Position numbers and translations under genes: made by a program. The notes beneath the pieces are model-generated. The model saw only the letters and a list, made by a program, of their open reading frames with translations, had not been told where the DNA came from and searched no databases. This document shows positions 1 through 64,000 of a stretch of 64,000 nt of DNA, piece by piece; the first letter of the stretch is position 1; every line of letters starts with the position of its first letter. The DNA comes from an uncultured Verrucomicrobiae bacterium. Lineage in GTDB: Bacteria; Verrucomicrobiota; Verrucomicrobiia; Limisphaerales; Palsa-1400. Location of the stretch: contig CAVXRD010000002.1 of the NCBI GenBank assembly GCA_963764165.1, positions 2,496,001 to 2,560,000 on the forward strand, written 5' to 3'.

Positions 1-1298
1 CGGACCGGAAGGCCGCGGCGGAGCGAGCCGAAGCCGACCGTGTCAAACAAGCGCAGTTGCTTGCCGAGCGGCAGGCGGCCGAAGCGCGGGCAAGGGCGGA
101 AAAGGAGGCTGCCGACAAAGCCGAAGCCGACCGTGTCAAGCAAGCGCGGTTGCTTGCCGAGCAACAGGCGGCCGAAGCTCGGGAAAAGGCGGAAAAGGAG
201 GCCGCCGCCAAAGCCGAAGCTGAACGCGTCAAACAAGCGCAATTGGCGGCCGAACAGAAGGCTGCTGAGGATGGGAAGGAATATGCCAATTTCATTGCGC
301 TGGCCCGCAAGGCGCTGGCCTCGCGTGATTTTAGCAATGCGCAGGCGGCTGTGAACAAAGCGGGAGGCATCAAGCCGGGCAGTGCCGAGGCAGCCGAGGT
401 CAATAATCAGATCAAGTCAGCCTTGCAAAGCGCCACGGACACCGCCCAAGCCGAGGCAAACTACTCCGCGTCCATCAGCAGAGGCACGGCGGCCTTGCAG
501 CAATCCAATTACACGGCCGCGATTTCGGACTTCATTGATGCATTGAAATACAAGAAAGATGATGCTGATGCCTTGGCCAAGCTCAACGAGTCCCAACTCC
601 GCGCAAAACAAGCCAGCGAAGCCGCCGCGGCCGCCCAGCAAGCTGCATCCAACGCGCCGCCCAACTTGACCGCCGCCGCCGATGCTGGAGCGAAGGGCGG
701 CGCCGCTCCGCCGCTGGGGCAGGTTTATACGAATTCTATCGGAATGGAATTTGTGTGGTTTCCGAACGTATCCGGCGGTCTCTACGTGGCCCGTTATGAA
801 GTCACGCAGAAGGCTTACAAACAGATCATGGGAGGCGCGTTGCCCGATGGCCAGCCCGGTGGAACTGATGATGAATTGCCGGTGCAAAACGTTTCGTGGG
901 ACAAGGCTGGGCAATTCTGCCGCGCCTTGACCCAGCGCGACCACCACCAATATAATTTGCCGACTACAGCCCAGTGGCTGTCTTTCGCGGGCCTTGCTCC
1001 CGAGGACGAGCCAAAGGCCTACGGTTTCCTGACCAATGGCACGTTTGCCCACCAAATTACAAGCTGGCAAAGCTATCGGACGGGGCCCGAAAAAGTTGGA
1101 AAGCTCGGTCCTGAAAGCAATGGCTTATGCGATGTCTTTGGCAACGTCCGAGAATGGACGGACGAGCGGAGCCGCGCAGGTTTTTCATATCGAACCCAGG
1201 GAGGCAAGACAAAGTCGCTGATTTTGCCCGCGAAGGAAACGGTTCCCTGGATTGATGAAGAAACGGGCATCCGGTGTGTCCTTCAACCAGACAAGTGA
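1..1298 (+). CDS. 5'-truncated protein: Ala/Glu/Lys-rich TolA-like repeats, TPR-like helices and a C-terminal formylglycine-generating-enzyme (FGE-sulfatase/SUMF1) domain; T6SS-associated (TagR-like or a kinase-FGE fusion)
   Basis: Frame is open from base 3 (DRKAAAERAEADRVKQ...). C-terminal FGE motifs YTNSIGMEFV, RYEVTQ, LPVQNVSWDKA, YNLPTTAQW, NGLCDVFGNVREW and TGIRCV. Stop is 6 nt before tssA. Confidence 0.75.
   Translation, partial: DRKAAAERAEADRVKQAQLLAERQAAEARARAEKEAADKAEADRVKQARLLAEQQAAEAREKAEKEAAAKAEAERVKQAQLAAEQKAAEDGKEYANFIALARKALASRDFSNAQAAVNKAGGIKPGSAEAAEVNNQIKSALQSATDTAQAEANYSASISRGTAALQQSNYTAAISDFIDALKYKKDDADALAKLNESQLRAKQASEAAAAAQQAASNAPPNLTAAADAGAKGGAAPPLGQVYTNSIGMEFVWFPNVSGGLYVARYEVTQKAYKQIMGGALPDGQPGGTDDELPVQNVSWDKAGQFCRALTQRDHHQYNLPTTAQWLSFAGLAPEDEPKAYGFLTNGTFAHQITSWQSYRTGPEKVGKLGPESNGLCDVFGNVREWTDERSRAGFSYRTQGGKTKSLILPAKETVPWIDEETGIRCVLQPDK
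27..270 (+). repeat. About three 93-nt (31-aa) tandem coding repeats, AEADRVKQAxLLAExQAAEARxxAEKEAAxK
   Basis: gccgaagccgaccgtgtcaa occurs at 27 and 120; a variant, gccgaagctgaacgcgtcaa, occurs at 213. Confidence 0.85.
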
Positions 1299-1304
1299 GG
1301 CGCC

Positions 1305-2333
1305 ATGAACGAACGTGTCACAAAACTGTTGCTGCCCATTGCACCTGAGCAGCCTTGCGGGCCAAATTTGGCCAATGATCCGCGAATGGACGAACTGCGG
1401 GAATTGCTCAAAGGCAAGGCCGAAGTCGAGATTGCTTCGGTGCAGCATCCCGCCGAACCGCCTGACTGGAAACAATTGAAAGGCAAAGCCGAAGCTTTTT
1501 TGGGCGCCTCGAAACACCTCGGCGTGGCGGTGATGTGGACCTGCGCGGCGTTGCAAACCGAGGGGCTGGCTGGATTTCGCGATGGCTTGGCGCTGATCAA
1601 GGGTTTGGTGGAGCAGCAGTGGCTGGCCGTTTATCCGCTGCTCGATCCGGAGGATAATAACGACCCCACGCAAAGGCTCAATCTTTTAGGCGCACTGACA
1701 GCGCCACGCGGTATTTCAGGCTGGCTGGCTATCGTCGATTATCTTTACACCATGCCGGCCTCGAAGCGTAAGGGAGCGGAAACAACCTTTGAGCAACTGA
1801 TAAACCCAAGCGGAGGAAATCAAATAACGGCCCTCCCCGAGGCTCCCGCCTTGGCCGCCCTGCTGGATGAATGTTTGACAATAGTCAAAGGAACGGACGG
1901 CGCCCTGACCTCGGAATTGGGGGCTGGCCAGACTATTAGTTTTGAAGTGCTCGAGGGGACATTGACCTCGATGCGGCGCGCGCTGAATGTTTTTGTCGGC
2001 GGGCCTCCTCCTCCTGGCGAGAGCGCCGGAGCAGTTGAAGAGAAGGAAGTTGTCGCTGGCGGCGCGGCCGCGCGGCCCATTGCCGGAGACGTGCAATCGC
2101 GTCCGGATGTAATCCGGCTGCTGGACAAGATTTGCGCCTACTATGCCGCCGTTGAGCCGGCCAGCCCGGTGCCGTATATATTGCGTCGCGCCCGCAAGAT
2201 GGTCGAGATGGATTTCGTGCAAGCGGTGCAGGAATTGAACCTCGCCACAATCGACTCGCTGCGCCCGAGCATGGGGTCCGCCCTTGAAGCAGCCGGCGCC
2301 GGTGCGGAAACGACGGAACCACCTGCCACCTGA
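1305..2333 (+). CDS. tssA: T6SS protein TssA (ImpA N-terminal domain, TssA1-like)
   Basis: LLLPIAPEQPCGPNL...PPDW...SKHLGVA...GLAGFRDGL...WLAVYPLLDPEDNNDPTQRLN, and C-terminal SRPDVIRLLDKICAYYAAVEPASPVPYILRRARKMVEMDF. Confidence 0.93.
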   Translation: MNERVTKLLLPIAPEQPCGPNLANDPRMDELRELLKGKAEVEIASVQHPAEPPDWKQLKGKAEAFLGASKHLGVAVMWTCAALQTEGLAGFRDGLALIKGLVEQQWLAVYPLLDPEDNNDPTQRLNLLGALTAPRGISGWLAIVDYLYTMPASKRKGAETTFEQLINPSGGNQITALPEAPALAALLDECLTIVKGTDGALTSELGAGQTISFEVLEGTLTSMRRALNVFVGGPPPPGESAGAVEEKEVVAGGAAARPIAGDVQSRPDVIRLLDKICAYYAAVEPASPVPYILRRARKMVEMDFVQAVQELNLATIDSLRPSMGSALEAAGAGAETTEPPAT

Positions 2334-2352
2334 ACCGCTGGCTCTCCTCCGC

Positions 2353-3909
2353 TCACGCCGTGAGAAGGCCGACGCGCAGGAGAGAATTGAGGTTTTCGGC
2401 GAGCCTGTCGGCGATCACGCGGCGAAGGTGCTCGTCGTCTCGCGCCGGAGGCAGCGAGTTGTGTTTTTTGAGCAGCACGATCAAATTGTCAACCAACTGC
2501 GCTTGATCCGTGTTGCCGTCCAGCCAAAGCAGCAAGTCGCGTCCGACTTCGTCCTCAATTTCGACTGTGCGGTGGAAAACGGTGGTGACCGTGTTGCCGC
2601 GTTGCGCCTGCCACCGTGCCAGCGGGAAAGCAGCCGGGCGGGCGGACACGCCCTGGGCCAGCGGCGGTTTCACAGTAAAGAACTCCACCACACCCGCTGT
2701 GTAGAGCTGGGCTAGGAATTCCATTAATTTGACACGGTCCTTTGCCTCCGCTTCGGGAAGCATGGAGGCCGATTTGTCAAATAATTCGCCAAAAGCCGTT
2801 GGCTGCGGGTAAAGCCGCGCCAGTTGTGCGAGGGCGGCCTTGGCGATGGGCAGATCGGTGCTGCAGCCGGCTTCTTTCGGCCCGCGGTAGGAAACGATGA
2901 CGCCGGGCCGCAGATTCAGGTTTTCCTCAACACGTTTTGCCTGCGATGAGATTAGAAGGCGCTCAATTTGGCTGACATCGAGCGATGGGCCGATGGTTCT
3001 TTCCTCGTGGCAGAGGAGCGTTTGCCGGAAGCGACGGCATTTGGCGAAATCCAGATATTGTTCGCGCAAAATGCGATTGCCCGCCAGCTTGTCGAGAGTG
3101 GCCTGGCCTTCTTCCGTCAAACAATGGGCGAATGACTCAAAAAAATCCGCTTCTCCTACAAATTGAAGGCCATGCGCCGCCGCTTGTTGAATGAACTGAA
3201 CAAAATAGAATCTTTGATGACAATCGGACAGCTCATCATGGTATAGTTGCGCATCATCCTGTTTGAGAAGCAGTTCCATTTCATACGACAGCCATTTCTG
3301 ATACGGATCAGTCACGGCCACCGATTCAGCTAGAAATCGGGCCAAGGCTAAAGCCTGACCTATCTTTTCCTGGGGATTGGAAATGGCGCGGGTATGGAAT
3401 AGCAGCATGTCGCGAACCATCTCGCGCATCCGGCCACCCGGATAGGCATTGTAACTAATAAAGCCGATCCCATGTTCATTCAGCAGCTTGCGGCAGACCT
3501 CGAGAATGCCTTTGCGAACTGGCTCAGGAACCCAGGAATAAATCCCGTGCGCGATAATGTAATCAAACTGGCCCAAATCCTCCGGCGGGTTTGCCGCGTC
3601 CCCGCAAATCAACCTAACGCCTTTAAGGCCAAGGGCCCCGGCCATTTCGCACCCGGCTTGGATCGCGGTCGAGGCAAGGTCAATCCCAACAAATTCGCTG
3701 CCAGGAAAGGAAGCGGCAAGAGGAATAATATTACCGCCCGCGCCACAGCCCAATTCCAGAACTCGGCATCGATCAACTGGAGCTGGTTGCAGTCCCATTA
3801 ATCTGCCGATCACTGCCAAACGGTCCGGATGAGTTTGATTATGGCAATAACAAGGATAGGCAACCTGATCGTATTTGGTTAGGATGGCTTCTGAATCCAG
3901 CCGAGGCAT
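2353..3909 (-). CDS. Class I SAM-dependent methyltransferase with methyltransferase regulatory domain and C-terminal winged helix (rickettsial PKMT-like protein lysine methyltransferase family)
   Basis: YDQVAYP...THPDRL, RVLELGCGAGGN (SAM motif I), FDYIIAHGIYSWVP, ISYNAYPG, LYHDEL and EQYLDFAKCRRFRQTLLCH. ATG at 3909 chosen as start. Confidence 0.85.
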   Translation of the reverse strand: MPRLDSEAILTKYDQVAYPCYCHNQTHPDRLAVIGRLMGLQPAPVDRCRVLELGCGAGGNIIPLAASFPGSEFVGIDLASTAIQAGCEMAGALGLKGVRLICGDAANPPEDLGQFDYIIAHGIYSWVPEPVRKGILEVCRKLLNEHGIGFISYNAYPGGRMREMVRDMLLFHTRAISNPQEKIGQALALARFLAESVAVTDPYQKWLSYEMELLLKQDDAQLYHDELSDCHQRFYFVQFIQQAAAHGLQFVGEADFFESFAHCLTEEGQATLDKLAGNRILREQYLDFAKCRRFRQTLLCHEERTIGPSLDVSQIERLLISSQAKRVEENLNLRPGVIVSYRGPKEAGCSTDLPIAKAALAQLARLYPQPTAFGELFDKSASMLPEAEAKDRVKLMEFLAQLYTAGVVEFFTVKPPLAQGVSARPAAFPLARWQAQRGNTVTTVFHRTVEIEDEVGRDLLLWLDGNTDQAQLVDNLIVLLKKHNSLPPARDDEHLRRVIADRLAENLNSLLRVGLLTA

Positions 3910-3963
3910 GGCCAACGATGTGGAGCGCGCAGCCTATTTGTCAACGCCTAACAAAAAAATGGT

Positions 3964-3991
3964 TGTTCTATGTTCTATGTTCTATGTTCTA
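3964..3991 (+). repeat. Perfect heptamer tandem repeat (TGTTCTA)4 in the divergent intergenic region between the methyltransferase gene and tssB
   Basis: Read directly: tgttcta tgttcta tgttcta tgttcta. Confidence 0.95.
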
Positions 3992-4022
3992 ATATTTCAG
4001 AGCAAGATAATCCAGAAAACTA

Positions 4023-4051
4023 TTGACAGCTTTGGGGATTTCCACAAGAAT
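4023..4051 (+). promoter_or_regulatory. Putative sigma70 promoter for the tssB operon
   Basis: TTGACA (4023-4028), a 17-nt spacer, then AAGAAT (4046-4051). The -10 is overlapped by an imperfect inverted repeat, TTTCCACAAGAATCTTGGAAA. Confidence 0.5.
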
Positions 4052-4075
4052 CTTGGAAAACTGGTTATATAGCCT

Positions 4076-4609
4076 ATGCCTAAAGGAAAATCAAGCAGCC
4101 AGAAATTTATTGCGCGCAATCGCGCGCCGCGAGTGCAAATTGAATACGATGTCGAGACAGAGGGCAGCGACGTTAAAGTCCAGTTGCCCTTTGTCATGGG
4201 AGTCATGGCCGATTTGTCAGGCAAACCTAATCCAGATGATCCGTTGCCGCCGGTCGGAGAGCGAAAGTTTCTTGAAATCGACGTTGACAATTTTGACGAT
4301 CGGCTCAAAGCCTGCAAGCCGCGCCTGGCCTTTACCGTCCCTAATACTTTGACCGGCAAGGACAACATGAATGTTGAATTGACATTCGAGAGCATGGATG
4401 ACTTTTCGCCGGCCGCTGTCGCGCGCAAAGTCAGCGCGCTGAAAAAACTGCTCGATGCGCGCACCCAGCTCTCCAACCTGCTGACCTATATGGACGGCAA
4501 AGACAAGGCTGAGGATCTTGTGTCTCAACTTTTGAGCAATCCAGAACTGATGAAATCTCTGGCGGCGGCGCCGGCGCCGGCGGCGGATCCCGGCGCGGCG
4601 AAACAATAA
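4076..4609 (+). CDS. tssB: T6SS contractile sheath small subunit TssB
   Basis: SSQKFIARNRAPRVQIEYDVE...LPFVMGVMADLSG...ERKFLEIDVDNFD...FESMDDFSPAAVA...LSNLLTYMDGK. Confidence 0.97.
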   Translation: MPKGKSSSQKFIARNRAPRVQIEYDVETEGSDVKVQLPFVMGVMADLSGKPNPDDPLPPVGERKFLEIDVDNFDDRLKACKPRLAFTVPNTLTGKDNMNVELTFESMDDFSPAAVARKVSALKKLLDARTQLSNLLTYMDGKDKAEDLVSQLLSNPELMKSLAAAPAPAADPGAAKQ

Positions 4610-4617
4610 GAACACCT

Positions 4618-6105
4618 ATGATTCCACCCGAAACTTTATCCTCGGCGACTGCGGCGCCAGCCACTCAGGAAGCCAACGTGTTTCAGTCGCTCCTAAAGAA
4701 GGAGTTGAAAGTAGTCGAGACGGAGAAGCAGACAGAGGTCGACAAGGCGATGCGCACGCTGGCGGAAATGGCCTTGGCTGAGACTACACTGGTTTCGACT
4801 GACGTGGTTAAGACGATTACCGCCTTGATTGCAAAGATTGATGGTGTTCTCACAGAGCAACTTAATCTCATCATGCACCACGAGGACTTCAAAACCCTCG
4901 AGGGAAGCTGGCGCGGCCTTCATTATCTTGTCAACAATACCGAAACCGATGAGACGCTCAAAATCAGGGTGATGAATGTCTCGAAGAAGCAGCTCGGCAA
5001 GACGCTCGAGAAATTTGAGGGAACCGCCTGGGACCAAAGCCCCATCTTCAAAAAACTTTACGAGGACGAGTTTGGGTCGCCGGGTGGGCAGCCCTACGGT
5101 TGTTTGATTGGCGACTATGCCTTCGACCATTCGCCATCAGACATGAAAATGCTGTCAGGCATGTCACAGATCGCGGCCGCAATGCATGCGCCTTTTATCT
5201 CGGCTGCTGCTCCCTCGCTTTTTGGCATGGAGTCATGGCAGGAATTGGGCAATCCCCGCGATTTGACAAAAATCTTTCAGACGCCTGAATACGCCAAATG
5301 GCGGTCCTTGCGCGAGTCCGACGATGCGCGCTATCTGGGATTGACGATGCCCCGGTTTCTCTCACGCCTGCCCTACGGCGCCAAGACCAAACCGGTTGAT
5401 GAGTTTGCATTTGAGGAAGAGACTGCTGGCGCAGACCACAGCAAATACGTCTGGTCGAATGCCGCTTATGCAATGGGCGCAAATATTACGCGCGCCTTTA
5501 AAATTTATGGATGGTGTGCCCGCATCCGTGGCGCGGAATCCGGCGGAACCGTCGAAGGTTTGCCCGTCCACACCTTCCCGACCGATGACGGCGGGGTGGA
5601 CATGAAGTGTCCAACCGAGATTGCGATCACGGACCGGCGCGAGGCTGAACTAGCCAAGAACGGGCTCATTCCACTTTCGCACTATAAGAACACGGATTAC
5701 GCTGTATTCATGGGCGCGCAATCCGTGCAAAAGCCGACGGAGTATGATGACCCGGCGGCCACGGCCAATGCCAATCTTGCAGCCCGCCTGCCCTACCTTT
5801 TTGCAACGTGCCGCTTCGCCCATTTCCTCAAATGCATGGTGCGCGACAAAATTGGCTCGTTCAAAGAGCGGGAGGACATGGAAGAGTGGCTCAACAAATG
5901 GATCAGCCAGTATTGCTGCGACTCCAAGTCCGCGGAGGAAGTCAAGGCGCGCCTGCCGCTGGCTGAGGCCCGCGTTGAAGTCTTGGAAGTCAAGGGCAAT
6001 CCGGGATACTATACCTCCAAGTTTTGGCTGCGCCCGCACTACCAGTTGGAAGGTCTTACAGTCTCGTTGCGGCTGGTCTCGAAGCTGCCTTCGGGGAAAT
6101 CGTAA
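4618..6105 (+). CDS. tssC: T6SS contractile sheath large subunit TssC
   Basis: QLNLIMHHEDFKTLEGSWRGL, FLSRLPYG, KCPTEIAITDRREAEL, FAHFLKCMVRDKIGS and LRPHYQLEGLTVSLRLVSKLP. Confidence 0.97.
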   Translation: MIPPETLSSATAAPATQEANVFQSLLKKELKVVETEKQTEVDKAMRTLAEMALAETTLVSTDVVKTITALIAKIDGVLTEQLNLIMHHEDFKTLEGSWRGLHYLVNNTETDETLKIRVMNVSKKQLGKTLEKFEGTAWDQSPIFKKLYEDEFGSPGGQPYGCLIGDYAFDHSPSDMKMLSGMSQIAAAMHAPFISAAAPSLFGMESWQELGNPRDLTKIFQTPEYAKWRSLRESDDARYLGLTMPRFLSRLPYGAKTKPVDEFAFEEETAGADHSKYVWSNAAYAMGANITRAFKIYGWCARIRGAESGGTVEGLPVHTFPTDDGGVDMKCPTEIAITDRREAELAKNGLIPLSHYKNTDYAVFMGAQSVQKPTEYDDPAATANANLAARLPYLFATCRFAHFLKCMVRDKIGSFKEREDMEEWLNKWISQYCCDSKSAEEVKARLPLAEARVEVLEVKGNPGYYTSKFWLRPHYQLEGLTVSLRLVSKLPSGKS

Positions 6106-6211
6106 CCAATCGGCGCTTGAATTTTCCGCGAAAGTCTGTGCCTCACGGAAATGAACCAATGAAAAAATGGCTGTGGCATGGAGCCTGTCAATCAAATAAT
6201 ATACGGATATT

Positions 6212-6697
6212 ATGGCCTCAGTGGATTATTTTCTAAAAATCGACTCGATTCCGGGCGAAAGCACGGATTCGAAGCACAAGAACGAAATTGATTTGGAATC
6301 GTGGTCTTGGGGTGAGACCAATTCCGGCAGCCATGCTTATGGCGGCGGAGGGGGGGCGGGGAAAGTCAGCATGAATGATTTCAACTTCGTCATGCGCACC
6401 AATAAAGCCAGCCCCAAGATATTCCTGGCCTGCGCGACCGGGCAGCACATCAAGGAAGCTTTGTTGACGTGCCGCAAAGCAGGCAAGCAGCAGCAAGAGT
6501 ACCTGAAGATCAAGTTCTCCGACGTGTTGATTTCGAATTTCCAGACGGGCGGTTCGGGTGGCGAGGTGGTTCCCGTGGACCAGATATCGCTAAACTTCGC
6601 CAAGATCGAGTATACCTACGCCGCGCAAAAAGCAGACGGCACCCTGGACTCGCCCGTGGTTCACAACTATAGCCTGAAAGAAAACAAAGGCGGTTAA
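6212..6697 (+). CDS. hcp: T6SS tube protein Hcp (TssD)
   Basis: DYFLKIDSIPGESTDSKHKNEIDLESWSWG...GGGGAGKV...KASPKIFLACATGQHI...RKAG...ISLNFAKIEYTY. Confidence 0.97.
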   Translation: MASVDYFLKIDSIPGESTDSKHKNEIDLESWSWGETNSGSHAYGGGGGAGKVSMNDFNFVMRTNKASPKIFLACATGQHIKEALLTCRKAGKQQQEYLKIKFSDVLISNFQTGGSGGEVVPVDQISLNFAKIEYTYAAQKADGTLDSPVVHNYSLKENKGG

Positions 6698-6767
6698 GTC
6701 ATCAGCCGCTCCCGCAATGGCCCCGGCTGTCTGCGGGCCTTGCAGGCTGATTGCGCCAGACGATGCC

Positions 6768-7562
6768 ATGAACTCCTCGGAACTAGTGCAGGCAGGACGA
6801 CTCGAGGAGGGGCTCTCGGCCTTGCAATCGGAGATTCGGCGTCACCCGGAAGATCCGCGACTGCGGATGTTCCTTTTCCAGTTGGACTGCATCTTGGGAC
6901 GGTATGAAAAGGCCCTCGAACAGCTCCAGGTGGTTGCGGCATTGAACCCGGAAGCAATGATGTTCGCACAAGTGGTGCGGCCCCTGATTGCCAGCGAACT
7001 CTTGCGGCGCGACGTATTTTGCGGGCGGCGCACGCCGGTTGTCTTTGGCGAGCCAGCCCCTTGGGTTAGTTTGCTGATCCAAGCCAACGATTGGCTGGCC
7101 AAAGGGCAGTATGCCGCCGCGGCGGAGTCGCGCGCCCAGGCGTTTGAGTCCGCCCCGGCTTCTCCTGGCAAACTTAACGGCGAAGCCTTTCAGTGGATTG
7201 CCGATGGTGATTCACGGCTGGGGCCGACGATTGAAGCCGTCATTGATGGCAAGTACTACTGGATTCCATTTTGCCGAATCCAACAAATGGAAATGCCCAA
7301 ACCGAAGGATCTGCGGGACTTGGTTTGGCTGCCGGCGCAGTTTACGTGGGTCAATGGTGGCGTCAGTTCGGGACACATTCCGGTTCGTTACCCGGGAACC
7401 GAGAGTTCTTCCGATGCACTGCTGCGGATGGCGCGCAAAACCGATTGGCTTCAGCTAGATGGGGACACCTACACGGGCCTGGGCCAGCGCGTCCTCGCTA
7501 CTGACGAAAATGAGCACGCACTGTTGGAATGCCGCAAAATCGAGTTCTCTCTCGCAGCCTAA
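6768..7562 (+). CDS. tagJ: T6SS accessory protein TagJ/ImpE
   Basis: RMFLFQL...KALEQL, RRDVFCGRRTP, FQWIADGDSRLGP, YYWIPF, DLRDLVWLPA, IPVRYPG and GLGQRVLATD. Start moved to ATG 6768. Confidence 0.92.
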   Translation: MNSSELVQAGRLEEGLSALQSEIRRHPEDPRLRMFLFQLDCILGRYEKALEQLQVVAALNPEAMMFAQVVRPLIASELLRRDVFCGRRTPVVFGEPAPWVSLLIQANDWLAKGQYAAAAESRAQAFESAPASPGKLNGEAFQWIADGDSRLGPTIEAVIDGKYYWIPFCRIQQMEMPKPKDLRDLVWLPAQFTWVNGGVSSGHIPVRYPGTESSSDALLRMARKTDWLQLDGDTYTGLGQRVLATDENEHALLECRKIEFSLAA

Positions 7563-7597
7563 GAACACGCTGACAATAATCTGCCCAACACACTATT

Positions 7598-8092
7598 ATG
7601 GCCGAAGTAATTGATAAGCTGCAGCCTTGTTTGCTGGATCGACTGATGGACGATGATCCGTCCAACAAGGAGGAAAGCCGGATGCAGCGAGTGGTCTCGC
7701 TGCAAAAGTACCGCCGGGGCGCGATTCGGGACTTTCAGTGGCTGTTTAATTCCTCCGCGTATTCCGGTTTGGATTTTATGCGCGGTGATCGCTCAAAGCA
7801 ATATCCCGAGGTCTATCGTTCCGTGTTGAATTATGGCGTGCGCCAATTGTGCGGTGTGCTCACTCCGGACTTGGAAAAACTCAAGGAGCAACTGGCCGAG
7901 TCCATTCGAAATTTTGAGCCGCGAATGTCGGCCCGTTCGGTGGACGTCAAGGTCGATATGGAACGCAATGTGATCAGGCTGGAGATCAACGGGGAACTGT
8001 GGGCAAATCCCATGCCGGAAAACCTGCACTTGGCCACCACGGTTGACTTGGAGACCGGTCAATGCCAGTTCGGAGATGCTCTGAATGGATGA
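7598..8092 (+). CDS. tssE: T6SS baseplate subunit TssE (gp25-like)
   Basis: LQPCLLDRLMDDDP...RDFQWLFN...SVLNYG...IRNFEPRM...INGELWANP...DLETG. Confidence 0.93.
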   Translation: MAEVIDKLQPCLLDRLMDDDPSNKEESRMQRVVSLQKYRRGAIRDFQWLFNSSAYSGLDFMRGDRSKQYPEVYRSVLNYGVRQLCGVLTPDLEKLKEQLAESIRNFEPRMSARSVDVKVDMERNVIRLEINGELWANPMPENLHLATTVDLETGQCQFGDALNG

Positions 8093-9998
8093 GCGTCTGC
8101 TGGAGCTTTATAACATCGAATTGCGCCATCTGCGCGAAACGGCGGCTGAATTTGGCCGCGAATATCCCAAGATCGCCGGTCGTCTGGCGATCGATCCAGA
8201 CGGCAAGACAATTTGCGCCGATCCGTATGTGGAGCGGCTGCTCGAAGGCTTTGCCTTTTTGGCGGCCCGTGTTCATCTCAAACTCGATTCGGAGTTCCCC
8301 CGCTTCACCCAGGGGCTGCTGGAAACGATTTATCCCGATTACCTCTGCCCTCTTCCCGCGATGGCGATTGTCAAGTTTGATCCCGAAGAACAAGAGCCGG
8401 CCCTTGCGCAGGGCTTTGCCATCAAAAGAGGTGCGCAAATGCGCAGCCAACTTGCTAAAGGGGATCGAACCCCCTGCACATTCACGCTTGCGCACGACTT
8501 GCGACTTTTGCCATTGGTGATCAGCGAGGCGCGCTATTATCACCGCGACGTGGCGGAACTGAATCTGCCGAAGGAAGCGGGGGCCAAAGCCGCATTTCGA
8601 TTGCGGCTTCGCAAGACCGTCGGGAACCCTTTTGCCCAAATCGCGGTCAGCCCGCTGCTGGTGTTTATCCGCGGCGCGGGGGAATTGCCCGGACAAATCT
8701 ATGAGCAAATTTTCGCCCATCGAAGCTCATTAATCGTGCAGTGGACACAAGACCGGCGCCGCCAGAACAAGGTATTTAACAAAACCTGCATCCGGCAATT
8801 TGGCTTCGAGCCCGAACAGGCCCTGCTTCCGTCGGCTCCGCAAACCTTCGAAGGTTATCGCTTGCTGCGGGAGTACTTTGCGTTTCCTTCCCGCTTTTTG
8901 TTCTTTGAGCTCGCTGGCTTTCAAGAGGCGCTGGCCAAGGCGGAGGGTGAGGAAATTGACGTAATATTGGCCCTCGACCAGCCCGAGACCGGCTTGGAAG
9001 GCCGCGTCGACCGCACGAATTTTGACTTGCATTGCGCCGCAGCCATTAACTTGTTTGAAAAGAGCCTCGATCCGGTCCTCGTTTCGAACCGCGTGACGGA
9101 ATTTCATATCGTGCCCGTGCGGAATCGTCCGCTGGACTACGAAGTCTTCCAGTTGACGTCGGTGATAGGCACCGCCTCGACCCATGAGCAGGAAACGGTG
9201 TTTCTCCCCTTCTACCGTGCGCGCGACACAGATCTCTCAAGGGGGGCCTTTTACACGCTCCACCGGGTGCCGCGTCTCCTGACTGATCGTGAACAAGTCG
9301 GCGGGCCGAAATCATCCTACACTGGCACCGATGCGTTTCTTTCGATCGTTGATGCGGATATGGCGCCTGCGCTGTCGAATGTGAAGCAATTAACCATTCG
9401 CGCTCTTTGCACGAATCGGCATCTGGCCAATCAAATTGCGAAAGGCGCGGGCCGCTCGGATTTCACGCTCACCGACTTGAGCGGACCGGTCAAAGCAATC
9501 CGCATCATAGACGGGCCCACCCCGCCGCATCCGAGCCTGGTTCTGGCGGGACAGGACGTGAATTCCCCCCAGGCCGCATCAGGGCGGTTCGCCTGGCGGC
9601 TGATCAGCCATCTCTCCTTGAACTACCTTTCGCTTGTCAATAATAGCAGGGAAACTGGCGCCGAAGCATTGCGCGAAATGCTCAAGCTCTATGCCGACCC
9701 GGCTGATCGCCAGGCCCTCAAGCAGATTGACGGGTTGCGCAATGTGCGCCACCGTCCGATTATCCGCCGCGTCGAAGTGCCGGGGCCGATCAGCTTCGCC
9801 CGCGGTTTGGAGATTGGCGTCGAGTTTGATGAAAGCGCCTTTGAAGGGCAGGGTGTCTTTGTTCTGGGTGCGGTCTTGGAACGGTTCTTCGCCAAATACG
9901 TCTCCCTCAACTCATTTACAGAAACGATTGTCGCTACGCAGCAAAGAAAGGAGGTATTTCGATGGGCCGCCCAACCAGGCCTGAGACCGATGCTCTAA
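8085..9998 (+). CDS. tssF: T6SS baseplate subunit TssF
   Basis: YNIELRHLRETAAEFGREYPKIAGRL, DPYVERLLEGFAFLAARV, GYRLLREYFAFPSRFLF, AWRLISHLSLNYLSL and VLERFFAKYVSLNSFT. Confidence 0.97.
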   Translation: MDERLLELYNIELRHLRETAAEFGREYPKIAGRLAIDPDGKTICADPYVERLLEGFAFLAARVHLKLDSEFPRFTQGLLETIYPDYLCPLPAMAIVKFDPEEQEPALAQGFAIKRGAQMRSQLAKGDRTPCTFTLAHDLRLLPLVISEARYYHRDVAELNLPKEAGAKAAFRLRLRKTVGNPFAQIAVSPLLVFIRGAGELPGQIYEQIFAHRSSLIVQWTQDRRRQNKVFNKTCIRQFGFEPEQALLPSAPQTFEGYRLLREYFAFPSRFLFFELAGFQEALAKAEGEEIDVILALDQPETGLEGRVDRTNFDLHCAAAINLFEKSLDPVLVSNRVTEFHIVPVRNRPLDYEVFQLTSVIGTASTHEQETVFLPFYRARDTDLSRGAFYTLHRVPRLLTDREQVGGPKSSYTGTDAFLSIVDADMAPALSNVKQLTIRALCTNRHLANQIAKGAGRSDFTLTDLSGPVKAIRIIDGPTPPHPSLVLAGQDVNSPQAASGRFAWRLISHLSLNYLSLVNNSRETGAEALREMLKLYADPADRQALKQIDGLRNVRHRPIIRRVEVPGPISFARGLEIGVEFDESAFEGQGVFVLGAVLERFFAKYVSLNSFTETIVATQQRKEVFRWAAQPGLRPML

Positions 9999-10978
9999 TC
10001 GCTGAGGTGCTGAATAAACCGTACCATTATGAGTTTTTCGCCATCGGACGATTGCTGCAGGCTTGGAATTCCCATCTTCCCAGGCTTGGCTATTCGTTGT
10101 CGCCGTCTCAGGATGCGGTGCGCTTTGGCCAGAACCCGGTCCTCACCTTCGCCCCGTCCACCATCGAGTCTGTCGAGCGGCTGGCGGGCGGGGACGTATT
10201 GCGCGTTTTTACCCGGCATTTCGGTTTGTTTGGTCCCCACGGACCGCTGCCGACGTGTTTGACGGAGCACGCCCAAGATCGCCTGCGGCATTATGGGGAC
10301 GGAACATTTGCGGCCTTTTGCAACGTGTTTCATCACCGTCTGCTTTGCTTTTTCTACCGCGCCTGGGCTGATGCTCAAAAAACCGTTGATTTGGACCGGG
10401 CGGATGAAAGGTGGACGCATTTCATGCGCTGCCTGATTGGCATGGGGCTGGCGGGGTTTGCTGATCGCGACAGCGTGCCGGATCGTTCGAAATTGTTCTT
10501 TACCGGGAGGCTGGTCCATCAGTCGCGCAATGCGGGCGGCCTGGCCGCCATCATCCAAGATTTTTTCGGCGTGCCAGCCGAGGTGCAGAGCTTTGTGGGC
10601 CAATGGCTTGATCTGCCCGAGGAATCGACCTGCCGGCTGGGTGCTTCTCCGCACACGGGCGCGGTTGGACTGACACTCATTGTCGGGGCGCGCTTCTGGA
10701 CCTGCCAGCTTCATTTCCGCGTCCATCTCGGCCCGATGAGCCTGGAGGATTATGAGCGGCTCCTGCCCTGCGGAGATTCATTCCGGCGCTTGTGCGACTG
10801 GATTCGGCAATATGCGGGGCTGGAGTTGTCATGGGATGCGCGGCTGGTGCTGCACAAGGACAAAGTGCCTCCCGTGCAAATTGGCCGGGCGGGGCGTCTT
10901 GGTTGGACCACATGGTTGAAAACCAAGCCATTCGAACACCATGCAGATTCGCTGATTTTAACTGAACACGCCAACTGA
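9962..10978 (+). CDS. tssG: T6SS baseplate subunit TssG
   Basis: PYHYEFF, VRFGQNPVLTFAPS, FGLFGPHGPLP, FCNVFHHRLLCFFYRAW and GRLGWTTWL. Overlaps the end of tssF. Confidence 0.95.
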   Translation: MGRPTRPETDALIAEVLNKPYHYEFFAIGRLLQAWNSHLPRLGYSLSPSQDAVRFGQNPVLTFAPSTIESVERLAGGDVLRVFTRHFGLFGPHGPLPTCLTEHAQDRLRHYGDGTFAAFCNVFHHRLLCFFYRAWADAQKTVDLDRADERWTHFMRCLIGMGLAGFADRDSVPDRSKLFFTGRLVHQSRNAGGLAAIIQDFFGVPAEVQSFVGQWLDLPEESTCRLGASPHTGAVGLTLIVGARFWTCQLHFRVHLGPMSLEDYERLLPCGDSFRRLCDWIRQYAGLELSWDARLVLHKDKVPPVQIGRAGRLGWTTWLKTKPFEHHADSLILTEHAN

Positions 10979-10989
10979 GGATCATAAAC

Positions 10990-13695
10990 ATGGCTGAAAT
11001 CGAACGCTCAACACTCTTCGGCAAACTTAACCCGCTGGGTTACAAATCCATTGAAGCCGCCACCGTATTCTGCAAAATGCGCGGGAACCCCTACGTGGAA
11101 ACCGTCCACTGGCTCCATCAATTGTTGCAGCAACAGGATTGTGATCTTCTCCACATCATTAAACACTTTGACCTCGACAGCGCCAAAGTGGCGGCGGATA
11201 TCATTGCGGCGCTGGATCGGCTGCCCCGCGGCGCCACCTCCATCAGCGATTTCTCGCCCCACATCGAAAACGCCCTGCAACAGGCCTATTTATACGGGAC
11301 GCTTCTCTATGGCGAGACTCAGGTGCGCACCGGTCATCTGGTAATCGCGTTTTTGAAAACAGATTCGTTGCGCAATGTGTTCCTCGGTTTTTCAAGAGAG
11401 TTCGCGAAAATAAAAGCCGAGCAGCTGACTGATGAATTCAGCCGCATAGTGGCGGGTTCGCCCGAGGGCGGCATGAGCGCCAGCGATGGTTCAGGCCTGG
11501 CGGCGGGCGCCGCACCAGGAGAGGCCAGCGGCTCTATCGCTCCCGCGGAGATGGGCAAGCAGGAGGCCCTCAAACGGTTTACCACCGACCTGACGGAGAA
11601 GGCGCGGAAGGGCGAAATTGATCCTGTGATTGGACGTGACGACGAGATCCGCCAATGTGTCGACATTTTGATGCGCCGCCGCCAAAACAACCCCATCCTG
11701 ACGGGCGAGGCGGGAGTTGGAAAAACGGCGGTCGTCGAAGGATTCGCTCACCGTATCCTGGCGGGGGACGTTCCGCCGCCATTGCGCGACGTCTCGGTGC
11801 GGTCGCTGGATGTCGGACTGCTTCAGGCCGGCGCCAGCATGAAGGGTGAATTTGAACAGCGGTTGCGGGGGGTGGTGGACGAAATCCAAGCCTCGCCCAA
11901 ACCGATTATCCTCTTTATTGACGAGGCCCATACCCTCATCGGCGTCGGGGCCGGGGCGGGGGATGCCGCCAATTTGCTCAAGCCTGCGCTGGCCCGCGGG
12001 ACCCTCCGGACGATCGCAGCCACGACCTGGGATGAATACAAGCGTCATATAGAAAAAGACCCCGCCCTGACGCGCCGCTTCCAAGTTGTCAAAGTGGACG
12101 AACCCTCCGAGGAAAAGTGCGTTCGCATGATGCGGGCGGTGATGGTGCCCTTCGAGAAACATCACAAGGTCCAGGTTCTCGACGAGGCGATCAGCGCGGC
12201 GGTGCGGCTGTCTCATCGTTACATCGCGGGACGCCAATTGCCGGACAAGGCAGTCAGTTTAATTGACACCGCTGCGGCGCGCGTCGCAGTGAGCCAGCAC
12301 GCCGTGCCGCCGCGGGTCGATGACACCCGGCGCCGCATCCAGGCTCTGCAAACTGAAATGGAAATCCTCGGCCGCGAATCGGCCATCGGCTTGGAGCACA
12401 CGGCGCGCTTCACGGAGGTCTCGGCTCAATTGGCTGCCGAGAAAGGCAGCCTGCCCCAGCTTGAAAAGCACTGGGAGGACGAAAAGCAGCTAGTCAATAA
12501 AATTCTCGATCTGCGCTCCAAATTGCGGGCCGCCGACTCGACCATCGAGGCGCAGCCCAATACCATGCAGCCGGCCCAGCCCGCCGCCGCGCTCAGTGAG
12601 GAGGAACGATCCCGGCTGCTGGCCGAATTGAAAGATCAGCAACAGCAACTGCAGCGCTATCAGGGCGAAACGCCCCTTGTCTTTCCCACTGTGGATGCCA
12701 ATGCCGTTGGCAGCGTTGTGGCGGACTGGACGGGCATTCCCGTGGGACGCATGGTCAAGAATGAAATCGAGCAAGTTCTCGGCCTGGCCGATCTCCTGGA
12801 ACGGCGCGTCATAGGCCAGCGCCACGCGCTGGAGATGATTTCCCGCCGCATTCAAACCAGCCGGGCGAGGCTGGATAATCCCAATCGCCCCATTGGTGTT
12901 TTCATGCTCGTCGGCCCCAGCGGCACCGGCAAGACCGAGACCGCCCTGACCTTGGCCGAAACGCTTTACGGCGGAGAACAAAACCTCATCTCGATCAACA
13001 TGAGCGAGTTCCAGGAAGCGCATACCGTCAGCACCCTGAAAGGTTCGCCCCCGGGCTACGTCGGCTATGGCGAAGGCGGCGTGCTGACCGAAGCGGTCCG
13101 CCGCCGGCCTTACAGCGTCGTTCTGCTGGACGAGGTTGAAAAGGCCCACCACGACGTCCACGAAATCTTTTTTCAGGTTTTTGACAAGGGATGGATGGAA
13201 GATGCCGAAGGACGCTATATTGATTTCAAAAATACGATCATCATCTTGACGAGCAATGCGGCGCAGGATGTCATTGTCAACATGTGCCGGGACCCCGAAC
13301 TGATGCCGTTGCCTGAAGGATTGGAAAAAGCCATGCGGGCGCCGCTGACCAAAGTTTTCCCAGACGCGCTGCTGAACCGGCTGGTGGTGACACCATACTA
13401 TCCGATCAGCAAAGAGGTTCTCGGCCAGATCATCAAGCTCAACCTCGGACGGGTGCAGAAGCGCATCAAGGAAAACCACCAGGCCGCATTTACCTATGAT
13501 GAAAGCGTGCCTGAATTGATCGGCCAGCGATGCACCGAACTGGAGCGCGGCGCCCGAATGGTTGACGCGATGATTACCAATACGATGCTTCCTGAAATCG
13601 GACGGGAAATTCTGAACTGCCTGGCCCGCGGCAGTGAAATTAAACGCATTCACGCAACCACGAAGAATGGCACCTTCGAGTATCGGTTTGAGTAG
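10990..13695 (+). CDS. tssH: T6SS AAA+ ATPase TssH (ClpV)
   Basis: LFGKLN...CKMRGNPYVE N-domain; RRRQNNPILTGEAGVGKT (Walker A 1); GPSGTGKTETA (Walker A 2); INMSEFQEAHTVSTLKGSPPGYVGYGEGG. Confidence 0.97.
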   Translation: MAEIERSTLFGKLNPLGYKSIEAATVFCKMRGNPYVETVHWLHQLLQQQDCDLLHIIKHFDLDSAKVAADIIAALDRLPRGATSISDFSPHIENALQQAYLYGTLLYGETQVRTGHLVIAFLKTDSLRNVFLGFSREFAKIKAEQLTDEFSRIVAGSPEGGMSASDGSGLAAGAAPGEASGSIAPAEMGKQEALKRFTTDLTEKARKGEIDPVIGRDDEIRQCVDILMRRRQNNPILTGEAGVGKTAVVEGFAHRILAGDVPPPLRDVSVRSLDVGLLQAGASMKGEFEQRLRGVVDEIQASPKPIILFIDEAHTLIGVGAGAGDAANLLKPALARGTLRTIAATTWDEYKRHIEKDPALTRRFQVVKVDEPSEEKCVRMMRAVMVPFEKHHKVQVLDEAISAAVRLSHRYIAGRQLPDKAVSLIDTAAARVAVSQHAVPPRVDDTRRRIQALQTEMEILGRESAIGLEHTARFTEVSAQLAAEKGSLPQLEKHWEDEKQLVNKILDLRSKLRAADSTIEAQPNTMQPAQPAAALSEEERSRLLAELKDQQQQLQRYQGETPLVFPTVDANAVGSVVADWTGIPVGRMVKNEIEQVLGLADLLERRVIGQRHALEMISRRIQTSRARLDNPNRPIGVFMLVGPSGTGKTETALTLAETLYGGEQNLISINMSEFQEAHTVSTLKGSPPGYVGYGEGGVLTEAVRRRPYSVVLLDEVEKAHHDVHEIFFQVFDKGWMEDAEGRYIDFKNTIIILTSNAAQDVIVNMCRDPELMPLPEGLEKAMRAPLTKVFPDALLNRLVVTPYYPISKEVLGQIIKLNLGRVQKRIKENHQAAFTYDESVPELIGQRCTELERGARMVDAMITNTMLPEIGREILNCLARGSEIKRIHATTKNGTFEYRFE

Positions 13696-13704
13696 CATAT
13701 ATCT

Positions 13705-14517
13705 ATGCCAATGACTCTTGACGCCATTCGTTACACAGTTCGCCCGGGCGACAACCTTTCCCGTATCGCGCAAGAGCGTGGCTACGCAGATTGGAAAGCT
13801 ATCTACTTGAGCGATTGCAACGCCGCTCTGCGGCAGCGCCGCCGTGATGCCAATCTGATTCAGCCGGGCGACGTGGTGATGCTTCCGCCCAAGTCGGCGG
13901 ATGTTCAATCGACGCTCAAAAACCGGCTTGCCGCCCTCCAAGCCCTCCGCCGCCAGGTGGCGGACATGTACGGCCAAATCGAGCGTGAGTTAGACTCCAG
14001 CTACGAATCGGCCAAGGGACGCGGGGAGGCGGTCGATACCGCAGCCAAGGTACTGGGCATTTTGACTGGCTTGGGAAAAATCACCGTCAAGGGCATGGCG
14101 GCGATGAAACTCTCTGGGCATGCGCTCGCCGAAGCCAACAAGGAGCTGGGCAAGGAGGCCGTTAAGTTCTCATTCGATCCCGTGCAGGATGTCGCCCTGG
14201 AAAAATACGGCGGGAGCTTAAAATCCGAGGATTCGTTGCTATGGGCTCTTCCCAAGGTTGTAGTTCAATCCTGGATTGATATGACCACGCCAAGCTACTG
14301 GGCGAACATCTACGCCCAACTCAGGAATGGCGCTTCTTGGAGTGCGGCTGTCACGACTTCAGCCTCTGATATCCGCGCGCAGACGTTGTCGCGTTTGAAG
14401 CAACAGCAGGACGCTTCCCTGCGGGGGCTTGATGCGAAAATTGTGGAAACCAACCGGCTCCTTGGGTATTTCACAAAACCGGTGTCCACCCCGATACCTA
14501 TCAGCGCCAAACCTTAA
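13705..14517 (+). CDS. LysM-domain protein with helical C-terminal region; candidate T6SS effector
   Basis: N-terminal LysM (YTVRPGDNLSRIA...WKAIY...N...ANLIQPGDVVMLP). No signal peptide. Starts 9 nt after tssH. Confidence 0.8.
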   Translation: MPMTLDAIRYTVRPGDNLSRIAQERGYADWKAIYLSDCNAALRQRRRDANLIQPGDVVMLPPKSADVQSTLKNRLAALQALRRQVADMYGQIERELDSSYESAKGRGEAVDTAAKVLGILTGLGKITVKGMAAMKLSGHALAEANKELGKEAVKFSFDPVQDVALEKYGGSLKSEDSLLWALPKVVVQSWIDMTTPSYWANIYAQLRNGASWSAAVTTSASDIRAQTLSRLKQQQDASLRGLDAKIVETNRLLGYFTKPVSTPIPISAKP

Positions 14518-14585
14518 AGTTATGAAACAAAACAAACCCTTGCCGGCATCCGGGAGAACAAGGAACTGGAACCCGCTTTCCGCCC

Positions 14586-15071
14586 ATGGCGATTGAAGAC
14601 AAAGATGTAAACGGTTGGATTTCCAAGCTTGGCATAACGCCTGCGCCGCTGGTTCAGCGAAACATTCGCATAGCCCTGGAGTTCTTTCTTAGACAAATGC
14701 CTTCTTTGCTGGATGAAACCAAGGAGGGATTTCTGCGCGGAATCGACTTGCATTCGAATGTCCGCACGGAGTTCTTGCAGCCGGGCGCGACGGTCGCGGC
14801 ATATCGTCGAAATGGCGAAGAGCTGTTCAAGTTATTTTACACCAAAACCGGCGTGTCCAAATACGACTTGGGGATCGTGCCCTATAACCGGAAGTTCCAG
14901 AAGTTTAAGGTGGCGTTCCCGGGCGAAGTGCTGGTGTCCAAGTGTGCGAGCTACATTTACGCGTCGTCCGATGACGCTCTTGCGGGCCGGCGCCTCTGGT
15001 CAGTTCCAGGTGGCGGCCGTGGCATTCAGTTCATCATTCCCAATTCGAGACGATGCCTGATTGAAACTTAA
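14586..15071 (+). CDS. Stand-alone polymorphic toxin domain, Ntox46-like
   Basis: ALEFF...LRGIDLHSNV...LQPGATVAAY...G...LGI...R...F.V...EVLVS...WSVPGGGRGIQF resembles the Ntox46 pattern as I recall it (GIDxxxxV...LGI...EVLxS...WS...GGGxQ). Confidence 0.6.
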   Translation: MAIEDKDVNGWISKLGITPAPLVQRNIRIALEFFLRQMPSLLDETKEGFLRGIDLHSNVRTEFLQPGATVAAYRRNGEELFKLFYTKTGVSKYDLGIVPYNRKFQKFKVAFPGEVLVSKCASYIYASSDDALAGRRLWSVPGGGRGIQFIIPNSRRCLIET

Positions 15072-15100
15072 CTTATTACTTGTGCGACAGCGGCGATAAC

Positions 15101-15916
15101 ATGGCAATTTCATCTTCAAAGCTGATGTGTGGATTAGATCCATGGGACCTGGCTCCCCGGACCTGCGGGCCGTTGGGGCATAACGATGCCGCGGATCCGT
15201 TTGGCCTACTAAGTGGAGATACGCCCGGCGCGTGCGGGATCAACGATTGGGCTGCTCCGGAAAAAATAGACGAACGATCACCTGCGAAGCCATTGCCGCC
15301 GACCCCGGCTGGAAAGGACGGTGGCACGAATTTCACAGTGGAGCAGGGACAGATTACATTTGACGCTGAAGGAAACGATAATCCTAAGAGCCTCTATTTT
15401 AGCCGGCATTTGCACCATCCTTCCGATAGCTCTGGGGTGACGATTGGCCGCGGGTACGACATGAAGGAGCGCAAGGCAAAACAAGTATCGGATGATCTGG
15501 CCGCAGCTGGAGTTCCTCAAACTCTGGCGGATAAATTCGCCAAGGGCGCGGGCTTGAGCGAGGATGACGCGGATGAATTTGTTGCCGACAACCGTGACAA
15601 GCTCGGAAATATCACCCCTGAGGCGCAGAAGCAATTATTTGAGCTTGCTTATCCTGTATACCTTAAAGACGCTAAAAGGCTCTATGATAAATGGACTTCA
15701 GGTGTCAAAGGATCTGTTGCGTGGATGGATCTCAGTCAAGCTGTTCGAGACGTATTGGTTGATTTGAGGTACCAGGGAGCCGCAACGAAGGCCCGATATC
15801 TGGCCGCTGCCAAAGGGGGAACGGAAGATCTCATTGAAATCATCGCAAGCCAGCTCAAGGATTACGAACCGGGAAGGCACCGCATAGCTTACCTGCAACG
15901 ATTCGGGGCAACATGA
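15101..15916 (+). CDS. Pesticin C-terminal-like muramidase (T4-lysozyme fold); candidate peptidoglycan-targeting effector
   Basis: GQITFDAEG...SRHLHHP..SSGVTIGRGYDMKER...DL..AGV...GAGL...ITPEAQKQLF...VLVDLRYQG. ATG at 15101. Confidence 0.8.
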   Translation: MAISSSKLMCGLDPWDLAPRTCGPLGHNDAADPFGLLSGDTPGACGINDWAAPEKIDERSPAKPLPPTPAGKDGGTNFTVEQGQITFDAEGNDNPKSLYFSRHLHHPSDSSGVTIGRGYDMKERKAKQVSDDLAAAGVPQTLADKFAKGAGLSEDDADEFVADNRDKLGNITPEAQKQLFELAYPVYLKDAKRLYDKWTSGVKGSVAWMDLSQAVRDVLVDLRYQGAATKARYLAAAKGGTEDLIEIIASQLKDYEPGRHRIAYLQRFGAT

Positions 15917-15953
15917 CATCCGCTTTCGCCATAATCTAACCACTTAATTTCCC

Positions 15954-18719
15954 ATGCCGCCAGTCCAGAAAAATCGCCTGCTCGCCATTGGCACGCCGCT
16001 CGGTGGCGATGTGCTGGCTGTTCGGTCCATAGCCGTCCAGGAGCAGCTAGGGCGGCTGTTTCATATCGAAGCTGAATTGTCCAGCGAGAATGCGGATATC
16101 AAGCTGGACGATGTGGTCGGGCACAACGTCACGGTCCGGATTAATATCGGCCAAAACGTCGAGCGCTACTTTAACGGGGTTGTCAGCCGGATGGCCCAGA
16201 CGGGAAATAAAGGCGGCTATGCGCATTACCACGCCACCATCGTTCCCTGGTTCTGGTTTCTCACTCGGACCGCTGATTGCCGCATATTCCAAAACAAATC
16301 CATCCCGGATATCATCGAAGAAGTATTCAGCGGGCACGGCTTGACCGATTTTCGCCCGAGCCTCTCCGGAAGCTATTCTCCGCGGGAATACGTCGTTCAA
16401 TATCGGGAGACGGACTTCAATTTTGTCAGCCGTCTCATGGAAGCGGAGGGAATTTATTACTTCTTTGAGCACGAGAATGGCAAGCACACCATGGTGCTGG
16501 CTGACTCCATCAGCGCCCACAATCCCTACCCGGATTATGGGGAAGTGACCTTCCAGGAACTGGAAAAGGGCGCCAGCGGGCGCGAAGTCATCACTGAGTG
16601 GACGATGGAAAAAGAGGCCCAGCCGGTTGCCTATGCCCTAAATGATTTTGATTTCAAAAAGCCGAAGGCTTCATTGCGCGCCAACTCCAATGTCAGCCGC
16701 GATTACGGCGCCGCCCAGTTCGAGATCTACGACTATCCCGGCGAATATGTTGCCGCCGGGGATGGCGACCGCCTCACCGGCGTCCGGTTGGATGAACTCC
16801 AGAGCCAATACGAACTCCTTCACGGCCAGGCCAATTGCCGCGGAATCGTTACGGGCTCGACATTTACCCTGAAGAGCCATCCCCGTGACGACCAGAACCG
16901 CGAGTACCTGGTTACAGGCGCCTCTTTGCATGCCGACGCGGGCGAGTTCGCCAGCGGCAAGGCCGAGGGAGAGTTTTTCTCCTGCAACTTTACCGCGATG
17001 GACAAGAGCCAGCAATTCCGCCCCACGCGATTGACTCCCAAGCCCGTCGTGCAAGGCCCGCAAACCGCCATCGTCGTTGGCCCTTCCGGCGAGGAAATCT
17101 ACACCGATGAATACGGCCGCGTGAAGTTGCAATTCCATTGGGATCGCTACGGCAAGTCCGATGAGAATTCGTCTTGCTGGGTTCGCGTTTCCCAAGAGTG
17201 GGCGGGAAAGAAGTGGGGGGCCATGCGCATTCCACGCATTGGACAGGAGGTCATCGTCGAATTCCTGGAAGGTGATCCTGACCGCCCGATCGTCACCGGG
17301 CGGGTATATAACGCGGAAGCCATGCCGCCCTACCCGTTGCCCACAGAGAAAACCAAGTCGACGGTCAAATCCAATTCTTCCAAAGGCGGCAACGGCTTTA
17401 ACGAGATTCGCTTTGAGGACAAGAAAGGCAAGGAGCAGATTTTTGTCCACGCGGAAAAGGACGAAGACGTTCGCGTCAAGAATGATTCCCGTGAGTGGGT
17501 CGGGAACAACCGACATCTCATCGTTATCAAGGACCAGACGGAGAAGGTCAAAGGCAACAAGCATTTGACTGTGGAAGGCAACCGGGTCGCGAAAATCCAA
17601 GGCAATCAAAGCGAAACTGTGGCCGGTGACAACAAGACGATGGTCTCCGGCAATGACCATCTTTCAGTGCAGGGCAGCCAGAAAACTCAAATCGGCGCCG
17701 ACCATAACCTCGACGTTTCGAACAATTCCAATAATGCCTGCGGCAATGATCTGTCCTTCAAAGCCGGAATGAACATTCATGAAAAGTCGGGCATGAATCA
17801 CGCCGTCGAGGCCGGGATGACCGTTCATATCAAGGGCGGAATGTCGATTGTGATTGAGGCGGGCATGGAGATTTCGTTGAAAGCGGGCGGGAGCTTCATT
17901 GACATCGGGCCCTCCGGCGTAGCCATCTCAGGCGCGATGGTCATGATTAACAGCGGCGGCTCGGCCGGAGATGGGCCAGACTGCTCGCCGACCGCCCCGG
18001 AGGACCCCGACAGTCCCGATTCCCCCGCCGATCCGGATGAAGCCGGCGACGCAGTGTCTGGCGACGTCACAGATGCCAGCGACAACTCCGCCGACAGCGA
18101 TTCCGTGGTGGATGGCGAGTCGAACCGCATCGAGGACGAATCCGATGAAGATGAAGCCGACGATGAAGGCGGTGATTTGGAAGTCAGTAAGACATGGCTC
18201 TCGGAAGATGGGGCAGCGGCTGTTTTCGGTGACGACCAAAATAATTTTTCGGTGGGCGCTTATGATCTCAGCGCCACCTCCGGGATTTCAGTCGATCTAT
18301 CGGAAAAAAGCGTTAATGTCAACTTGCTCACTGTGGCGGCCAGCGCCACGGCTTTGAGCGCCACGGCTTCCGGCACCGCGATGGGAGGAGCCGTCAAAGC
18401 CAGCGCCTCGGCGGATGTCCTGGCCGCCTCTGGAAATGCCTCGGCCGGCCTGACGCTGAGCCCCGAGGCCGCCGATATTCACGCCAACGTTGGGGCCAGC
18501 GTCGATTTGGTTTCCGCCAAGGCCAGCGGGCAAATAAAAATCCCCCTTTTCGGTCATACCTTGACCTTGGGAGCGGCGGCTTCCGGTCAAATTGGAGCCT
18601 CAGCTTCCGCCCAGGCCAGCGCAGGCTATAATGCCGAACAGGGCGCTTACGCCTCCTTTGGCGCAAAACTCGGATTGGGATTGGGTGGGGGGCTGAACTT
18701 TAGCGTCGGTTTCAAATAA
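15954..18719 (+). CDS. vgrG: T6SS spike protein VgrG with C-terminal extension (evolved VgrG)
   Basis: EQLGRLF, DCRIFQ, REYVVQYRETDFNFVSRLMEAEGIYYFFEH, GPQTAIVVGP, DEYGRVKLQFHWDR, IPRIGQEVIVEFLEGDPDRP and NEIRFEDKKGKEQIFVHAEKD, followed by an acidic linker and an Ala/Gly/Ser beta-rich tail. Confidence 0.96.
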   Translation: MPPVQKNRLLAIGTPLGGDVLAVRSIAVQEQLGRLFHIEAELSSENADIKLDDVVGHNVTVRINIGQNVERYFNGVVSRMAQTGNKGGYAHYHATIVPWFWFLTRTADCRIFQNKSIPDIIEEVFSGHGLTDFRPSLSGSYSPREYVVQYRETDFNFVSRLMEAEGIYYFFEHENGKHTMVLADSISAHNPYPDYGEVTFQELEKGASGREVITEWTMEKEAQPVAYALNDFDFKKPKASLRANSNVSRDYGAAQFEIYDYPGEYVAAGDGDRLTGVRLDELQSQYELLHGQANCRGIVTGSTFTLKSHPRDDQNREYLVTGASLHADAGEFASGKAEGEFFSCNFTAMDKSQQFRPTRLTPKPVVQGPQTAIVVGPSGEEIYTDEYGRVKLQFHWDRYGKSDENSSCWVRVSQEWAGKKWGAMRIPRIGQEVIVEFLEGDPDRPIVTGRVYNAEAMPPYPLPTEKTKSTVKSNSSKGGNGFNEIRFEDKKGKEQIFVHAEKDEDVRVKNDSREWVGNNRHLIVIKDQTEKVKGNKHLTVEGNRVAKIQGNQSETVAGDNKTMVSGNDHLSVQGSQKTQIGADHNLDVSNNSNNACGNDLSFKAGMNIHEKSGMNHAVEAGMTVHIKGGMSIVIEAGMEISLKAGGSFIDIGPSGVAISGAMVMINSGGSAGDGPDCSPTAPEDPDSPDSPADPDEAGDAVSGDVTDASDNSADSDSVVDGESNRIEDESDEDEADDEGGDLEVSKTWLSEDGAAAVFGDDQNNFSVGAYDLSATSGISVDLSEKSVNVNLLTVAASATALSATASGTAMGGAVKASASADVLAASGNASAGLTLSPEAADIHANVGASVDLVSAKASGQIKIPLFGHTLTLGAAASGQIGASASAQASAGYNAEQGAYASFGAKLGLGLGGGLNFSVGFK

Positions 18720-18720
18720 C

Positions 18721-19734
18721 ATGGAAAATGATCCTCAGTTGATTTCGTATGGCGCCCGCATTTCCAAAGCGGCGCTGCAATCGCAATATGCATCGGTCAT
18801 GGTTCCCGCTCCCGGCTCGCCGTCGCACGGATGCCGCATCGTGCTTCCGAAATCCGCGGCGCGCGCTTCCAACGTGGAGCCCCAGCCTATTAAGAAGGGT
18901 GCGCTGGCAGTTATCGCTGGATTCCAAGTGACTCCCGCGGTGCTCGTTCAGATTTCCGGGACAATCATCGAATTTGAAATCAACCTGGCAGACTGGCTGA
19001 AATTCGAATTGCAATCCAGAGGGATTGAGCTTGATCTGGTGTCGTCAAAGATTGATCCCAACGGACAGGTTGTTCATGGAAACACCACCGGTCCAACTGG
19101 CTTTCGCGGGCGGGTCGTGGCGCGGAACAATGGCCCGAACATACTTTTGCTTGCCAGCCAGATGCCCGAGAACGCGGAGGCCGGCGTTATCGAAACCATC
19201 GGCCTGGCCGCTGCCAGCTTGGATTTGACCGCTCCATTGCATCGTCAATTGATGGAGCCTTTAGCCCCCGCGCAAGATCAAAAACCGAGTTTTCGATTTC
19301 AATACCCCAAATCATGGACGATCAAGCAGGCGGATGCTGCCTCTCCGTCGATTTCTGCTCTGGAGATCAAGATTACGAGCCAAACGGATACTGTTGCCTA
19401 CTTGCGCGCTCACTACGATTCCAATGTTATTTCAGGCGAGTCAAAAATTGGGATAATGAAAGACAGATTAATAAAGCAACTCACAGAGGCGGGCGTGGCT
19501 GTTGGCGAGATGGCCCCGCTGGCCCCGCTGGCGGAAAAGCCCGCGATGTCCCGCTTTGCCGGTCCGGCGCGCATGCCCAATGGCGAAGGGATGGCGGCAG
19601 TCGCGGTCCAGCCGGTTGCGACTGGGTGGCTGGGAGTGATACTCATTTCGCCGGGACGGAAGATGAATCCTCTGGCATGGCTGCGGGCCAAGCGGTGCTT
19701 CGAAATCGTCACCGCCACCCTGGCGGTAATTTGA
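18721..19734 (+). CDS. Hypothetical protein, possibly tandem PsbP/DcrB-like domains; candidate adaptor or immunity protein
   Basis: Starts 1 nt after the vgrG stop. Two similar halves begin RIVLPKS and FRFQYPKSW and end ...AAASLDL and ...VTATLAV. Confidence 0.6.
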   Translation: MENDPQLISYGARISKAALQSQYASVMVPAPGSPSHGCRIVLPKSAARASNVEPQPIKKGALAVIAGFQVTPAVLVQISGTIIEFEINLADWLKFELQSRGIELDLVSSKIDPNGQVVHGNTTGPTGFRGRVVARNNGPNILLLASQMPENAEAGVIETIGLAAASLDLTAPLHRQLMEPLAPAQDQKPSFRFQYPKSWTIKQADAASPSISALEIKITSQTDTVAYLRAHYDSNVISGESKIGIMKDRLIKQLTEAGVAVGEMAPLAPLAEKPAMSRFAGPARMPNGEGMAAVAVQPVATGWLGVILISPGRKMNPLAWLRAKRCFEIVTATLAVI

Positions 19735-19750
19735 TTCGCCTCAGACCGCC

Positions 19751-20437
19751 ATGCCGCTAGCGCCAGATCCGTTAAGCCCCGCCGCGCGGGAAGTCATTCA
19801 TCCGGCAATGACCCCTTGCCAGCAAGCTCAGGCCCTTAATCAGAAACATCTTTCAGTCGACGCAGTCAAAGCCCTCGCCTACGGTATGCCCGATCACAAA
19901 GCTGTTCTGTGGGCCATTGCCAGCGCCGGAAAGGTTTCAAATCCGGCGCACATTCCAGACTTGAGAGCGATCGAGGCCGCCAAAGTCTGGGGAGCCAATC
20001 CAACGCCTGCAAATCAGGAGGCCGCCGCAATGGCCGCCGCAAAGACGGACTTCAAGACGCCGGGCGCCTGGGCCGCCCAAGCCGCGGCATGGGTGGGCCT
20101 GAGTGGTGGATTAGCGGCTCACGCAGTGGTTGGCTCGGTATTGCTGGCAGCGGCACAGGGCGGGAAACCGATTTCGCCGCCGGGCGCGCCACCCGTCCCA
20201 ACTGTGCCGGGCGCGCCGCCACTTCCGGTGACGGCAGTCACACTGCCTCAAGCTCCTCGAGTTCCCTTGTTTGGACTGCCGTTTTTCAAGAAGCCGGTCC
20301 CACCACCCCTCCCGGAAGCACCCAAGCTGGGCCCAGACGGACTATCCCTTACAGCGGCTCAACGTGTCGAGATGGCCAAAAACTGCGATCCGTTTCTCAA
20401 GCTTGGATGTGAGGTGGGGCACGGCAAATCCGTTTAG
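19751..20437 (+). CDS. DUF6931-like T6SS-associated protein with a Pro-rich insertion
   Basis: DAVKALAYGMP..KAVLWA...AIEAAKVW..NPT.AN..AA..AA......PGAWAAQAAAW...AHAVVGSVLLAA...FLKLG. Lies between vgrG and PAAR. Confidence 0.7.
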   Translation: MPLAPDPLSPAAREVIHPAMTPCQQAQALNQKHLSVDAVKALAYGMPDHKAVLWAIASAGKVSNPAHIPDLRAIEAAKVWGANPTPANQEAAAMAAAKTDFKTPGAWAAQAAAWVGLSGGLAAHAVVGSVLLAAAQGGKPISPPGAPPVPTVPGAPPLPVTAVTLPQAPRVPLFGLPFFKKPVPPPLPEAPKLGPDGLSLTAAQRVEMAKNCDPFLKLGCEVGHGKSV

Positions 20438-20441
20438 CCTG

Positions 20442-20660
20442 TCAACGCGTCGGAAAGGCGGCGGGAGGGCCGGGAGCCGCTGCCCGGGCATCGTACGGTG
20501 TGTCGTACGGGTTCAGGGTGGATCCCGTTCCTGTTTCCCGATATTGAGAGCTTGGTTGTCCTGTGCTTGAATCGCGCCCGGATTGTTCCTGGCTCGCGCA
20601 TCCCACGCCTGACAGCGCAGCCGCGATCGCCGCCGATAAAACTAATAACATTCGCAACAT
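20442..20660 (-). CDS. Small putative lipoprotein (72 aa)
   Basis: MLRMLLVLSAAIAAALSGVG-C signal and lipobox-like sequence. Purine-rich RBS (AAGAAGGAAG) 10 nt upstream. Fills the gap between DUF6931 and PAAR. Confidence 0.6.
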   Translation of the reverse strand: MLRMLLVLSAAIAAALSGVGCASQEQSGRDSSTGQPSSQYRETGTGSTLNPYDTPYDARAAAPGPPAAFPTR

Positions 20661-20752
20661 AAGTTCGTTTCTTCCTTCTTACATACATATACAAGACACC
20701 TAAACGGATGCGCGTGCCTCCTGACGAGGGCATCGGACTTTCCGGTTCCCAA

Positions 20753-20781
20753 TTGACAGGGTGCTTCCTACCCGCTACGGT
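20753..20781 (+). promoter_or_regulatory. Putative sigma70 promoter giving a leaderless PAAR transcript
   Basis: TTGACA (20753-20758), 17 nt, TACGGT (20776-20781), then ATG at 20787 with no Shine-Dalgarno sequence. Confidence 0.55.
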
Positions 20782-20786
20782 TGCTT

Positions 20787-21077
20787 ATGCCGCTGGCAGC
20801 CCGATTAACAGACATGCATGTTTGCCCGATGGTGACTGGTCTCGTCCCTCATGTGGGAGGGCCCATTAGCGCGCCAGGTGTGCCGACAGTGCTCATCGGC
20901 GGCATGCCGGCCTCAGTCGTCGGAGATATGTGTGTTTGTGTGGGCCCTCCTGATACCGTCGCCAAAGGTTCATCGACCGTGCTTATTGGTGGCAAGCCCG
21001 CAGCCCGAATGGGTGACTCGACCGCGCATGGGGGTGTTATTGTCTTGGGCTGCCCCACGGTAATCATCGGCGGATGA
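20787..21077 (+). CDS. PAAR domain protein (T6SS spike tip)
   Basis: LAARLTDMHVCP...PHVGGPI...TVLIGGMPA...GDMCVC.GPPD...GSSTVLIGGKPAARMGDSTAHGG. Confidence 0.95.
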   Translation: MPLAARLTDMHVCPMVTGLVPHVGGPISAPGVPTVLIGGMPASVVGDMCVCVGPPDTVAKGSSTVLIGGKPAARMGDSTAHGGVIVLGCPTVIIGG

Positions 21078-21374
21078 GAATCCCGCCGGTGCCCGCGTCA
21101 ATTCGTGCTGTCGAGGGACACAGCGCAGGGAGCCGGATGGAAAGTGGATGCACCAATGCGGGCGGATGCCATCATGAAAATGGCATGTGCCAACTACCTC
21201 AATGTCCTCGGATTCGTCGCTCTGACCCCAAACCATAATCCTTGGAACCCAACCGGGCGCGGACTTACGGAGTCGGCATGGCTGCCGGGTGCTTTGAACC
21301 CCAATCGGACTGGGACATTATATTCGTAGCGCAGTGATCGTCGAATCTAAAATCGGTTTGGCGTGAAAAGATAC

Positions 21375-21707
21375 TTATGGATTTCCGCCGATTGCGTCTG
21401 AGTGGCAGGGCATTCCCGGTTCCCGTTGAAGGTAGGCCCGAACCGCGTCCAAGGACGACTCGATAGGCGGAACTCCAAGAACCGTCACCACATGGCTCGA
21501 TTGCCCCGAGAGGCCGTTTCGCATCCAAGCATACACTCGTCGCGCGGAATGAACTGGTTCCACGGAAAAGATTTCGACCGAGTCGTGGTCCGAAAATCTA
21601 CTGGAGGATGGAAGCCACACAATTGCAGAGGCGAAATGCGTTGGCTCGGTATTGTAAACGCGGCGAATCTCGGCAGCCAAAATATTCAAATACTGTTGTC
21701 GATCCAT
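21375..21707 (-). CDS. Hypothetical protein (110 aa)
   Basis: 3' part of ORF 21375-22085 from ATG 21707: MDRQQYL..L..EIRR.Y...VEIF...ARRVYAW...VTVLGVPPIESSLDAVRAYL. It resembles a small conserved protein I associate with Verrucomicrobia. Confidence 0.55.
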   Translation of the reverse strand: MDRQQYLNILAAEIRRVYNTEPTHFASAIVWLPSSSRFSDHDSVEIFSVEPVHSARRVYAWMRNGLSGQSSHVVTVLGVPPIESSLDAVRAYLQREPGMPCHSDAIGGNP

Positions 21708-22139
21708 ATTCAATCCTCGACTGCAACGTGCTGGCGGATACAAGCTAACTAAACACTTCGCCAGGACAGCTGTCAAGAAAATTTCGGAGAATGGCGGATG
21801 CCCAGGAAGACAAGGCGATCGAATACCGATGATCGCGCCGCCGCCAGGATTGGGAGCCGGACGGGTTGTGTGTAATAGACCCGCACCAACTATTGGGATT
21901 TCTGAGGCAGCGGAACGCCGAACAGCCGCGCATAATATGCCAGTCGGTGTGGCTCTATGACATTCTACAATTCTATTCCCGCCGGGATTGGATTTCCGAA
22001 AATGAAATTTAGAAGTTGGAGGGGAGATGAGGCAAGTAAAATTGGCCGTATTGCGCCAATTTACTAGCCCTGCTGAGGCCGCCAATGGATCCGTTGAGAC
22101 AGCGACCGCGATTCCTCGTCTGCGGTCGCTTTTCCTATG

Positions 22140-22730
22140 CTATGCGCTGTGTTGAGTGGGGAATAAGAGTCTTATCGTTCCTGCCAGGCGGCGGTCGTGG
22201 AGGGCGTTGGCTGGGTGGAAGGGCCAAGGTATGTCGTCACTTGCGCGGCTCTCATGAAGTCGTCGTGGCTCATTTTTGTGGTCGGCCAATGCCAGAGCGT
22301 CGGATTGCTTGATGCGAATGGTCATGAGGGTGGCTCGGTTGGAACCATTAAGGAATGCCCCATGTCTCTTGAAAACGCGCCCCGGAGCTGAGCCATAGCC
22401 GGACATGCCGAACGTCGAAATGGTTCTCCCCGCGGGCTGCGCCGACATTGGATCACTGTCGGCCTTGTAGGCGGCGAAGGCATTCAATGCGGCGGTGGCG
22501 CTGGGAGCGCCGGTAACTGTGACCATGATGAATTCATTCGGGGCGATGTGCCGGAAGTTGGAGGCTTCGCCGAGTGTTTCGATCACCCGCTTTTTCAAGG
22601 TTTCCACCAGATTGCTTTGATAAACCGGAGAGCTTTCCTGGCTGGTGACAAACGCCCCGGAGGGGTCAAAGCTGTTGGGAGAGAGTCCGCAATTGTGTCA
22701 TTGCTCAAAATTCCATCCAGCTTCCCAGGC
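22140..22730 (-). pseudogene. Probable C-terminal remnant of a verrucomicrobial hypothetical protein
   Basis: ETLKKRVIETLGEASNFRHIAPNEFIMVTVTG...TLMTIRIKQSD looks like a protein C-terminal half without a proper N-terminus. Upstream frames are interrupted. Confidence 0.35.
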
Positions 22731-22876
22731 CGTTTCGCTTGCCTTGAGTCGTTAGAGGATCGCCACCTGAGGGAGCTTCGTATTGCGGCAGATGACGATC
22801 GCATATGGCAGCATACGATTGCGGCGGCTCACGGCAGTCGTTTTGATGATTGGTTTGAAGAAGCCCGAAATCAATT

Positions 22877-23755
22877 TCATTTGACTGGCTGTGGCATGAT
22901 TGACAAGAACTGGCGCAACGTGCTCGAAGCATTATCAGCGCGCCAAGCCAGATAAAGATCGGCGATTGGAGGTTGGGCCAGTGGACGAAAGGTGATGCCC
23001 GCATGAGGAAGGGCTTGCAAGGACTCAGGCACAAGCGCGACTCCGCAACGGCTGGCCACCAACCCAAGAATCGTGTAGCCGCGCTCCACCATTTGAAGGA
23101 TTTTGGGGCGAAATCCGGCGCGGACGAATGCGTCCGCCACTTGTTGCGACGCGCCAGGATAAGTCTGCTCCGAGATTCCGAAGAAAAAGTCGTTCGCCAG
23201 GCTGGCCAGCGCGACCTTCGGCTGGCGCGATTGTGGATGGCCGCGCGGCAAAGCCGCCACGAACGCGCATGTGCCAACTTTGCGCCGGCACAAGCCTGCC
23301 GCGCCTGCCTCATGGGCAAAGCCGATAAAGCCGGCGTCCAGTTTTCCATTCAGCAGTTCGCGGGCTTGCTCCATCGGCGTGAGGTCAAAAAGATGGACGG
23401 CGGTTTGGGAGCTTTGGCGGCGAAAGCTATCCAGCCAGGGTGGCACTAGCGAATGGAACAAGCCCCAGATGTAACCAATCTTCATAGCTTGACCGGCTCC
23501 AGTTTGGCGGGCCGCCCGCATTGCCTGGTCGCTGTGCAAAAGAAGCGATCGCGCCTCGGCCAGAAAGGCGCGCCCGGCTTCTGTTAACTCTGCGCCGCGC
23601 GAGGAGCGTGTCAGCAGTGTCACGCCCAGTTCATCCTCCAGTTGGCGGATCTGCCGGCTTAATGCCGGTTGAGCAACGCGCAGTCTGGCCGCCGCGCGGG
23701 TAAAACTAAGCTCGGCGGCGACGGTGGCAAAATATCGCAAATGCCGTAGTTCCAT
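22877..23755 (-). CDS. LysR-family transcriptional regulator
   Basis: MELRHLRYFATVAAELSFTRAAARLRVAQPALSRQIRQLEDELGVTLL HTH and substrate-binding domain. Start at ATG 23755. Confidence 0.96.
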   Translation of the reverse strand: MELRHLRYFATVAAELSFTRAAARLRVAQPALSRQIRQLEDELGVTLLTRSSRGAELTEAGRAFLAEARSLLLHSDQAMRAARQTGAGQAMKIGYIWGLFHSLVPPWLDSFRRQSSQTAVHLFDLTPMEQARELLNGKLDAGFIGFAHEAGAAGLCRRKVGTCAFVAALPRGHPQSRQPKVALASLANDFFFGISEQTYPGASQQVADAFVRAGFRPKILQMVERGYTILGLVASRCGVALVPESLQALPHAGITFRPLAQPPIADLYLAWRADNASSTLRQFLSIMPQPVK

Positions 23756-23764
23756 CGCGCAACT

Positions 23765-23779
23765 ATGCCCCAAAGGCAT
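23765..23779. promoter_or_regulatory. LysR-type binding box (T-N11-A dyad)
   Basis: ATGCC-ccaaa-GGCAT inverted repeat between the divergent lysR and aminotransferase genes. Confidence 0.65.
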
Positions 23780-23829
23780 GACTGGGGAAACTAAGAAGTA
23801 TTGGTCACGATTCGGCCCGACGCTGTAAG

Positions 23830-25047
23830 TTGGTGCTTGTGACGGCCACAAGAACCATCGATTGGAGCCAGTGCATCGCACGGCGGTCTCAGCAGATGAA
23901 ATCAAGCGCAATTCGCGAATTGTTAAAGGTCGCTTCGCGGCCCGAAATGATTTCTTTCGCCGGCGGATTGCCAGCCGCCGAATTGTTTCCTCTGGACCGG
24001 GTAGAGGACGCCGTTAAGTCGGTGTTGCGCCGCGCGGGCGCGCGGGCGCTGCAATATGGCGAGACGGAAGGCGTGCGGGAACTGCGCGAGTGGATCGCCC
24101 GCCGGTATTCAAACGAATCTCTGCGGTTGCGCCCCGAAAACATTTTGATCACCTCCGGCGCACAACAGGCCCTTGATATTGCCGGCAGGGTGTTGCTGGA
24201 CGGCAAAGATCGCGTGATTGTCCAGAACCCGACTTATTTGGCGGCGTTATTGGCTTGGCAGCCCTATGGCGCGGCCTTCATGCCAATTGGCGCGGACAGC
24301 AGCGGAATCAATGCCAGCGAATTGGGACCCCTGCTGAGGGAATATCCCAAAATGGCATATCTCATTCCCAATTTTCAGAATCCAACGGGCGTGACCATGA
24401 CCCAGGAGCGAAGACAACTTTTAATTGACACGCTGCAAGGGCGCAATGTGGCGCTGTTCGAGGACAATCCCTACGCGGAATTGCGCTATGAAGGCGAGCC
24501 TTTGCCAAGCCTGTTGGAATTGGACTTGCCTCCCGACGATGGCGGCCGCGTCATTCAGGCTGGAACCTTTTCCAAGACGCTGATGCCGGGTTTGCGCGTT
24601 GGATGGGTAATTGGACCCCGCCAGATAATTGAGCGAATGGGAAGGGCCAAGCAGGCGATGGATTTGCACACCAGCACCTTTAACCAGCACATAGCACTGG
24701 CTCTTCTCAACAGCGGCTATCTGGAGGAGGTTATTCCAATGCTTCGGCGGGTGTACCGGGAGCGCCGTGACACCATGCTGGAGGCGCTCAAACAGCATTT
24801 TCCGCCAGGTTCAAGCTGGACCAGGCCGGAGGGCGGGATGTTCATTTTCGTGACGCTGCCGGAAGGCGTTTCGGCAGGGAGTTTGCTGCCTCGCGCGTTG
24901 GAGCGAAACGTCGCCTTTGTTCCAGGCGAGGAGTTTCATCTTGACGGCGCAGGCCAAAACACCATGCGCCTGAACTTCACCAAGCCATCTGTGCCAGAAA
25001 TACAAACAGGGATCAGCCGCCTGGCCGAAGTGATAAAATTTCGTTGA
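23830..25047 (+). CDS. PLP-dependent aminotransferase, class I/II (LysN/ARO8-like)
   Basis: SAIRELLK...ISFAGGLP, ALQYGETEG, ITSGAQQAL, PNFQNPTG, EDNPY, GTFSKTLMPGLRVGW (PLP lysine) and PEGGMF. Exact start uncertain. Confidence 0.93.
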   Translation: MVLVTATRTIDWSQCIARRSQQMKSSAIRELLKVASRPEMISFAGGLPAAELFPLDRVEDAVKSVLRRAGARALQYGETEGVRELREWIARRYSNESLRLRPENILITSGAQQALDIAGRVLLDGKDRVIVQNPTYLAALLAWQPYGAAFMPIGADSSGINASELGPLLREYPKMAYLIPNFQNPTGVTMTQERRQLLIDTLQGRNVALFEDNPYAELRYEGEPLPSLLELDLPPDDGGRVIQAGTFSKTLMPGLRVGWVIGPRQIIERMGRAKQAMDLHTSTFNQHIALALLNSGYLEEVIPMLRRVYRERRDTMLEALKQHFPPGSSWTRPEGGMFIFVTLPEGVSAGSLLPRALERNVAFVPGEEFHLDGAGQNTMRLNFTKPSVPEIQTGISRLAEVIKFR

Positions 25048-25108
25048 CACCAAGGAGACAGATGCGGGAGAGTATTCCATATAACATTTCCAATAATGCT
25101 ATTCGCGC

Positions 25109-25552
25109 ATGATCCTTGTCACTATTTCACCATTTGTGAACGCGATTCATCGAAGCCAGGTTATTGCGTTGTGGGAAACAGTCTTCGGTTACGAGGCGGC
25201 GCACAACAATCCGAGCCTCGTCATCGATAAAAAAGTCGCGGTTGGCGACGGCCTCTTCTTTGTGGCTGCCTCCGACAACGCTGTGATTGGCACGATAATG
25301 GCGGGTTACGACGGCCATCGCGGCTGGATTTACTCTCTTGCCGTCTCCCCCTCCCATCGTCGGCAGCGCATCGGCTCTCGCCTGGTCTTGGCCGCGGAGC
25401 GGGCCTTAATCGATAAGGGATGCATGAAGATCAATCTGCAGATTATGGCTGGCAACGAAAACGTTGCGTCATTTTATTCATCGCTTGGTTTCTCAGTGGA
25501 GAAACGGGTGAGCATGGGCAAACAAATACTGGAAAATATTCCGGCTTCATGA
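25109..25552 (+). CDS. GNAT acetyltransferase (YpeA-like)
   Basis: IGTIMAGYDGHRGWIYSLAV.P.HRRQRIG...GCMKINLQI...N..V..FY..LGF. Confidence 0.9.
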   Translation: MILVTISPFVNAIHRSQVIALWETVFGYEAAHNNPSLVIDKKVAVGDGLFFVAASDNAVIGTIMAGYDGHRGWIYSLAVSPSHRRQRIGSRLVLAAERALIDKGCMKINLQIMAGNENVASFYSSLGFSVEKRVSMGKQILENIPAS

Positions 25553-25589
25553 TGCCATCAACAGGCGCCAAGCCGCATTTTCTTTATTC

Positions 25590-26060
25590 GTGAACCTGCG
25601 CCCTTTCCAACCACCCGATTTGGATCAGGTCATCGGCGTGTACCGCGCCGCCATCCACACGCTTGCTGCGCCGTTTTACACGCGTGAGGAGTTGTCCGCC
25701 TGGGCGCCTCAACATATGGATGCCGACAAATGGCGGCAACGGCTTGCGAGCGTCCACGCGATCGTCGCGGACGCGGACGGCACAATCGCCGGTTTCCTGA
25801 CTTACGACATGACCGGACATATCGACATGCTATTCATACACCCGCGCTTTGCCCGCCAGGGACTTGCGACGCGGCTGTATCTCGACGCGGAGGCCGAATT
25901 GCGGAAGGCCCCAATATCAACGGTTTTCACCGAGGCGAGTCTTGCGGCGCGGCCTTTCTTTGAGCGCCACGGGTTTCAGGTTGATGCCGAGGAATTCTCC
26001 GAATGTCGCGGCCAGAAATTGCACCGCTTCAGGATGTCGAAGAAAATCGGTCCGACGTGA
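25590..26060 (+). CDS. GNAT acetyltransferase (YafP-like)
   Basis: Y..EELSAWAP, GHIDMLFIHPRFARQGLATRL and TEASLAARPFFERHGF. Confidence 0.9.
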   Translation: MNLRPFQPPDLDQVIGVYRAAIHTLAAPFYTREELSAWAPQHMDADKWRQRLASVHAIVADADGTIAGFLTYDMTGHIDMLFIHPRFARQGLATRLYLDAEAELRKAPISTVFTEASLAARPFFERHGFQVDAEEFSECRGQKLHRFRMSKKIGPT

Positions 26061-26130
26061 CCCACCCGCAGCCGTTCCAGCCGCGGCAGAGGGCGGGGCG
26101 ATCTATCCTGCTCGGCTCGCGGATGGTCTG

Positions 26131-26397
26131 TCACGCCACAGGCGAAATATCATCAAGCAACACCCACATGTGGTGCAAGTCCAGTTTGTCATTTTTGTGG
26201 CCCAGCCCGCAGAGACCGATGGTGCGAACATGGATGGCGGCGTAAGTCTCGTAGCTGGCGATAAACTCTTGCCAGACAGTTAGCGCGTCGCGCCAACTCT
26301 CAATCCATGTTTCAGGATAGCCCCGCTGCCGCTTCGCGGCGAAAGCGATATCGATCAATGACGCTGCCTCGTCCGGCTTGGCTCGCACGATCTGCAT
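26131..26397 (-). pseudogene. Truncated GNAT acetyltransferase
   Basis: MQIVRAKPDEAASLIDIAFAAKR..GYP..WIESW...LDLHHMWV, then a stop before the acetyl-CoA-binding G.G.G motif. Confidence 0.6.
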
Positions 26398-26448
26398 GAT
26401 GGAGAATTTAGCCTGACAATTACCCAACCGACCATCCGGTTCGCCCAT

Positions 26449-26643
26449 TTATTCGCCGAATTCATCGCGAAAGCTTGCCTTTCCAGCAAAATCGGTGAAA
26501 ACACTTTGAACCACGTCCTGCGCCAGGGGGGCGTCTCTATTGGCGATTTGCAACAGCGGCGCACAAACAAAGCTAAAATGGCGGTCCTCCAAAGCAGAAA
26601 GGGCTCCGGCAGAGCACGAATCTCTCCCTTTCCAACAAATCAC
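26449..26643 (-). pseudogene. Remnant of an ECF sigma factor (region 2 fragment)
   Basis: RHFSFV..PLLQIANRDAPLAQDVVQSVFTDFAGKA matches ECF region 2.1-2.2 and then degenerates. Confidence 0.5.
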
Positions 26644-26679
26644 GGCGGGTTTCTTACGGCGGCGGGGATATATTTACAG

Positions 26680-26949
26680 ATGATGAGCGATTTCGATTTG
26701 CTGGATCAATCTGCGCGGGAGAATCGGGAGGTTTATTCGGCCGCGTTGCGCCATGTGCGCTCACCCGAATTGGCTGAAGAGGCAACCCAGTCCGTCTTTT
26801 CCGATCTGGCAGGCAGCGCCAAGGGGCTGGAGCCCAAGACCATTTTGACGGCGTGGCTTTATCAAGTGACGCGGCGCACGGCAATTAACGTGGTCAGAGC
26901 GGAATCGCGCCGTCAGGTTGGAAGATATTTCCAAGACTTCCGCGCATGA
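26680..26949 (+). pseudogene. Truncated ECF sigma factor (region 2 only)
   Basis: MSDFDLL...VYSAALRHVRSPELAEEATQSVFSDLA..AKGL....ILTAWLYQVTRRTAINVVRAESRR. Region 4 is absent and there is an apparent internal deletion. Confidence 0.65.
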
Positions 26950-27138
26950 GTTTCACAAGCCCCCTGTGGCCAGCCAAATCCGTGCCGCTCGCTGCTGAAT
27001 TTGTTAAAATCACCCTGCGCCTCATTTTCCAGCACTCTCGCATTCTAGCCCGCGGGGATGTGGTACCGTCCGATTATTGGCCGGCTTGCCCGATAAGGCC
27101 CGGAAGCGATCCAATGGCAGCCCCACATGGATTATGAA

Positions 27139-27215
27139 TGGTGCATCCGGAGGGATTTGAACCCCCAACCTTCTGATCCGAAGTCAGAAGCTCTATCCAG
27201 TTGAGCTACGGATGC
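27139..27215 (-). tRNA. tRNA-Arg, anticodon UCG
   Basis: Reverse complement is GCATCCGTAGCTCAACTGGATAGAGCTTCTGACTTCGGATCAGAAGGTTGGGGGTTCAAATCCCTCCGGATGCACCA: acceptor stem GCATCCG/CGGATGC, anticodon loop CTTCGGA, encoded CCA. Confidence 0.97.
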
Positions 27216-27427
27216 TATTGATTACATGGCTTTATCGGCAGCCTTTCTGTAACAGACCCCGATGACAGCCTGTGAAAAGACTATATGGATTCGCCTGCCG
27301 GATGCAAGCATGACTGATGAGGCAAAACGGCTGCAGTTGGGCTTCGTGACGGTATTTCTGACAGTTGCGAAGGGTGATTTCAAAAAGCAATTCTTCGTAA
27401 AGCAAATATGTTGAATCGATTTGGTTT

Positions 27428-28126
27428 ATGCTCATCATGGATCCAATGGGAAATACGATGGAACGGCCCGATTCTGACAAAGTAAAGCCGACTCGTGCAG
27501 GCGGTTGGCGCGGCAAAATCCTTGGAGTGATTGCGATCACCCTGGTCGGGTGGGCCTTTTGCTATTTTACCTTCACACAGGGCCTGAGCCGTTTCAGCTA
27601 TGATTTTCCGATGCTTCTCGAACCGGAAACCGTGCCACACGAGGCAGTCATCGTTTACATGGATGATAAATCCAGGACTAATTTCAACCAGCCGTTGGAA
27701 GGGCTGTGGGACCGCGCGCTGCATGCGCGACTGCTAAAGAGGCTTACTTACCTTCACGCCCGGGCTGTCGCTTTCGATGTATTGATGGACAGGACATGGA
27801 CTAACGCGGTGGTGGATCAGGAGTTCGCCGAGGCCATCACAAACGCCATCACCAACCATGTGGATGTGGTTCTGGGAGCGGTACTGGATTCGCAGCTTCA
27901 GGAGGGTGGCGGCGCGGAATTATTGCAACCCGTTAATCCCATCGGCTCAGCGGCGCCTTGGGGCGAAGCAGGATTGTTGTGTCTGCCACTCTTTCCCGGA
28001 GATATGGAGATGGACCACGTTGTCCGTTCGACAGGTCTGTTACTCGAATTGTACCAACTTGGCGTGGCAGACGGCGGCCACCCTCGGCCTGGCTCCGCCA
28101 GACCCCGCCAAGGAGCGTTGGATTAA
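27428..28126 (+). CDS. CHASE2 domain, N-terminal part of a frameshifted CHASE2-Ser/Thr kinase
   Basis: TM helix, RFSYDFP, VIVYMDDKS, WDRALHARLL..L....ARAVAFDVL, DQEFAEAI and VVLGA. The homologous reading continues in the +1 frame from about 28029. Confidence 0.8.
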   Translation: MLIMDPMGNTMERPDSDKVKPTRAGGWRGKILGVIAITLVGWAFCYFTFTQGLSRFSYDFPMLLEPETVPHEAVIVYMDDKSRTNFNQPLEGLWDRALHARLLKRLTYLHARAVAFDVLMDRTWTNAVVDQEFAEAITNAITNHVDVVLGAVLDSQLQEGGGAELLQPVNPIGSAAPWGEAGLLCLPLFPGDMEMDHVVRSTGLLLELYQLGVADGGHPRPGSARPRQGALD

Positions 28127-29573
28127 CTATTACGGCCCGAAAGGAACGATACCGCATGTGCGTTACTGCACGGTTTTGGATGATACCGCCGCGCTGCACA
28201 TAGATGTCTCGAATAAAATTGTGTTTGTCGGAAAGCTCCGGTGGCCTACGTCTCAAGGCGATCAGATGCTATTTCCCGAACACCCAACGCGGTGGATGCT
28301 GTCCCAGTTCGGCGACGAATTCTCCACCCCTTTGTCAGGGTGGGAAGGCGGCCCCAGCCCTGGGGTCGAGATTCACGCCACAGCTTTTTTGAATCTGATT
28401 CGCGGGGACTGGATCTCCCGCCTTTCGGTGCCCGCGGAAATGGGGCTTATATTGCTATTTGGGGCTGCGCTTGGAACCGCGCTCCCCGGGAGGCAGGCCT
28501 CCGCGGCATTGCTCTTGAGCGCGGGCCTTTTCCTGGTGGCGTGCCTCGGCGGGATTCTCCTGGAACAAAAGGCGCACTATTGGTTTTCGTGGGCCTCAAT
28601 TGCATTTGTGGAAGTTCCGGCGGGTTTTGGCTGGTATGCGTTTGGCATTTTGCGCCGCAAGGCGCTTCCGCCAGAGCCGGCATCTCCGCCTCCGCCGGTC
28701 GTTTCGCCGCGGGAAGAAGCTATCGCTGTGCCGACGCCAGCGGAACCGCCTAAGCCTGAAATCCCTGACCACGAATTGTTGCGCGTCATTGGCCAGGGAA
28801 GTTTCGGCAGAGTGTGGCTGGCCAGGAACGTCGCTCTTAACACATTTCGCGCCGTCAAAGTTGTTTCGCGCTCGGCCTTCCAGAACACCGGTCCTTTCGA
28901 TCGTGAATTTCGCGGGATTCAAGCCTTTGAACCCATCTCGCGGCTGCATGAGGGGTTCGTCGACATTCTTCAAGTAGGCTACCGGGATGATGCCGGTTAC
29001 TTTTACTATGTGATGGAGCTGGCTGACGACCAACGAACCGGACAAAACATCAATCCCGCCAATTATGTCGCAAAAACGCTGGCCAGCGAGCGAACCAGGC
29101 TTAAGAAATTGCCCTACGAGGAATGCTTCCAAATTGGCGTAGCCCTTTGCGCGGCGCTGCAAAATCTCCATGATCGCGAACTGCTGCATCGCGACCTCAA
29201 GCCCTCGAATATTATCTTCGTCGAGAACACGCCCAAACTGGCGGACGTGGGTCTGGTCATCCCCGCTGGCGACGCCAAAACCATGGCTGGCACTCCCGGG
29301 TTCATGCCGAGGGATGGAGCTGGGACGTTCAGCGGGGATATTTACAGTCTTGGCAAGGTGCTTTACGAAATCAGCACTGGAAAGAGGGCCGACGAATATC
29401 CGTCGCTCCCCGATTCGATCGGCGGGCGCGCCGAGGCGGAGCAATTCAAGGCTATGAACAATATCATCCATAAAGCGTGCCACGAAACAGCGAAAAGCCG
29501 ATACCGGTCGGCGGCGGGGTTGCAAGTCGCGCTCAAACGCGCCGCCGGTCAATTGCATCGGAAACAAGAGTGA
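27858..29573 (+). CDS. CHASE2 C-terminal part, three TM helices and a Ser/Thr protein kinase (coding part from about 28029)
   Basis: WINYYGP, KIVFVG and PGVEIHATAFLNL (CHASE2); TM helices; Pro-rich linker; IGQGSFGRVW, AVK, HRDLKPSN, ADVGL, GTPGF and DIYSLG. Confidence 0.88.
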   Translation: MWMWFWERYWIRSFRRVAARNYCNPLIPSAQRRLGAKQDCCVCHSFPEIWRWTTLSVRQVCYSNCTNLAWQTAATLGLAPPDPAKERWINYYGPKGTIPHVRYCTVLDDTAALHIDVSNKIVFVGKLRWPTSQGDQMLFPEHPTRWMLSQFGDEFSTPLSGWEGGPSPGVEIHATAFLNLIRGDWISRLSVPAEMGLILLFGAALGTALPGRQASAALLLSAGLFLVACLGGILLEQKAHYWFSWASIAFVEVPAGFGWYAFGILRRKALPPEPASPPPPVVSPREEAIAVPTPAEPPKPEIPDHELLRVIGQGSFGRVWLARNVALNTFRAVKVVSRSAFQNTGPFDREFRGIQAFEPISRLHEGFVDILQVGYRDDAGYFYYVMELADDQRTGQNINPANYVAKTLASERTRLKKLPYEECFQIGVALCAALQNLHDRELLHRDLKPSNIIFVENTPKLADVGLVIPAGDAKTMAGTPGFMPRDGAGTFSGDIYSLGKVLYEISTGKRADEYPSLPDSIGGRAEAEQFKAMNNIIHKACHETAKSRYRSAAGLQVALKRAAGQLHRKQE

Positions 29574-29667
29574 CCTATCGAAATTTTTTGACTTGAGCTA
29601 TCTCCCGCAATTCCGTTACTATCGCAAAAGAAATTCAGTTCGACCTGGTTCAAATTGACCTACGATT

Positions 29668-30300
29668 ATGAGCGCATCGAAGAAAGCGGCTGAGATTATA
29701 CCCACCAACCCCAGCCTCCTGAACCGCATCAAGAATATAGAGGACAGCGCCAGTTGGCGGGAATTCTTTTCCATCTACCGGAATTTGATCTACGGAGTGG
29801 CCAAGAAGAGCGGCATGACTGACGAGGAAGCCGAAGACGTCGTGCAGGAGACCATGCTGGCCGCCGCCAAGCACATCAAGAATTTCCAATATGATTCATC
29901 CAGATCGTTCAAGGCTTGGCTCTTGGCAATAACCAAGACCAAGGTCGCGGACCAGTTCCGCGCCCGTCCGCCAGTTCAAATTTCCCAGCCGCGCCCCACT
30001 AGCCAGGCCAACCGCACGAAGACCGTGGAACGCATCCCGAATCCCACGGGCTACGACATAGACGCGCGATGGGAGGAAGAGTGGCGGTTGAATTTGCGGG
30101 ATGCCGCCCTGGCCGAGCTGCGCCATACTGTCAACGCCAAACAATTTCAATTGTTCGAAGCCCACGTTATCAAAGGCTGGCCGGTGGAAAAAGTGATGGG
30201 CGCCTTTGGCGTCACGGCCGATGTCGTCTATCAAAACAAAAAGCGGATGACTCCGAAGTTCCAGGAGAAAGTCTCCCGGCTCCAGGAACGGCTTCATTGA
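29668..30300 (+). CDS. ECF-type RNA polymerase sigma-70 factor
   Basis: TNPSLLNRIK...SWREFFSIYRNLIY..A...GM..EEAEDVVQE...FQYD..RSFKAWL...EEEW...FQLF...V...FGVT...VY..K.R. Confidence 0.92.
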   Translation: MSASKKAAEIIPTNPSLLNRIKNIEDSASWREFFSIYRNLIYGVAKKSGMTDEEAEDVVQETMLAAAKHIKNFQYDSSRSFKAWLLAITKTKVADQFRARPPVQISQPRPTSQANRTKTVERIPNPTGYDIDARWEEEWRLNLRDAALAELRHTVNAKQFQLFEAHVIKGWPVEKVMGAFGVTADVVYQNKKRMTPKFQEKVSRLQERLH

Positions 30301-30342
30301 ATCGGCAGCCGGCCGGAGGACTTTCCAACCGGCCAGCCAGGC

Positions 30343-31662
30343 TTACGGTCCAAGCTGGATGGCTTCAGCATTGGTTTTGGTCAGGACAAACCCGCCGCCA
30401 TTGGTGGCATTGAGCAGAATGACGCCGCGACCCGTCAGCTCTTTTGTCCCGCTGCCGATGTTTACTGTCAACAATCCTGTTTTGGGGTTCAGCGAGCCGC
30501 TCACGCTTCCTGAGCCGGACCTTTTGCTCACATTGAATTTGCCGCTGATGGCGACATCAAAGTTGCTGCGATCGGTGGCGGGGTCGTTGAAAAGGCCGAG
30601 AATCGCCAGATTAGTCATGGCCGCAAGAGTGCTGGCCGATGGGGGATTTGTCCAAGGCGACAACGCAACGAGGTTGGTGGCGGTGAAGGAGTTTCTAATC
30701 AAACCAGCGCCAGGGCGGGGATGAACCCAGACCAGACCCGTGCCGGGCTGGCTGTCGGGGTTCAGATTAATCCAGCCCATGAGTAGGCCTTTGTTGCCGT
30801 AAAGACTGGCGAAGATAGGAATATTGCCGTTTTGGGAAACAGGGACCACCTCGTTGAATGCCGTGCCATCGGCCAGCGTCCCGGCAATGGTGGCGCAGGC
30901 GCTGGCGGGGTCTTTGGTGGCGCCTGCGTAATTGGTAATCGACGCAAAACCGGCGCCGCCGGGCGAAGTGCCCGGCGCGCTGTTTGTGTCGGGCAGGATC
31001 AGCATGGTATACCGAGCTGAGGGCGCGTTGGGGGATCCCCGGTCGGCCGTCAGCGTGGCTACCCACGGCACATTCTCGTTCGTTCCAGAAACCGTCCCAA
31101 TGACCTCAGGCGGCGAATTATTCAAACTCAACAGTATCATGGCCACCGTCAGGTGGCCTCCTCCGCTGGCGGCGCGCAAGATATGATTGGTGGCCTGCCC
31201 CGTCAAACCAAAGCTGCCGCTTAAGGAATGGCTCGCGCCGTTGATGAAAACCGTGCCGGTGAACGCACCCTTCTGGCCGATGGATAGCTTCAGCCTGCCC
31301 GCGGTTTGTTCCGTCACTCCGCCGGCTGTCAGGAAAAGGCCGTTGTACGAGCCTGCCAGGGCGGTGTAGGGATTTGTCACAAAATTGGCCTCCAAAATGA
31401 GGTTGTTGGAAAAGTAAAAAGAAACGGCTGGGTTGGTGGATAGAAAGGTCATGCTGCCAACATTGGTGCCGCGGCTCCAATTGGCAAAAAGCCAGTTGGT
31501 TCCGTTCCCCACAGAGGCTGTGGCGGCATATTTGGCCCCCACTATCAATCGCGCGCCGTTGGTGGCTTTTCCCGCGCCCTTGATATTTCCCACGCCATTG
31601 GCAAGGAGCGTCAGCGTTCCGTAGCTCGGCGGAACAGCGTTGTTCGAAACTGTAGGCCCCAA
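30343..31662 (-). CDS. C-terminal part of a frameshifted LRR surface protein: InlB-B-like repeat plus conserved beta-rich domain
   Basis: Homologous to 46463-47785 and to the C-terminus of 34149-37799 (ANFVTNPY..LAGSYNGLF, GTLADG, LYGNKGLLMGWIN). Joins the upstream ORF at about 31648. Confidence 0.8.
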   Translation of the reverse strand: MGPTVSNNAVPPSYGTLTLLANGVGNIKGAGKATNGARLIVGAKYAATASVGNGTNWLFANWSRGTNVGSMTFLSTNPAVSFYFSNNLILEANFVTNPYTALAGSYNGLFLTAGGVTEQTAGRLKLSIGQKGAFTGTVFINGASHSLSGSFGLTGQATNHILRAASGGGHLTVAMILLSLNNSPPEVIGTVSGTNENVPWVATLTADRGSPNAPSARYTMLILPDTNSAPGTSPGGAGFASITNYAGATKDPASACATIAGTLADGTAFNEVVPVSQNGNIPIFASLYGNKGLLMGWINLNPDSQPGTGLVWVHPRPGAGLIRNSFTATNLVALSPWTNPPSASTLAAMTNLAILGLFNDPATDRSNFDVAISGKFNVSKRSGSGSVSGSLNPKTGLLTVNIGSGTKELTGRGVILLNATNGGGFVLTKTNAEAIQLGP

Positions 31663-34135
31663 CTGGATACGCGAATTGGTTCGCCTCTAGCTTCAAGGAT
31701 TGGTTGGAGGGCGTCGAATAACCATTGATGGGCTTGAACTCAATCACCACGTCGCTTGCCGCAACTGATTTGCTGGTTCCCGAGAAGCTATAGGAAGTCT
31801 CCCCTTGCAGGCGCCACCCAGCCCCTGCCTGCACTGCTGAGGCGGGTTTCAATTGGGCTTGCACATAAGCGGGATTGTTCGCGGTGACCTGGCCCGCTAA
31901 AATCTCACTCACGCCGCCGGAAGGAGAATCCTTTCGGGCGGTTGACGCTGCTGCCGGCGCATGTTTCAACTCACTCTCGCTGGGCCTGCTGTCTGTCTCG
32001 TTGCCGGCTGCGTTGGCTGCGTCATTGATGAGATGGGTGACATCGCTGTCAATGGCACGGACAGCCGAGGCAATCGGCACGAGTCCTTGGTAGACGGTTC
32101 CCACATAAATGGCTGCCGGATAATAGGCGCCATTGGACGATGCATAGAGTGCGCCTCCGTTATATCCGGGAAAACTTAGGAACGAGTCGGCCAGGTAAAC
32201 CTCCGCGGCGGCTGAGGGTTGATCGGTGGCTTGGCGGAGGGAATTTGTTTGCGGCAAAATCTCATACATGTACCCATTGGTAATGCCAGGTTCGCCAAAC
32301 TGCGACCCGTCCACGGGATAACCCACCAGCATTTTTTCGTTCGTGCTGGTCAGCCAGGGGTTCATTGGCGCGTCCGAAGCAAGATAACTGGTGCAGGCGC
32401 TTCCCGCCGTGGACGAAATAAAAAACAAGGCCGCCACATCGAAGTTACGTGATCCCGGACTTGATTGCCCCGGCGCCAGGCCGGCCTGGAGATCGCCGGT
32501 TCGTTGCGAAGCATAACCGCTAAGCACATACCAGCCCCGCGCCTGTAACGGGGCCGGCACGGACAGATTCGTCTCCTCCTGGGAAAACCAAGTCGCCTGG
32601 CTGGCGTAAGACAACGTCTGATCATTGAACACCACGTCCGCCGCCGTCAAAACCACATTGGGCAGCACGGCCACGCCGCTGCCATAGCCTGCGTCCGTTT
32701 GCAACTGCCCGTTGAACGCAAATGGAGCCTCGGCAATCTGGCCTGGGGGCACCGGCTTCGGCAGGCTAAAGTTGGCTGGCAGGTTGCTGGTCGTAACAGC
32801 CGGCAGGTAAGTTACCTGCCGCACCGTCGGCGTTCCAGGCGCGACCAGGACGGAAAGATTGGCAGGCGTGGCATAATGGCTGACCGGCGCGAAACCAATG
32901 AGATAGGTTCCTGGCGCCAAGCTGGCGCTGTAACCGGATGAAAAGGAAAACAGGTTGGTGGCGCCCACAAGCCCCCAGGCGGCTCCGGCCGGCGGGCTGG
33001 GGACAAAGTTTACCGTCAGCAATCCCATTGTGCTCACGTTAGTGGAGGCTATAATGGGAGAATAACAATTGGTGAGAAGCGTCGTCACCCCGCTGGTGAC
33101 GGCCACCAGTCCCGGATTGGTGGGAGCCAGGTAGCCCGGCGCCGTGCTGAATACCACGGAGTAATCCGCACCAGGAACCAGATTCGAGACGATAGAGCCG
33201 CTATTGCGCCAGGCCCCTTCCCAGGAAAATCGCCACTGTCCATTGGCGGAGGCAGGAAGAAGCGTGACCTGAATGGCGCCGGGCGCGTCCAATGGCACGG
33301 CGGGAAGACCCGCGAAAGAATTGCTCCAGCCCGTTGTTCCAAACAAATAATAGGCCGTTGCGTGATTGTCATCCGTGAAAACAGTCGCATCCGCAGCGGG
33401 CGCGCTGCCCTGAAAATAGACGCCGGACAGGCGGCCGCAGTCTTGGAACGCAGAGTCTCCAATGCTCGTGGCGCTGCTTGAGATCGTGACATTGGTCATG
33501 TTGGTGCAGCGATAAAACGCGTCGGCTCCGATGCTGGTGACGCTGTTGGGGATCACTACGCTGGCCAGGCTGTAACACTCCGTAAATGCATTGTTTCCGA
33601 TGCTGGTAACGCTGCTGGGGATAGTGATGCCGGCCAGGCTGTAGCATTCTGTAAACGCATATTCCTCAATTGTGGTGACGCCGTTGGGAATCGTGACGCT
33701 GACCAGATTGGTGCAGTCCTGAAACGTCAGTGATTGGACGCTGGTTACCAAGCTGGGGATCGCTACGCTGGTCAGACTGGAGCAGGCATAGAACGCAAGG
33801 TCTCCAATGCTGGCGATGCTGTTGGGGATCGTGACATTGGTCAGGCTGGAGCATCCATAAAACGCGTAGCCGCTGATGTTGGTGACGCCGTTCGGGATCG
33901 TGACGCTGGTTAAGCTCGTGTCATCGTAAAACGCATTCGTTCCGATGCTGATTACAGGCATGCCGCTAATGTTGGCTGGAATGACCACGGCCCAGGGAGG
34001 CCCGGCATAACCGGTGATGGTCAGGGTTCTGCCATCGGCGTTTGTCATGTACGTGAATTGGGCTTGCGCTTCCGCCGGCGATGCCAGCAGAAGCAGCAAG
34101 CCAAAAAGAACAAGCCATGTTCTTTTGACAGTCAT
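31118..34135 (-). CDS. Secreted BspA-type leucine-rich-repeat (LRR_5) protein with Ig-like modules and a degenerate trypsin-like domain; frameshifted at about 31648
   Basis: Signal peptide (KRTWLVLFGLLLLLASPAEAQA-Q); 23-aa repeats L.SVTIPNSVTSIG..AF..C; GSGVAVLPNVVLTAADVV...DVAAL...PGYNGGAL. Residues after GAYS are out of frame. Confidence 0.85.
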   Translation of the reverse strand: MTVKRTWLVLFGLLLLLASPAEAQAQFTYMTNADGRTLTITGYAGPPWAVVIPANISGMPVISIGTNAFYDDTSLTSVTIPNGVTNISGYAFYGCSSLTNVTIPNSIASIGDLAFYACSSLTSVAIPSLVTSVQSLTFQDCTNLVSVTIPNGVTTIEEYAFTECYSLAGITIPSSVTSIGNNAFTECYSLASVVIPNSVTSIGADAFYRCTNMTNVTISSSATSIGDSAFQDCGRLSGVYFQGSAPAADATVFTDDNHATAYYLFGTTGWSNSFAGLPAVPLDAPGAIQVTLLPASANGQWRFSWEGAWRNSGSIVSNLVPGADYSVVFSTAPGYLAPTNPGLVAVTSGVTTLLTNCYSPIIASTNVSTMGLLTVNFVPSPPAGAAWGLVGATNLFSFSSGYSASLAPGTYLIGFAPVSHYATPANLSVLVAPGTPTVRQVTYLPAVTTSNLPANFSLPKPVPPGQIAEAPFAFNGQLQTDAGYGSGVAVLPNVVLTAADVVFNDQTLSYASQATWFSQEETNLSVPAPLQARGWYVLSGYASQRTGDLQAGLAPGQSSPGSRNFDVAALFFISSTAGSACTSYLASDAPMNPWLTSTNEKMLVGYPVDGSQFGEPGITNGYMYEILPQTNSLRQATDQPSAAAEVYLADSFLSFPGYNGGALYASSNGAYYPAAIYVGTVYQGLVPIASAVRAIDSDVTHLINDAANAAGNETDSRPSESELKHAPAAASTARKDSPSGGVSEILAGQVTANNPAYVQAQLKPASAVQAGAGWRLQGETSYSFSGTSKSVAASDVVIEFKPINGYSTPSNQSLKLEANQFAYPVGAYSFEQRCSAELRNADAPCQWRGKYQGRGKSHQRRAIDSGGQICRHSLCGERNQLAFCQLEPRHQCWQHDLSIHQPSRFFLLFQQPHFGGQFCDKSLHRPGRLVQRPFPDSRRSDGTNRGQAEAIHRPEGCVHRHGFHQRREPFLKRQLWFDGAGHQSYLARRQRRRPPDGGHDTVEFE

Positions 34136-34148
34136 GCTGCCGTATGTT

Positions 34149-37100
34149 TCACTGGCCCTCGATGAGAAGCAAGCCGCTTTGATTTGTTCCAAGGAAGTAG
34201 CCTTGAGCGCTGGCCTGGCTTTGCAAAATGACGCCGCCGACTTTAATTGTCTTTTTCGAAACGGCCGGATTGGCGAAGCTGCCGCTGATGACTCCCGTCG
34301 TTTTGTTGGTGGTCAATGTCAGCTTGTCCGCGTTTCTTGGCAAGGTTGGGATCGTGATCGTAAGCGGCGGATTGTCGAGCTGCAATTCCACCGTCAGTCC
34401 TGGAGGCAGCTTCTGGCCCCCAAGGTAGTTCTCTCCCACCAGCGTCGCCTCCTGATTGGTGAAGCCCGAACGGCAGACCGCTGTTTTCGACGCATTTGTC
34501 GCATTGATCCAGCTTAGCGGATAAGCACCGGTGATGGTATGATTGGTGAAATAATTCCAGCCCCACAGCGAGCCCTTGCCGCCATACAAATTCACATAGA
34601 AAGGCCACAGTCCTTCTTTTGACACTTTTGTTGATTGGCTGAGGGGGGTGCCATCGGCCAGGCTCCCGGCCAGCGTGATGTTTCCCAAACTGTCCACCTT
34701 CACGGTTCCGTAACTGGCTCCAAAAGGGCCATATAGTGAATCGTTCGTGCCGGGAATGATGAAGGTATACTGGCCTTCAAACAGAGAGGCTTTGTATGAA
34801 CTGCTGAACACGGCCCGATCACCTCTTAATTGGCTGCTGAACTCGGCGTTGCTAATGGCGCCACTGACGGATTGATCGGCAAAATCCAATTGCAGGGCCG
34901 TGGTCAGTGAAGGAATGCCGCCGATTTTCTTTGAAACAATGAGCGCCGCTCCCCCGAGGTCGAACTTGCCTGAAAGGGGCACCTTCTCGCCACTCAAATC
35001 AAGAGTGCCGGAGATGGCGCCGCCGCTGGTCACGCTGAATGAGAACGAGCCTGAGTTGGACTGCTCCCGCATGGAGCTTTCCGGGGCAAAGAGACCTCGG
35101 TAGGTTCCCTCCGCTTCAAGGAAAACATTGGTCGCGAAATTGGCCACCACGACGAGGTTGGACGCCATGGTAAACTTGTAAACAGGGCTGGTGCTCAGCA
35201 TCGAGTAGGGCGGGTTGGTTCCACCCACCCAGCCGATGAAGACGTTCCTGGCCTTGGCTCCGGCGGTGACTGTGTATTTGGTTCCGATCTTCAGCTTCTT
35301 GGACCACGTTGCGTGCTGGATGGTGCCCGATCCGTTGGTCAGAAGCACCAGTTCGGCGCTCGGGGCGTTGGACGTGTAGATGCCGCTAGCCAGGGCCGTC
35401 ACGCCGTCGGTGATCGTGACCACTTGGTTCGACGGCGCATCCCAATTGGAAACGGAGGTAAACGACAATGTGTGGCTGCCCGCCGCCAAATTGGCCACGG
35501 TCGCCCCGCTGGTCTGATTGGGTCCTCCATCCACCTGCCATTGAGCTGCGCTGCGCAGAGCGGCTGGGAGCAGATCGACAGTCAAGGCACCCGAGGTGGA
35601 CGTCCCTATCAACGTGTAAAGGACGTTGGTTGGCGTGTTCACACCGCTGGTGATCGTAACCGTTTGATCCGCAGGAATATTCCATCCGGCAATGGGTTTG
35701 AATGAAACAGAGTGCGTTCCCGGCGGCACATTCGCCATCACGGCGCCGTTGGTTTGCCATGGACCAGCGCCATCCAGTTGCCACTCGGCCCCGGCGGCGA
35801 CTGCGGCGTCTGGCAGCAGAGTAACCGTCAGACTGCCCAGCCCTCCCGACGTCAAGGTGGTATTAGAGGCGGTGCCGGAGATTTTAACCCTCAGCCCGCA
35901 TGGATTGCCCCCATCCGGCTGCGAATTATAGACAATGAAATCCAGCGTATTGGTTCCAGCGACAAAATTGCTGGATATGACATACGGTCCAAACCAGGTT
36001 TCGAAGTCCGAAGGGGCCGGAAAATTCGATATCGAGCTTATCCCATTTACTAATACATCCTCAAGTTGGTTATCAGCGATAGCTTGAAAGGTAATTTCGG
36101 CAGTGGCCGGATCGAATCCAGTAAGATCAAACGTCGTCCGAAAGTCATATGAGCCCATAGGATCCTGGCTCTCGAAGCCATAACTCGGCTGAGGGGTGAC
36201 CCAGAGTGAATACGAGTCATCATTGAGCCAGCCGCCGTCTCCGACGGGGTAACCATTTGTCTCGACCGCGTAAGCCGCGAAGGGCGTTGCCGCAGTGCCG
36301 TCGGGGGCGGAAATGATAACGTAATGCGGATCTTGGGTTCCTGTGGGCAACGGATTAAATTGGTCGTCCAGCCCTGTGCTGTAGATCGTGAAGTTCGTCA
36401 GGCCGGATTCCGTCGTGAAGATTGAGCTGGGTTCGAGCACCACCACTTGGCCCGCGCCGCTTCCGGGCGCCAGCGCAACGATGATGTCCAGGCGTCCGTC
36501 CTGGTTTAGGTCGTCGACCACCACATTCTGGATGGTTTGAGCGCCGAAATCATTCTCCCAAAGGACTTGAGTTAAAGCGCCATTGAGGATGACCAATGTG
36601 TCATTCCCGCTGGTCGGCTGATACACCGCCAGAACTTGCTGGGCGCCAGTTCCAGCCAGATCCGCCACCGCCACTGGAATGAAAAGTCCGCTGGCGCGGC
36701 TGTAGCTTGCTGTGGCCGTCAAATTTGAACCGAAGGCGAGCAGAAAAGGCGACGTGCCTTCATAAGAAGCCACAACGATCTCATCCCCAGGCACACCGTC
36801 CAAGTCGCCGAAGGCTGCGTTATCAATGTCAATGTAATGGCCCAAATTGAATTCGGCCATCTCCGCGCCATTGGTGGGATTCAACATTTGAAGGCCACCG
36901 TAACCATAGTCGCCCAGGCTCCAGCCGTGTTCCGACGTCGTCGCCACAATCTCGCGTGTTCCGTCCCCGTTCAAGTCGGGCAGATACACTCCGGAATCAA
37001 GAAATCCGCCGGAAGCGTAAGATTGCAGCCAGTTTAGCGCACCCGTGGCGGGCGCATAACTCCAGGTGTAATTGGCATTATCAACTGTGCCGTCCGCGCC

Positions 37101-37799
37101 CACGTTGTCGTTGGCCGGTCCCCACGCGGCTGCCAGCAGGTTGCTGTTGCCGCCGGCGTTGGCCCACCGCACACCGTTGGGAGCCGGGCCAATGACATTG
37201 CGCCAGATACTTTGTCCGGTGGCGTAGCTTGTCAGTTCAAATCCTCGCACGCCGCCATCGTCCACTCCGTATCCGCTCGTCAGTTGCGAGACAATCTCCA
37301 CCTGCCCGGTTCCTTCCAAGTCGGCTGCGAACATGGGAGTTACTGTTTGGTCGCCTTGCCCCGTCCCTGCCACCACGATCGTTTTCAGCAAGGTGCCGTC
37401 GGCTTGATAGACAAGAATGTCAAAATTGTAATTGGTGTCCATTTGCACTGCCAGAATCTCGAGCACGCCGTCCAGGTTAACGTCAGCCAGGCAGGCCAAG
37501 GTCGCACCGGTGGCAATGAAATCCAATTCCGTTCCGATGCCGTCAAATACGCCGATGCCGCCAGGTACGCTGGCCACCAATTGAGACGTTCCGCTGCCCA
37601 GCACATCACCCGTCAGCGGCAGACTCGCCCCTGCCAGCGACCATGCGTTCGTGTAGGTGCTGACGTTCACGCGGCTGCTGGAGTAGCCGCCATTGCGGGA
37701 GCCATAAACGTCCTTGTCGCGCATCGGCCATTGGGCCTGCACCGCTGCCGGTGCGGCTAGGATTAGACTGCTTAAAAGGAGGAAGAGTGTTCGTTTCAT
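34149..37799 (-). CDS. Large secreted FG-GAP/VCBS-repeat (beta-propeller) protein with a lectin-like domain, Ig-like modules and the shared C-terminal domain
   Basis: Signal peptide MKRTLFLLLSSLILAAPAAVQA-Q. Repeats ADVNLDGVLEI, ADLEGTGQVEI, DLNGDGTREI, GDLDGVPGDEI and DDLNQDGRLDI. FRTTFDLTGFDP...ADN...NG domain. Confidence 0.85.
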   Translation of the reverse strand: MKRTLFLLLSSLILAAPAAVQAQWPMRDKDVYGSRNGGYSSSRVNVSTYTNAWSLAGASLPLTGDVLGSGTSQLVASVPGGIGVFDGIGTELDFIATGATLACLADVNLDGVLEILAVQMDTNYNFDILVYQADGTLLKTIVVAGTGQGDQTVTPMFAADLEGTGQVEIVSQLTSGYGVDDGGVRGFELTSYATGQSIWRNVIGPAPNGVRWANAGGNSNLLAAAWGPANDNVGADGTVDNANYTWSYAPATGALNWLQSYASGGFLDSGVYLPDLNGDGTREIVATTSEHGWSLGDYGYGGLQMLNPTNGAEMAEFNLGHYIDIDNAAFGDLDGVPGDEIVVASYEGTSPFLLAFGSNLTATASYSRASGLFIPVAVADLAGTGAQQVLAVYQPTSGNDTLVILNGALTQVLWENDFGAQTIQNVVVDDLNQDGRLDIIVALAPGSGAGQVVVLEPSSIFTTESGLTNFTIYSTGLDDQFNPLPTGTQDPHYVIISAPDGTAATPFAAYAVETNGYPVGDGGWLNDDSYSLWVTPQPSYGFESQDPMGSYDFRTTFDLTGFDPATAEITFQAIADNQLEDVLVNGISSISNFPAPSDFETWFGPYVISSNFVAGTNTLDFIVYNSQPDGGNPCGLRVKISGTASNTTLTSGGLGSLTVTLLPDAAVAAGAEWQLDGAGPWQTNGAVMANVPPGTHSVSFKPIAGWNIPADQTVTITSGVNTPTNVLYTLIGTSTSGALTVDLLPAALRSAAQWQVDGGPNQTSGATVANLAAGSHTLSFTSVSNWDAPSNQVVTITDGVTALASGIYTSNAPSAELVLLTNGSGTIQHATWSKKLKIGTKYTVTAGAKARNVFIGWVGGTNPPYSMLSTSPVYKFTMASNLVVVANFATNVFLEAEGTYRGLFAPESSMREQSNSGSFSFSVTSGGAISGTLDLSGEKVPLSGKFDLGGAALIVSKKIGGIPSLTTALQLDFADQSVSGAISNAEFSSQLRGDRAVFSSSYKASLFEGQYTFIIPGTNDSLYGPFGASYGTVKVDSLGNITLAGSLADGTPLSQSTKVSKEGLWPFYVNLYGGKGSLWGWNYFTNHTITGAYPLSWINATNASKTAVCRSGFTNQEATLVGENYLGGQKLPPGLTVELQLDNPPLTITIPTLPRNADKLTLTTNKTTGVISGSFANPAVSKKTIKVGGVILQSQASAQGYFLGTNQSGLLLIEGQ

Positions 37800-38042
37800 A
37801 GCTATAAATACGGCTGATTTTCCAGAATCTGACAAAAATCTGCCACTGGCCCGCCATCGCCCACGCAACCCGCCTATGCTGTAGCTTTCGATTGCGGAGA
37901 AGCGGCAATCAATAAAAAGTGCGTGCTGTCATACATATGCGCGGAGGACCGCAAGCGCAAGACAATTCGCTTCCCCTGGCGCAAAAAGCTTGCACACTGC
38001 CACCCCCATGCTAATCATCTATCAAGCAAACCGGAACGGGAT

Positions 38043-39185
38043 ATGATGTCGCCACGAATAAATCCAAAATGGCTGTGGTTGGGCTTGGCTGGCTTGGCTC
38101 TTATCCTGGCGCTTGCTATCCACCGCCCGATTCAAACCAAGCCGGATGCTGGTCCGTCCCAGTCTTCCGCATCGGGGCAAAATTTCCCTCAAACCACGGT
38201 GTCTCTGGCGCCGCATGTTTCCGTTCTGCAAGCTGCTTGTGACGCGTTGCGCTCGGCTTCCAATGCCGCCAACACACGACAACAATTGGCGGCGCTGCGC
38301 CAGTCGCTGGGCGCCATGCCTGTCAAAGAAGCGGTGGCTACCATCAAGCAGTTTCTGGATTCCAAGTCGGACGCGCCGACCCATCTCGGTTTCAGGCTCG
38401 CGTCCGGCGGTTTGCTGGACGAAGCGCCAACACTCCGAACCTTTTTGCTGGATGAATGGTCCCGGCTCGATCCCGCCACCGCCGCCGAGTATTCGAAAAT
38501 CATCCTGGCTGGCATGGATTCCGCCGATGAATGGGCGGTGGCCTTGCGCAATCTGGCCTCGGGTGACGCCAGCGCCGATGGCCGCGCGCTTCTGGAGCAA
38601 AAAATAGCCCTGATGCTGCAATATGCGCCATGGCAGCAAAATCCATCGACCGGTTATCTGGAGGCATTCGATGTGCCGGTTTATTTGGGCGGGACGGGTT
38701 TCGTGCCAACGCTGTCGGGCCTGGTGCAAAGCCAGGACAATTCCGCCGTGGCGCACGCCGCCTTCCTGGCGCTGGACCGATTGGTCATCAACAACCCGGC
38801 GACAGTGCTGCAGGCGCTGGAAGCTCAGCCGGGTTTGATGACGGGCCGGGAATCGACGCGGGCGGACTACTTCGCCCGCGCGGACGTGCGGGATCCGCAA
38901 CAGCAGCAAATCCTGCAAAGCTACCTGCTCAACCCCTCCATTAGCGCGGCGGAGCTGCAAACGTTTGCCGGCATCTATCCCAACGCCAATTTCATGATCT
39001 CGCCCAACCTTCTCACTCAGGCGGCCACCCCCGACCATGACTCATTGATGAGCCGCGACGCGGAATCGCTGGCCGTTGCGCAGCAGTGGCTGGGCGATTC
39101 GCGTTTTGCCAATGTGGCTCCCGAGTTGCGGACGATCATTCAGCGGCTGCAGGGATTCGCGGCGCAGGCGCAGCAGCGGCCGTGA
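38043..39185 (+). CDS. Hypothetical membrane-anchored, helical periplasmic protein
   Basis: N-terminal hydrophobic segment WLWLGLAGLALILALAI followed by an all-alpha-like body. First gene of the apparent operon with the FecR-barrel gene. Confidence 0.75.
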   Translation: MMSPRINPKWLWLGLAGLALILALAIHRPIQTKPDAGPSQSSASGQNFPQTTVSLAPHVSVLQAACDALRSASNAANTRQQLAALRQSLGAMPVKEAVATIKQFLDSKSDAPTHLGFRLASGGLLDEAPTLRTFLLDEWSRLDPATAAEYSKIILAGMDSADEWAVALRNLASGDASADGRALLEQKIALMLQYAPWQQNPSTGYLEAFDVPVYLGGTGFVPTLSGLVQSQDNSAVAHAAFLALDRLVINNPATVLQALEAQPGLMTGRESTRADYFARADVRDPQQQQILQSYLLNPSISAAELQTFAGIYPNANFMISPNLLTQAATPDHDSLMSRDAESLAVAQQWLGDSRFANVAPELRTIIQRLQGFAAQAQQRP

Positions 39186-39278
39186 GCCCTGTTTAAGGCG
39201 AACTCCAGGTCAAGACGGATTCCGCGCGGCCTCTCTTTCAGAGCCTCTACGGAGGCGGTGTGTTGGCGACTTGAAACT

Positions 39279-42200
39279 ATGTGGCGAACCATTATTGTCA
39301 CCCTGTTTTGCGCGTTTGAACTGCCGGCGCAAACAACCAATCTGGCGGCGCTCGCCAAGGGGCAGGCGCTCGTGCTGTTTGTGGAAAACCGCGCGGAGGT
39401 GCTGCGCAGCGGCGCCACCTCATGGGATCCGGCCACCACCAACGCCCCGTATAATATTCTCAAGCACGGGGATCAGCTGCGCACCCAGACTAACAGCAGG
39501 GCTGTCATCTGGTATCCCGATGGCAGAGGCGCAGTCACCTTGGGGCAGTCAACCCGTGTCCAGCTTCCGCTTGACTCGGAGGATGAGTCCACCCTTCAGA
39601 TTTGGCTGGGCAAGGTGTTCAATTTTCATCGCGGCCCGCCCGGCAAGCTGCGCTTTAATACGCCCACCACCCCCGCCATTGTTCGCGGCACGGAGTTTGT
39701 GCTGCAAGTGGACGCCGACAGCACGAGCATCACCGTTTTCAATGGTGAAGTGGATATGGAAAACAAGTGGGGGCAGTTGACTCTTGCCAGCGGCCAGTCC
39801 GGCGTGGCCCGGCTCGGAGCGCCTCCGGCCCGCACTGCCGTAGTCGCGACGATGGATTTGATTCAGTGGTGCATGTATTATCCGGGGGTGCTGTGCCTGG
39901 ACGACGTGGCCCCGGGCGGATTGGGCGGCGACTTGCAGGACTCGGTGAATGCCTATCGCAGTGGCAACCTTATTGAAGCTCTCAAGCTATGGCCGGCCCA
40001 ACGGGTTCCAGTATCAGACGATGAACGCGTCTATAAAGCGGCTTTGTTGCTGAGTGTTGGAAACGTCGACGGAGCATGGGACTTGCTGGCTGGGTTGAGC
40101 CCTGGCACATCCGCCCCAGGGGAAGGGGCTGCGCCGCGCAGGCTGGGCCGCGCGCTGGAACGGTTTGTCACGCTGGTCAAAACCAACAACATAGCCACTC
40201 TGGCTGGCGCGGACACCAGCCATTTTTGTGCGACGGAGTGGCTGGTTGAATCTTACTATTTGCAGGCGCAATTCCGTTTGGAGGCGGCCCGGGAGGCGGC
40301 CCGCCAGGCGGTGGCGCGCGCGCCTGACTTTGCCTTTGCGTGGGAGCGCTTGGCTGAATTGGAGTTCGGATTTGGGCGTGTCAACCAATCGCAGGAGGAT
40401 TTGGCCAGGAGCTTGGAGCTGGCGCCGCGAAATGCCCAGGCGGTCGCCTTGCGCGGCTTTCTTCTGTCCGCGCAGAATCGAATCAAGCCAGCCATCGCTG
40501 AGTTTGATCGCGCCATTTCCCTGGATGGCAGTCTTGGCAATGCCTGGCTTGGGCGCGGCTTGTGCTGGATTCGCCTGGGGCGGACGAGCCAGGGCCTCGA
40601 CGATATTGAAGTGGCGGCTGCCGTGGAACCGCAACGGGCTTTGTTCCGCAGTTACTTGGGCAAGGCGTTTAGCCAGGCGGGGCTGGATGAAAAAGCCACA
40701 AAGGAGCTAAAGCTGGCCCGAGAATTCGATCCTCGCGATCCAACGGCGCGGCTCTACTCGGCGCTGCTGGAACAGCAGGAGAATCAAATCAACACTGCCA
40801 TTTCAGATCTGCAGTCCGCCGAGGCCGATAATACAAACCGCAGCGTGTTCCGCTCGCGTCTGCTGCTGGACCAGGATCACGCCGTGACCAGCGCCAACCT
40901 GGCTTCCGTTTACCGCGACGCAGGCATGACCGATGTCAGCGTCCGGGAAGCGGCACGGGCGGTCAACGACGATTACGGCAACGCCGCCGCGCATTTGTTC
41001 CTATCCGACAGCTACTACTCACTGCTTGATCCCACGCAGTTCAACCTGCGTTACGACACGGTTTGGTTTAACGAATTGCTCCTGGCCAACATTCTGGCTC
41101 CTGTGGGCTCCGGGCGCCTTTCCCAGCAAGTCTCGCAACAGGATTACTCCAAGCTATTCGAGGCAGATGGCCTGGGCGTGGCAAATTCAACCGACATCCG
41201 GACTGACGGGATGATCCGCCAGACAGCATCCCAGTTCGGCGCCTACGGCGATACTGGCTACGGTTTTGACCTCGACTACACCCATAACAACGGTTTTCGA
41301 GTGAATAACACTTTGGATAATCTCAGCATGGACGCGACACTCAAGCAGCAAGTCGGGCCGCATGACACCGCCATGCTGCTGGTGGAATACGAAAATTTCC
41401 ATTCCGGCGATAATAATCAGTATTACTACCAAAGCGATGCCCTGCCCTATTACAGCTTCGCCGAGCAGCAGCAGCCCGAGCTGGTCGGCACATGGCATCA
41501 CGAGTGGGCGCCCGGCATGCATACGCTGCTTCTTCTAGGCAGGCTGGTGGACGACCAGCAATTTGCTGATAGAGCGGCGCCGCAACTGAAACTCGACGAG
41601 AGCGGCGGCGTTATTTCCGGGGGATCCGGTGCCGATGCATTCGACGCGCGCTACCGGGAAACATTTGAAATTTATTCAGCCGAACTGAACCAAATTTGCC
41701 AATGGGACAGAGTCACCCTGTCGGCCGGCGGGCGTTACCAATCAGGCGAGTTCCGCACGCAAGATCAGTATGCGAATCCATCAAGCAACCTGGCTATTTT
41801 ATTCGCGCCGTCTTACAGCGGCAATACGGTTGGTCTTTTCCAGCGAGCCACAGCTTATTCCTATCTCACCGTCCAGCCGGTGGAGCATCTGTGGCTTACC
41901 GGCGGATTGGCGGCTGACGCCGAAAAATTCCCCGACACCTTTCGCAATCCGCCCGTCAGCTCAGGCGAAGACAGCCGCTCTCAACTCGGTCCCAAAGCCG
42001 CCCTGGTCTGGAGTCCTGCTCCGGAAGCGACCGTGCGCGGGATCTACACCCGGTCGCTCGGCGGCGCCAGTCTGGACGAAAGCTACCGCCTGGAGCCGAC
42101 CGAATTGGCGGGCTTTCCGCAAGCCTTCCGCAGCCTTATTCCCGAGTCGGCCCAAGGCGTCGCTTCCCAATCGGCCCCGACCTTGGAAACCATGGGCGGG

Positions 42201-42806
42201 GCTCTCGATCTTAAATTTGGCGGCCGCACCTATTTGGGATTCCAGGCCGAGCGCCTGGCCTCGCGGGTGAATCAAGGCCAGGGCGATTTCGTCGTGAGCG
42301 AGGACAGCTCGGGCGATATTGAGGGGCCAGCCGCGGTTTCCTCCACGCCGGAACAATTCAATTACGTCGAGCACGACGGTTCAGTCAGCCTCAACCAGCT
42401 TCTGGGCGGCGGATTCGCTCTCGGCGCCGCCTATAAAGTCACCCAATCCGACCTTCACCAAATGTATCCCGCCATTCCGGCTTTTGTCATCGCGCCCAAC
42501 CACTTTCAATCGACCCTGCAGGAAATTGACAATTACATCCTGTTCAACGACCGCTCTGGCTTCTATTGCAAGTTCGACGCGCATTGGTATGGCCAGAAGA
42601 ATTCCGGCTGGACGCCCATGGAGCCATACTCCAGTTTCTTCCAGGAAAACATCTACGCCGGCTACCGTTTTCTGCACCGCCGGGCCGAATTGCAGCTGGG
42701 CATCCTCAACCTTGCCGGCGGCGGCTACAATCTAAACCCGCTGACCGCCTATCAGGAATTGCCCATGAAGCGGGTGTTTGAAGCAAGGTTTAACTTCATT
42801 TTCTAA
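39279..42806 (+). CDS. FecR domain, TPR repeats and a C-terminal TonB-dependent-receptor-like outer-membrane beta-barrel
   Basis: Signal peptide; FecR motifs LKHGDQLRT..NSRA, FNTPTTPAIVRGTEF and VFNGEV; TPRs (PDFAFAWERLAEL, LGNAWLGRGL, RSYLGKAF); amphipathic beta-strands ending RVFEARFNFIF (terminal Phe). Confidence 0.88.
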   Translation: MWRTIIVTLFCAFELPAQTTNLAALAKGQALVLFVENRAEVLRSGATSWDPATTNAPYNILKHGDQLRTQTNSRAVIWYPDGRGAVTLGQSTRVQLPLDSEDESTLQIWLGKVFNFHRGPPGKLRFNTPTTPAIVRGTEFVLQVDADSTSITVFNGEVDMENKWGQLTLASGQSGVARLGAPPARTAVVATMDLIQWCMYYPGVLCLDDVAPGGLGGDLQDSVNAYRSGNLIEALKLWPAQRVPVSDDERVYKAALLLSVGNVDGAWDLLAGLSPGTSAPGEGAAPRRLGRALERFVTLVKTNNIATLAGADTSHFCATEWLVESYYLQAQFRLEAAREAARQAVARAPDFAFAWERLAELEFGFGRVNQSQEDLARSLELAPRNAQAVALRGFLLSAQNRIKPAIAEFDRAISLDGSLGNAWLGRGLCWIRLGRTSQGLDDIEVAAAVEPQRALFRSYLGKAFSQAGLDEKATKELKLAREFDPRDPTARLYSALLEQQENQINTAISDLQSAEADNTNRSVFRSRLLLDQDHAVTSANLASVYRDAGMTDVSVREAARAVNDDYGNAAAHLFLSDSYYSLLDPTQFNLRYDTVWFNELLLANILAPVGSGRLSQQVSQQDYSKLFEADGLGVANSTDIRTDGMIRQTASQFGAYGDTGYGFDLDYTHNNGFRVNNTLDNLSMDATLKQQVGPHDTAMLLVEYENFHSGDNNQYYYQSDALPYYSFAEQQQPELVGTWHHEWAPGMHTLLLLGRLVDDQQFADRAAPQLKLDESGGVISGGSGADAFDARYRETFEIYSAELNQICQWDRVTLSAGGRYQSGEFRTQDQYANPSSNLAILFAPSYSGNTVGLFQRATAYSYLTVQPVEHLWLTGGLAADAEKFPDTFRNPPVSSGEDSRSQLGPKAALVWSPAPEATVRGIYTRSLGGASLDESYRLEPTELAGFPQAFRSLIPESAQGVASQSAPTLETMGGALDLKFGGRTYLGFQAERLASRVNQGQGDFVVSEDSSGDIEGPAAVSSTPEQFNYVEHDGSVSLNQLLGGGFALGAAYKVTQSDLHQMYPAIPAFVIAPNHFQSTLQEIDNYILFNDRSGFYCKFDAHWYGQKNSGWTPMEPYSSFFQENIYAGYRFLHRRAELQLGILNLAGGGYNLNPLTAYQELPMKRVFEARFNFIF

Positions 42807-42819
42807 ACTGCTTGTATCA

Positions 42820-45800
42820 ATGAAAAAAACGTGGCTCGTCATTTTTTGTTTGTTGCTGTTGGGCGTTTCAGCGCCGGCACAAGGTCAATTTACATATACC
42901 AACAGCCACGGCACTCTTGTCATCACGGGTTATAGCGGGCCGGGCGGCGCGGTGAACATTCCAGCCACCATCAATGATCTAAAGGTCACCAGCATCGGAG
43001 ATTACGCATTCGCAGGCACAGATCTAAGCAGCATCGGCATTCCTGACAGTGTCACCAACATCGGTGACGGCGCGTTCAATTACTGCACGAACTTGGCGAG
43101 TATCACGGTTCCCGGCAGTGTCGTCAAATTTGGAGAAGGTGTCTTCAACTCTTGTTCGCGGCTGGCAAGCGCGACGCTCGAAGACGGAATTGTCGATATA
43201 GGAACAAACGAATTCCAAGATTGCGCAAGCCTAGTCTATATTAGCATTCCCAACAGCGTCACCAAAATCGACGATAACGCCTTCTATTCCTGCAGCAGCC
43301 TGACCAATATCGTGATTTCATCCAGAGTCGTCAGTATCGGAGGTTACGCGTTCTCCGAATGCATCAATCTGACGAGTATTGACATCCCGAGCGGCGTCAC
43401 CAAAATTGGGGAATTCTGCTTCGATGGCTGCACAAATCTCGGAGCGATTATTGTCAGCTCAAACAACCCCTCCTACGCCAGTGAGGCAGGTGTGTTATTT
43501 AACCATAAAAAGACCACTCTTGTAGGGTATCCGCAGGGAAAACCCGGGGCCTCCTACACTATACCCAGCACCGTCTCAAGTATCGGGGATTATGGGTTCT
43601 ATTCTTGTGCGCAGCTTGCCAACGTGGCGATCCCCGATAGTGTCACCAGCATTGGAAAAAGCGCATTCGGCTTCTGCACGAACCTGTCCACCATCACGAT
43701 TCCGGGCAAGGTGGCCAGAATTGGGGAAGCAGCATTCAACGACTGCTCGCAATTGGAAACTGTAACGCTCGAAAACGGTATCAAAGATATCGGAATGAAT
43801 GCGTTCCAAGACTGTATTAGCCTGACCAACGTCAGCATTCCCGGCAGCGTCACCAACATTGAGGACGGCGCGTTCAATGACTGCGCGAACCTGTCCAACA
43901 TGGCGATTCCGGGAAAGGTCGCCAGAATTGGGGAGGCTGCGTTCTACGACTGCACGCGATTGGCAGTTTTGACGCTCGAAGACGGTATCAAAGATATCGG
44001 AACGAATGCGTTCCAAGACTGTATTAGCCTGACCAACCTCAGCATTCCCGGCAGCGTCGCCAGCATCGGGGACTCCGCATTTGAAGGTTGTTCGGGCTTG
44101 ACCAGCGTTGCTATTCCTAACGGCGTCGTCAGCATTGGAAGCTTAGCGTTCTCGGAAACCAGCTTGACCAACGTCACGATTCCTGCCAGCTTAACCAACA
44201 TGGCTGGGTCACCCTTTGCCTACTGCCCAGGCCTGGCTGCCATCGTTGTGGATTCAAACAGCCGCGCCTATACAAACGTCGGAGGGGTTTTGTTTAACAG
44301 AAGCCAAACCGTCCTTGTCGGATTCCCCGAGGGTTATGCCGCGGTTTCCTACGTTATCCCTAACAGCGTGGCTAGCATCGGACCGTGGGCGTTCGGCGGC
44401 TGCAGCGGCTTAACGAACGTTTCAATCCCAGATACTGTCACCGGCATCGGGTATGGAGCATTCGCTGGTTGCAGTGGATTGACCAGTGTTTACATCCCAG
44501 ATAGTGTCACTGCAGTCGGATGGGGCGCGTTTGAAGACTGCACCAGCCTTTCAAGTGTCTCGATAGGCAATGGCGTTGAAATCATCGCGGATGCTACGTT
44601 TGAAGACTGCGGCAGCCTTACCAACGTTACAATCGGGAGCGGCGTTCAATTCCTCGACCCAGATGCATTTTTAGAATGCTTTAACTTGAGATATGTTCTT
44701 TTCGAGGGCAATGCCCCCCGCATCGGACCAGGTATATATGAACCGCACTGGGACGAGGAGTTGACGTTTTATTATCTGGCTGGTGCTAGCGGTTGGGATT
44801 CCAGTTACTACGATTACTATTACTATTACTATGGCATTCGGATTCAAATGTTGACCGCACACGGTCAGATCGAGGTCACTCTGCTGCCATCTTCCGCCAA
44901 CGGCCGGTGGCGGTTTCCTTGGGAGACGACTTGGCGGAACAGCGGCACGGCGGCGTCGAATCTGAACGCAGGCGAGTACCCCATTGTGTTTAGCACGGTG
45001 CCGGGTTACTTGACTCCCACTCTTCCATCGCCAGGATATGTGGCGGTCATTGGGGGCACCACCTTTGTCACCAATCAGTACTCTCCGGCCACTTCCTCAA
45101 GCAACGTCAACAACGTGGGAGCGCTCACGGTTAACTTTGTGCAATCCCCTCCCGCGGAGGCCGCATGGGGCGTGGCGGGCGGCCCCGCGCCGTCTTTCAC
45201 TTCCGGCTACAGAGTCAACCTGGCCGCTGGCAAGTATCTCATCGATTTCGCATCCGTCCCCGGTTATGCCACTCCCGCTGCCATATCAGTTCTGGTTGTG
45301 CCAGATTATCCTGCTGTGCTGTCGGTCAGTTACGCGCCTGTTATTCCGTTGTCCAACCTGCCGTCCAGCTTCACCAGCTTGCCAGTGCAGGTTCCTCCCA
45401 GCGAGATCAGCACGTCTCCTTTTGAGTTCAATGGCCAATTGCAAACAGATGTTGGGTACGGAAGCGGTGTGGCTGTGGAAGCGAACGTGGTGCTGACGGC
45501 TGCGGATTTGGTGTTCAACGACCAGACTTTGTCGTACGCAAGCCAGGCCACCTGGTTTCCCCAACAGGAAACAGGTGTGACTCCGCCCTACCCGATGACG
45601 GCGCGGGGCTGGTATGTGCTCAGCGGGTATGCCAGTAACCGAATCAACGATCTTCAAGATGGCTTGGCCCCAGGGCAGTCGAGTCCAGCGTCACGGAACT
45701 CTGACGTTGCAGCGTTGTTCTTTACGTCGCCGGTTGCGGGAGGGAATTCGGCGAGTTATCTATTTTCAGACGGGACGCCGAATGTGTGGTTGACCAGCCC

Positions 45801-46512
45801 GACAAATAAAATGATGGTGGGTTATCCTGTGGACGGGTCGCAGTTTGGCGTTATCAATATTACAAATGGCGAGATGTATGAGAACTCGCCGCAGACGAAT
45901 GCTTTGAATTGGGCCACCGATGAACCATTGGCCTACGATCAGGTTTACTTGGGAGACTGGTTTTTGGGTTATCAGGGGAACGCCGGGAGTCCATTCTATG
46001 TGGAGTCCAACGGTGTTTTTTGCCCGGCTGGCGTCTATTTGGGCACGGTGTCCGATGGGCTTCTGCCATACGCATCTGCTGTGCGAGCCATCGATAGCAC
46101 TGTCGTGGAATTGATCGATTATGCAGCGGAAGCCGGTGAGGGGCGGATTATTGCCAACGACGCGAACGGCTTGGACATGCCAGCGACGGGAGGGGACGGC
46201 AACGGGAGGCGAGACTCGCCTGCAGGGGGCACTACCCCGCTGGAGATCACTCCCAGTACAGTCAGCGCGAACAATCCAGGTTACGTGCAGATACAACTGC
46301 AACCGGCCTCGGCTGTCCTTGCGGGGGCCGGTTGGCGGATTCACGGTGAGTCCAGCTATCACAGTTCGGATGCCGTGAAGCAGGTGAATTCGTCCAACAT
46401 TGTGGCCATCCAGTTTGCGCCGGTAAGCGGGTATAGTCCTCCCCGCCATTCAGACCGTCACCGTGGTGCCGAATCAGGTTTCGACTTACGTTGGGGCCTA
46501 CATTTTGACTAA
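42820..46512 (+). CDS. Secreted BspA-type LRR_5 protein with Ig-like modules and a degenerate trypsin-like domain; frameshifted at about 46443
   Basis: Signal peptide MKKTWLVIFCLLLLGVSAPAQG-Q; about 20 LRR_5 repeats; GSGVAVEANVVLTAADLV...DVAAL...QGNAGSPF. Paralog of 31118-34135. Confidence 0.87.
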   Translation: MKKTWLVIFCLLLLGVSAPAQGQFTYTNSHGTLVITGYSGPGGAVNIPATINDLKVTSIGDYAFAGTDLSSIGIPDSVTNIGDGAFNYCTNLASITVPGSVVKFGEGVFNSCSRLASATLEDGIVDIGTNEFQDCASLVYISIPNSVTKIDDNAFYSCSSLTNIVISSRVVSIGGYAFSECINLTSIDIPSGVTKIGEFCFDGCTNLGAIIVSSNNPSYASEAGVLFNHKKTTLVGYPQGKPGASYTIPSTVSSIGDYGFYSCAQLANVAIPDSVTSIGKSAFGFCTNLSTITIPGKVARIGEAAFNDCSQLETVTLENGIKDIGMNAFQDCISLTNVSIPGSVTNIEDGAFNDCANLSNMAIPGKVARIGEAAFYDCTRLAVLTLEDGIKDIGTNAFQDCISLTNLSIPGSVASIGDSAFEGCSGLTSVAIPNGVVSIGSLAFSETSLTNVTIPASLTNMAGSPFAYCPGLAAIVVDSNSRAYTNVGGVLFNRSQTVLVGFPEGYAAVSYVIPNSVASIGPWAFGGCSGLTNVSIPDTVTGIGYGAFAGCSGLTSVYIPDSVTAVGWGAFEDCTSLSSVSIGNGVEIIADATFEDCGSLTNVTIGSGVQFLDPDAFLECFNLRYVLFEGNAPRIGPGIYEPHWDEELTFYYLAGASGWDSSYYDYYYYYYGIRIQMLTAHGQIEVTLLPSSANGRWRFPWETTWRNSGTAASNLNAGEYPIVFSTVPGYLTPTLPSPGYVAVIGGTTFVTNQYSPATSSSNVNNVGALTVNFVQSPPAEAAWGVAGGPAPSFTSGYRVNLAAGKYLIDFASVPGYATPAAISVLVVPDYPAVLSVSYAPVIPLSNLPSSFTSLPVQVPPSEISTSPFEFNGQLQTDVGYGSGVAVEANVVLTAADLVFNDQTLSYASQATWFPQQETGVTPPYPMTARGWYVLSGYASNRINDLQDGLAPGQSSPASRNSDVAALFFTSPVAGGNSASYLFSDGTPNVWLTSPTNKMMVGYPVDGSQFGVINITNGEMYENSPQTNALNWATDEPLAYDQVYLGDWFLGYQGNAGSPFYVESNGVFCPAGVYLGTVSDGLLPYASAVRAIDSTVVELIDYAAEAGEGRIIANDANGLDMPATGGDGNGRRDSPAGGTTPLEITPSTVSANNPGYVQIQLQPASAVLAGAGWRIHGESSYHSSDAVKQVNSSNIVAIQFAPVSGYSPPRHSDRHRGAESGFDLRWGLHFD
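43650..44065 (+). repeat. 207-nt (69-aa, three LRR units) tandem duplication
   Basis: ccgggcaaggtggccagaattgggga at 43702 and ccgggaaaggtcgccagaattgggga at 43909; gcgttccaagactgtattagcctgaccaac is identical in both copies. Confidence 0.85.
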
Positions 46513-47785
46513 CTCTAATTCTTTGCCAGCGGATTCCGCTTTGGCGGTCTTGATCAACGGCGTCGGCAAAATCACCAGTGCCGGCGGCGCAACCAACATG
46601 GCACGTTTGAAGCTCGGCAAGAGCTACGCCATCACCGCGTCCGAGTTGCCCGGACGCAACTGGATCTTCGCCAATTGGAGCAGCGGCACAAACATCGCCG
46701 ATCTGGCTTTGTATTCTACAAAGCCGGCGACGTCCTTCACCTTTTCCAGCAATTTGATTCTGGTGGCCAATTTTCAAACGAATCCCTTCCCCTCCATGGC
46801 CGGTGTTTACAATGGTCTTTTTGCCACCACAAATGGAGTGACGGAACAAACGGCAGGGATGCTTCACGGGCTGACTGTCAGCGGGAGCGGAACTTACAGT
46901 GGGACGCTCTTGATCAACGGAAAAGGCCACTCTTTCAGCGGCGCGTTTGATTTGGGCGGCCAGGCGAGCAATGTTATTTCACGCGCGATCAACCAACCTC
47001 TGACGGTTGCCATGACACTTTTGAATTTGAACCAGTCTTCCCCAGAGATAATCGGCACTGTGTCCGGAACCAGTAATGGTGTCGCTTGGGTTGCCGCTCT
47101 TTTAGCCGACCGAGCCTATCACAGTAAATCCTCGGCGGCGTACACCATGCTGATCCCGCCAGGCTCCAGCAGTGCGTCAGCCACAGTCCCTATTGGTGAC
47201 GGTTATGCCTTGATCACGAATCACGCTGGCACGGCTACCATTGCCGGCGCACTGGCCGATGGCGCCAAAATCATCCAGTCCGTTGCAGTTTCCCAGACGG
47301 GCAATGTTCCAATCTACGCCAACCTATCTGGCCAGCCGGGCCTTCTCATGGGCTGGATTAATCTGGACTCCGCCAGCGATGCCGGGGCGGGGCTGGCCTG
47401 GGTTCATCCCTCCGTCCCCAAAGGCCTATTCCCAGACGCGTTCACTAGCACCAACCCCATCGCGCTGTCTCTGTGGACCAAGACTCAGGCAATCGACGTC
47501 CTCGAACACCTGACAAATTTGTCGATTCTTGAACCGACCCATGGCGCTACTATCGAGACAAACAGCTTCGAGATAGCGATCGGCAACAATTTCAAATTGG
47601 GCAAGCTATCCGGCCCGGCCAAATTGAGTGGTTCACTCGCCTCCAAAACGGGATTGCTCAGAGTGACCAATGTCAGCGGGTCGGTCAAAGTGACCGGCCA
47701 AGGGGTGGTGCTGCTCAATACCACAAACGGCGGCGGATATATCCTGACCAAGGCCAACGCCCAAGCCATCCAGCTTGGACCATAA
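46463..47785 (+). CDS. C-terminal part of the frameshifted LRR surface protein (shared C-terminal domain)
   Basis: Closely similar to 30343-31662 (NGVG.I, LANFQTNPF..MAGVYNGLF, GALADG; both end TK.NA.AIQLGP). Confidence 0.8.
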   Translation: MVPNQVSTYVGAYILTNSNSLPADSALAVLINGVGKITSAGGATNMARLKLGKSYAITASELPGRNWIFANWSSGTNIADLALYSTKPATSFTFSSNLILVANFQTNPFPSMAGVYNGLFATTNGVTEQTAGMLHGLTVSGSGTYSGTLLINGKGHSFSGAFDLGGQASNVISRAINQPLTVAMTLLNLNQSSPEIIGTVSGTSNGVAWVAALLADRAYHSKSSAAYTMLIPPGSSSASATVPIGDGYALITNHAGTATIAGALADGAKIIQSVAVSQTGNVPIYANLSGQPGLLMGWINLDSASDAGAGLAWVHPSVPKGLFPDAFTSTNPIALSLWTKTQAIDVLEHLTNLSILEPTHGATIETNSFEIAIGNNFKLGKLSGPAKLSGSLASKTGLLRVTNVSGSVKVTGQGVVLLNTTNGGGYILTKANAQAIQLGP

Positions 47786-47888
47786 GCTCCCTTTTTGCAA
47801 AAAAGATGCGGCGGATACTGAAGCGCCCCTCGAATTCCGGGCGTCCAGTGACGGCATGGAACTGCTTCTCATGCGGCACATGGGGCGG

Positions 47889-48305
47889 TCAGCCCTTTCT
47901 GGAGCAAAACAGCGCAGGAATGTGCAGGACAATGGCGGCCGCCAGCACTAACGCGCTGTAACGGTGCGTCAAATAGAGAAAATGCTCGCCCGATGTTCCA
48001 AAAAGGGGCGTCATCGGCACGACGCCGGAAAGCATAACTGCCAATCCGCTCAGCAGAATGATCCAAAGCAGAAACTTGGCGGGGCCGATGAGTGGCGAAA
48101 CCGCGCCGTATCGGCAAACATCCGACCACGTTAGCGCGACGGCTGCCAGACCAAGCGCGAACAGCGGCGCCACCGCCACATGGGCCATCAAAACCCAATG
48201 GGTCATCGGCGGTTTGCCGAAAAAAAAGGTGCCGATTCCCGTGAACGCAAGAAAAAGCGCCGACGCCGCCAGCACCGCATAAAAGAATTTTGCGGACGCG
48301 CGCAT
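47889..48305 (-). CDS. Four-TM membrane protein with His residues; cytochrome b-like partner of the multiheme cytochrome
   Basis: ATG overlaps the upstream stop (TGATG). Four hydrophobic helices with His in WVLMAHV, LYLTHRY and IVLHIP. Confidence 0.7.
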   Translation of the reverse strand: MRASAKFFYAVLAASALFLAFTGIGTFFFGKPPMTHWVLMAHVAVAPLFALGLAAVALTWSDVCRYGAVSPLIGPAKFLLWIILLSGLAVMLSGVVPMTPLFGTSGEHFLYLTHRYSALVLAAAIVLHIPALFCSRKG

Positions 48306-50356
48306 CAGGGCCGCTCCTTCTTCGCGGATGACGCCTGCGCCGCCATTGCGCCCAATCCGCGCAATCCGAAGTTCAACAGCACACCCAGAACCACGAGAGC
48401 CGCGCCAAAGACAATCCATTTTAGCATGGGGCGAAAAATGAAGGTGTAGGCGAATAATGAGGCCGCTTTCTTGTCATCGCCGCGAAATTCCCAGTTGGCT
48501 TTTGTGATCGCATTGGTGGGATCGACCGGGCCGCGGGCGGTGATGGCGGCGAAATAGATGGGGGAATCTTTCGCGTGGCAATCGGCGCAGCCTCGCGCCC
48601 CGAGCGCTTTCGCTCTCGGCCGGACGTCATGCGCGAGCGCCCACGAGTAGGGCTGGGCGGCAGGGGATTCCGCAGAGACGAGCGCGCCGTGTTCGAGCCG
48701 ATACATCTTGCCAGACGCGATGTAAGCGGCTTCGCTTTTGGAATCTGGCGCCAACGATTCGAGGCCCTTTTGAATTTGCGCGGCGGTCAGTGGCTTTGTG
48801 TTGTACGGATCCACTCCGGCTTCGGCAGTCGAGGGGCGCGGCAGGCTGACAATTTTTGCAACTTCTGACGGAAGCATCGGCGTGACATTGGTGCCGCTGA
48901 CCCGAGCCCAATAGCTTGGCCAGACCATTTTATATGGGCCAATTTTTCCGTCCGGGCCTCGCAGAAAAATGGATTCCACGATGACCGGCGCGGTGTTCTT
49001 TCCGCGTTCCGGCGCGGGCAAGCCGAGCTTGTGGGCCATGGAGGTTTGGACTTCGACGGGCTCCGATTCGGGCAGCGGCCCGGAATGGCAGGCGGTGCAA
49101 GTGAGACGGTCGAAATGGACCGGCGGCATACCCTTATGCACTAATTTGGGGGCACCGAGCCGGCCCTCAGTGTGGCAGCCGCGGCAGGTTAGAGTCTCGA
49201 CTTTGCTGGTTTCGGCCTCAAGTTGCTGGTGGGCCAGCTTTTTCGCCTCGGGCTCTTTCAAAGTCAAATCATCGCGGCGAAGGAGGGCGGCGCGGAGGCT
49301 GACCATTGAATCACTGACCACACGGTCTTTGGCTTCGCCTTCGTATCCCCGCACGATGGCATGATCCAGGCCGTTGCGATGACAATCGACGCATAGCAGC
49401 CCCGCCTTGATGTGGACATCCAAATCCGAATGCCAGCCCGCATCGCCAGACGGCGAAACGCTCGTGTGACAATAATAACAATTATTGACGGACATCCGGT
49501 TGGCGACTTGAAAGACGACGTTGTTCTCCGTGTCAAAGCGGGCGCGGTTGTACTTGATGGCGGGCAAGGTCGAAGGCACCGGCTTGCCTGGGCTCCAGGA
49601 ATCCGCGATTGCCCCGGCGCTCTTGAAGCTGGCGAAGACTCCAAGATTTGCGCCCACGGTTGGCGCCCAGCGAAAATCCTGCGCCTTAAGGGCATTGAAG
49701 CGGCCCTCCTGGTCGTAGCGGCCGGACGTTTGGTGGCATAGGAAACAATCGATTTCCAATTTCCCGGTAATGTTCATGCGTCCCATTTCCGGGTCGCTGG
49801 GCTTGATTTTGTCGGGTTCCCCCACTCCGCCTCCTGGCAAATGGCGGGCGAAATTGGTGATGAACTGATAGTCGCTCAGGCCGATTTGCGACGGTTTGAA
49901 AGTTCCGGCCCAGCCGCGGTAAGAGAGCGGAATTTGGGTGTGCGTTTGCGGGTCGGTCAGGATCCATGGCTCACCGGGACGGCCCGGTTTGCCGCCGTTG
50001 TCAGCATTGAAATGCCAGCCCTCGCTGATGGTGTCGTAGTCGTGGCATTTGCCGCACGTCTGGGCGGGTGAGTAGGGGGGGGCTTTTGGCTCCTGCGATT
50101 TCCCATCCTCGCCCACGACGGGCGGAATGCTGATGACTTTTCCCAGGGAGTCGTGCAGCGGAATATTGTGCAGAAATGGGGTTCGGCTTCCCGTGTGGAC
50201 GTCTTCCGCTCGCGCGGAATGGCGTCCCAAGAATAAGCCGCAAACCAAAACGACTGGCAATAGAAACCGCACTCTGCGGCCACGATACACAGTTCCGAAA
50301 ACTTGGAAAATCAAAATGAACGTCAAAGGCACAGCGTGAAACGTCCGTGCCTTCAC
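48305..50356 (-). CDS. Multiheme c-type cytochrome (seven CxxCH) with a C-terminal membrane anchor
   Basis: CGKCH, CFLCH, CYYCH, CVDCH, CRGCH, CTACH and CADCH; signal peptide; C-terminal TM helix. True start may be GTG near 50272. Confidence 0.9.
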   Translation of the reverse strand: MKARTFHAVPLTFILIFQVFGTVYRGRRVRFLLPVVLVCGLFLGRHSARAEDVHTGSRTPFLHNIPLHDSLGKVISIPPVVGEDGKSQEPKAPPYSPAQTCGKCHDYDTISEGWHFNADNGGKPGRPGEPWILTDPQTHTQIPLSYRGWAGTFKPSQIGLSDYQFITNFARHLPGGGVGEPDKIKPSDPEMGRMNITGKLEIDCFLCHQTSGRYDQEGRFNALKAQDFRWAPTVGANLGVFASFKSAGAIADSWSPGKPVPSTLPAIKYNRARFDTENNVVFQVANRMSVNNCYYCHTSVSPSGDAGWHSDLDVHIKAGLLCVDCHRNGLDHAIVRGYEGEAKDRVVSDSMVSLRAALLRRDDLTLKEPEAKKLAHQQLEAETSKVETLTCRGCHTEGRLGAPKLVHKGMPPVHFDRLTCTACHSGPLPESEPVEVQTSMAHKLGLPAPERGKNTAPVIVESIFLRGPDGKIGPYKMVWPSYWARVSGTNVTPMLPSEVAKIVSLPRPSTAEAGVDPYNTKPLTAAQIQKGLESLAPDSKSEAAYIASGKMYRLEHGALVSAESPAAQPYSWALAHDVRPRAKALGARGCADCHAKDSPIYFAAITARGPVDPTNAITKANWEFRGDDKKAASLFAYTFIFRPMLKWIVFGAALVVLGVLLNFGLRGLGAMAAQASSAKKERP

Positions 50357-50375
50357 TGTGACATTTGGTCTGGAA

Positions 50376-50684
50376 TCAGGCCTTGGCCGTGGCGGAAGCC
50401 GGGGACAATTTCAGGACGGATTCGCGCATTTCCTTGCCGGGTTTGAATTTCACCACGGCGCGGCGGGGAATGGGGACATCCTTTTCAGGCTGGTTTGGAT
50501 TTCGGCCAATGCGCGCCTTCCGGACTTTGACTTCAAAGACCCCGAAATTGCGGAGCTCGACGGTGGTGCCGTCGGCCAATGATTCACAGATGTGATCCAA
50601 GGTTTTCTGAACGACTTCCAAAACTTGTTGTTGGACGATACCCGTCTCTTCGCTGATACGGACTACAAGATCGCGTTTTGTCAT
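50376..50684 (-). CDS. HU/IHF family DNA-binding protein
   Basis: MTKRDLVVRIS...VELRNFGVFEVKVRKARIGRNP...IPRRAVVKFKPGKEMR. Confidence 0.95.
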   Translation of the reverse strand: MTKRDLVVRISEETGIVQQQVLEVVQKTLDHICESLADGTTVELRNFGVFEVKVRKARIGRNPNQPEKDVPIPRRAVVKFKPGKEMRESVLKLSPASATAKA

Positions 50685-50879
50685 AAGGTTGTTACGCAAG
50701 CCATGGACCGGCTGCGTGCTCGAAAGCAGTAGGCCAAGACTCGTAAAGCTCTATAGGAACCCCCTATCTACGTCAAGCATCGAGTCTCGGAAATATGCAA
50801 GATTCTTTGTGAGGGAAACCCTTAACCAATAAATCGCTGCACAAAAGCCAAAACACGGCAGGGACGCCTCGCCGAGGGG

Positions 50880-51155
50880 CTAGCTTTCAATGACGCCGAT
50901 CTCGACTGGCTCGACTTTCACGCCGATTTTTTCCAGCCATTTGATGGCGGATTTGATGGCGTCGGCGGGCCCGCTGATTTCCAGGCACACAATGCCGATT
51001 TCGTCCGTCACACTGGCTTGGCGAACGTTTGTCTTGATCGGAAATTTATGGCCGACTTCCCAAATAATGGGATCAGTAATGTGCTTGGGCGGATACATCA
51101 GCCACAGGCGTTGCTGGACATCTTCCGAGGCTGATTTGGATTTTTTGGGCGGCAT
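50880..51155 (-). CDS. NIL-domain protein
   Basis: RLWLMYP...ITDPIIWEVGHKF.IKTNVRQASV....GIVCLEISG....I..AIKWL...GVKVEP. Confidence 0.85.
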   Translation of the reverse strand: MPPKKSKSASEDVQQRLWLMYPPKHITDPIIWEVGHKFPIKTNVRQASVTDEIGIVCLEISGPADAIKSAIKWLEKIGVKVEPVEIGVIES

Positions 51156-51158
51156 AAG

Positions 51159-51434
51159 TTATCCGCCGGCAATGGCGGGAATGATGCTGATTTCGTCGCC
51201 GTCGCGAAGGGCGGTCTCCTGGTTTTGCAGGAAACGAATGTCCTCTTCGTTGACGTAGACATTGACGAATCGGCGGACGCCGCCGGTTTCGTCGGTCAGG
51301 CGCTCTTTGATGCCCGGGTAGCGGGTTTGCAGTTCAGCAATGGCGCCGCCGACGGTCGTCGCGGCGACCTGAACCACTTCTTCGTCATGCGTCAATTTGC
51401 GCAGCGGCGAGGGGATGCGAACATTCACTGGCAT
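51159..51434 (-). CDS. MoaD/ThiS/CysO-family ubiquitin-like sulfur carrier
   Basis: VRIPSPLR...TVG..I..L..RYPG...RL......RRFVNVYVNEEDIRFL....T.L.DGDEISIIPAIAGG, ending in Gly-Gly. Confidence 0.92.
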   Translation of the reverse strand: MPVNVRIPSPLRKLTHDEEVVQVAATTVGGAIAELQTRYPGIKERLTDETGGVRRFVNVYVNEEDIRFLQNQETALRDGDEISIIPAIAGG

Positions 51435-51465
51435 AATATCAAATCGTCTTGACTGTTGTGGGGAT

Positions 51466-52728
51466 TTAAGCGCGAACCTCCGCGCGGCCTTCGGCACTGA
51501 GCAGGCTTTCGAATTCCCGCAGGCTGGGCTTGATCTCCTGGGCGCGACCGGTGTGGCCGGCGACGGCATCCAGCGTTTTCAAACCATTGCCCGTGATGCA
51601 CAACACGGCGGAATCATCCGCCGGAATGGCGCCTGAGGCAATGAGTTTCTTGGCCACGCCAACGGTCACGCCGCCAGCGGTTTCGGCGAAAATGCCTTCG
51701 CATTCCGCCAGCAATTTGATGCCTTCGCGGATTTGGTCGTCGGTGACGTCCTCGGCCCGTCCGCCCGTTTCCTTCATCACGCGCAGGGCGTAGAAACCGT
51801 CGGCGGGAGTGCCGATGGCGAGGGACTTGGCGATGGTGTTCGGCTTGACGGGTTTGAAGAAATCCAGCCCGGCCTTTTGCGCGGTGGAGATGGGCGAGCA
51901 ACCGGTCGCCTGCGCGCCGTGAATCTTGTATGTTTTTTCGGGGGCGAGGCCGAGTTTGGACGCTTCCTGGTAACTCTTGTGAATCTTCGTCAGCAACGAG
52001 CCGGAGGCCATCGGGATGACGGTGTGGTTGGGAATCTTCCAGCCCAATTGCTCGACGACTTCCAAGCCGATGCTCTTGGAGCCTTCGGCGTAATAGGGGC
52101 GCATATTGACGTTCACGAACGCCCACGGATACTTGCCCGCGATTTCCGCGCACAGGCGGTTAACCTCGTCGTAATGGCCTTTGATGCCGACAACGGTGGC
52201 GTTGTAAATCAGTGAATTCAACACCTTGCCTTCTTCGAGATCGGACGGGATGAAGACATAAGCCTTCAATCCGGCGGCGGCGGCGTTGGCGGCCACAGAG
52301 TTGGCGAGATTGCCGGTTGAAGCGCAGGCGACGGTGGTGAAGCCCAGTTCACGGGCGCGGCTCAAAGCGACACTGACGACGCGGTCCTTGAACGAAAGCG
52401 TGGGATAATTGACGGCGTCGTTCTTAATCCAAAGCTCGCGAATGCCGAGGCGGCGGGCCAAGCGATCCGCCTTAATCAAAGGTGTAAAACCAACTTCCAG
52501 CCCGACTGTCGGATCGCCCGCCACCGGCAGAAGCTCGCGGTAACGCCACATGCTTTTCGGGCGCGATTGAATGGCAGCGCGGGTCATCGATTGTTTAATG
52601 CGCTCGTAATCGTAAACGACTTCGAGCGGGCCGAAATCGAACTCGCAAACGTGGTTTGCGGTGAGCGCATATTCGCGTCCGCACTCGCGGCACTTGAGCG
52701 CCTTCATAAAGCTGGCATGTTTTTCCAT
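51466..52728 (-). CDS. thrC: Threonine synthase-like PLP enzyme with N-terminal Zn ribbon (possibly sulfur-carrier-dependent homocysteine synthesis)
   Basis: CRECG...CEFDFGPL, MWRYRELLP, GFTPL, PTLSFKDR, ACASTGNLANS, NMRPYYAEGSK, TIAKSLAIG and ITGNGLKT. Confidence 0.88.
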   Translation of the reverse strand: MEKHASFMKALKCRECGREYALTANHVCEFDFGPLEVVYDYERIKQSMTRAAIQSRPKSMWRYRELLPVAGDPTVGLEVGFTPLIKADRLARRLGIRELWIKNDAVNYPTLSFKDRVVSVALSRARELGFTTVACASTGNLANSVAANAAAAGLKAYVFIPSDLEEGKVLNSLIYNATVVGIKGHYDEVNRLCAEIAGKYPWAFVNVNMRPYYAEGSKSIGLEVVEQLGWKIPNHTVIPMASGSLLTKIHKSYQEASKLGLAPEKTYKIHGAQATGCSPISTAQKAGLDFFKPVKPNTIAKSLAIGTPADGFYALRVMKETGGRAEDVTDDQIREGIKLLAECEGIFAETAGGVTVGVAKKLIASGAIPADDSAVLCITGNGLKTLDAVAGHTGRAQEIKPSLREFESLLSAEGRAEVRA

Positions 52729-52808
52729 AGTCTTCACTCGCTTTGGGGGCGCGAAATTGCCCCATCCCATATCAGGATCGGGAGAAGAGGAATCGACAGA
52801 AGACGCTC

Positions 52809-52941
52809 TTCTCATTTTTGCCCGCCGGATGGCAAGAACGGCTTGCGCGCCCTCGGGCTGGAATTGGCACCCGCCGCTGCATTGCTGCCGCCGGTTGCCG
52901 TGGTTTCATAGGGCCAGTCCCTCCACCACTCTGAATGAGAT
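52809..52941 (-). ncRNA. SAM-I (S-box) riboswitch
   Basis: Reverse complement is TCTCATTCAGAGTGGTGGAGGGACTGGCCCTATGAAACCACGGCAACC...GGTGCCAATTCCAG...AAAATGAGA, matching the SAM-I consensus. About 80 nt upstream of the thrC-like gene. Confidence 0.92.
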
Positions 52942-53082
52942 TCGTTTTATCAACGAATGCGGATATATTGATTGAAGCATTTAATCCTGTCAACCGGGAA
53001 ATTTCGCGTTATTTTAAACGAAAGCGCTTTGAATCGGCAATTACATCGCCTAGCCTTGTACAGTGAGAAGGATGGTCGGAAA

Positions 53083-54738
53083 ATGAAACTGTGGCGCAAC
53101 CCAGGGTTGCTGATTCTTTGCCTTATTCTCACGGGCCTTCTCGTTTCCCCAAAAGCCAGCGCAAACGTGTATGCGACGGATATTCGCATCAACGGCTCGT
53201 GCCGGGCGGGAGTTGTTGTTCCTGGCAGCCCGGTCACCATCAGTTACATCCTCAATGACAATGCGAGCCGAGTCTCGCTTTCCATCCTATCGGGCACAAA
53301 TACGATCAGAACGATCACCTCGGACACGGGTGATGCGGGCACGAATGCCGGCTTTAATTCGGTGCTCTGGAACGGAACCAATGGCGCCGGCGCGGCCGCC
53401 GCCGTCGGCGAATATCAAGTGAGCATCACCGCGTCCTCGATGGGCTATGACAGCTGGACCAACATTACCGATGACAGCACGAATTTCGAGGTGTTTTTCC
53501 CTGTCAGCATTGCTGTAAACAACAACACCAACAGCCCTTTTTACGGTCGCGTTTTTGTGGGAAACGCCGCTTCCGGCCAGATCAGTGACGGAGAGGCGAT
53601 GACTCCAGGCATGCTCAAATACAACGCGGATGGCAGTCCCGCGGACGAGGGCTGGTTTGGCACCGGCGGGTATCCATGGACGGGCGGAAAGTTTTTCAAC
53701 CCCAGCCCGTGGAAAATGTGCGTCGGCCCCGATGACCGCCTCTACGTCGAGGACTGGTCAGCGGAGGGAGTGGTCATGTCTTTTGACGAGGTTTTATCGA
53801 CCAACTATGTCAACGTGCTCACCTCCTACAACTATCCAGACCCGAACGTTAATTTGAGCGGCGTGTCTGTCTGCCGATCGGGAACGAACCTTCAACTTTA
53901 CATGGCCGATTATACCCCGGACGGGGTCGGAATTGTTTCATGGGATTTCCCTGCTTGCGGGGCAATTGCCAGCAACGATATGGGAGAAATCGATGTCACC
54001 ATGACGAACGGCTCGGATCTGGATTACGCGCCGTATTCCGTTTCGGTGGGAACCAACGGAGACATTTTCACCATTCAACAGGGATGGCAGACGACTAACG
54101 ATCCCACGCCGAAAACACTCTGTTTTCCCCCGCCGCCGTCGAACGGCCCACCGGACACAACCTCCATCTGGGAGAATGGAACGAACGATTCGACGCAGGT
54201 CAATAATACGGGCGTGGCTGTGGACCCGGCCGAAACTTATGTGGCAGTCGCTTCAAGGGGTTACGGGTCGCAGGGCGACGATTTTCAGGGCGACCTCAGC
54301 ATTTTTATGGCTGGGACCGGGGATCTCGTCACGAATTTCTTCTCGGATCCTGAGGGCGATTCGCGCCAGGAGTTTATTGATGTGGCATGGGACAACGTCG
54401 GCAATCTTTACACCGTATTCGGAGCGGAATCCTTTGCCCTTGAAGGTTGGCGGGTGTATTCGCCGCCCGGCTCCAATCAAGCAACGACTGTTTCCGTGCC
54501 GTTTATCCAGGTTTACCGATCACTCACGCCACCGCAATTGAGCCAGCCGATTCTTGCGCAGGGTCAATTGAATTTCAAACTGACGGGCCAGACCAATGTG
54601 ACCTATGTCATCCAGCAATCAACGGATTTGATGAGCTGGATGCCCGTTGCCACGAACTTCAGCAAAAGGGCCGTCTCTGCAATTTCGGTGACTCCGACCG
54701 GCGCCGCTGGCTTCTACCGCGCCGCAACCGCGCCGTAA
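53083..54738 (+). CDS. Secreted protein: FlgD-like Ig domain, beta-propeller-like body and a C-terminal YxIQxSTDLxxW...FYRA domain
   Basis: Signal peptide ending ASA; ISYILND...G.NSVLWNG...GEYQVSITA; C-terminus YVIQQSTDLMSW...GFYRA. Confidence 0.75.
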   Translation: MKLWRNPGLLILCLILTGLLVSPKASANVYATDIRINGSCRAGVVVPGSPVTISYILNDNASRVSLSILSGTNTIRTITSDTGDAGTNAGFNSVLWNGTNGAGAAAAVGEYQVSITASSMGYDSWTNITDDSTNFEVFFPVSIAVNNNTNSPFYGRVFVGNAASGQISDGEAMTPGMLKYNADGSPADEGWFGTGGYPWTGGKFFNPSPWKMCVGPDDRLYVEDWSAEGVVMSFDEVLSTNYVNVLTSYNYPDPNVNLSGVSVCRSGTNLQLYMADYTPDGVGIVSWDFPACGAIASNDMGEIDVTMTNGSDLDYAPYSVSVGTNGDIFTIQQGWQTTNDPTPKTLCFPPPPSNGPPDTTSIWENGTNDSTQVNNTGVAVDPAETYVAVASRGYGSQGDDFQGDLSIFMAGTGDLVTNFFSDPEGDSRQEFIDVAWDNVGNLYTVFGAESFALEGWRVYSPPGSNQATTVSVPFIQVYRSLTPPQLSQPILAQGQLNFKLTGQTNVTYVIQQSTDLMSWMPVATNFSKRAVSAISVTPTGAAGFYRAATAP

Positions 54739-54879
54739 AGCCTTTTGGATGGGAGCCGCGGAAGGATTTCCATCTCCGTTCCAAAGGGCTTCCTGCTGTT
54801 CAAATTTTCATGTGGGCCCGCCGCCGCCGGGAAGCATAAGGCGGCTGAACCCGGCAATTGTCCGCCCCACCCAAGGAAA

Positions 54880-56211
54880 TCAAGGCGTGACGAGCTTGGC
54901 GGAAGCGACACGCGACGGGGACGGCGCGCGCTGGGAATAAAGAAGGATTCCTTTAAGAAGATCCATGGCGCGATTAAGCTGGCGATCCTGCACGGCGAGC
55001 ACTTTGATCCGATCCTTTTCGTCGAGGGCTTCCAATGCGCCGCTCATGTGCCTGAGCATCAGACTCTGCTCATCTTCCTGCGACATCGGGACGACAATGT
55101 CCGGCGTGATGCCATGCTGGTGGATGACTTTGTTGCTCGGCGTGTAATACTTCGCCGTTGTCAAACGAAGGGCGGAACCATCCGCCAGCGGCAGGATGCT
55201 CTGCACGGAGCCTTTGCCGAACGTTTGCTCGCCGACGATGATCGCGTGGGTCGTCGATTGCAGATCCTGCATGCAGCCCGCCACGATTTCCGACGCGCTG
55301 GCGCTGTCGCCGTTGACGAGAATCACGATGGGCAACTCGAAGCGTTTGCCATGATAATTGGCCCGGTATTCCGAACGCGCCGCCGGGCCGCGCCCGATGG
55401 TCGACACCACGAGTTGGCCCCGCGGCAGAAATTTCTCGCAAACCTGCCCGGCCTGCTCCAAAAGGCCGCCCGGATTCTCGCGCAAATCCATGATGAGCGC
55501 GCGCATGCCCTGGTCGCTCAATTTATGAAGCGCCTTGTCCAATTCGTCCGACGTCTTTTCGCCAAATTGCGTCAGGCGGACATAACCAATGTTGTCCGGC
55601 CCGAGGGGGAACTCTTCCTTGTCGTTGATGTCTTTGACGGTGTCTACTTTGATGATGGCGCGGGCGAGGTCGTACTCCTTGACCTGGCCGGTGGACGGGC
55701 GCCGGATCGTGAGTTTCACCGTCGTCCCCGGCTCGCCGCGAAGCTGTTTCACCGCGTCATCGATGTCATAGCGAGTGGCGGCTTTGCCATTGATTTTGAG
55801 AAGCTGGTCAAGCGGCAAAATGCCCGCCTTGCTGCCGGGGCTGTCCTCCATCGGCGTGATAACCGTCAGGACGCCCGCTTTCATTTGCACTATGATTCCG
55901 ACGCCGCCGAATTCGCCCTCGGTATCCTTTTTCAACTCGTCGAATTTCTGGAGATCCATGAACTCGCTGTGTGGATCCAGGCTGTTGAGCATCCCTTTGA
56001 GCGCGCCGTGGATCAGATCCTGATAGGTGAGCTTGTCGCCGTCGACATACTCGGCGCGAACCTTTTCGAGGACGTCGGCCAGCAATTTGTAATTTTCGTA
56101 CGGATCATCCTTTTCCGAGGCGCGGGCGCTGTAGACATAAATCTCGGCCCCGAAGAAGAAATTGACACAAAGCGCGGCCACGAGGATCCCAAAGAAAATG
56201 CGGCGATTCAT
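54880..56211 (-). CDS. S41A carboxyl-terminal processing protease (CtpA/Prc-like) with PDZ domain
   Basis: LDPHSEF, GEFGGVGI, LRGEPGT, IGYVRLTQF, DLRENPGGLL, SASASEIVAG and TFGKGSVQ. Confidence 0.95.
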   Translation of the reverse strand: MNRRIFFGILVAALCVNFFFGAEIYVYSARASEKDDPYENYKLLADVLEKVRAEYVDGDKLTYQDLIHGALKGMLNSLDPHSEFMDLQKFDELKKDTEGEFGGVGIIVQMKAGVLTVITPMEDSPGSKAGILPLDQLLKINGKAATRYDIDDAVKQLRGEPGTTVKLTIRRPSTGQVKEYDLARAIIKVDTVKDINDKEEFPLGPDNIGYVRLTQFGEKTSDELDKALHKLSDQGMRALIMDLRENPGGLLEQAGQVCEKFLPRGQLVVSTIGRGPAARSEYRANYHGKRFELPIVILVNGDSASASEIVAGCMQDLQSTTHAIIVGEQTFGKGSVQSILPLADGSALRLTTAKYYTPSNKVIHQHGITPDIVVPMSQEDEQSLMLRHMSGALEALDEKDRIKVLAVQDRQLNRAMDLLKGILLYSQRAPSPSRVASAKLVTP

Positions 56212-56289
56212 AAAGCTGATCGAATAAACTGCGCCGCAGTATAACGGCGACCATCCGCTTTGGCAAGAAAGGAGCGATTAATAATCGCG

Positions 56290-57105
56290 TCAAACCGTCA
56301 TCGACAAATAACCGCCGTCTACCCGCAAGTCCGAACCGGTGACGAAACTGCTCGCTTCCGTGCTGGCCAGGAACACAACGGCGCCGATCAATTCATCCGG
56401 CTTGCCAAACCGTCCCATCGGCGTGTGCGCGAGAATGCTCCTGGCTCGCGTGGTCGGGGCGCCGTTTTCGTCAAATAAAAGGCGGCGGTTTTGTTCCGCC
56501 GGAAAAAAGCCGGGCGTGATCGTGTTCACGCGCACCTGGTGCGGCGCCCATTCCCGGGCCAGGAATTGGGAAAGATTCAGCACCGCTGCCTTGGAAGCGG
56601 AATAGGCAGCCACGCGGGAGAGCGGCACATGCGAGGCGATGCTGGCAACGTTAATAATGCTGCCACGCTTGCGTTTCACCATGCCCGGCCCAAAAACCTG
56701 GCAGGGCAAAAGAACGCCGCCGACTAGATTGAGATCGAAATTCGCCTGCCAATCACCCAGCGCGATCTGGTCGAATTTAAGTTCGTCGGTGACGGTTACC
56801 TTCGGATCGTTTCCGCCCGCCGCATTGAGAAGAACGGTCGGAATCCCCAGCTCCACTTCAACCTGCCGGAGCGCCTGTTCCAAACTTGCGCGGGAAACGG
56901 CGTCCGCGAAGAAAAATTTCGCGGTGCCATGCGCTTCGGCAATGCGTTTGACACAAGCCGCGCCGCGTTCGGCGCTGCGGCCAAGGATGGCAACCTTCGC
57001 GCCCGCCCGCGCCAGGCCTTCGGCCATCGCGCCGCCCAAGGCGCCCGTGCCTCCAATGACCACCGCGACGTCGCCAAAAAGATCGAACAACATAGATGCG
57101 CTCAT
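56290..57105 (-). CDS. Short-chain dehydrogenase/reductase (D-mannonate oxidoreductase-like)
   Basis: GGTGALG, NAAGGN, YSASKAA, RVNTITPGFFPAEQNR and HTPMGRFG. Confidence 0.9.
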   Translation of the reverse strand: MSASMLFDLFGDVAVVIGGTGALGGAMAEGLARAGAKVAILGRSAERGAACVKRIAEAHGTAKFFFADAVSRASLEQALRQVEVELGIPTVLLNAAGGNDPKVTVTDELKFDQIALGDWQANFDLNLVGGVLLPCQVFGPGMVKRKRGSIINVASIASHVPLSRVAAYSASKAAVLNLSQFLAREWAPHQVRVNTITPGFFPAEQNRRLLFDENGAPTTRARSILAHTPMGRFGKPDELIGAVVFLASTEASSFVTGSDLRVDGGYLSMTV

Positions 57106-57145
57106 GGTTAGATCCTTCGCCCCCGGTTCAAAAGCCAAAAGCTTT

Positions 57146-57598
57146 TTACTGGCCACTGGGCAGACCTGGCGTGGCCAGCATTTGGCGGGCTTCCTCGGCG
57201 TGCTTGCCGTTTGGGAAATGTTCGAGATACAAATTGTAATCCGCCACCGTGTTGGCGCCTTTGGCCCGGCGCCAGAAAAATTCATCCTGCTTCGATTGCC
57301 GCTCCAATTTGCTTTCGGCTTTTGACTTGGCGGTATTGTGCGGGGCCATCGCGTAAAGTCTTTCCGCTTGCGCTTCCTCCGCCTTGGTTTCCTCGTGCCT
57401 CCGGCTCATGGCAAGCCCGATCCTGGCCAATTCAGCGTGGCTGCCGTCTGGCCATCTGCCGAGGTAATTCAGATAGCTGTCAGAATGCCTCTCCGCATTG
57501 GTCCAAGTCCAATCGACCCGCTCGCGCGTAAACGGGAGCAGCGTGGCCGCCAAAATCAGCGCCAGCAGCGCGAGGACAATTTTTCTGCTGCAACTCAT
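57146..57598 (-). CDS. Hypothetical membrane-anchored protein with two W..A......Y..YL..(W/F)P.G.HA..AR repeats
   Basis: TM segment IVLALLALILAATLL; repeats SYLNYLGRWPDGSHAELAR and DYNLYLEHFPNGKHAEEAR. Confidence 0.7.
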   Translation of the reverse strand: MSCSRKIVLALLALILAATLLPFTRERVDWTWTNAERHSDSYLNYLGRWPDGSHAELARIGLAMSRRHEETKAEEAQAERLYAMAPHNTAKSKAESKLERQSKQDEFFWRRAKGANTVADYNLYLEHFPNGKHAEEARQMLATPGLPSGQ

Positions 57599-57647
57599 CG
57601 CCAAACTCTTTATCAATTCCGCTCGCGCAAAGCAACTGCCATCGTTC

Positions 57648-58670
57648 TCAAGCGCTCCGTTCCGCGCCCGGCGCATCATTAAGGTCGGCAAAGATAATGA
57701 TTCCCGCCCCGGTTTGCAGGAGGCTCAAGACTTTGATCGTGACCTGCTGGCCAATCATAGTCTGGGCGCGGTTGATGACCACCATCGTGCCATCGTTCAA
57801 GTAGCCGATGCCCTGGCCCTTGTCTTTGCCTTCGCGCACGACCCGCAGGGTGAAAACCTCGCCGGGCAGGATGACGGGCTTCAGCGCGTTGGACAATTCG
57901 TTTAAATTCACATAGGGCACCGATTGCAATTCCGCCACTTTGCCAAGGTTGTAATCGTTGGTGTAAAGTTTTGCCCCGAGCACGTGCGCCAGCCGCACCA
58001 GCTTGGAATCGACTTCCGTTTCCTCGGGAAAATCGGCGTCGTGAATGCGGACTTCGTTCTGCTTGTTCTGGCGCAGCCGCGTCAGCATTTCCAGGCCGCG
58101 GCGGCCGCGGGCGCGGATGACCGGGTCGTTGGAGTCGGCGATTTTTTGCAGCTCGTTCAGGACAAATCGAGGCACGATCAGGGTACCCTGGACGAAATTC
58201 GCCTCGATCAAATCCGCGATGCGCCCGTCAATGATAACGCTCGTGTCCAGCAGCAGCGGAGTTTCCGAGCCGGTTTGCGGCGCGAACCGCACATATGGGA
58301 TAATCAGCGAGAAATCCTCCTTGTTGCTGCGCATGGCCAGCACCATGCCGAGGTAGCTGAAAGACAGGAAAAGGGACAGCCGGACGACGCGCCGCTGCGC
58401 CGTGTCCGAATTGTCAAGCAAAGCGGAATGGTCGATGAGCCACGCCACCACCGAGCCGAGAAAAAGCCCGAAGGTCGCCGCCGAAAAGGCGCGCAGGGAA
58501 AAGCCCTTCAGCATCTCATCCAGCGCAATGCAAAGCCCCCCCAGGCCGAACCCGATCACCATCCCGCGCGTCGCGTTATCCACCCATTCAGGCCGGACCT
58601 GGCTGATTTCATAACCCCCGACCACGCACAGGGAGAGAAAAAGAATTCGGATGACCCAGAGTGGTCTCAT
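57648..58670 (-). CDS. PIN/TRAM domain membrane protein (YacL family)
   Basis: TM helices; LLDTSVIIDGRI, VPRFVLNELQ.IADS....RARGRRGL, TNDYNL and GIGYLNDGTMVV. Confidence 0.93.
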   Translation of the reverse strand: MRPLWVIRILFLSLCVVGGYEISQVRPEWVDNATRGMVIGFGLGGLCIALDEMLKGFSLRAFSAATFGLFLGSVVAWLIDHSALLDNSDTAQRRVVRLSLFLSFSYLGMVLAMRSNKEDFSLIIPYVRFAPQTGSETPLLLDTSVIIDGRIADLIEANFVQGTLIVPRFVLNELQKIADSNDPVIRARGRRGLEMLTRLRQNKQNEVRIHDADFPEETEVDSKLVRLAHVLGAKLYTNDYNLGKVAELQSVPYVNLNELSNALKPVILPGEVFTLRVVREGKDKGQGIGYLNDGTMVVINRAQTMIGQQVTIKVLSLLQTGAGIIIFADLNDAPGAERSA

Positions 58671-58699
58671 GAAGGTAATTCGCGCGGCGGGCTAATGAT

Positions 58700-59698
58700 C
58701 TAGGGTGAAGCCGCCGCGCCCGAATTGTCTAGCTTTTTGTCCGTGTGTTTCGGTTTCCAGAGCATTGACCAAAAACCCCTCTGATTGATGTTGCTGGCGA
58801 GCGTTCCGAACGAGACAATCGTGGCATTCGCGTTGCTGATCGCCGCCGCGGCCTCCATTTTCATGCTCTCGTCCTTCAACAATCCACCCACCAGGCCCTT
58901 CCCTGCCTGCAAATCTGCTGCTACTTGCTTAATCGAAGCGGAGGAGTCCCGCAAGTTTTGAATGGCGGCGTCCACTCCTGGCCCGTTGGTGGCAATGATG
59001 CGATCCAGGTCGGCTACCGTCGAGTTGAGCTTCTCGGAGAAGGTCTTCAAGTTTGCCACCGCCTGGTCCACCGCCGGGCCGTTGGAATGAACCAAATACT
59101 CCGCCTCCTCCGCCGCCTTGAGCCCCGCCGCGCTGATTTTTTGCAGATTGGCCAGCGCCGCGCCGAGGTTGGTCAGGCTGTGCTCGGAGAGAATGGTGCT
59201 GTTCAAATTATTGACTGACCGGTCGGCGTCCTTCACCAGCACTTGGGCGTGCTCCAGCAAGCCGGACACGGACCGAATGGCCTCCTGCATGTTGAACGGC
59301 GTCCTCCCCAGCACTATGTCTCCATCCTTGAGAAACTGCGTGGCCACGTTCGTGGGCGGCGTGACGGAAATGTATTCGTCGCCCAGGAATCCGAGCGCGT
59401 CGATCTGAAAATCGGAGTTTGTCCGGATGGGATATCTCGAGAGCACCGTCATGTTGACAATCACCGAACGCCCGTCTGGCAGCAACTCCATGCTGGTCGC
59501 CTTGCCAATGGGGATGCCGGCCATCATGATGTCGGCGGTGGGTTTCAGGCCGGCGGCGTTTGGGAGCAGGAGCCTGATTTTGTAAGTGCTCGCGAACAGC
59601 GTCGTGCCGCGGCTGAAACTCAGGATCAGCACGGCTAGCAGCGCCAGCCCGACCGCCACGAAAAAGCCCACTTTGAGTTCAATGCGAGTATCTTTCAT
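58700..59698 (-). CDS. mlaD: MlaD/MCE family protein
   Basis: ELKVGFFV-TM, AGLKPTA.I.MAGIPIG and GFLGDEYISVTP, followed by a helical region. Confidence 0.88.
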   Translation of the reverse strand: MKDTRIELKVGFFVAVGLALLAVLILSFSRGTTLFASTYKIRLLLPNAAGLKPTADIMMAGIPIGKATSMELLPDGRSVIVNMTVLSRYPIRTNSDFQIDALGFLGDEYISVTPPTNVATQFLKDGDIVLGRTPFNMQEAIRSVSGLLEHAQVLVKDADRSVNNLNSTILSEHSLTNLGAALANLQKISAAGLKAAEEAEYLVHSNGPAVDQAVANLKTFSEKLNSTVADLDRIIATNGPGVDAAIQNLRDSSASIKQVAADLQAGKGLVGGLLKDESMKMEAAAAISNANATIVSFGTLASNINQRGFWSMLWKPKHTDKKLDNSGAAASP

Positions 59699-60447
59699 AA
59701 TTCAAATTCATCCCGGATTTCCGAGATGCCGTTGACAAATTGATGGATGACCGGGTCTTCCGACCGGAAAATTTCCTCCGGCGTCGTGTCCGCGTAAATC
59801 CGGCCCTGGTAAAGCATTAAAATCCTCTTTCCAATGCGGCGCGCGCTCCGCATGTCGTGTGTCACCGCAATCGAGGTGACCTTGAGCTTTTGCACGACCC
59901 GGATAATCAAGTGATCGATGGCATCCGAGGCAATCGGGTCCAGGCCGGTCGTCGGCTCGTCGTAAAGCAGAATGTCCGGCCGATATACAATGGCGCGGGC
60001 CAGTCCGACGCGTTTGCGCATGCCGCCGGAAAGTTCGGACGGCCATTTCTTCTGGATGCCATTCAAACCGACCATGTCCAGCACTTCCTCCACCCGGCAG
60101 GCGATTTCCTTGGCCGAATATTTTCTCTCCCGATTCAGCACGAAGGCGATGTTTTCCTCCACGTTGAGCGAATCAAACAGCGCCGCCCCTTGGAACAGCA
60201 TTCCGAATTGCCGCCGCACCGGCATCAATTGCCGTTCATCCAGGCACGCGATATCCGTTCCGCCAATAAAAATTTCACCTTCGTCCGGCGTCAGCAAGCC
60301 GACGATGTGCTTGAGCAGCACGCTCTTGCCGCCGCCACTGGCTCCAATGATCGTGACCGCCTCGCCCCGCTCAACTGAAAACGAAACGCCCTGAAGCACA
60401 GGAATGCCGCCAAAGCTCTTCTTGACGTCACGAGCCTCGATAATCAT
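59695..60447 (-). CDS. mlaF: ABC transporter ATP-binding protein MlaF/Mkl
   Basis: GASGGGKS, GMLFQGAALFDSL, LSGGMRKRVGLARA and LYDEPTTGLDP. Confidence 0.92.
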   Translation of the reverse strand: MIIEARDVKKSFGGIPVLQGVSFSVERGEAVTIIGASGGGKSVLLKHIVGLLTPDEGEIFIGGTDIACLDERQLMPVRRQFGMLFQGAALFDSLNVEENIAFVLNRERKYSAKEIACRVEEVLDMVGLNGIQKKWPSELSGGMRKRVGLARAIVYRPDILLYDEPTTGLDPIASDAIDHLIIRVVQKLKVTSIAVTHDMRSARRIGKRILMLYQGRIYADTTPEEIFRSEDPVIHQFVNGISEIRDEFEL

Positions 60448-61217
60448 GGCAGCAGCCGTGTGAGAATGAGCGTCAGGAAGAAATTGCAGACCAAAATCGT
60501 GATGGAAGAATAAACGACCGCCTCGGTGGTGGCCCGGCCCACGCCTTCCGCGCCCTGCGGGCAGTTAAGCCCCTTGTCACACGCAATCAGGGCGATAATT
60601 CCTCCAAAAACGAGAGTCTTGATCATGCCAACCGAAATGTCGTGCAAATCGGTGTGATGCAGCATGTTATACCAAAGATAAGTCGGGTTGATTCCAAGCA
60701 GGCCGGCTCCGAGCAAAAAGCCCGCAAAAATGCCCACGCAGACGGACTCCGCAGTCAGGAGCGGCATGACCAAAAACATCGCCAGGAACCGGGGCACCAC
60801 CAGATAATCGATCGGATGCGCGGCCAGAGTGCGAAGGGCGTCGATCTGCTCGGTTACCCGCATGGTCCCCAATTCCGCCGCCACCGCCGCGCCGACGCGG
60901 CCGGCCACCATCAAACTGGTCAGCACCGGCCCCAGTTGGCTGACCATGCCGACACTAACGACCGCCAGGGTGGCGGTATCCATTTTGACCCTGTGAAATT
61001 GGTTGTAAGTCTGCGCCGCCAGAACCATTCCAGTGAAAGCCCCCGTGATGGTAACGACCGATTGGGATTTCACCCCGATGAAATACATCTGATAGACGAC
61101 ATCGTGCCAGGCGGGTTTGACCTTGGCGAGGGACGCGGCGACATCGCGGCACAAAATGGTGCCGCGCCCCAGCCCATTAAACCACTCCAGAGCAAACTGT
61201 TTAGCCGTTCTCGTCAT
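60444..61217 (-). CDS. mlaE: ABC transporter permease MlaE
   Basis: LGPVLTSLMVAGRVGAAVAAELGTMRVTEQIDAL...YLVVPR...GAEGVGRATT.AVV. Confidence 0.93.
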   Translation of the reverse strand: MTRTAKQFALEWFNGLGRGTILCRDVAASLAKVKPAWHDVVYQMYFIGVKSQSVVTITGAFTGMVLAAQTYNQFHRVKMDTATLAVVSVGMVSQLGPVLTSLMVAGRVGAAVAAELGTMRVTEQIDALRTLAAHPIDYLVVPRFLAMFLVMPLLTAESVCVGIFAGFLLGAGLLGINPTYLWYNMLHHTDLHDISVGMIKTLVFGGIIALIACDKGLNCPQGAEGVGRATTEAVVYSSITILVCNFFLTLILTRLLP

Positions 61218-61378
61218 TCCGACAGGGCACACACTAAATCGCATCCCGGTCAAACGCCAGTGGAGAAAAAGTGGGGGCGGTCAGTGCAACGCCCTCTTTT
61301 TAGCGCGTCGCAAGCCTGCGTCCCATGCTTCGCATCACTCGCATCGCTCCCCTTTCTTTCAGAACCGCGCGACCGCCG

Positions 61379-61555
61379 TCAGTGAGGATTCGGACGGGTC
61401 GCCAGCCACATCGAATAACGAAACATGATATAGACGATCACACCGGGCACGCCGACTGCAATGCCTCGTTCGCGGCGATTGCCGAAGCAAAGCGCCAATG
61501 CGCCGATGATGGCGAAGGGAAGGATAAACAGGAGGAAGGGAAACGCGGACTTCAT
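61379..61555 (-). CDS. Small two-TM membrane protein (58 aa), not in the ORF track
   Basis: Manual translation: MKSAFPFLLFILPFAIIGALALCFGNRRERGIAVGVPGVIVYIMFRYSMWLATRPNPH*. Confidence 0.5.
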   Translation of the reverse strand: MKSAFPFLLFILPFAIIGALALCFGNRRERGIAVGVPGVIVYIMFRYSMWLATRPNPH

Positions 61556-61761
61556 CGCTGGATATCAAAGCGAACATTCCACGTCGCCAACATCGGCTTG
61601 GAAAGCCAAGAAAATTAAACAGGAGGAAAACCGGGAGAACAGAGAAAAATGCCCTTTTCCCAATGATGATTTTTTCACCTCCGTTCCCTCGGTCCGCCTC
61701 CCGTTCAAATTCTTGTTTTATTCGTCGGCGCCGGCAAGAATGTTGGGGCTTTATAGAAAGC

Positions 61762-62163
61762 TCAGCGCCACTGGCCACGGGCCCAAGTGATGGTGCCGCC
61801 GTTATTGACCCAGTGGGCTTGCGACCATTTTGCGCCGGGGTGCGTTGGTTTATCCCACACACCTGGAATCCATTTCCAGTCGGTTCCAGTCCAATCCCAA
61901 TATCCACCCACCCAAAAATAGTCTGGTCCGGGTGCGGCGACCGCCACCTCGGTGCGCGCCGGAGGTTGGAACTGGAAATCGGACGAATTCCCGCCGCCGG
62001 GGCTCAAGTCGGCTTGCGATATGCCTTCGGGCGGCTGGACATTGCCCGCGTGCCTGGGTTGAGCATTGGGAGTGCTGGAATCTCCGGGTTGATGAGCGCA
62101 TCCGCTCAAAACGAGGCCAGCCAGGCCGGCTAATGCGGTGATGGAATATAATTTGAATTTCAT
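61762..62163 (-). CDS. Lipoprotein with YXWGXW/WXXGXW repeats
   Basis: Lipobox LSG-C; PGPDYFWVGGYWDW...WKWIPGVW...WSQAHW...WARGQWR. Confidence 0.88.
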   Translation of the reverse strand: MKFKLYSITALAGLAGLVLSGCAHQPGDSSTPNAQPRHAGNVQPPEGISQADLSPGGGNSSDFQFQPPARTEVAVAAPGPDYFWVGGYWDWTGTDWKWIPGVWDKPTHPGAKWSQAHWVNNGGTITWARGQWR

Positions 62164-62376
62164 GCTGTCAGATTAACAGTGGCTTCCGTCACTTAACAGA
62201 GGGGTGAAGTTCTGATTAGGTGTTCACCTGAGGCGGATGGGGAATCAAATAATCTGGAACTCGGGAAATCAGGAAATGAGGATTAAACGGTAAACATAGG
62301 CAAACAAAGGCAAAAATTGATAAAATGCGCAATTTACGAAAGGGCGGAATTCGAGTATCGTTCATCAAGAGCCTCC

Positions 62377-63465
62377 ATGGAGTCTTTATCCTCGTCATTG
62401 CGCGCCTTTATGCGCGGAAGCCTCGCCGCGGACTTCCCGCCGACGGAGGCGGACTCCGAATTCAACCGCCTGGCGCTGGCGTTGTTTGTTTTTCAGCGGG
62501 AGAATGTTCCCATTTACCGCCAGCTTTGCGAACGGCGAAAGGTGGATGCGGCTTTAGTGCGCCATTGGATGGACATCCCGGCCTTGCCAACCAGCGCGTT
62601 CAAGGAATTTGAACTTTCCAGCATTCCAGAAAGCGAACGAACACGCGTGTTTCATTCCAGCGGAACAACGGGACAGGCCCACAGCCGGCACTTTCACAGC
62701 GCGGAAACTTTGGCGGTCTATGAAGCCTCGCTGGAGCCCTGGTTTGAGCGCCATTTCTTCAAATTTTCTCCCGCGCCTGTGCGGATGATTTTTCTGACGC
62801 CGGAAAGCGCTCCAAATTCCTCGCTCATCCACATGTTCGAGACGGTGCGCGGACGATTCGGCGCGGAAGGCTCGGCTTTTACCGGTCGCATCGGCGCGGA
62901 TGGCGGATGGGAATTGGATCTGGAAAAAACGATGGCTGCGCTCGAATCCGCCGTGGCGGAAAAGCAGCCGATCGGGCTTCTTGGGACCGCGTTTTCATTT
63001 GTGCATCTGCTCGATCATTTGCAGGCGGCGGGCAGGCGCATTGCGCTGCCGAAGAACTCACGAATCATGGAAACCGGTGGATACAAGGGCCGCTCACGCG
63101 AAGTCCCCAAGGCGGCACTGCGCAAGTTGATTACGAAATTTCTAAATGTCCCCACAACGCACATCCTCGCCGAATACGGCATGAGCGAATCAAGCTCGCA
63201 AGCCTACGACGACGAGGCGGGGGTGTTTCATTTTCCGCCGTGGGCGAGGGCGGTGGCGATTTCACCTGAAAACGGCAAGCCCGTTGAATCCGGCGAAACA
63301 GGATTGCTCCGTATATTTGACTTGGCCAACGTCGGTTCCATCATGGCGATGCAAACGGAAGATCTCGCCATCCAGCGTGCTAACGGCTTTGAATTGCTCG
63401 GACGCGCGCCTGCCGCCGAGCCGCGCGGATGTTCGCTGATGCCGTCCGCCACTTTCGCACCATGA
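62377..63465 (+). CDS. Acyl-protein synthetase (LuxE-like)
   Basis: IPALPTSAFK, FHSSGTTG, METGGYKGR, EYGMSE.SSQAY, DLAN.GS..AMQTEDL and ELLGR....EPRGCS. Confidence 0.88.
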   Translation: MESLSSSLRAFMRGSLAADFPPTEADSEFNRLALALFVFQRENVPIYRQLCERRKVDAALVRHWMDIPALPTSAFKEFELSSIPESERTRVFHSSGTTGQAHSRHFHSAETLAVYEASLEPWFERHFFKFSPAPVRMIFLTPESAPNSSLIHMFETVRGRFGAEGSAFTGRIGADGGWELDLEKTMAALESAVAEKQPIGLLGTAFSFVHLLDHLQAAGRRIALPKNSRIMETGGYKGRSREVPKAALRKLITKFLNVPTTHILAEYGMSESSSQAYDDEAGVFHFPPWARAVAISPENGKPVESGETGLLRIFDLANVGSIMAMQTEDLAIQRANGFELLGRAPAAEPRGCSLMPSATFAP

Positions 63466-64000
63466 ATTTGCCAAGCTATTTCCTGGCGGACCTGCCGGCC
63501 GAGGCCGAACTCAGCCCGAGCTTGATCACCGAGGCGTGCCAGACCCTTAAGCGCAACAGTGCGCAATATCTCGAAGGCCGCTCGACGGACAGCATCATCC
63601 GCATTCTGGATCGCCTTGGACGCGAATGGTTGCAGGACAATTTCCCGTTCCGAGAAGCGGTGCTCGACGCCTCGCCCATTTCCACCGGTTTTTCCGCTGA
63701 GGTTCTGGCGGCGGGACTCGACCAGTTCTTCCAACAGTTGACGATGGAAAATCTGGAATCGCTCGTGCGCGATGAGCTCGGCCATGACCGGCGGCTCGAT
63801 GAATTTTCGCACTCCGACGCGGAAGCGCAGGCGCATCGGGCTTCGATGGTCGTCGGACCGCGCCTTCTGGCGCATTTTGCCCCTGGCAATATTCCGATCC
63901 CGGCGCTAATGGAGATGGTGCTGGGCTTGCTGGTGCGCTCGGCGCAATTCGTCAAATGCGCCTCGGGCCATTCGTTTCTGCCGCGGATGTTCGCGCATTC
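63462..64000 (+). CDS. Acyl-CoA reductase (LuxC-like), 3'-truncated by the window edge
   Basis: ATGA overlap with the luxE-like stop. Manual translation: MNLPSYFLADLP...GPRLLAHFAPGNIPIPALMEMVLGLLVRSAQFVKCAS. Confidence 0.85.
   Translation, partial: MNLPSYFLADLPAEAELSPSLITEACQTLKRNSAQYLEGRSTDSIIRILDRLGREWLQDNFPFREAVLDASPISTGFSAEVLAAGLDQFFQQLTMENLESLVRDELGHDRRLDEFSHSDAEAQAHRASMVVGPRLLAHFAPGNIPIPALMEMVLGLLVRSAQFVKCASGHSFLPRMFAH

Follow-up and report, generated by a model that had tools for sequence, protein, structure and literature searches.

A candidate NsrA-type envelope-spanning system with a CHASE2 Ser/Thr kinase and an ECF sigma factor in a mosaic Verrucomicrobial gene cluster

How might a signal received at the cell surface reach an ECF sigma factor encoded next to a membrane Ser/Thr kinase? 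This question is raised by a gene cluster in a 64,000-nt stretch of DNA from an uncultured Verrucomicrobiae bacterium (the window, meaning the whole stretch that was analysed; Table 1), at the flank of which the tRNA-Arg gene noticed earlier is indeed present. On balance, the cluster probably encodes an NsrA-type envelope-spanning system in a Ser/Thr kinase version, which would relay a surface signal to the ECF and to secreted proteins. Specifically, the outer-membrane FecR-TPR-barrel protein would likely pass the signal to the inner-membrane CHASE2 Ser/Thr kinase, with the TPR arm keeping FecR close to the inner membrane, where it could contact CHASE2. The kinase would in turn likely activate the neighboring ECF, presumably by phosphorylating it at a site other than that of EcfP, probably the invariant N-terminal T13/S16; genes for secreted surface proteins are the predicted targets of the ECF. 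A second, older unit appears to be attached. It is made up of secreted trypsin-fold proteins and of HEL, an anchored solenoid that is probably their periplasmic chaperone or holder. The sequence-only reading of this DNA had held that no characterized system has this wiring, which does not stand for the outer half, since this matches NsrA-CyaK: the receptor-to-CHASE2 half is known, and the kinase and ECF output is a variant on that sensing system. A search of openly accessible literature found no paper describing the combined wiring of barrel, CHASE2-kinase and ECF.

Table 1. Features of the cluster and its flank (window positions).
Feature	Position	Strand	Remark
tRNA-Arg(TCG)	27139..27215	-	flank of cluster, ~240 nt downstream of predicted ECF promoter
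CHASE2-kinase gene, 5' portion: TM1, CHASE2 (first half)	27428..28126	+	frame break near 28025
Predicted ECF promoter, TGTCAGAwT..CGTAT variant	27454..27479	-	runs divergently from the CHASE2 gene, whose 5' end it overlaps; without a clear protein target
CHASE2-kinase gene, 3' portion: CHASE2 (second half), TM helices, Ser/Thr kinase	28029..29573	+	
ECF sigma, member of kinase-associated family	29668..30300	+	EAED acidic motif; T13, S16
surfA C-terminal domain, split off by frameshift	30343..31662	-	
surfA: signal peptide, BspA-type LRR, trypsin-fold domain (32003-32770)	31118..34135	-	
surfB: signal peptide, FG-GAP repeats, C-terminal domain; intact	34149..37799	-	
Predicted ECF promoter	37809..37834	-	starts 35 nt before surfB ATG; would drive surfB-surfA
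HEL: N-terminal membrane anchor, linker, HEAT/ARM-like helical solenoid	38043..39185	+	
Weak TGAAAG-type site, HEL-barrel gap	39214..39240	-	score 13.7
NsrA-like outer-membrane protein, intact: FecR, TPR arm, barrel of TonB-receptor type, C-terminal Phe	39279..42806	+	
surfC: signal peptide, LRR, trypsin-fold domain (45373-46140)	42820..46512	+	
surfC C-terminal domain, split off by frameshift	46463..47785	+	

The putative receptor has the architecture first read from the sequence, FecR and TPR ahead of a C-terminal beta-barrel, and the barrel is of the TonB-receptor type: PF00593 matched 20/20 barrels scanned, with the window's own barrel at 25.9 bits, just below the cut-off of 27. Its FecR and TPR parts align with those of NsrA over 439 columns (hhalign 99.7%, E 2.5e-25), and only weak stretches of the barrel part align by sequence with the NsrA barrel. 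No plug family was matched in a sequence search at E 0.01, nor was a TM helix found in this FecR-bearing protein. Canonical FecR anti-sigma signaling was rejected, as FecR is fused to the barrel protein and a separate inner-membrane FecR anti-sigma gene is absent. In Sinorhizobium, where sequence record annotation places nsrA next to cyaK, signal transduction depends on both genes according to excerpts of the source (PMC7529298).

The association of such barrels with CHASE2 extends to other genomes, as had been anticipated. A CHASE2 protein is encoded at 52/74 barrel loci of relatives, in 49 cases at most 1.2 kb away, and at 32/41 loci with more than 4 kb of flank on each side; none was seen at the other 22/74, 9 of them with wide flanks. 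By Pfam, the outputs at the 52 loci comprise 30 cyclases, 14 Ser/Thr kinases, 3 His kinases and 2 TIR domains, with 3 proteins cut. Additionally, barrel and CHASE2 tree distances are correlated (rho 0.72 over 43 pairs; best of 999 permutations 0.19), which indicates co-inheritance, although that of neighbors is not in itself proof of binding. A profile search revealed no solved structure of CHASE2, PDB sequence searches with CHASE2 and with HEL returned nothing useful, and excerpts of PMC5192318 describe the signal sensed by CHASE2 domains as unknown.

Within the window, CHASE2 clusters with that of L050/L077 (0.967), apart from the partners of its barrel's clade, whose nearest members are paired with CHASE2-TIR, and the congruence of the window's CHASE2 and barrel is 0.24. 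Judging from these trees the two stem from different lineages, and the local cluster is a mosaic, probably in decay. It is unlikely, though, that the locus holds two uncoupled units, namely barrel, HEL and protease on the one hand and, on the other, a CHASE2-kinase/ECF pair with a separate origin, in charge of surfB-surfA and of a few genes further away yet deaf to the barrel. This differing ancestry would fit such a separation, as would the ~10 kb between the barrel and CHASE2-kinase genes, the absence of an ECF promoter before barrel or HEL, and the barrel-clade loci L017, L018, L020 and L021, which have no CHASE2 in the fetched stretch. However, the only NsrA-like barrel protein of the genome and its only CHASE2-kinase are both encoded here, kinase/ECF outputs recur next to the same barrel clade elsewhere (L015, L161, L171, L190, L193, L231), and predicted ECF targets sit inside the cluster.

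The proposed fusion of CHASE2 to a Ser/Thr kinase is right as to both domains but not as to a single ORF, the halves of CHASE2 lying in two frames. The window kinase retains the G-loop, Lys, HRDLKPSN and DVG motifs, with PRD as its PPE motif, and catalytic motifs are kept across 17 aligned CHASE2-kinases. The adjoining gene encodes ECF sigma region 2, with sigma70-ECF as the sole NCBIfam match above cut-off, and no anti-sigma ORF lies beside it, in agreement with the initial reading. Its family is present at 11/14 CHASE2-kinase loci; conversely, 41/56 family ECFs have a kinase within the fetched stretch and 15/56 have none there. A profile search of this genome did not find the small secreted Ig/Cys protein that CHASE2-kinase loci typically carry.

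Activation in the manner of EcfP/EcfK, which had been cited as precedent, failed the motif test and was rejected: the window ECF retains the acidic motif (EAED), and the EcfP phospho-position is Q in 31, E in 15, D in 7 and R in 3 of 56 family sequences, never S or T. Because the acidic motif is kept, the ECF need not be phosphorylated for polymerase binding. In this regard, kinase-linked ECF groups other than ECF43 also keep the acidic motif and may work differently (PMC8999054 section 3.4). The family instead carries T13 in 55/55 and S/T16 in 55/55 sequences, which makes Thr13 and Ser16 candidate phospho-sites and offers a starting point for how kinase-linked ECFs with an acidic motif are activated.

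The family appears to have its own promoter. The motif TGAAAGA-N15/16-CGTA, which was chosen by eye, occurs 29 times, including 5 starting sites, in 19/59 ECF loci (827 kb), whereas 172 other loci (2,179 kb) yield 4 hits, and it precedes 5/5 small secreted genes in ECF loci; it is the probable promoter of the ECF family. Scanned blindly for bipartite motifs, 10 upstream regions gave no result better than shuffles, and no site precedes protease genes in ECF loci (0/5). The window genome has its own variant, refined on its own sites, with 4 occurrences: 2 are in this locus, and by downstream gene 2 precede those for proteins with the surf C-terminal domain and 1 precedes a small lipoprotein gene. 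A looser pattern, allowed at two spacings, likewise gives 4 sites, where 0.59 would be expected for each spacing. The suggested control of the surface proteins by the ECF is supported for the surfB-surfA operon, which has a predicted promoter, and not for surfC: no same-strand site precedes surfC, HEL, barrel, ECF or kinase. The weak site between HEL and barrel may be left over from a divergent gene that relatives have at this place. A promoter consensus provides an immediate reporter for kinase-linked ECF activity.

In an unlikely alternative, the ECF is active on its own, and its phosphorylation is not the activating step: the kinase would hold it back or tether it, or would have a different protein as its target. 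The retained acidic motif, the lack of S/T at the EcfP position and the possibly different workings of groups besides ECF43 speak for it, and so do the four promoter sites that remain intact despite a broken kinase gene. Against it stand the lack of any anti-sigma gene, the invariant N-terminal Thr and Ser/Thr, and the conserved catalytic motifs of the CHASE2-kinases.

The break in the kinase gene is one of three frameshifts. The CHASE2-kinase ORFs (27428-28126 and 27858-29573) are in different frames, and surfA and surfC are broken near 31650 and near 46440, each before the C-terminal domain. In a genome-wide test with a background restricted to genes sharing 50% identity or more with fetched relatives, 1 other frameshift was found in 225 genes (93,913 aa), whereas the ~6,660 codons of this locus have 3 (Poisson 6e-5 to 1e-3). 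This excess, together with the finding that only 2/24 C-terminal domains form separate ORFs and that both are at this locus, argues against assembly errors in a cluster that is intact in the living strain. Assembly error is rather unlikely, although the breaks are single-base ones in a five-contig assembly and the kinase motifs and promoters are well preserved. As a test object the window copy is poor, and the intact relatives L040 and L015 are better suited.

The three related secreted proteins of the sequence-only reading are present as large signal-peptide proteins, of which surfA and surfC are frameshifted as described. Their shared C-terminal domain, put forward as a marker of the locus, has no Pfam match and falls in Verrucomicrobial clusters in an atlas search; it occurs in 24 copies in the genome and is therefore not locus-specific, and it was rejected as a tag. 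surfB lacks a protease domain, whereas surfA and surfC carry trypsin-fold domains. PF13365 matched 15/20 family members at a lax threshold, the first member falling below cut-off, and the family profile matches PDB 1p3c over 4-219 (E 1.2e-5). The His-Asp-Ser triad is intact in 15/20 distinct domains and in 30/34 alignment rows, the remaining 4 being partial or misaligned. In both window domains the catalytic His is replaced by Asp, and Ser by Asn or Ala, and both are predicted to be inactive.

The helical periplasmic protein was confirmed as a membrane-anchored helical protein, HEL. A structure search (VIA) gave generic HEAT/ARM matches only (best Z 10.8, rmsd 6.4, 274 aligned); no foldase is listed among them, and such a search leaves a foldase possible. 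In an atlas search HEL fell in Verrucomicrobial clusters, two of which have HEAT families on 11-18% of members. A longer, fused form of HEL was not found, a result of little weight. HEL and the protease family each occur in 12/61 genomes, 11 of them common to both, and among 400 genomes of the phylum HEL is present in 9 and the protease in 8, all 8 shared. In distant genomes with both, such a barrel was found at 0/10 loci (best FecR profile match 3e-13 in 9 genomes). An exclusive pairing of HEL with the TPRs, as first supposed, is doubtful because HEL tracks the protease even where no barrel was found. The HEL-protease pair represents an uncharacterized partnership across the phylum.

HEL also accompanies the barrel: wide metagenome HEL loci have the barrel in 19/21 cases and the protease in 14/21, and at 15 loci with all three, HEL follows the barrel (0.76) more than the protease (0.61). 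These metagenome counts, the well-supported barrel clade (1.0) that travels with HEL and proteases, and the lack of a plug match could be taken to mean that the barrel chiefly serves to export or display the large secreted proteins, guided in the periplasm by TPR and HEL, while CHASE2 does no more than monitor it. This is very unlikely, considering that HEL and protease occur together without such a barrel in distant genomes, that most barrels have no protease neighbor, and that NsrA is genetically a signal receptor, as stated in excerpts of PMC7529298.

A wider and rather doubtful generalization could also be made. FecR-barrel and CHASE2 may form a general two-membrane plug-in, with FecR as a protein ligand of CHASE2 and freely swapped outputs; in the kinase version, the Verrucomicrobial ECF family would be switched on via N-terminal TxxS/T phosphorylation; and in this barrel clade secreted trypsin-fold proteins, handled by a new HEAT chaperone anchored in the membrane, would make or present the signal, non-catalytic copies serving as binders. 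If true, TxxS/T phosphorylation would be a second ECF activation mechanism besides that of EcfP. The many natural FecR-CHASE2 pairs of the barrel family offer a testbed for a protein-ligand answer to CHASE2 sensing.

Among known systems, the trypsin-fold domains resemble glutamyl endopeptidase and V8-like proteases (PDB 1p3c) in fold and, in most relatives, in His/Asp/Ser, but the window domains lack His and Ser. Lipase foldases have an anchor-linker-helical layout, which HEL shares by analogy, although it matches only generic HEAT/ARM solenoids. FecA-FecR-FecI likewise combines a TonB-receptor-type barrel, a FecR domain and an ECF, whereas here FecR is on the outer-membrane protein, with no inner-membrane anti-sigma and no plug match. 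EcfP/PknT and EcfK/PknS (ECF43) also pair an ECF that has no anti-sigma with a membrane Ser/Thr kinase (PMC8999054 section 3.4), but the window ECF keeps its acidic motif without Thr at the EcfP site, and the kinase bears CHASE2 and is tied to an outer-membrane receptor. Similar kinase neighbors, often WD40 kinases as in ECF62, characterize ECF59, 61, 62, 217 and ECF267, the last with a FecR-TPR protein plus kinases. In the portions of PMC7826278 concerned, these groups are assigned to Planctomycetes alone or to Sorangium/Chondromyces, unlike the Verrucomicrobial window; the supplement text, within the same portions, has no CHASE2, and promoter motifs are mostly reported as not conserved, in contrast to the window family. 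Exported FecR-type domains are encoded with CHASE2 transducers in Burkholderia (BiofilmReg LysM-FecR with a CHASE2 His kinase), in CHASE2 cyclase clusters of Campylobacterota and with MtxA; their outputs differ, and excerpts on these systems do not describe a kinase-ECF step. The closest counterpart is NsrA-CyaK (CyaD1/D2)-Clr of Sinorhizobium meliloti, in which, according to parts of the sources, a FecR/TPR/barrel protein of ~1,200 aa is encoded beside a CHASE2 inner-membrane transducer (PMC7529298, PMC13001267). Its cyclase output is that of 30/52 relatives, whereas the window has a Ser/Thr kinase and an ECF instead of cAMP and Clr, protease-fold and HEL partners, a frameshifted kinase copy and a barrel that does not align.

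In a survey of 61 genomes, a strong match to the outer-membrane FecR-TPR-barrel protein (best E under 1e-80) was found in 42, counting the source genome, a 7.0-Mb assembly in five contigs with the window on G000:C2, which has a single barrel of this type and a single CHASE2 kinase. Loci were fetched for most strong matches, some short fragments being left out. As the sequence-only reading had expected, barrels recur with CHASE2 proteins (52 of 74 loci), whose outputs are cyclase (30), Ser/Thr kinase (14), His kinase (3) or TIR (2), or are cut by a contig end (3); CHASE2 is absent from the other 22, nine of them with wide flanks (over 4 kb on both sides). The further expectation of an ECF beside CHASE2 kinases held in 11/14 kinase loci. 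Distances between barrels track those between the CHASE2 proteins (rho 0.72 over 43 pairs), which shows co-inheritance and is no proof of binding. The window is the exception to this congruence (0.24): its barrel belongs to a clade (support 1.0) marked by proteases and the anchored helical protein HEL, two CHASE2-TIR loci being nearest, and its CHASE2 clusters with L050 and L077. Because barrel and CHASE2 group with different loci, the cluster is, on these groupings, a mosaic. Kinase or ECF genes recur beside the window's barrel clade (L015, L161, L171, L190, L193, L231). The CHASE2-TIR fusion, which 8 metagenome ORFs (e.g., L166, L183, L185, L192) likewise have beside such barrels, may act in nucleotide signalling or defence triggered from the envelope, and proteins joining cyclase, CHASE2 and kinase are possible intermediates of output swapping.

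The ECF family is present in 32/61 genomes, and a kinase, often a WD40 kinase, lies within the fetched stretch for 41 of 56 sequences, a set including 40 extra loci from the family's genome list. The position phosphorylated in EcfP carries Q, E, D or R in 56/56 and thus never S/T (criterion from section 3.4 of PMC8999054), so that membership of ECF43 is ruled out. T13 and S/T16 are invariant in all 55 sequences reaching these positions and are, we infer, candidate phospho-sites. The window kinase keeps its catalytic motifs.

The motif TGAAAGA-N15/16-CGTA was picked by eye upstream of small secreted genes and then tested across all loci, giving 29 matches in 19/59 ECF loci vs 4 in 172 other loci, two of the latter sharing a contig with a family ECF; a blind motif scan was not better than shuffles. 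Within ECF loci it precedes small secreted genes (5/5), barrels (4/18) and ECFs (8/61), and outside them 1 of 82 barrels. The genome holds four copies of a variant, TGTCAGAwT..CGTAT, which was refined on these very sites: every copy has the right spacing, 18 other spacings gave 0, and a looser pattern gave 4 vs about 1.2 expected. One copy lies upstream of the surface-protein gene surfB, a second is oriented divergently to the CHASE2 gene, a third is upstream of a further LRR/C-terminal-domain protein and the fourth upstream of a small lipoprotein. Of the sites near the locus, the best begins 35 nt before surfB, and no predicted site was found before surfC, HEL, barrel or ECF. The predicted promoter therefore supports ECF control of surfB-surfA, but not of the whole block. 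The predicted promoter facing tRNA-Arg(TCG) may drive transcription of the tRNA or be left over from a small gene since lost. The ECFs of L054 and the window both have Ala at the same sigma4-helix position, before the recognition-helix motif, and these are the two ECF loci with TGT- replacing TGA- at -35 (two cases only). Between barrel and CHASE2-kinase, behind the motif, L040, L041, L043, L054, L074, L081 and L111 encode small secreted proteins that combine an Ig-like part with a tail containing Cys; none was found in G000.

Features recorded in the source genome and in relative loci
Position	Strand	Feature
window 26506-26949		short piece of an ECF with region 2 alone, apparently truncated, just past tRNA-Arg
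window 27454-27479	-	predicted ECF promoter directed at tRNA-Arg(TCG), 240 nt off
window 30343-31662		C-terminal domain, ~400 aa, no Pfam match
window 34149-35400		C-terminal domain, ~400 aa, no Pfam match
window 46463-47785		C-terminal domain, ~400 aa, no Pfam match
window 48305-50356	-	multiheme cytochrome c gene, right of block; small membrane protein downstream
G000 C2:3558496-3561804		second pair: stand-alone FecR protein adjoining CHASE2 adenylate cyclase, without barrel
L013:7969-9630 (G006)		CHASE2 fused to cytoplasmic TIR, beside barrel closest to window's
L016:13820-15463 (G008)		CHASE2 fused to cytoplasmic TIR, beside barrel closest to window's
L040:7239-7997		small secreted Ig/Cys protein
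L077:4439-7351		cyclase domain, CHASE2 and Ser/Thr kinase in one protein
L106:8037-10928		cyclase domain, CHASE2 and Ser/Thr kinase in one protein

Pfam confirms the proposed domain set in place (CHASE2, protein kinase, sigma70 region 2, FecR with TPR, BspA-type LRR, FG-GAP). Both domains of the CHASE2-kinase gene are present, but not in the single ORF described: the CHASE2 match spreads across two frames, broken near 28025, and intact relatives cover both pieces in alignment. In surfA and surfC the frame changes directly before the C-terminal domain. The genome has 24 copies of this domain, which stands at the end of many large secreted proteins; only two copies, those of surfA and surfC, are separate ORFs. 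It may be a verrucomicrobial domain for sorting or anchoring. Genes testable against relatives gave a background of 2 frameshifts, surfA among them, in 225 genes (93,913 aa); the 3 in about 6,660 codons of the assembled locus are an excess (Poisson 6e-5 to 1e-3), which favours decay. An unannotated trypsin-fold domain was found in both surfA and surfC. The triad is intact in 15/20 distinct domains from genomes and in 30/34 rows from further loci, the others being partial; both window copies are without His and Ser. Since these losses are partly common to L013 and L099, a non-catalytic subfamily is suggested for the window copies, beyond mere decay.

HEL has one N-terminal anchor and is predicted to fold as a helical solenoid (pLDDT 90.8) with generic HEAT/ARM structure matches. 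HEL and protease have 11/13 genomes in common among 61 relatives and 8/9 among 400 phylum genomes, and at 10 distant HEL loci the protease is adjacent in 6, and none of the 10 has a barrel. Near the window's clade, 80 metagenome HEL loci have the barrel adjacent in 40 and the protease in 22, and HEL tree distances fit the barrel (0.76) better than the protease (0.61). HEL was thus probably a protease partner first, joining the barrel system later.

The window FecR domain matches a gene of S. meliloti pSymB that is annotated as nsrA and lies immediately upstream of cyaK, and a 90-sequence profile aligned with NsrA over FecR and TPR at 99.7%. PF00593 was matched by the barrel in 20/20 proteins scanned and had no match in the NsrA barrel; no Pfam plug family matched the barrel protein. 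NsrA and CHASE2 cyclases are described as transducing a protein signal (parts of PMC7529298, PMC13001267), and FecR combined with CHASE2 is further reported from Burkholderia, Campylobacterota and Magnetospirillum; CHASE2 kinases are listed in cyanobacteria (part of PMC2176072), and kinase-linked ECF groups are given as planctomycete or myxobacterial (part of PMC7826278). A literature search found no published description of the receptor-CHASE2-kinase-ECF combination. By analogy, the window system would resemble NsrA-CyaK in operation at its outer end, yet is no member of it, and would resemble the kinase-activated ECFs at its inner end, yet does not belong to them either.
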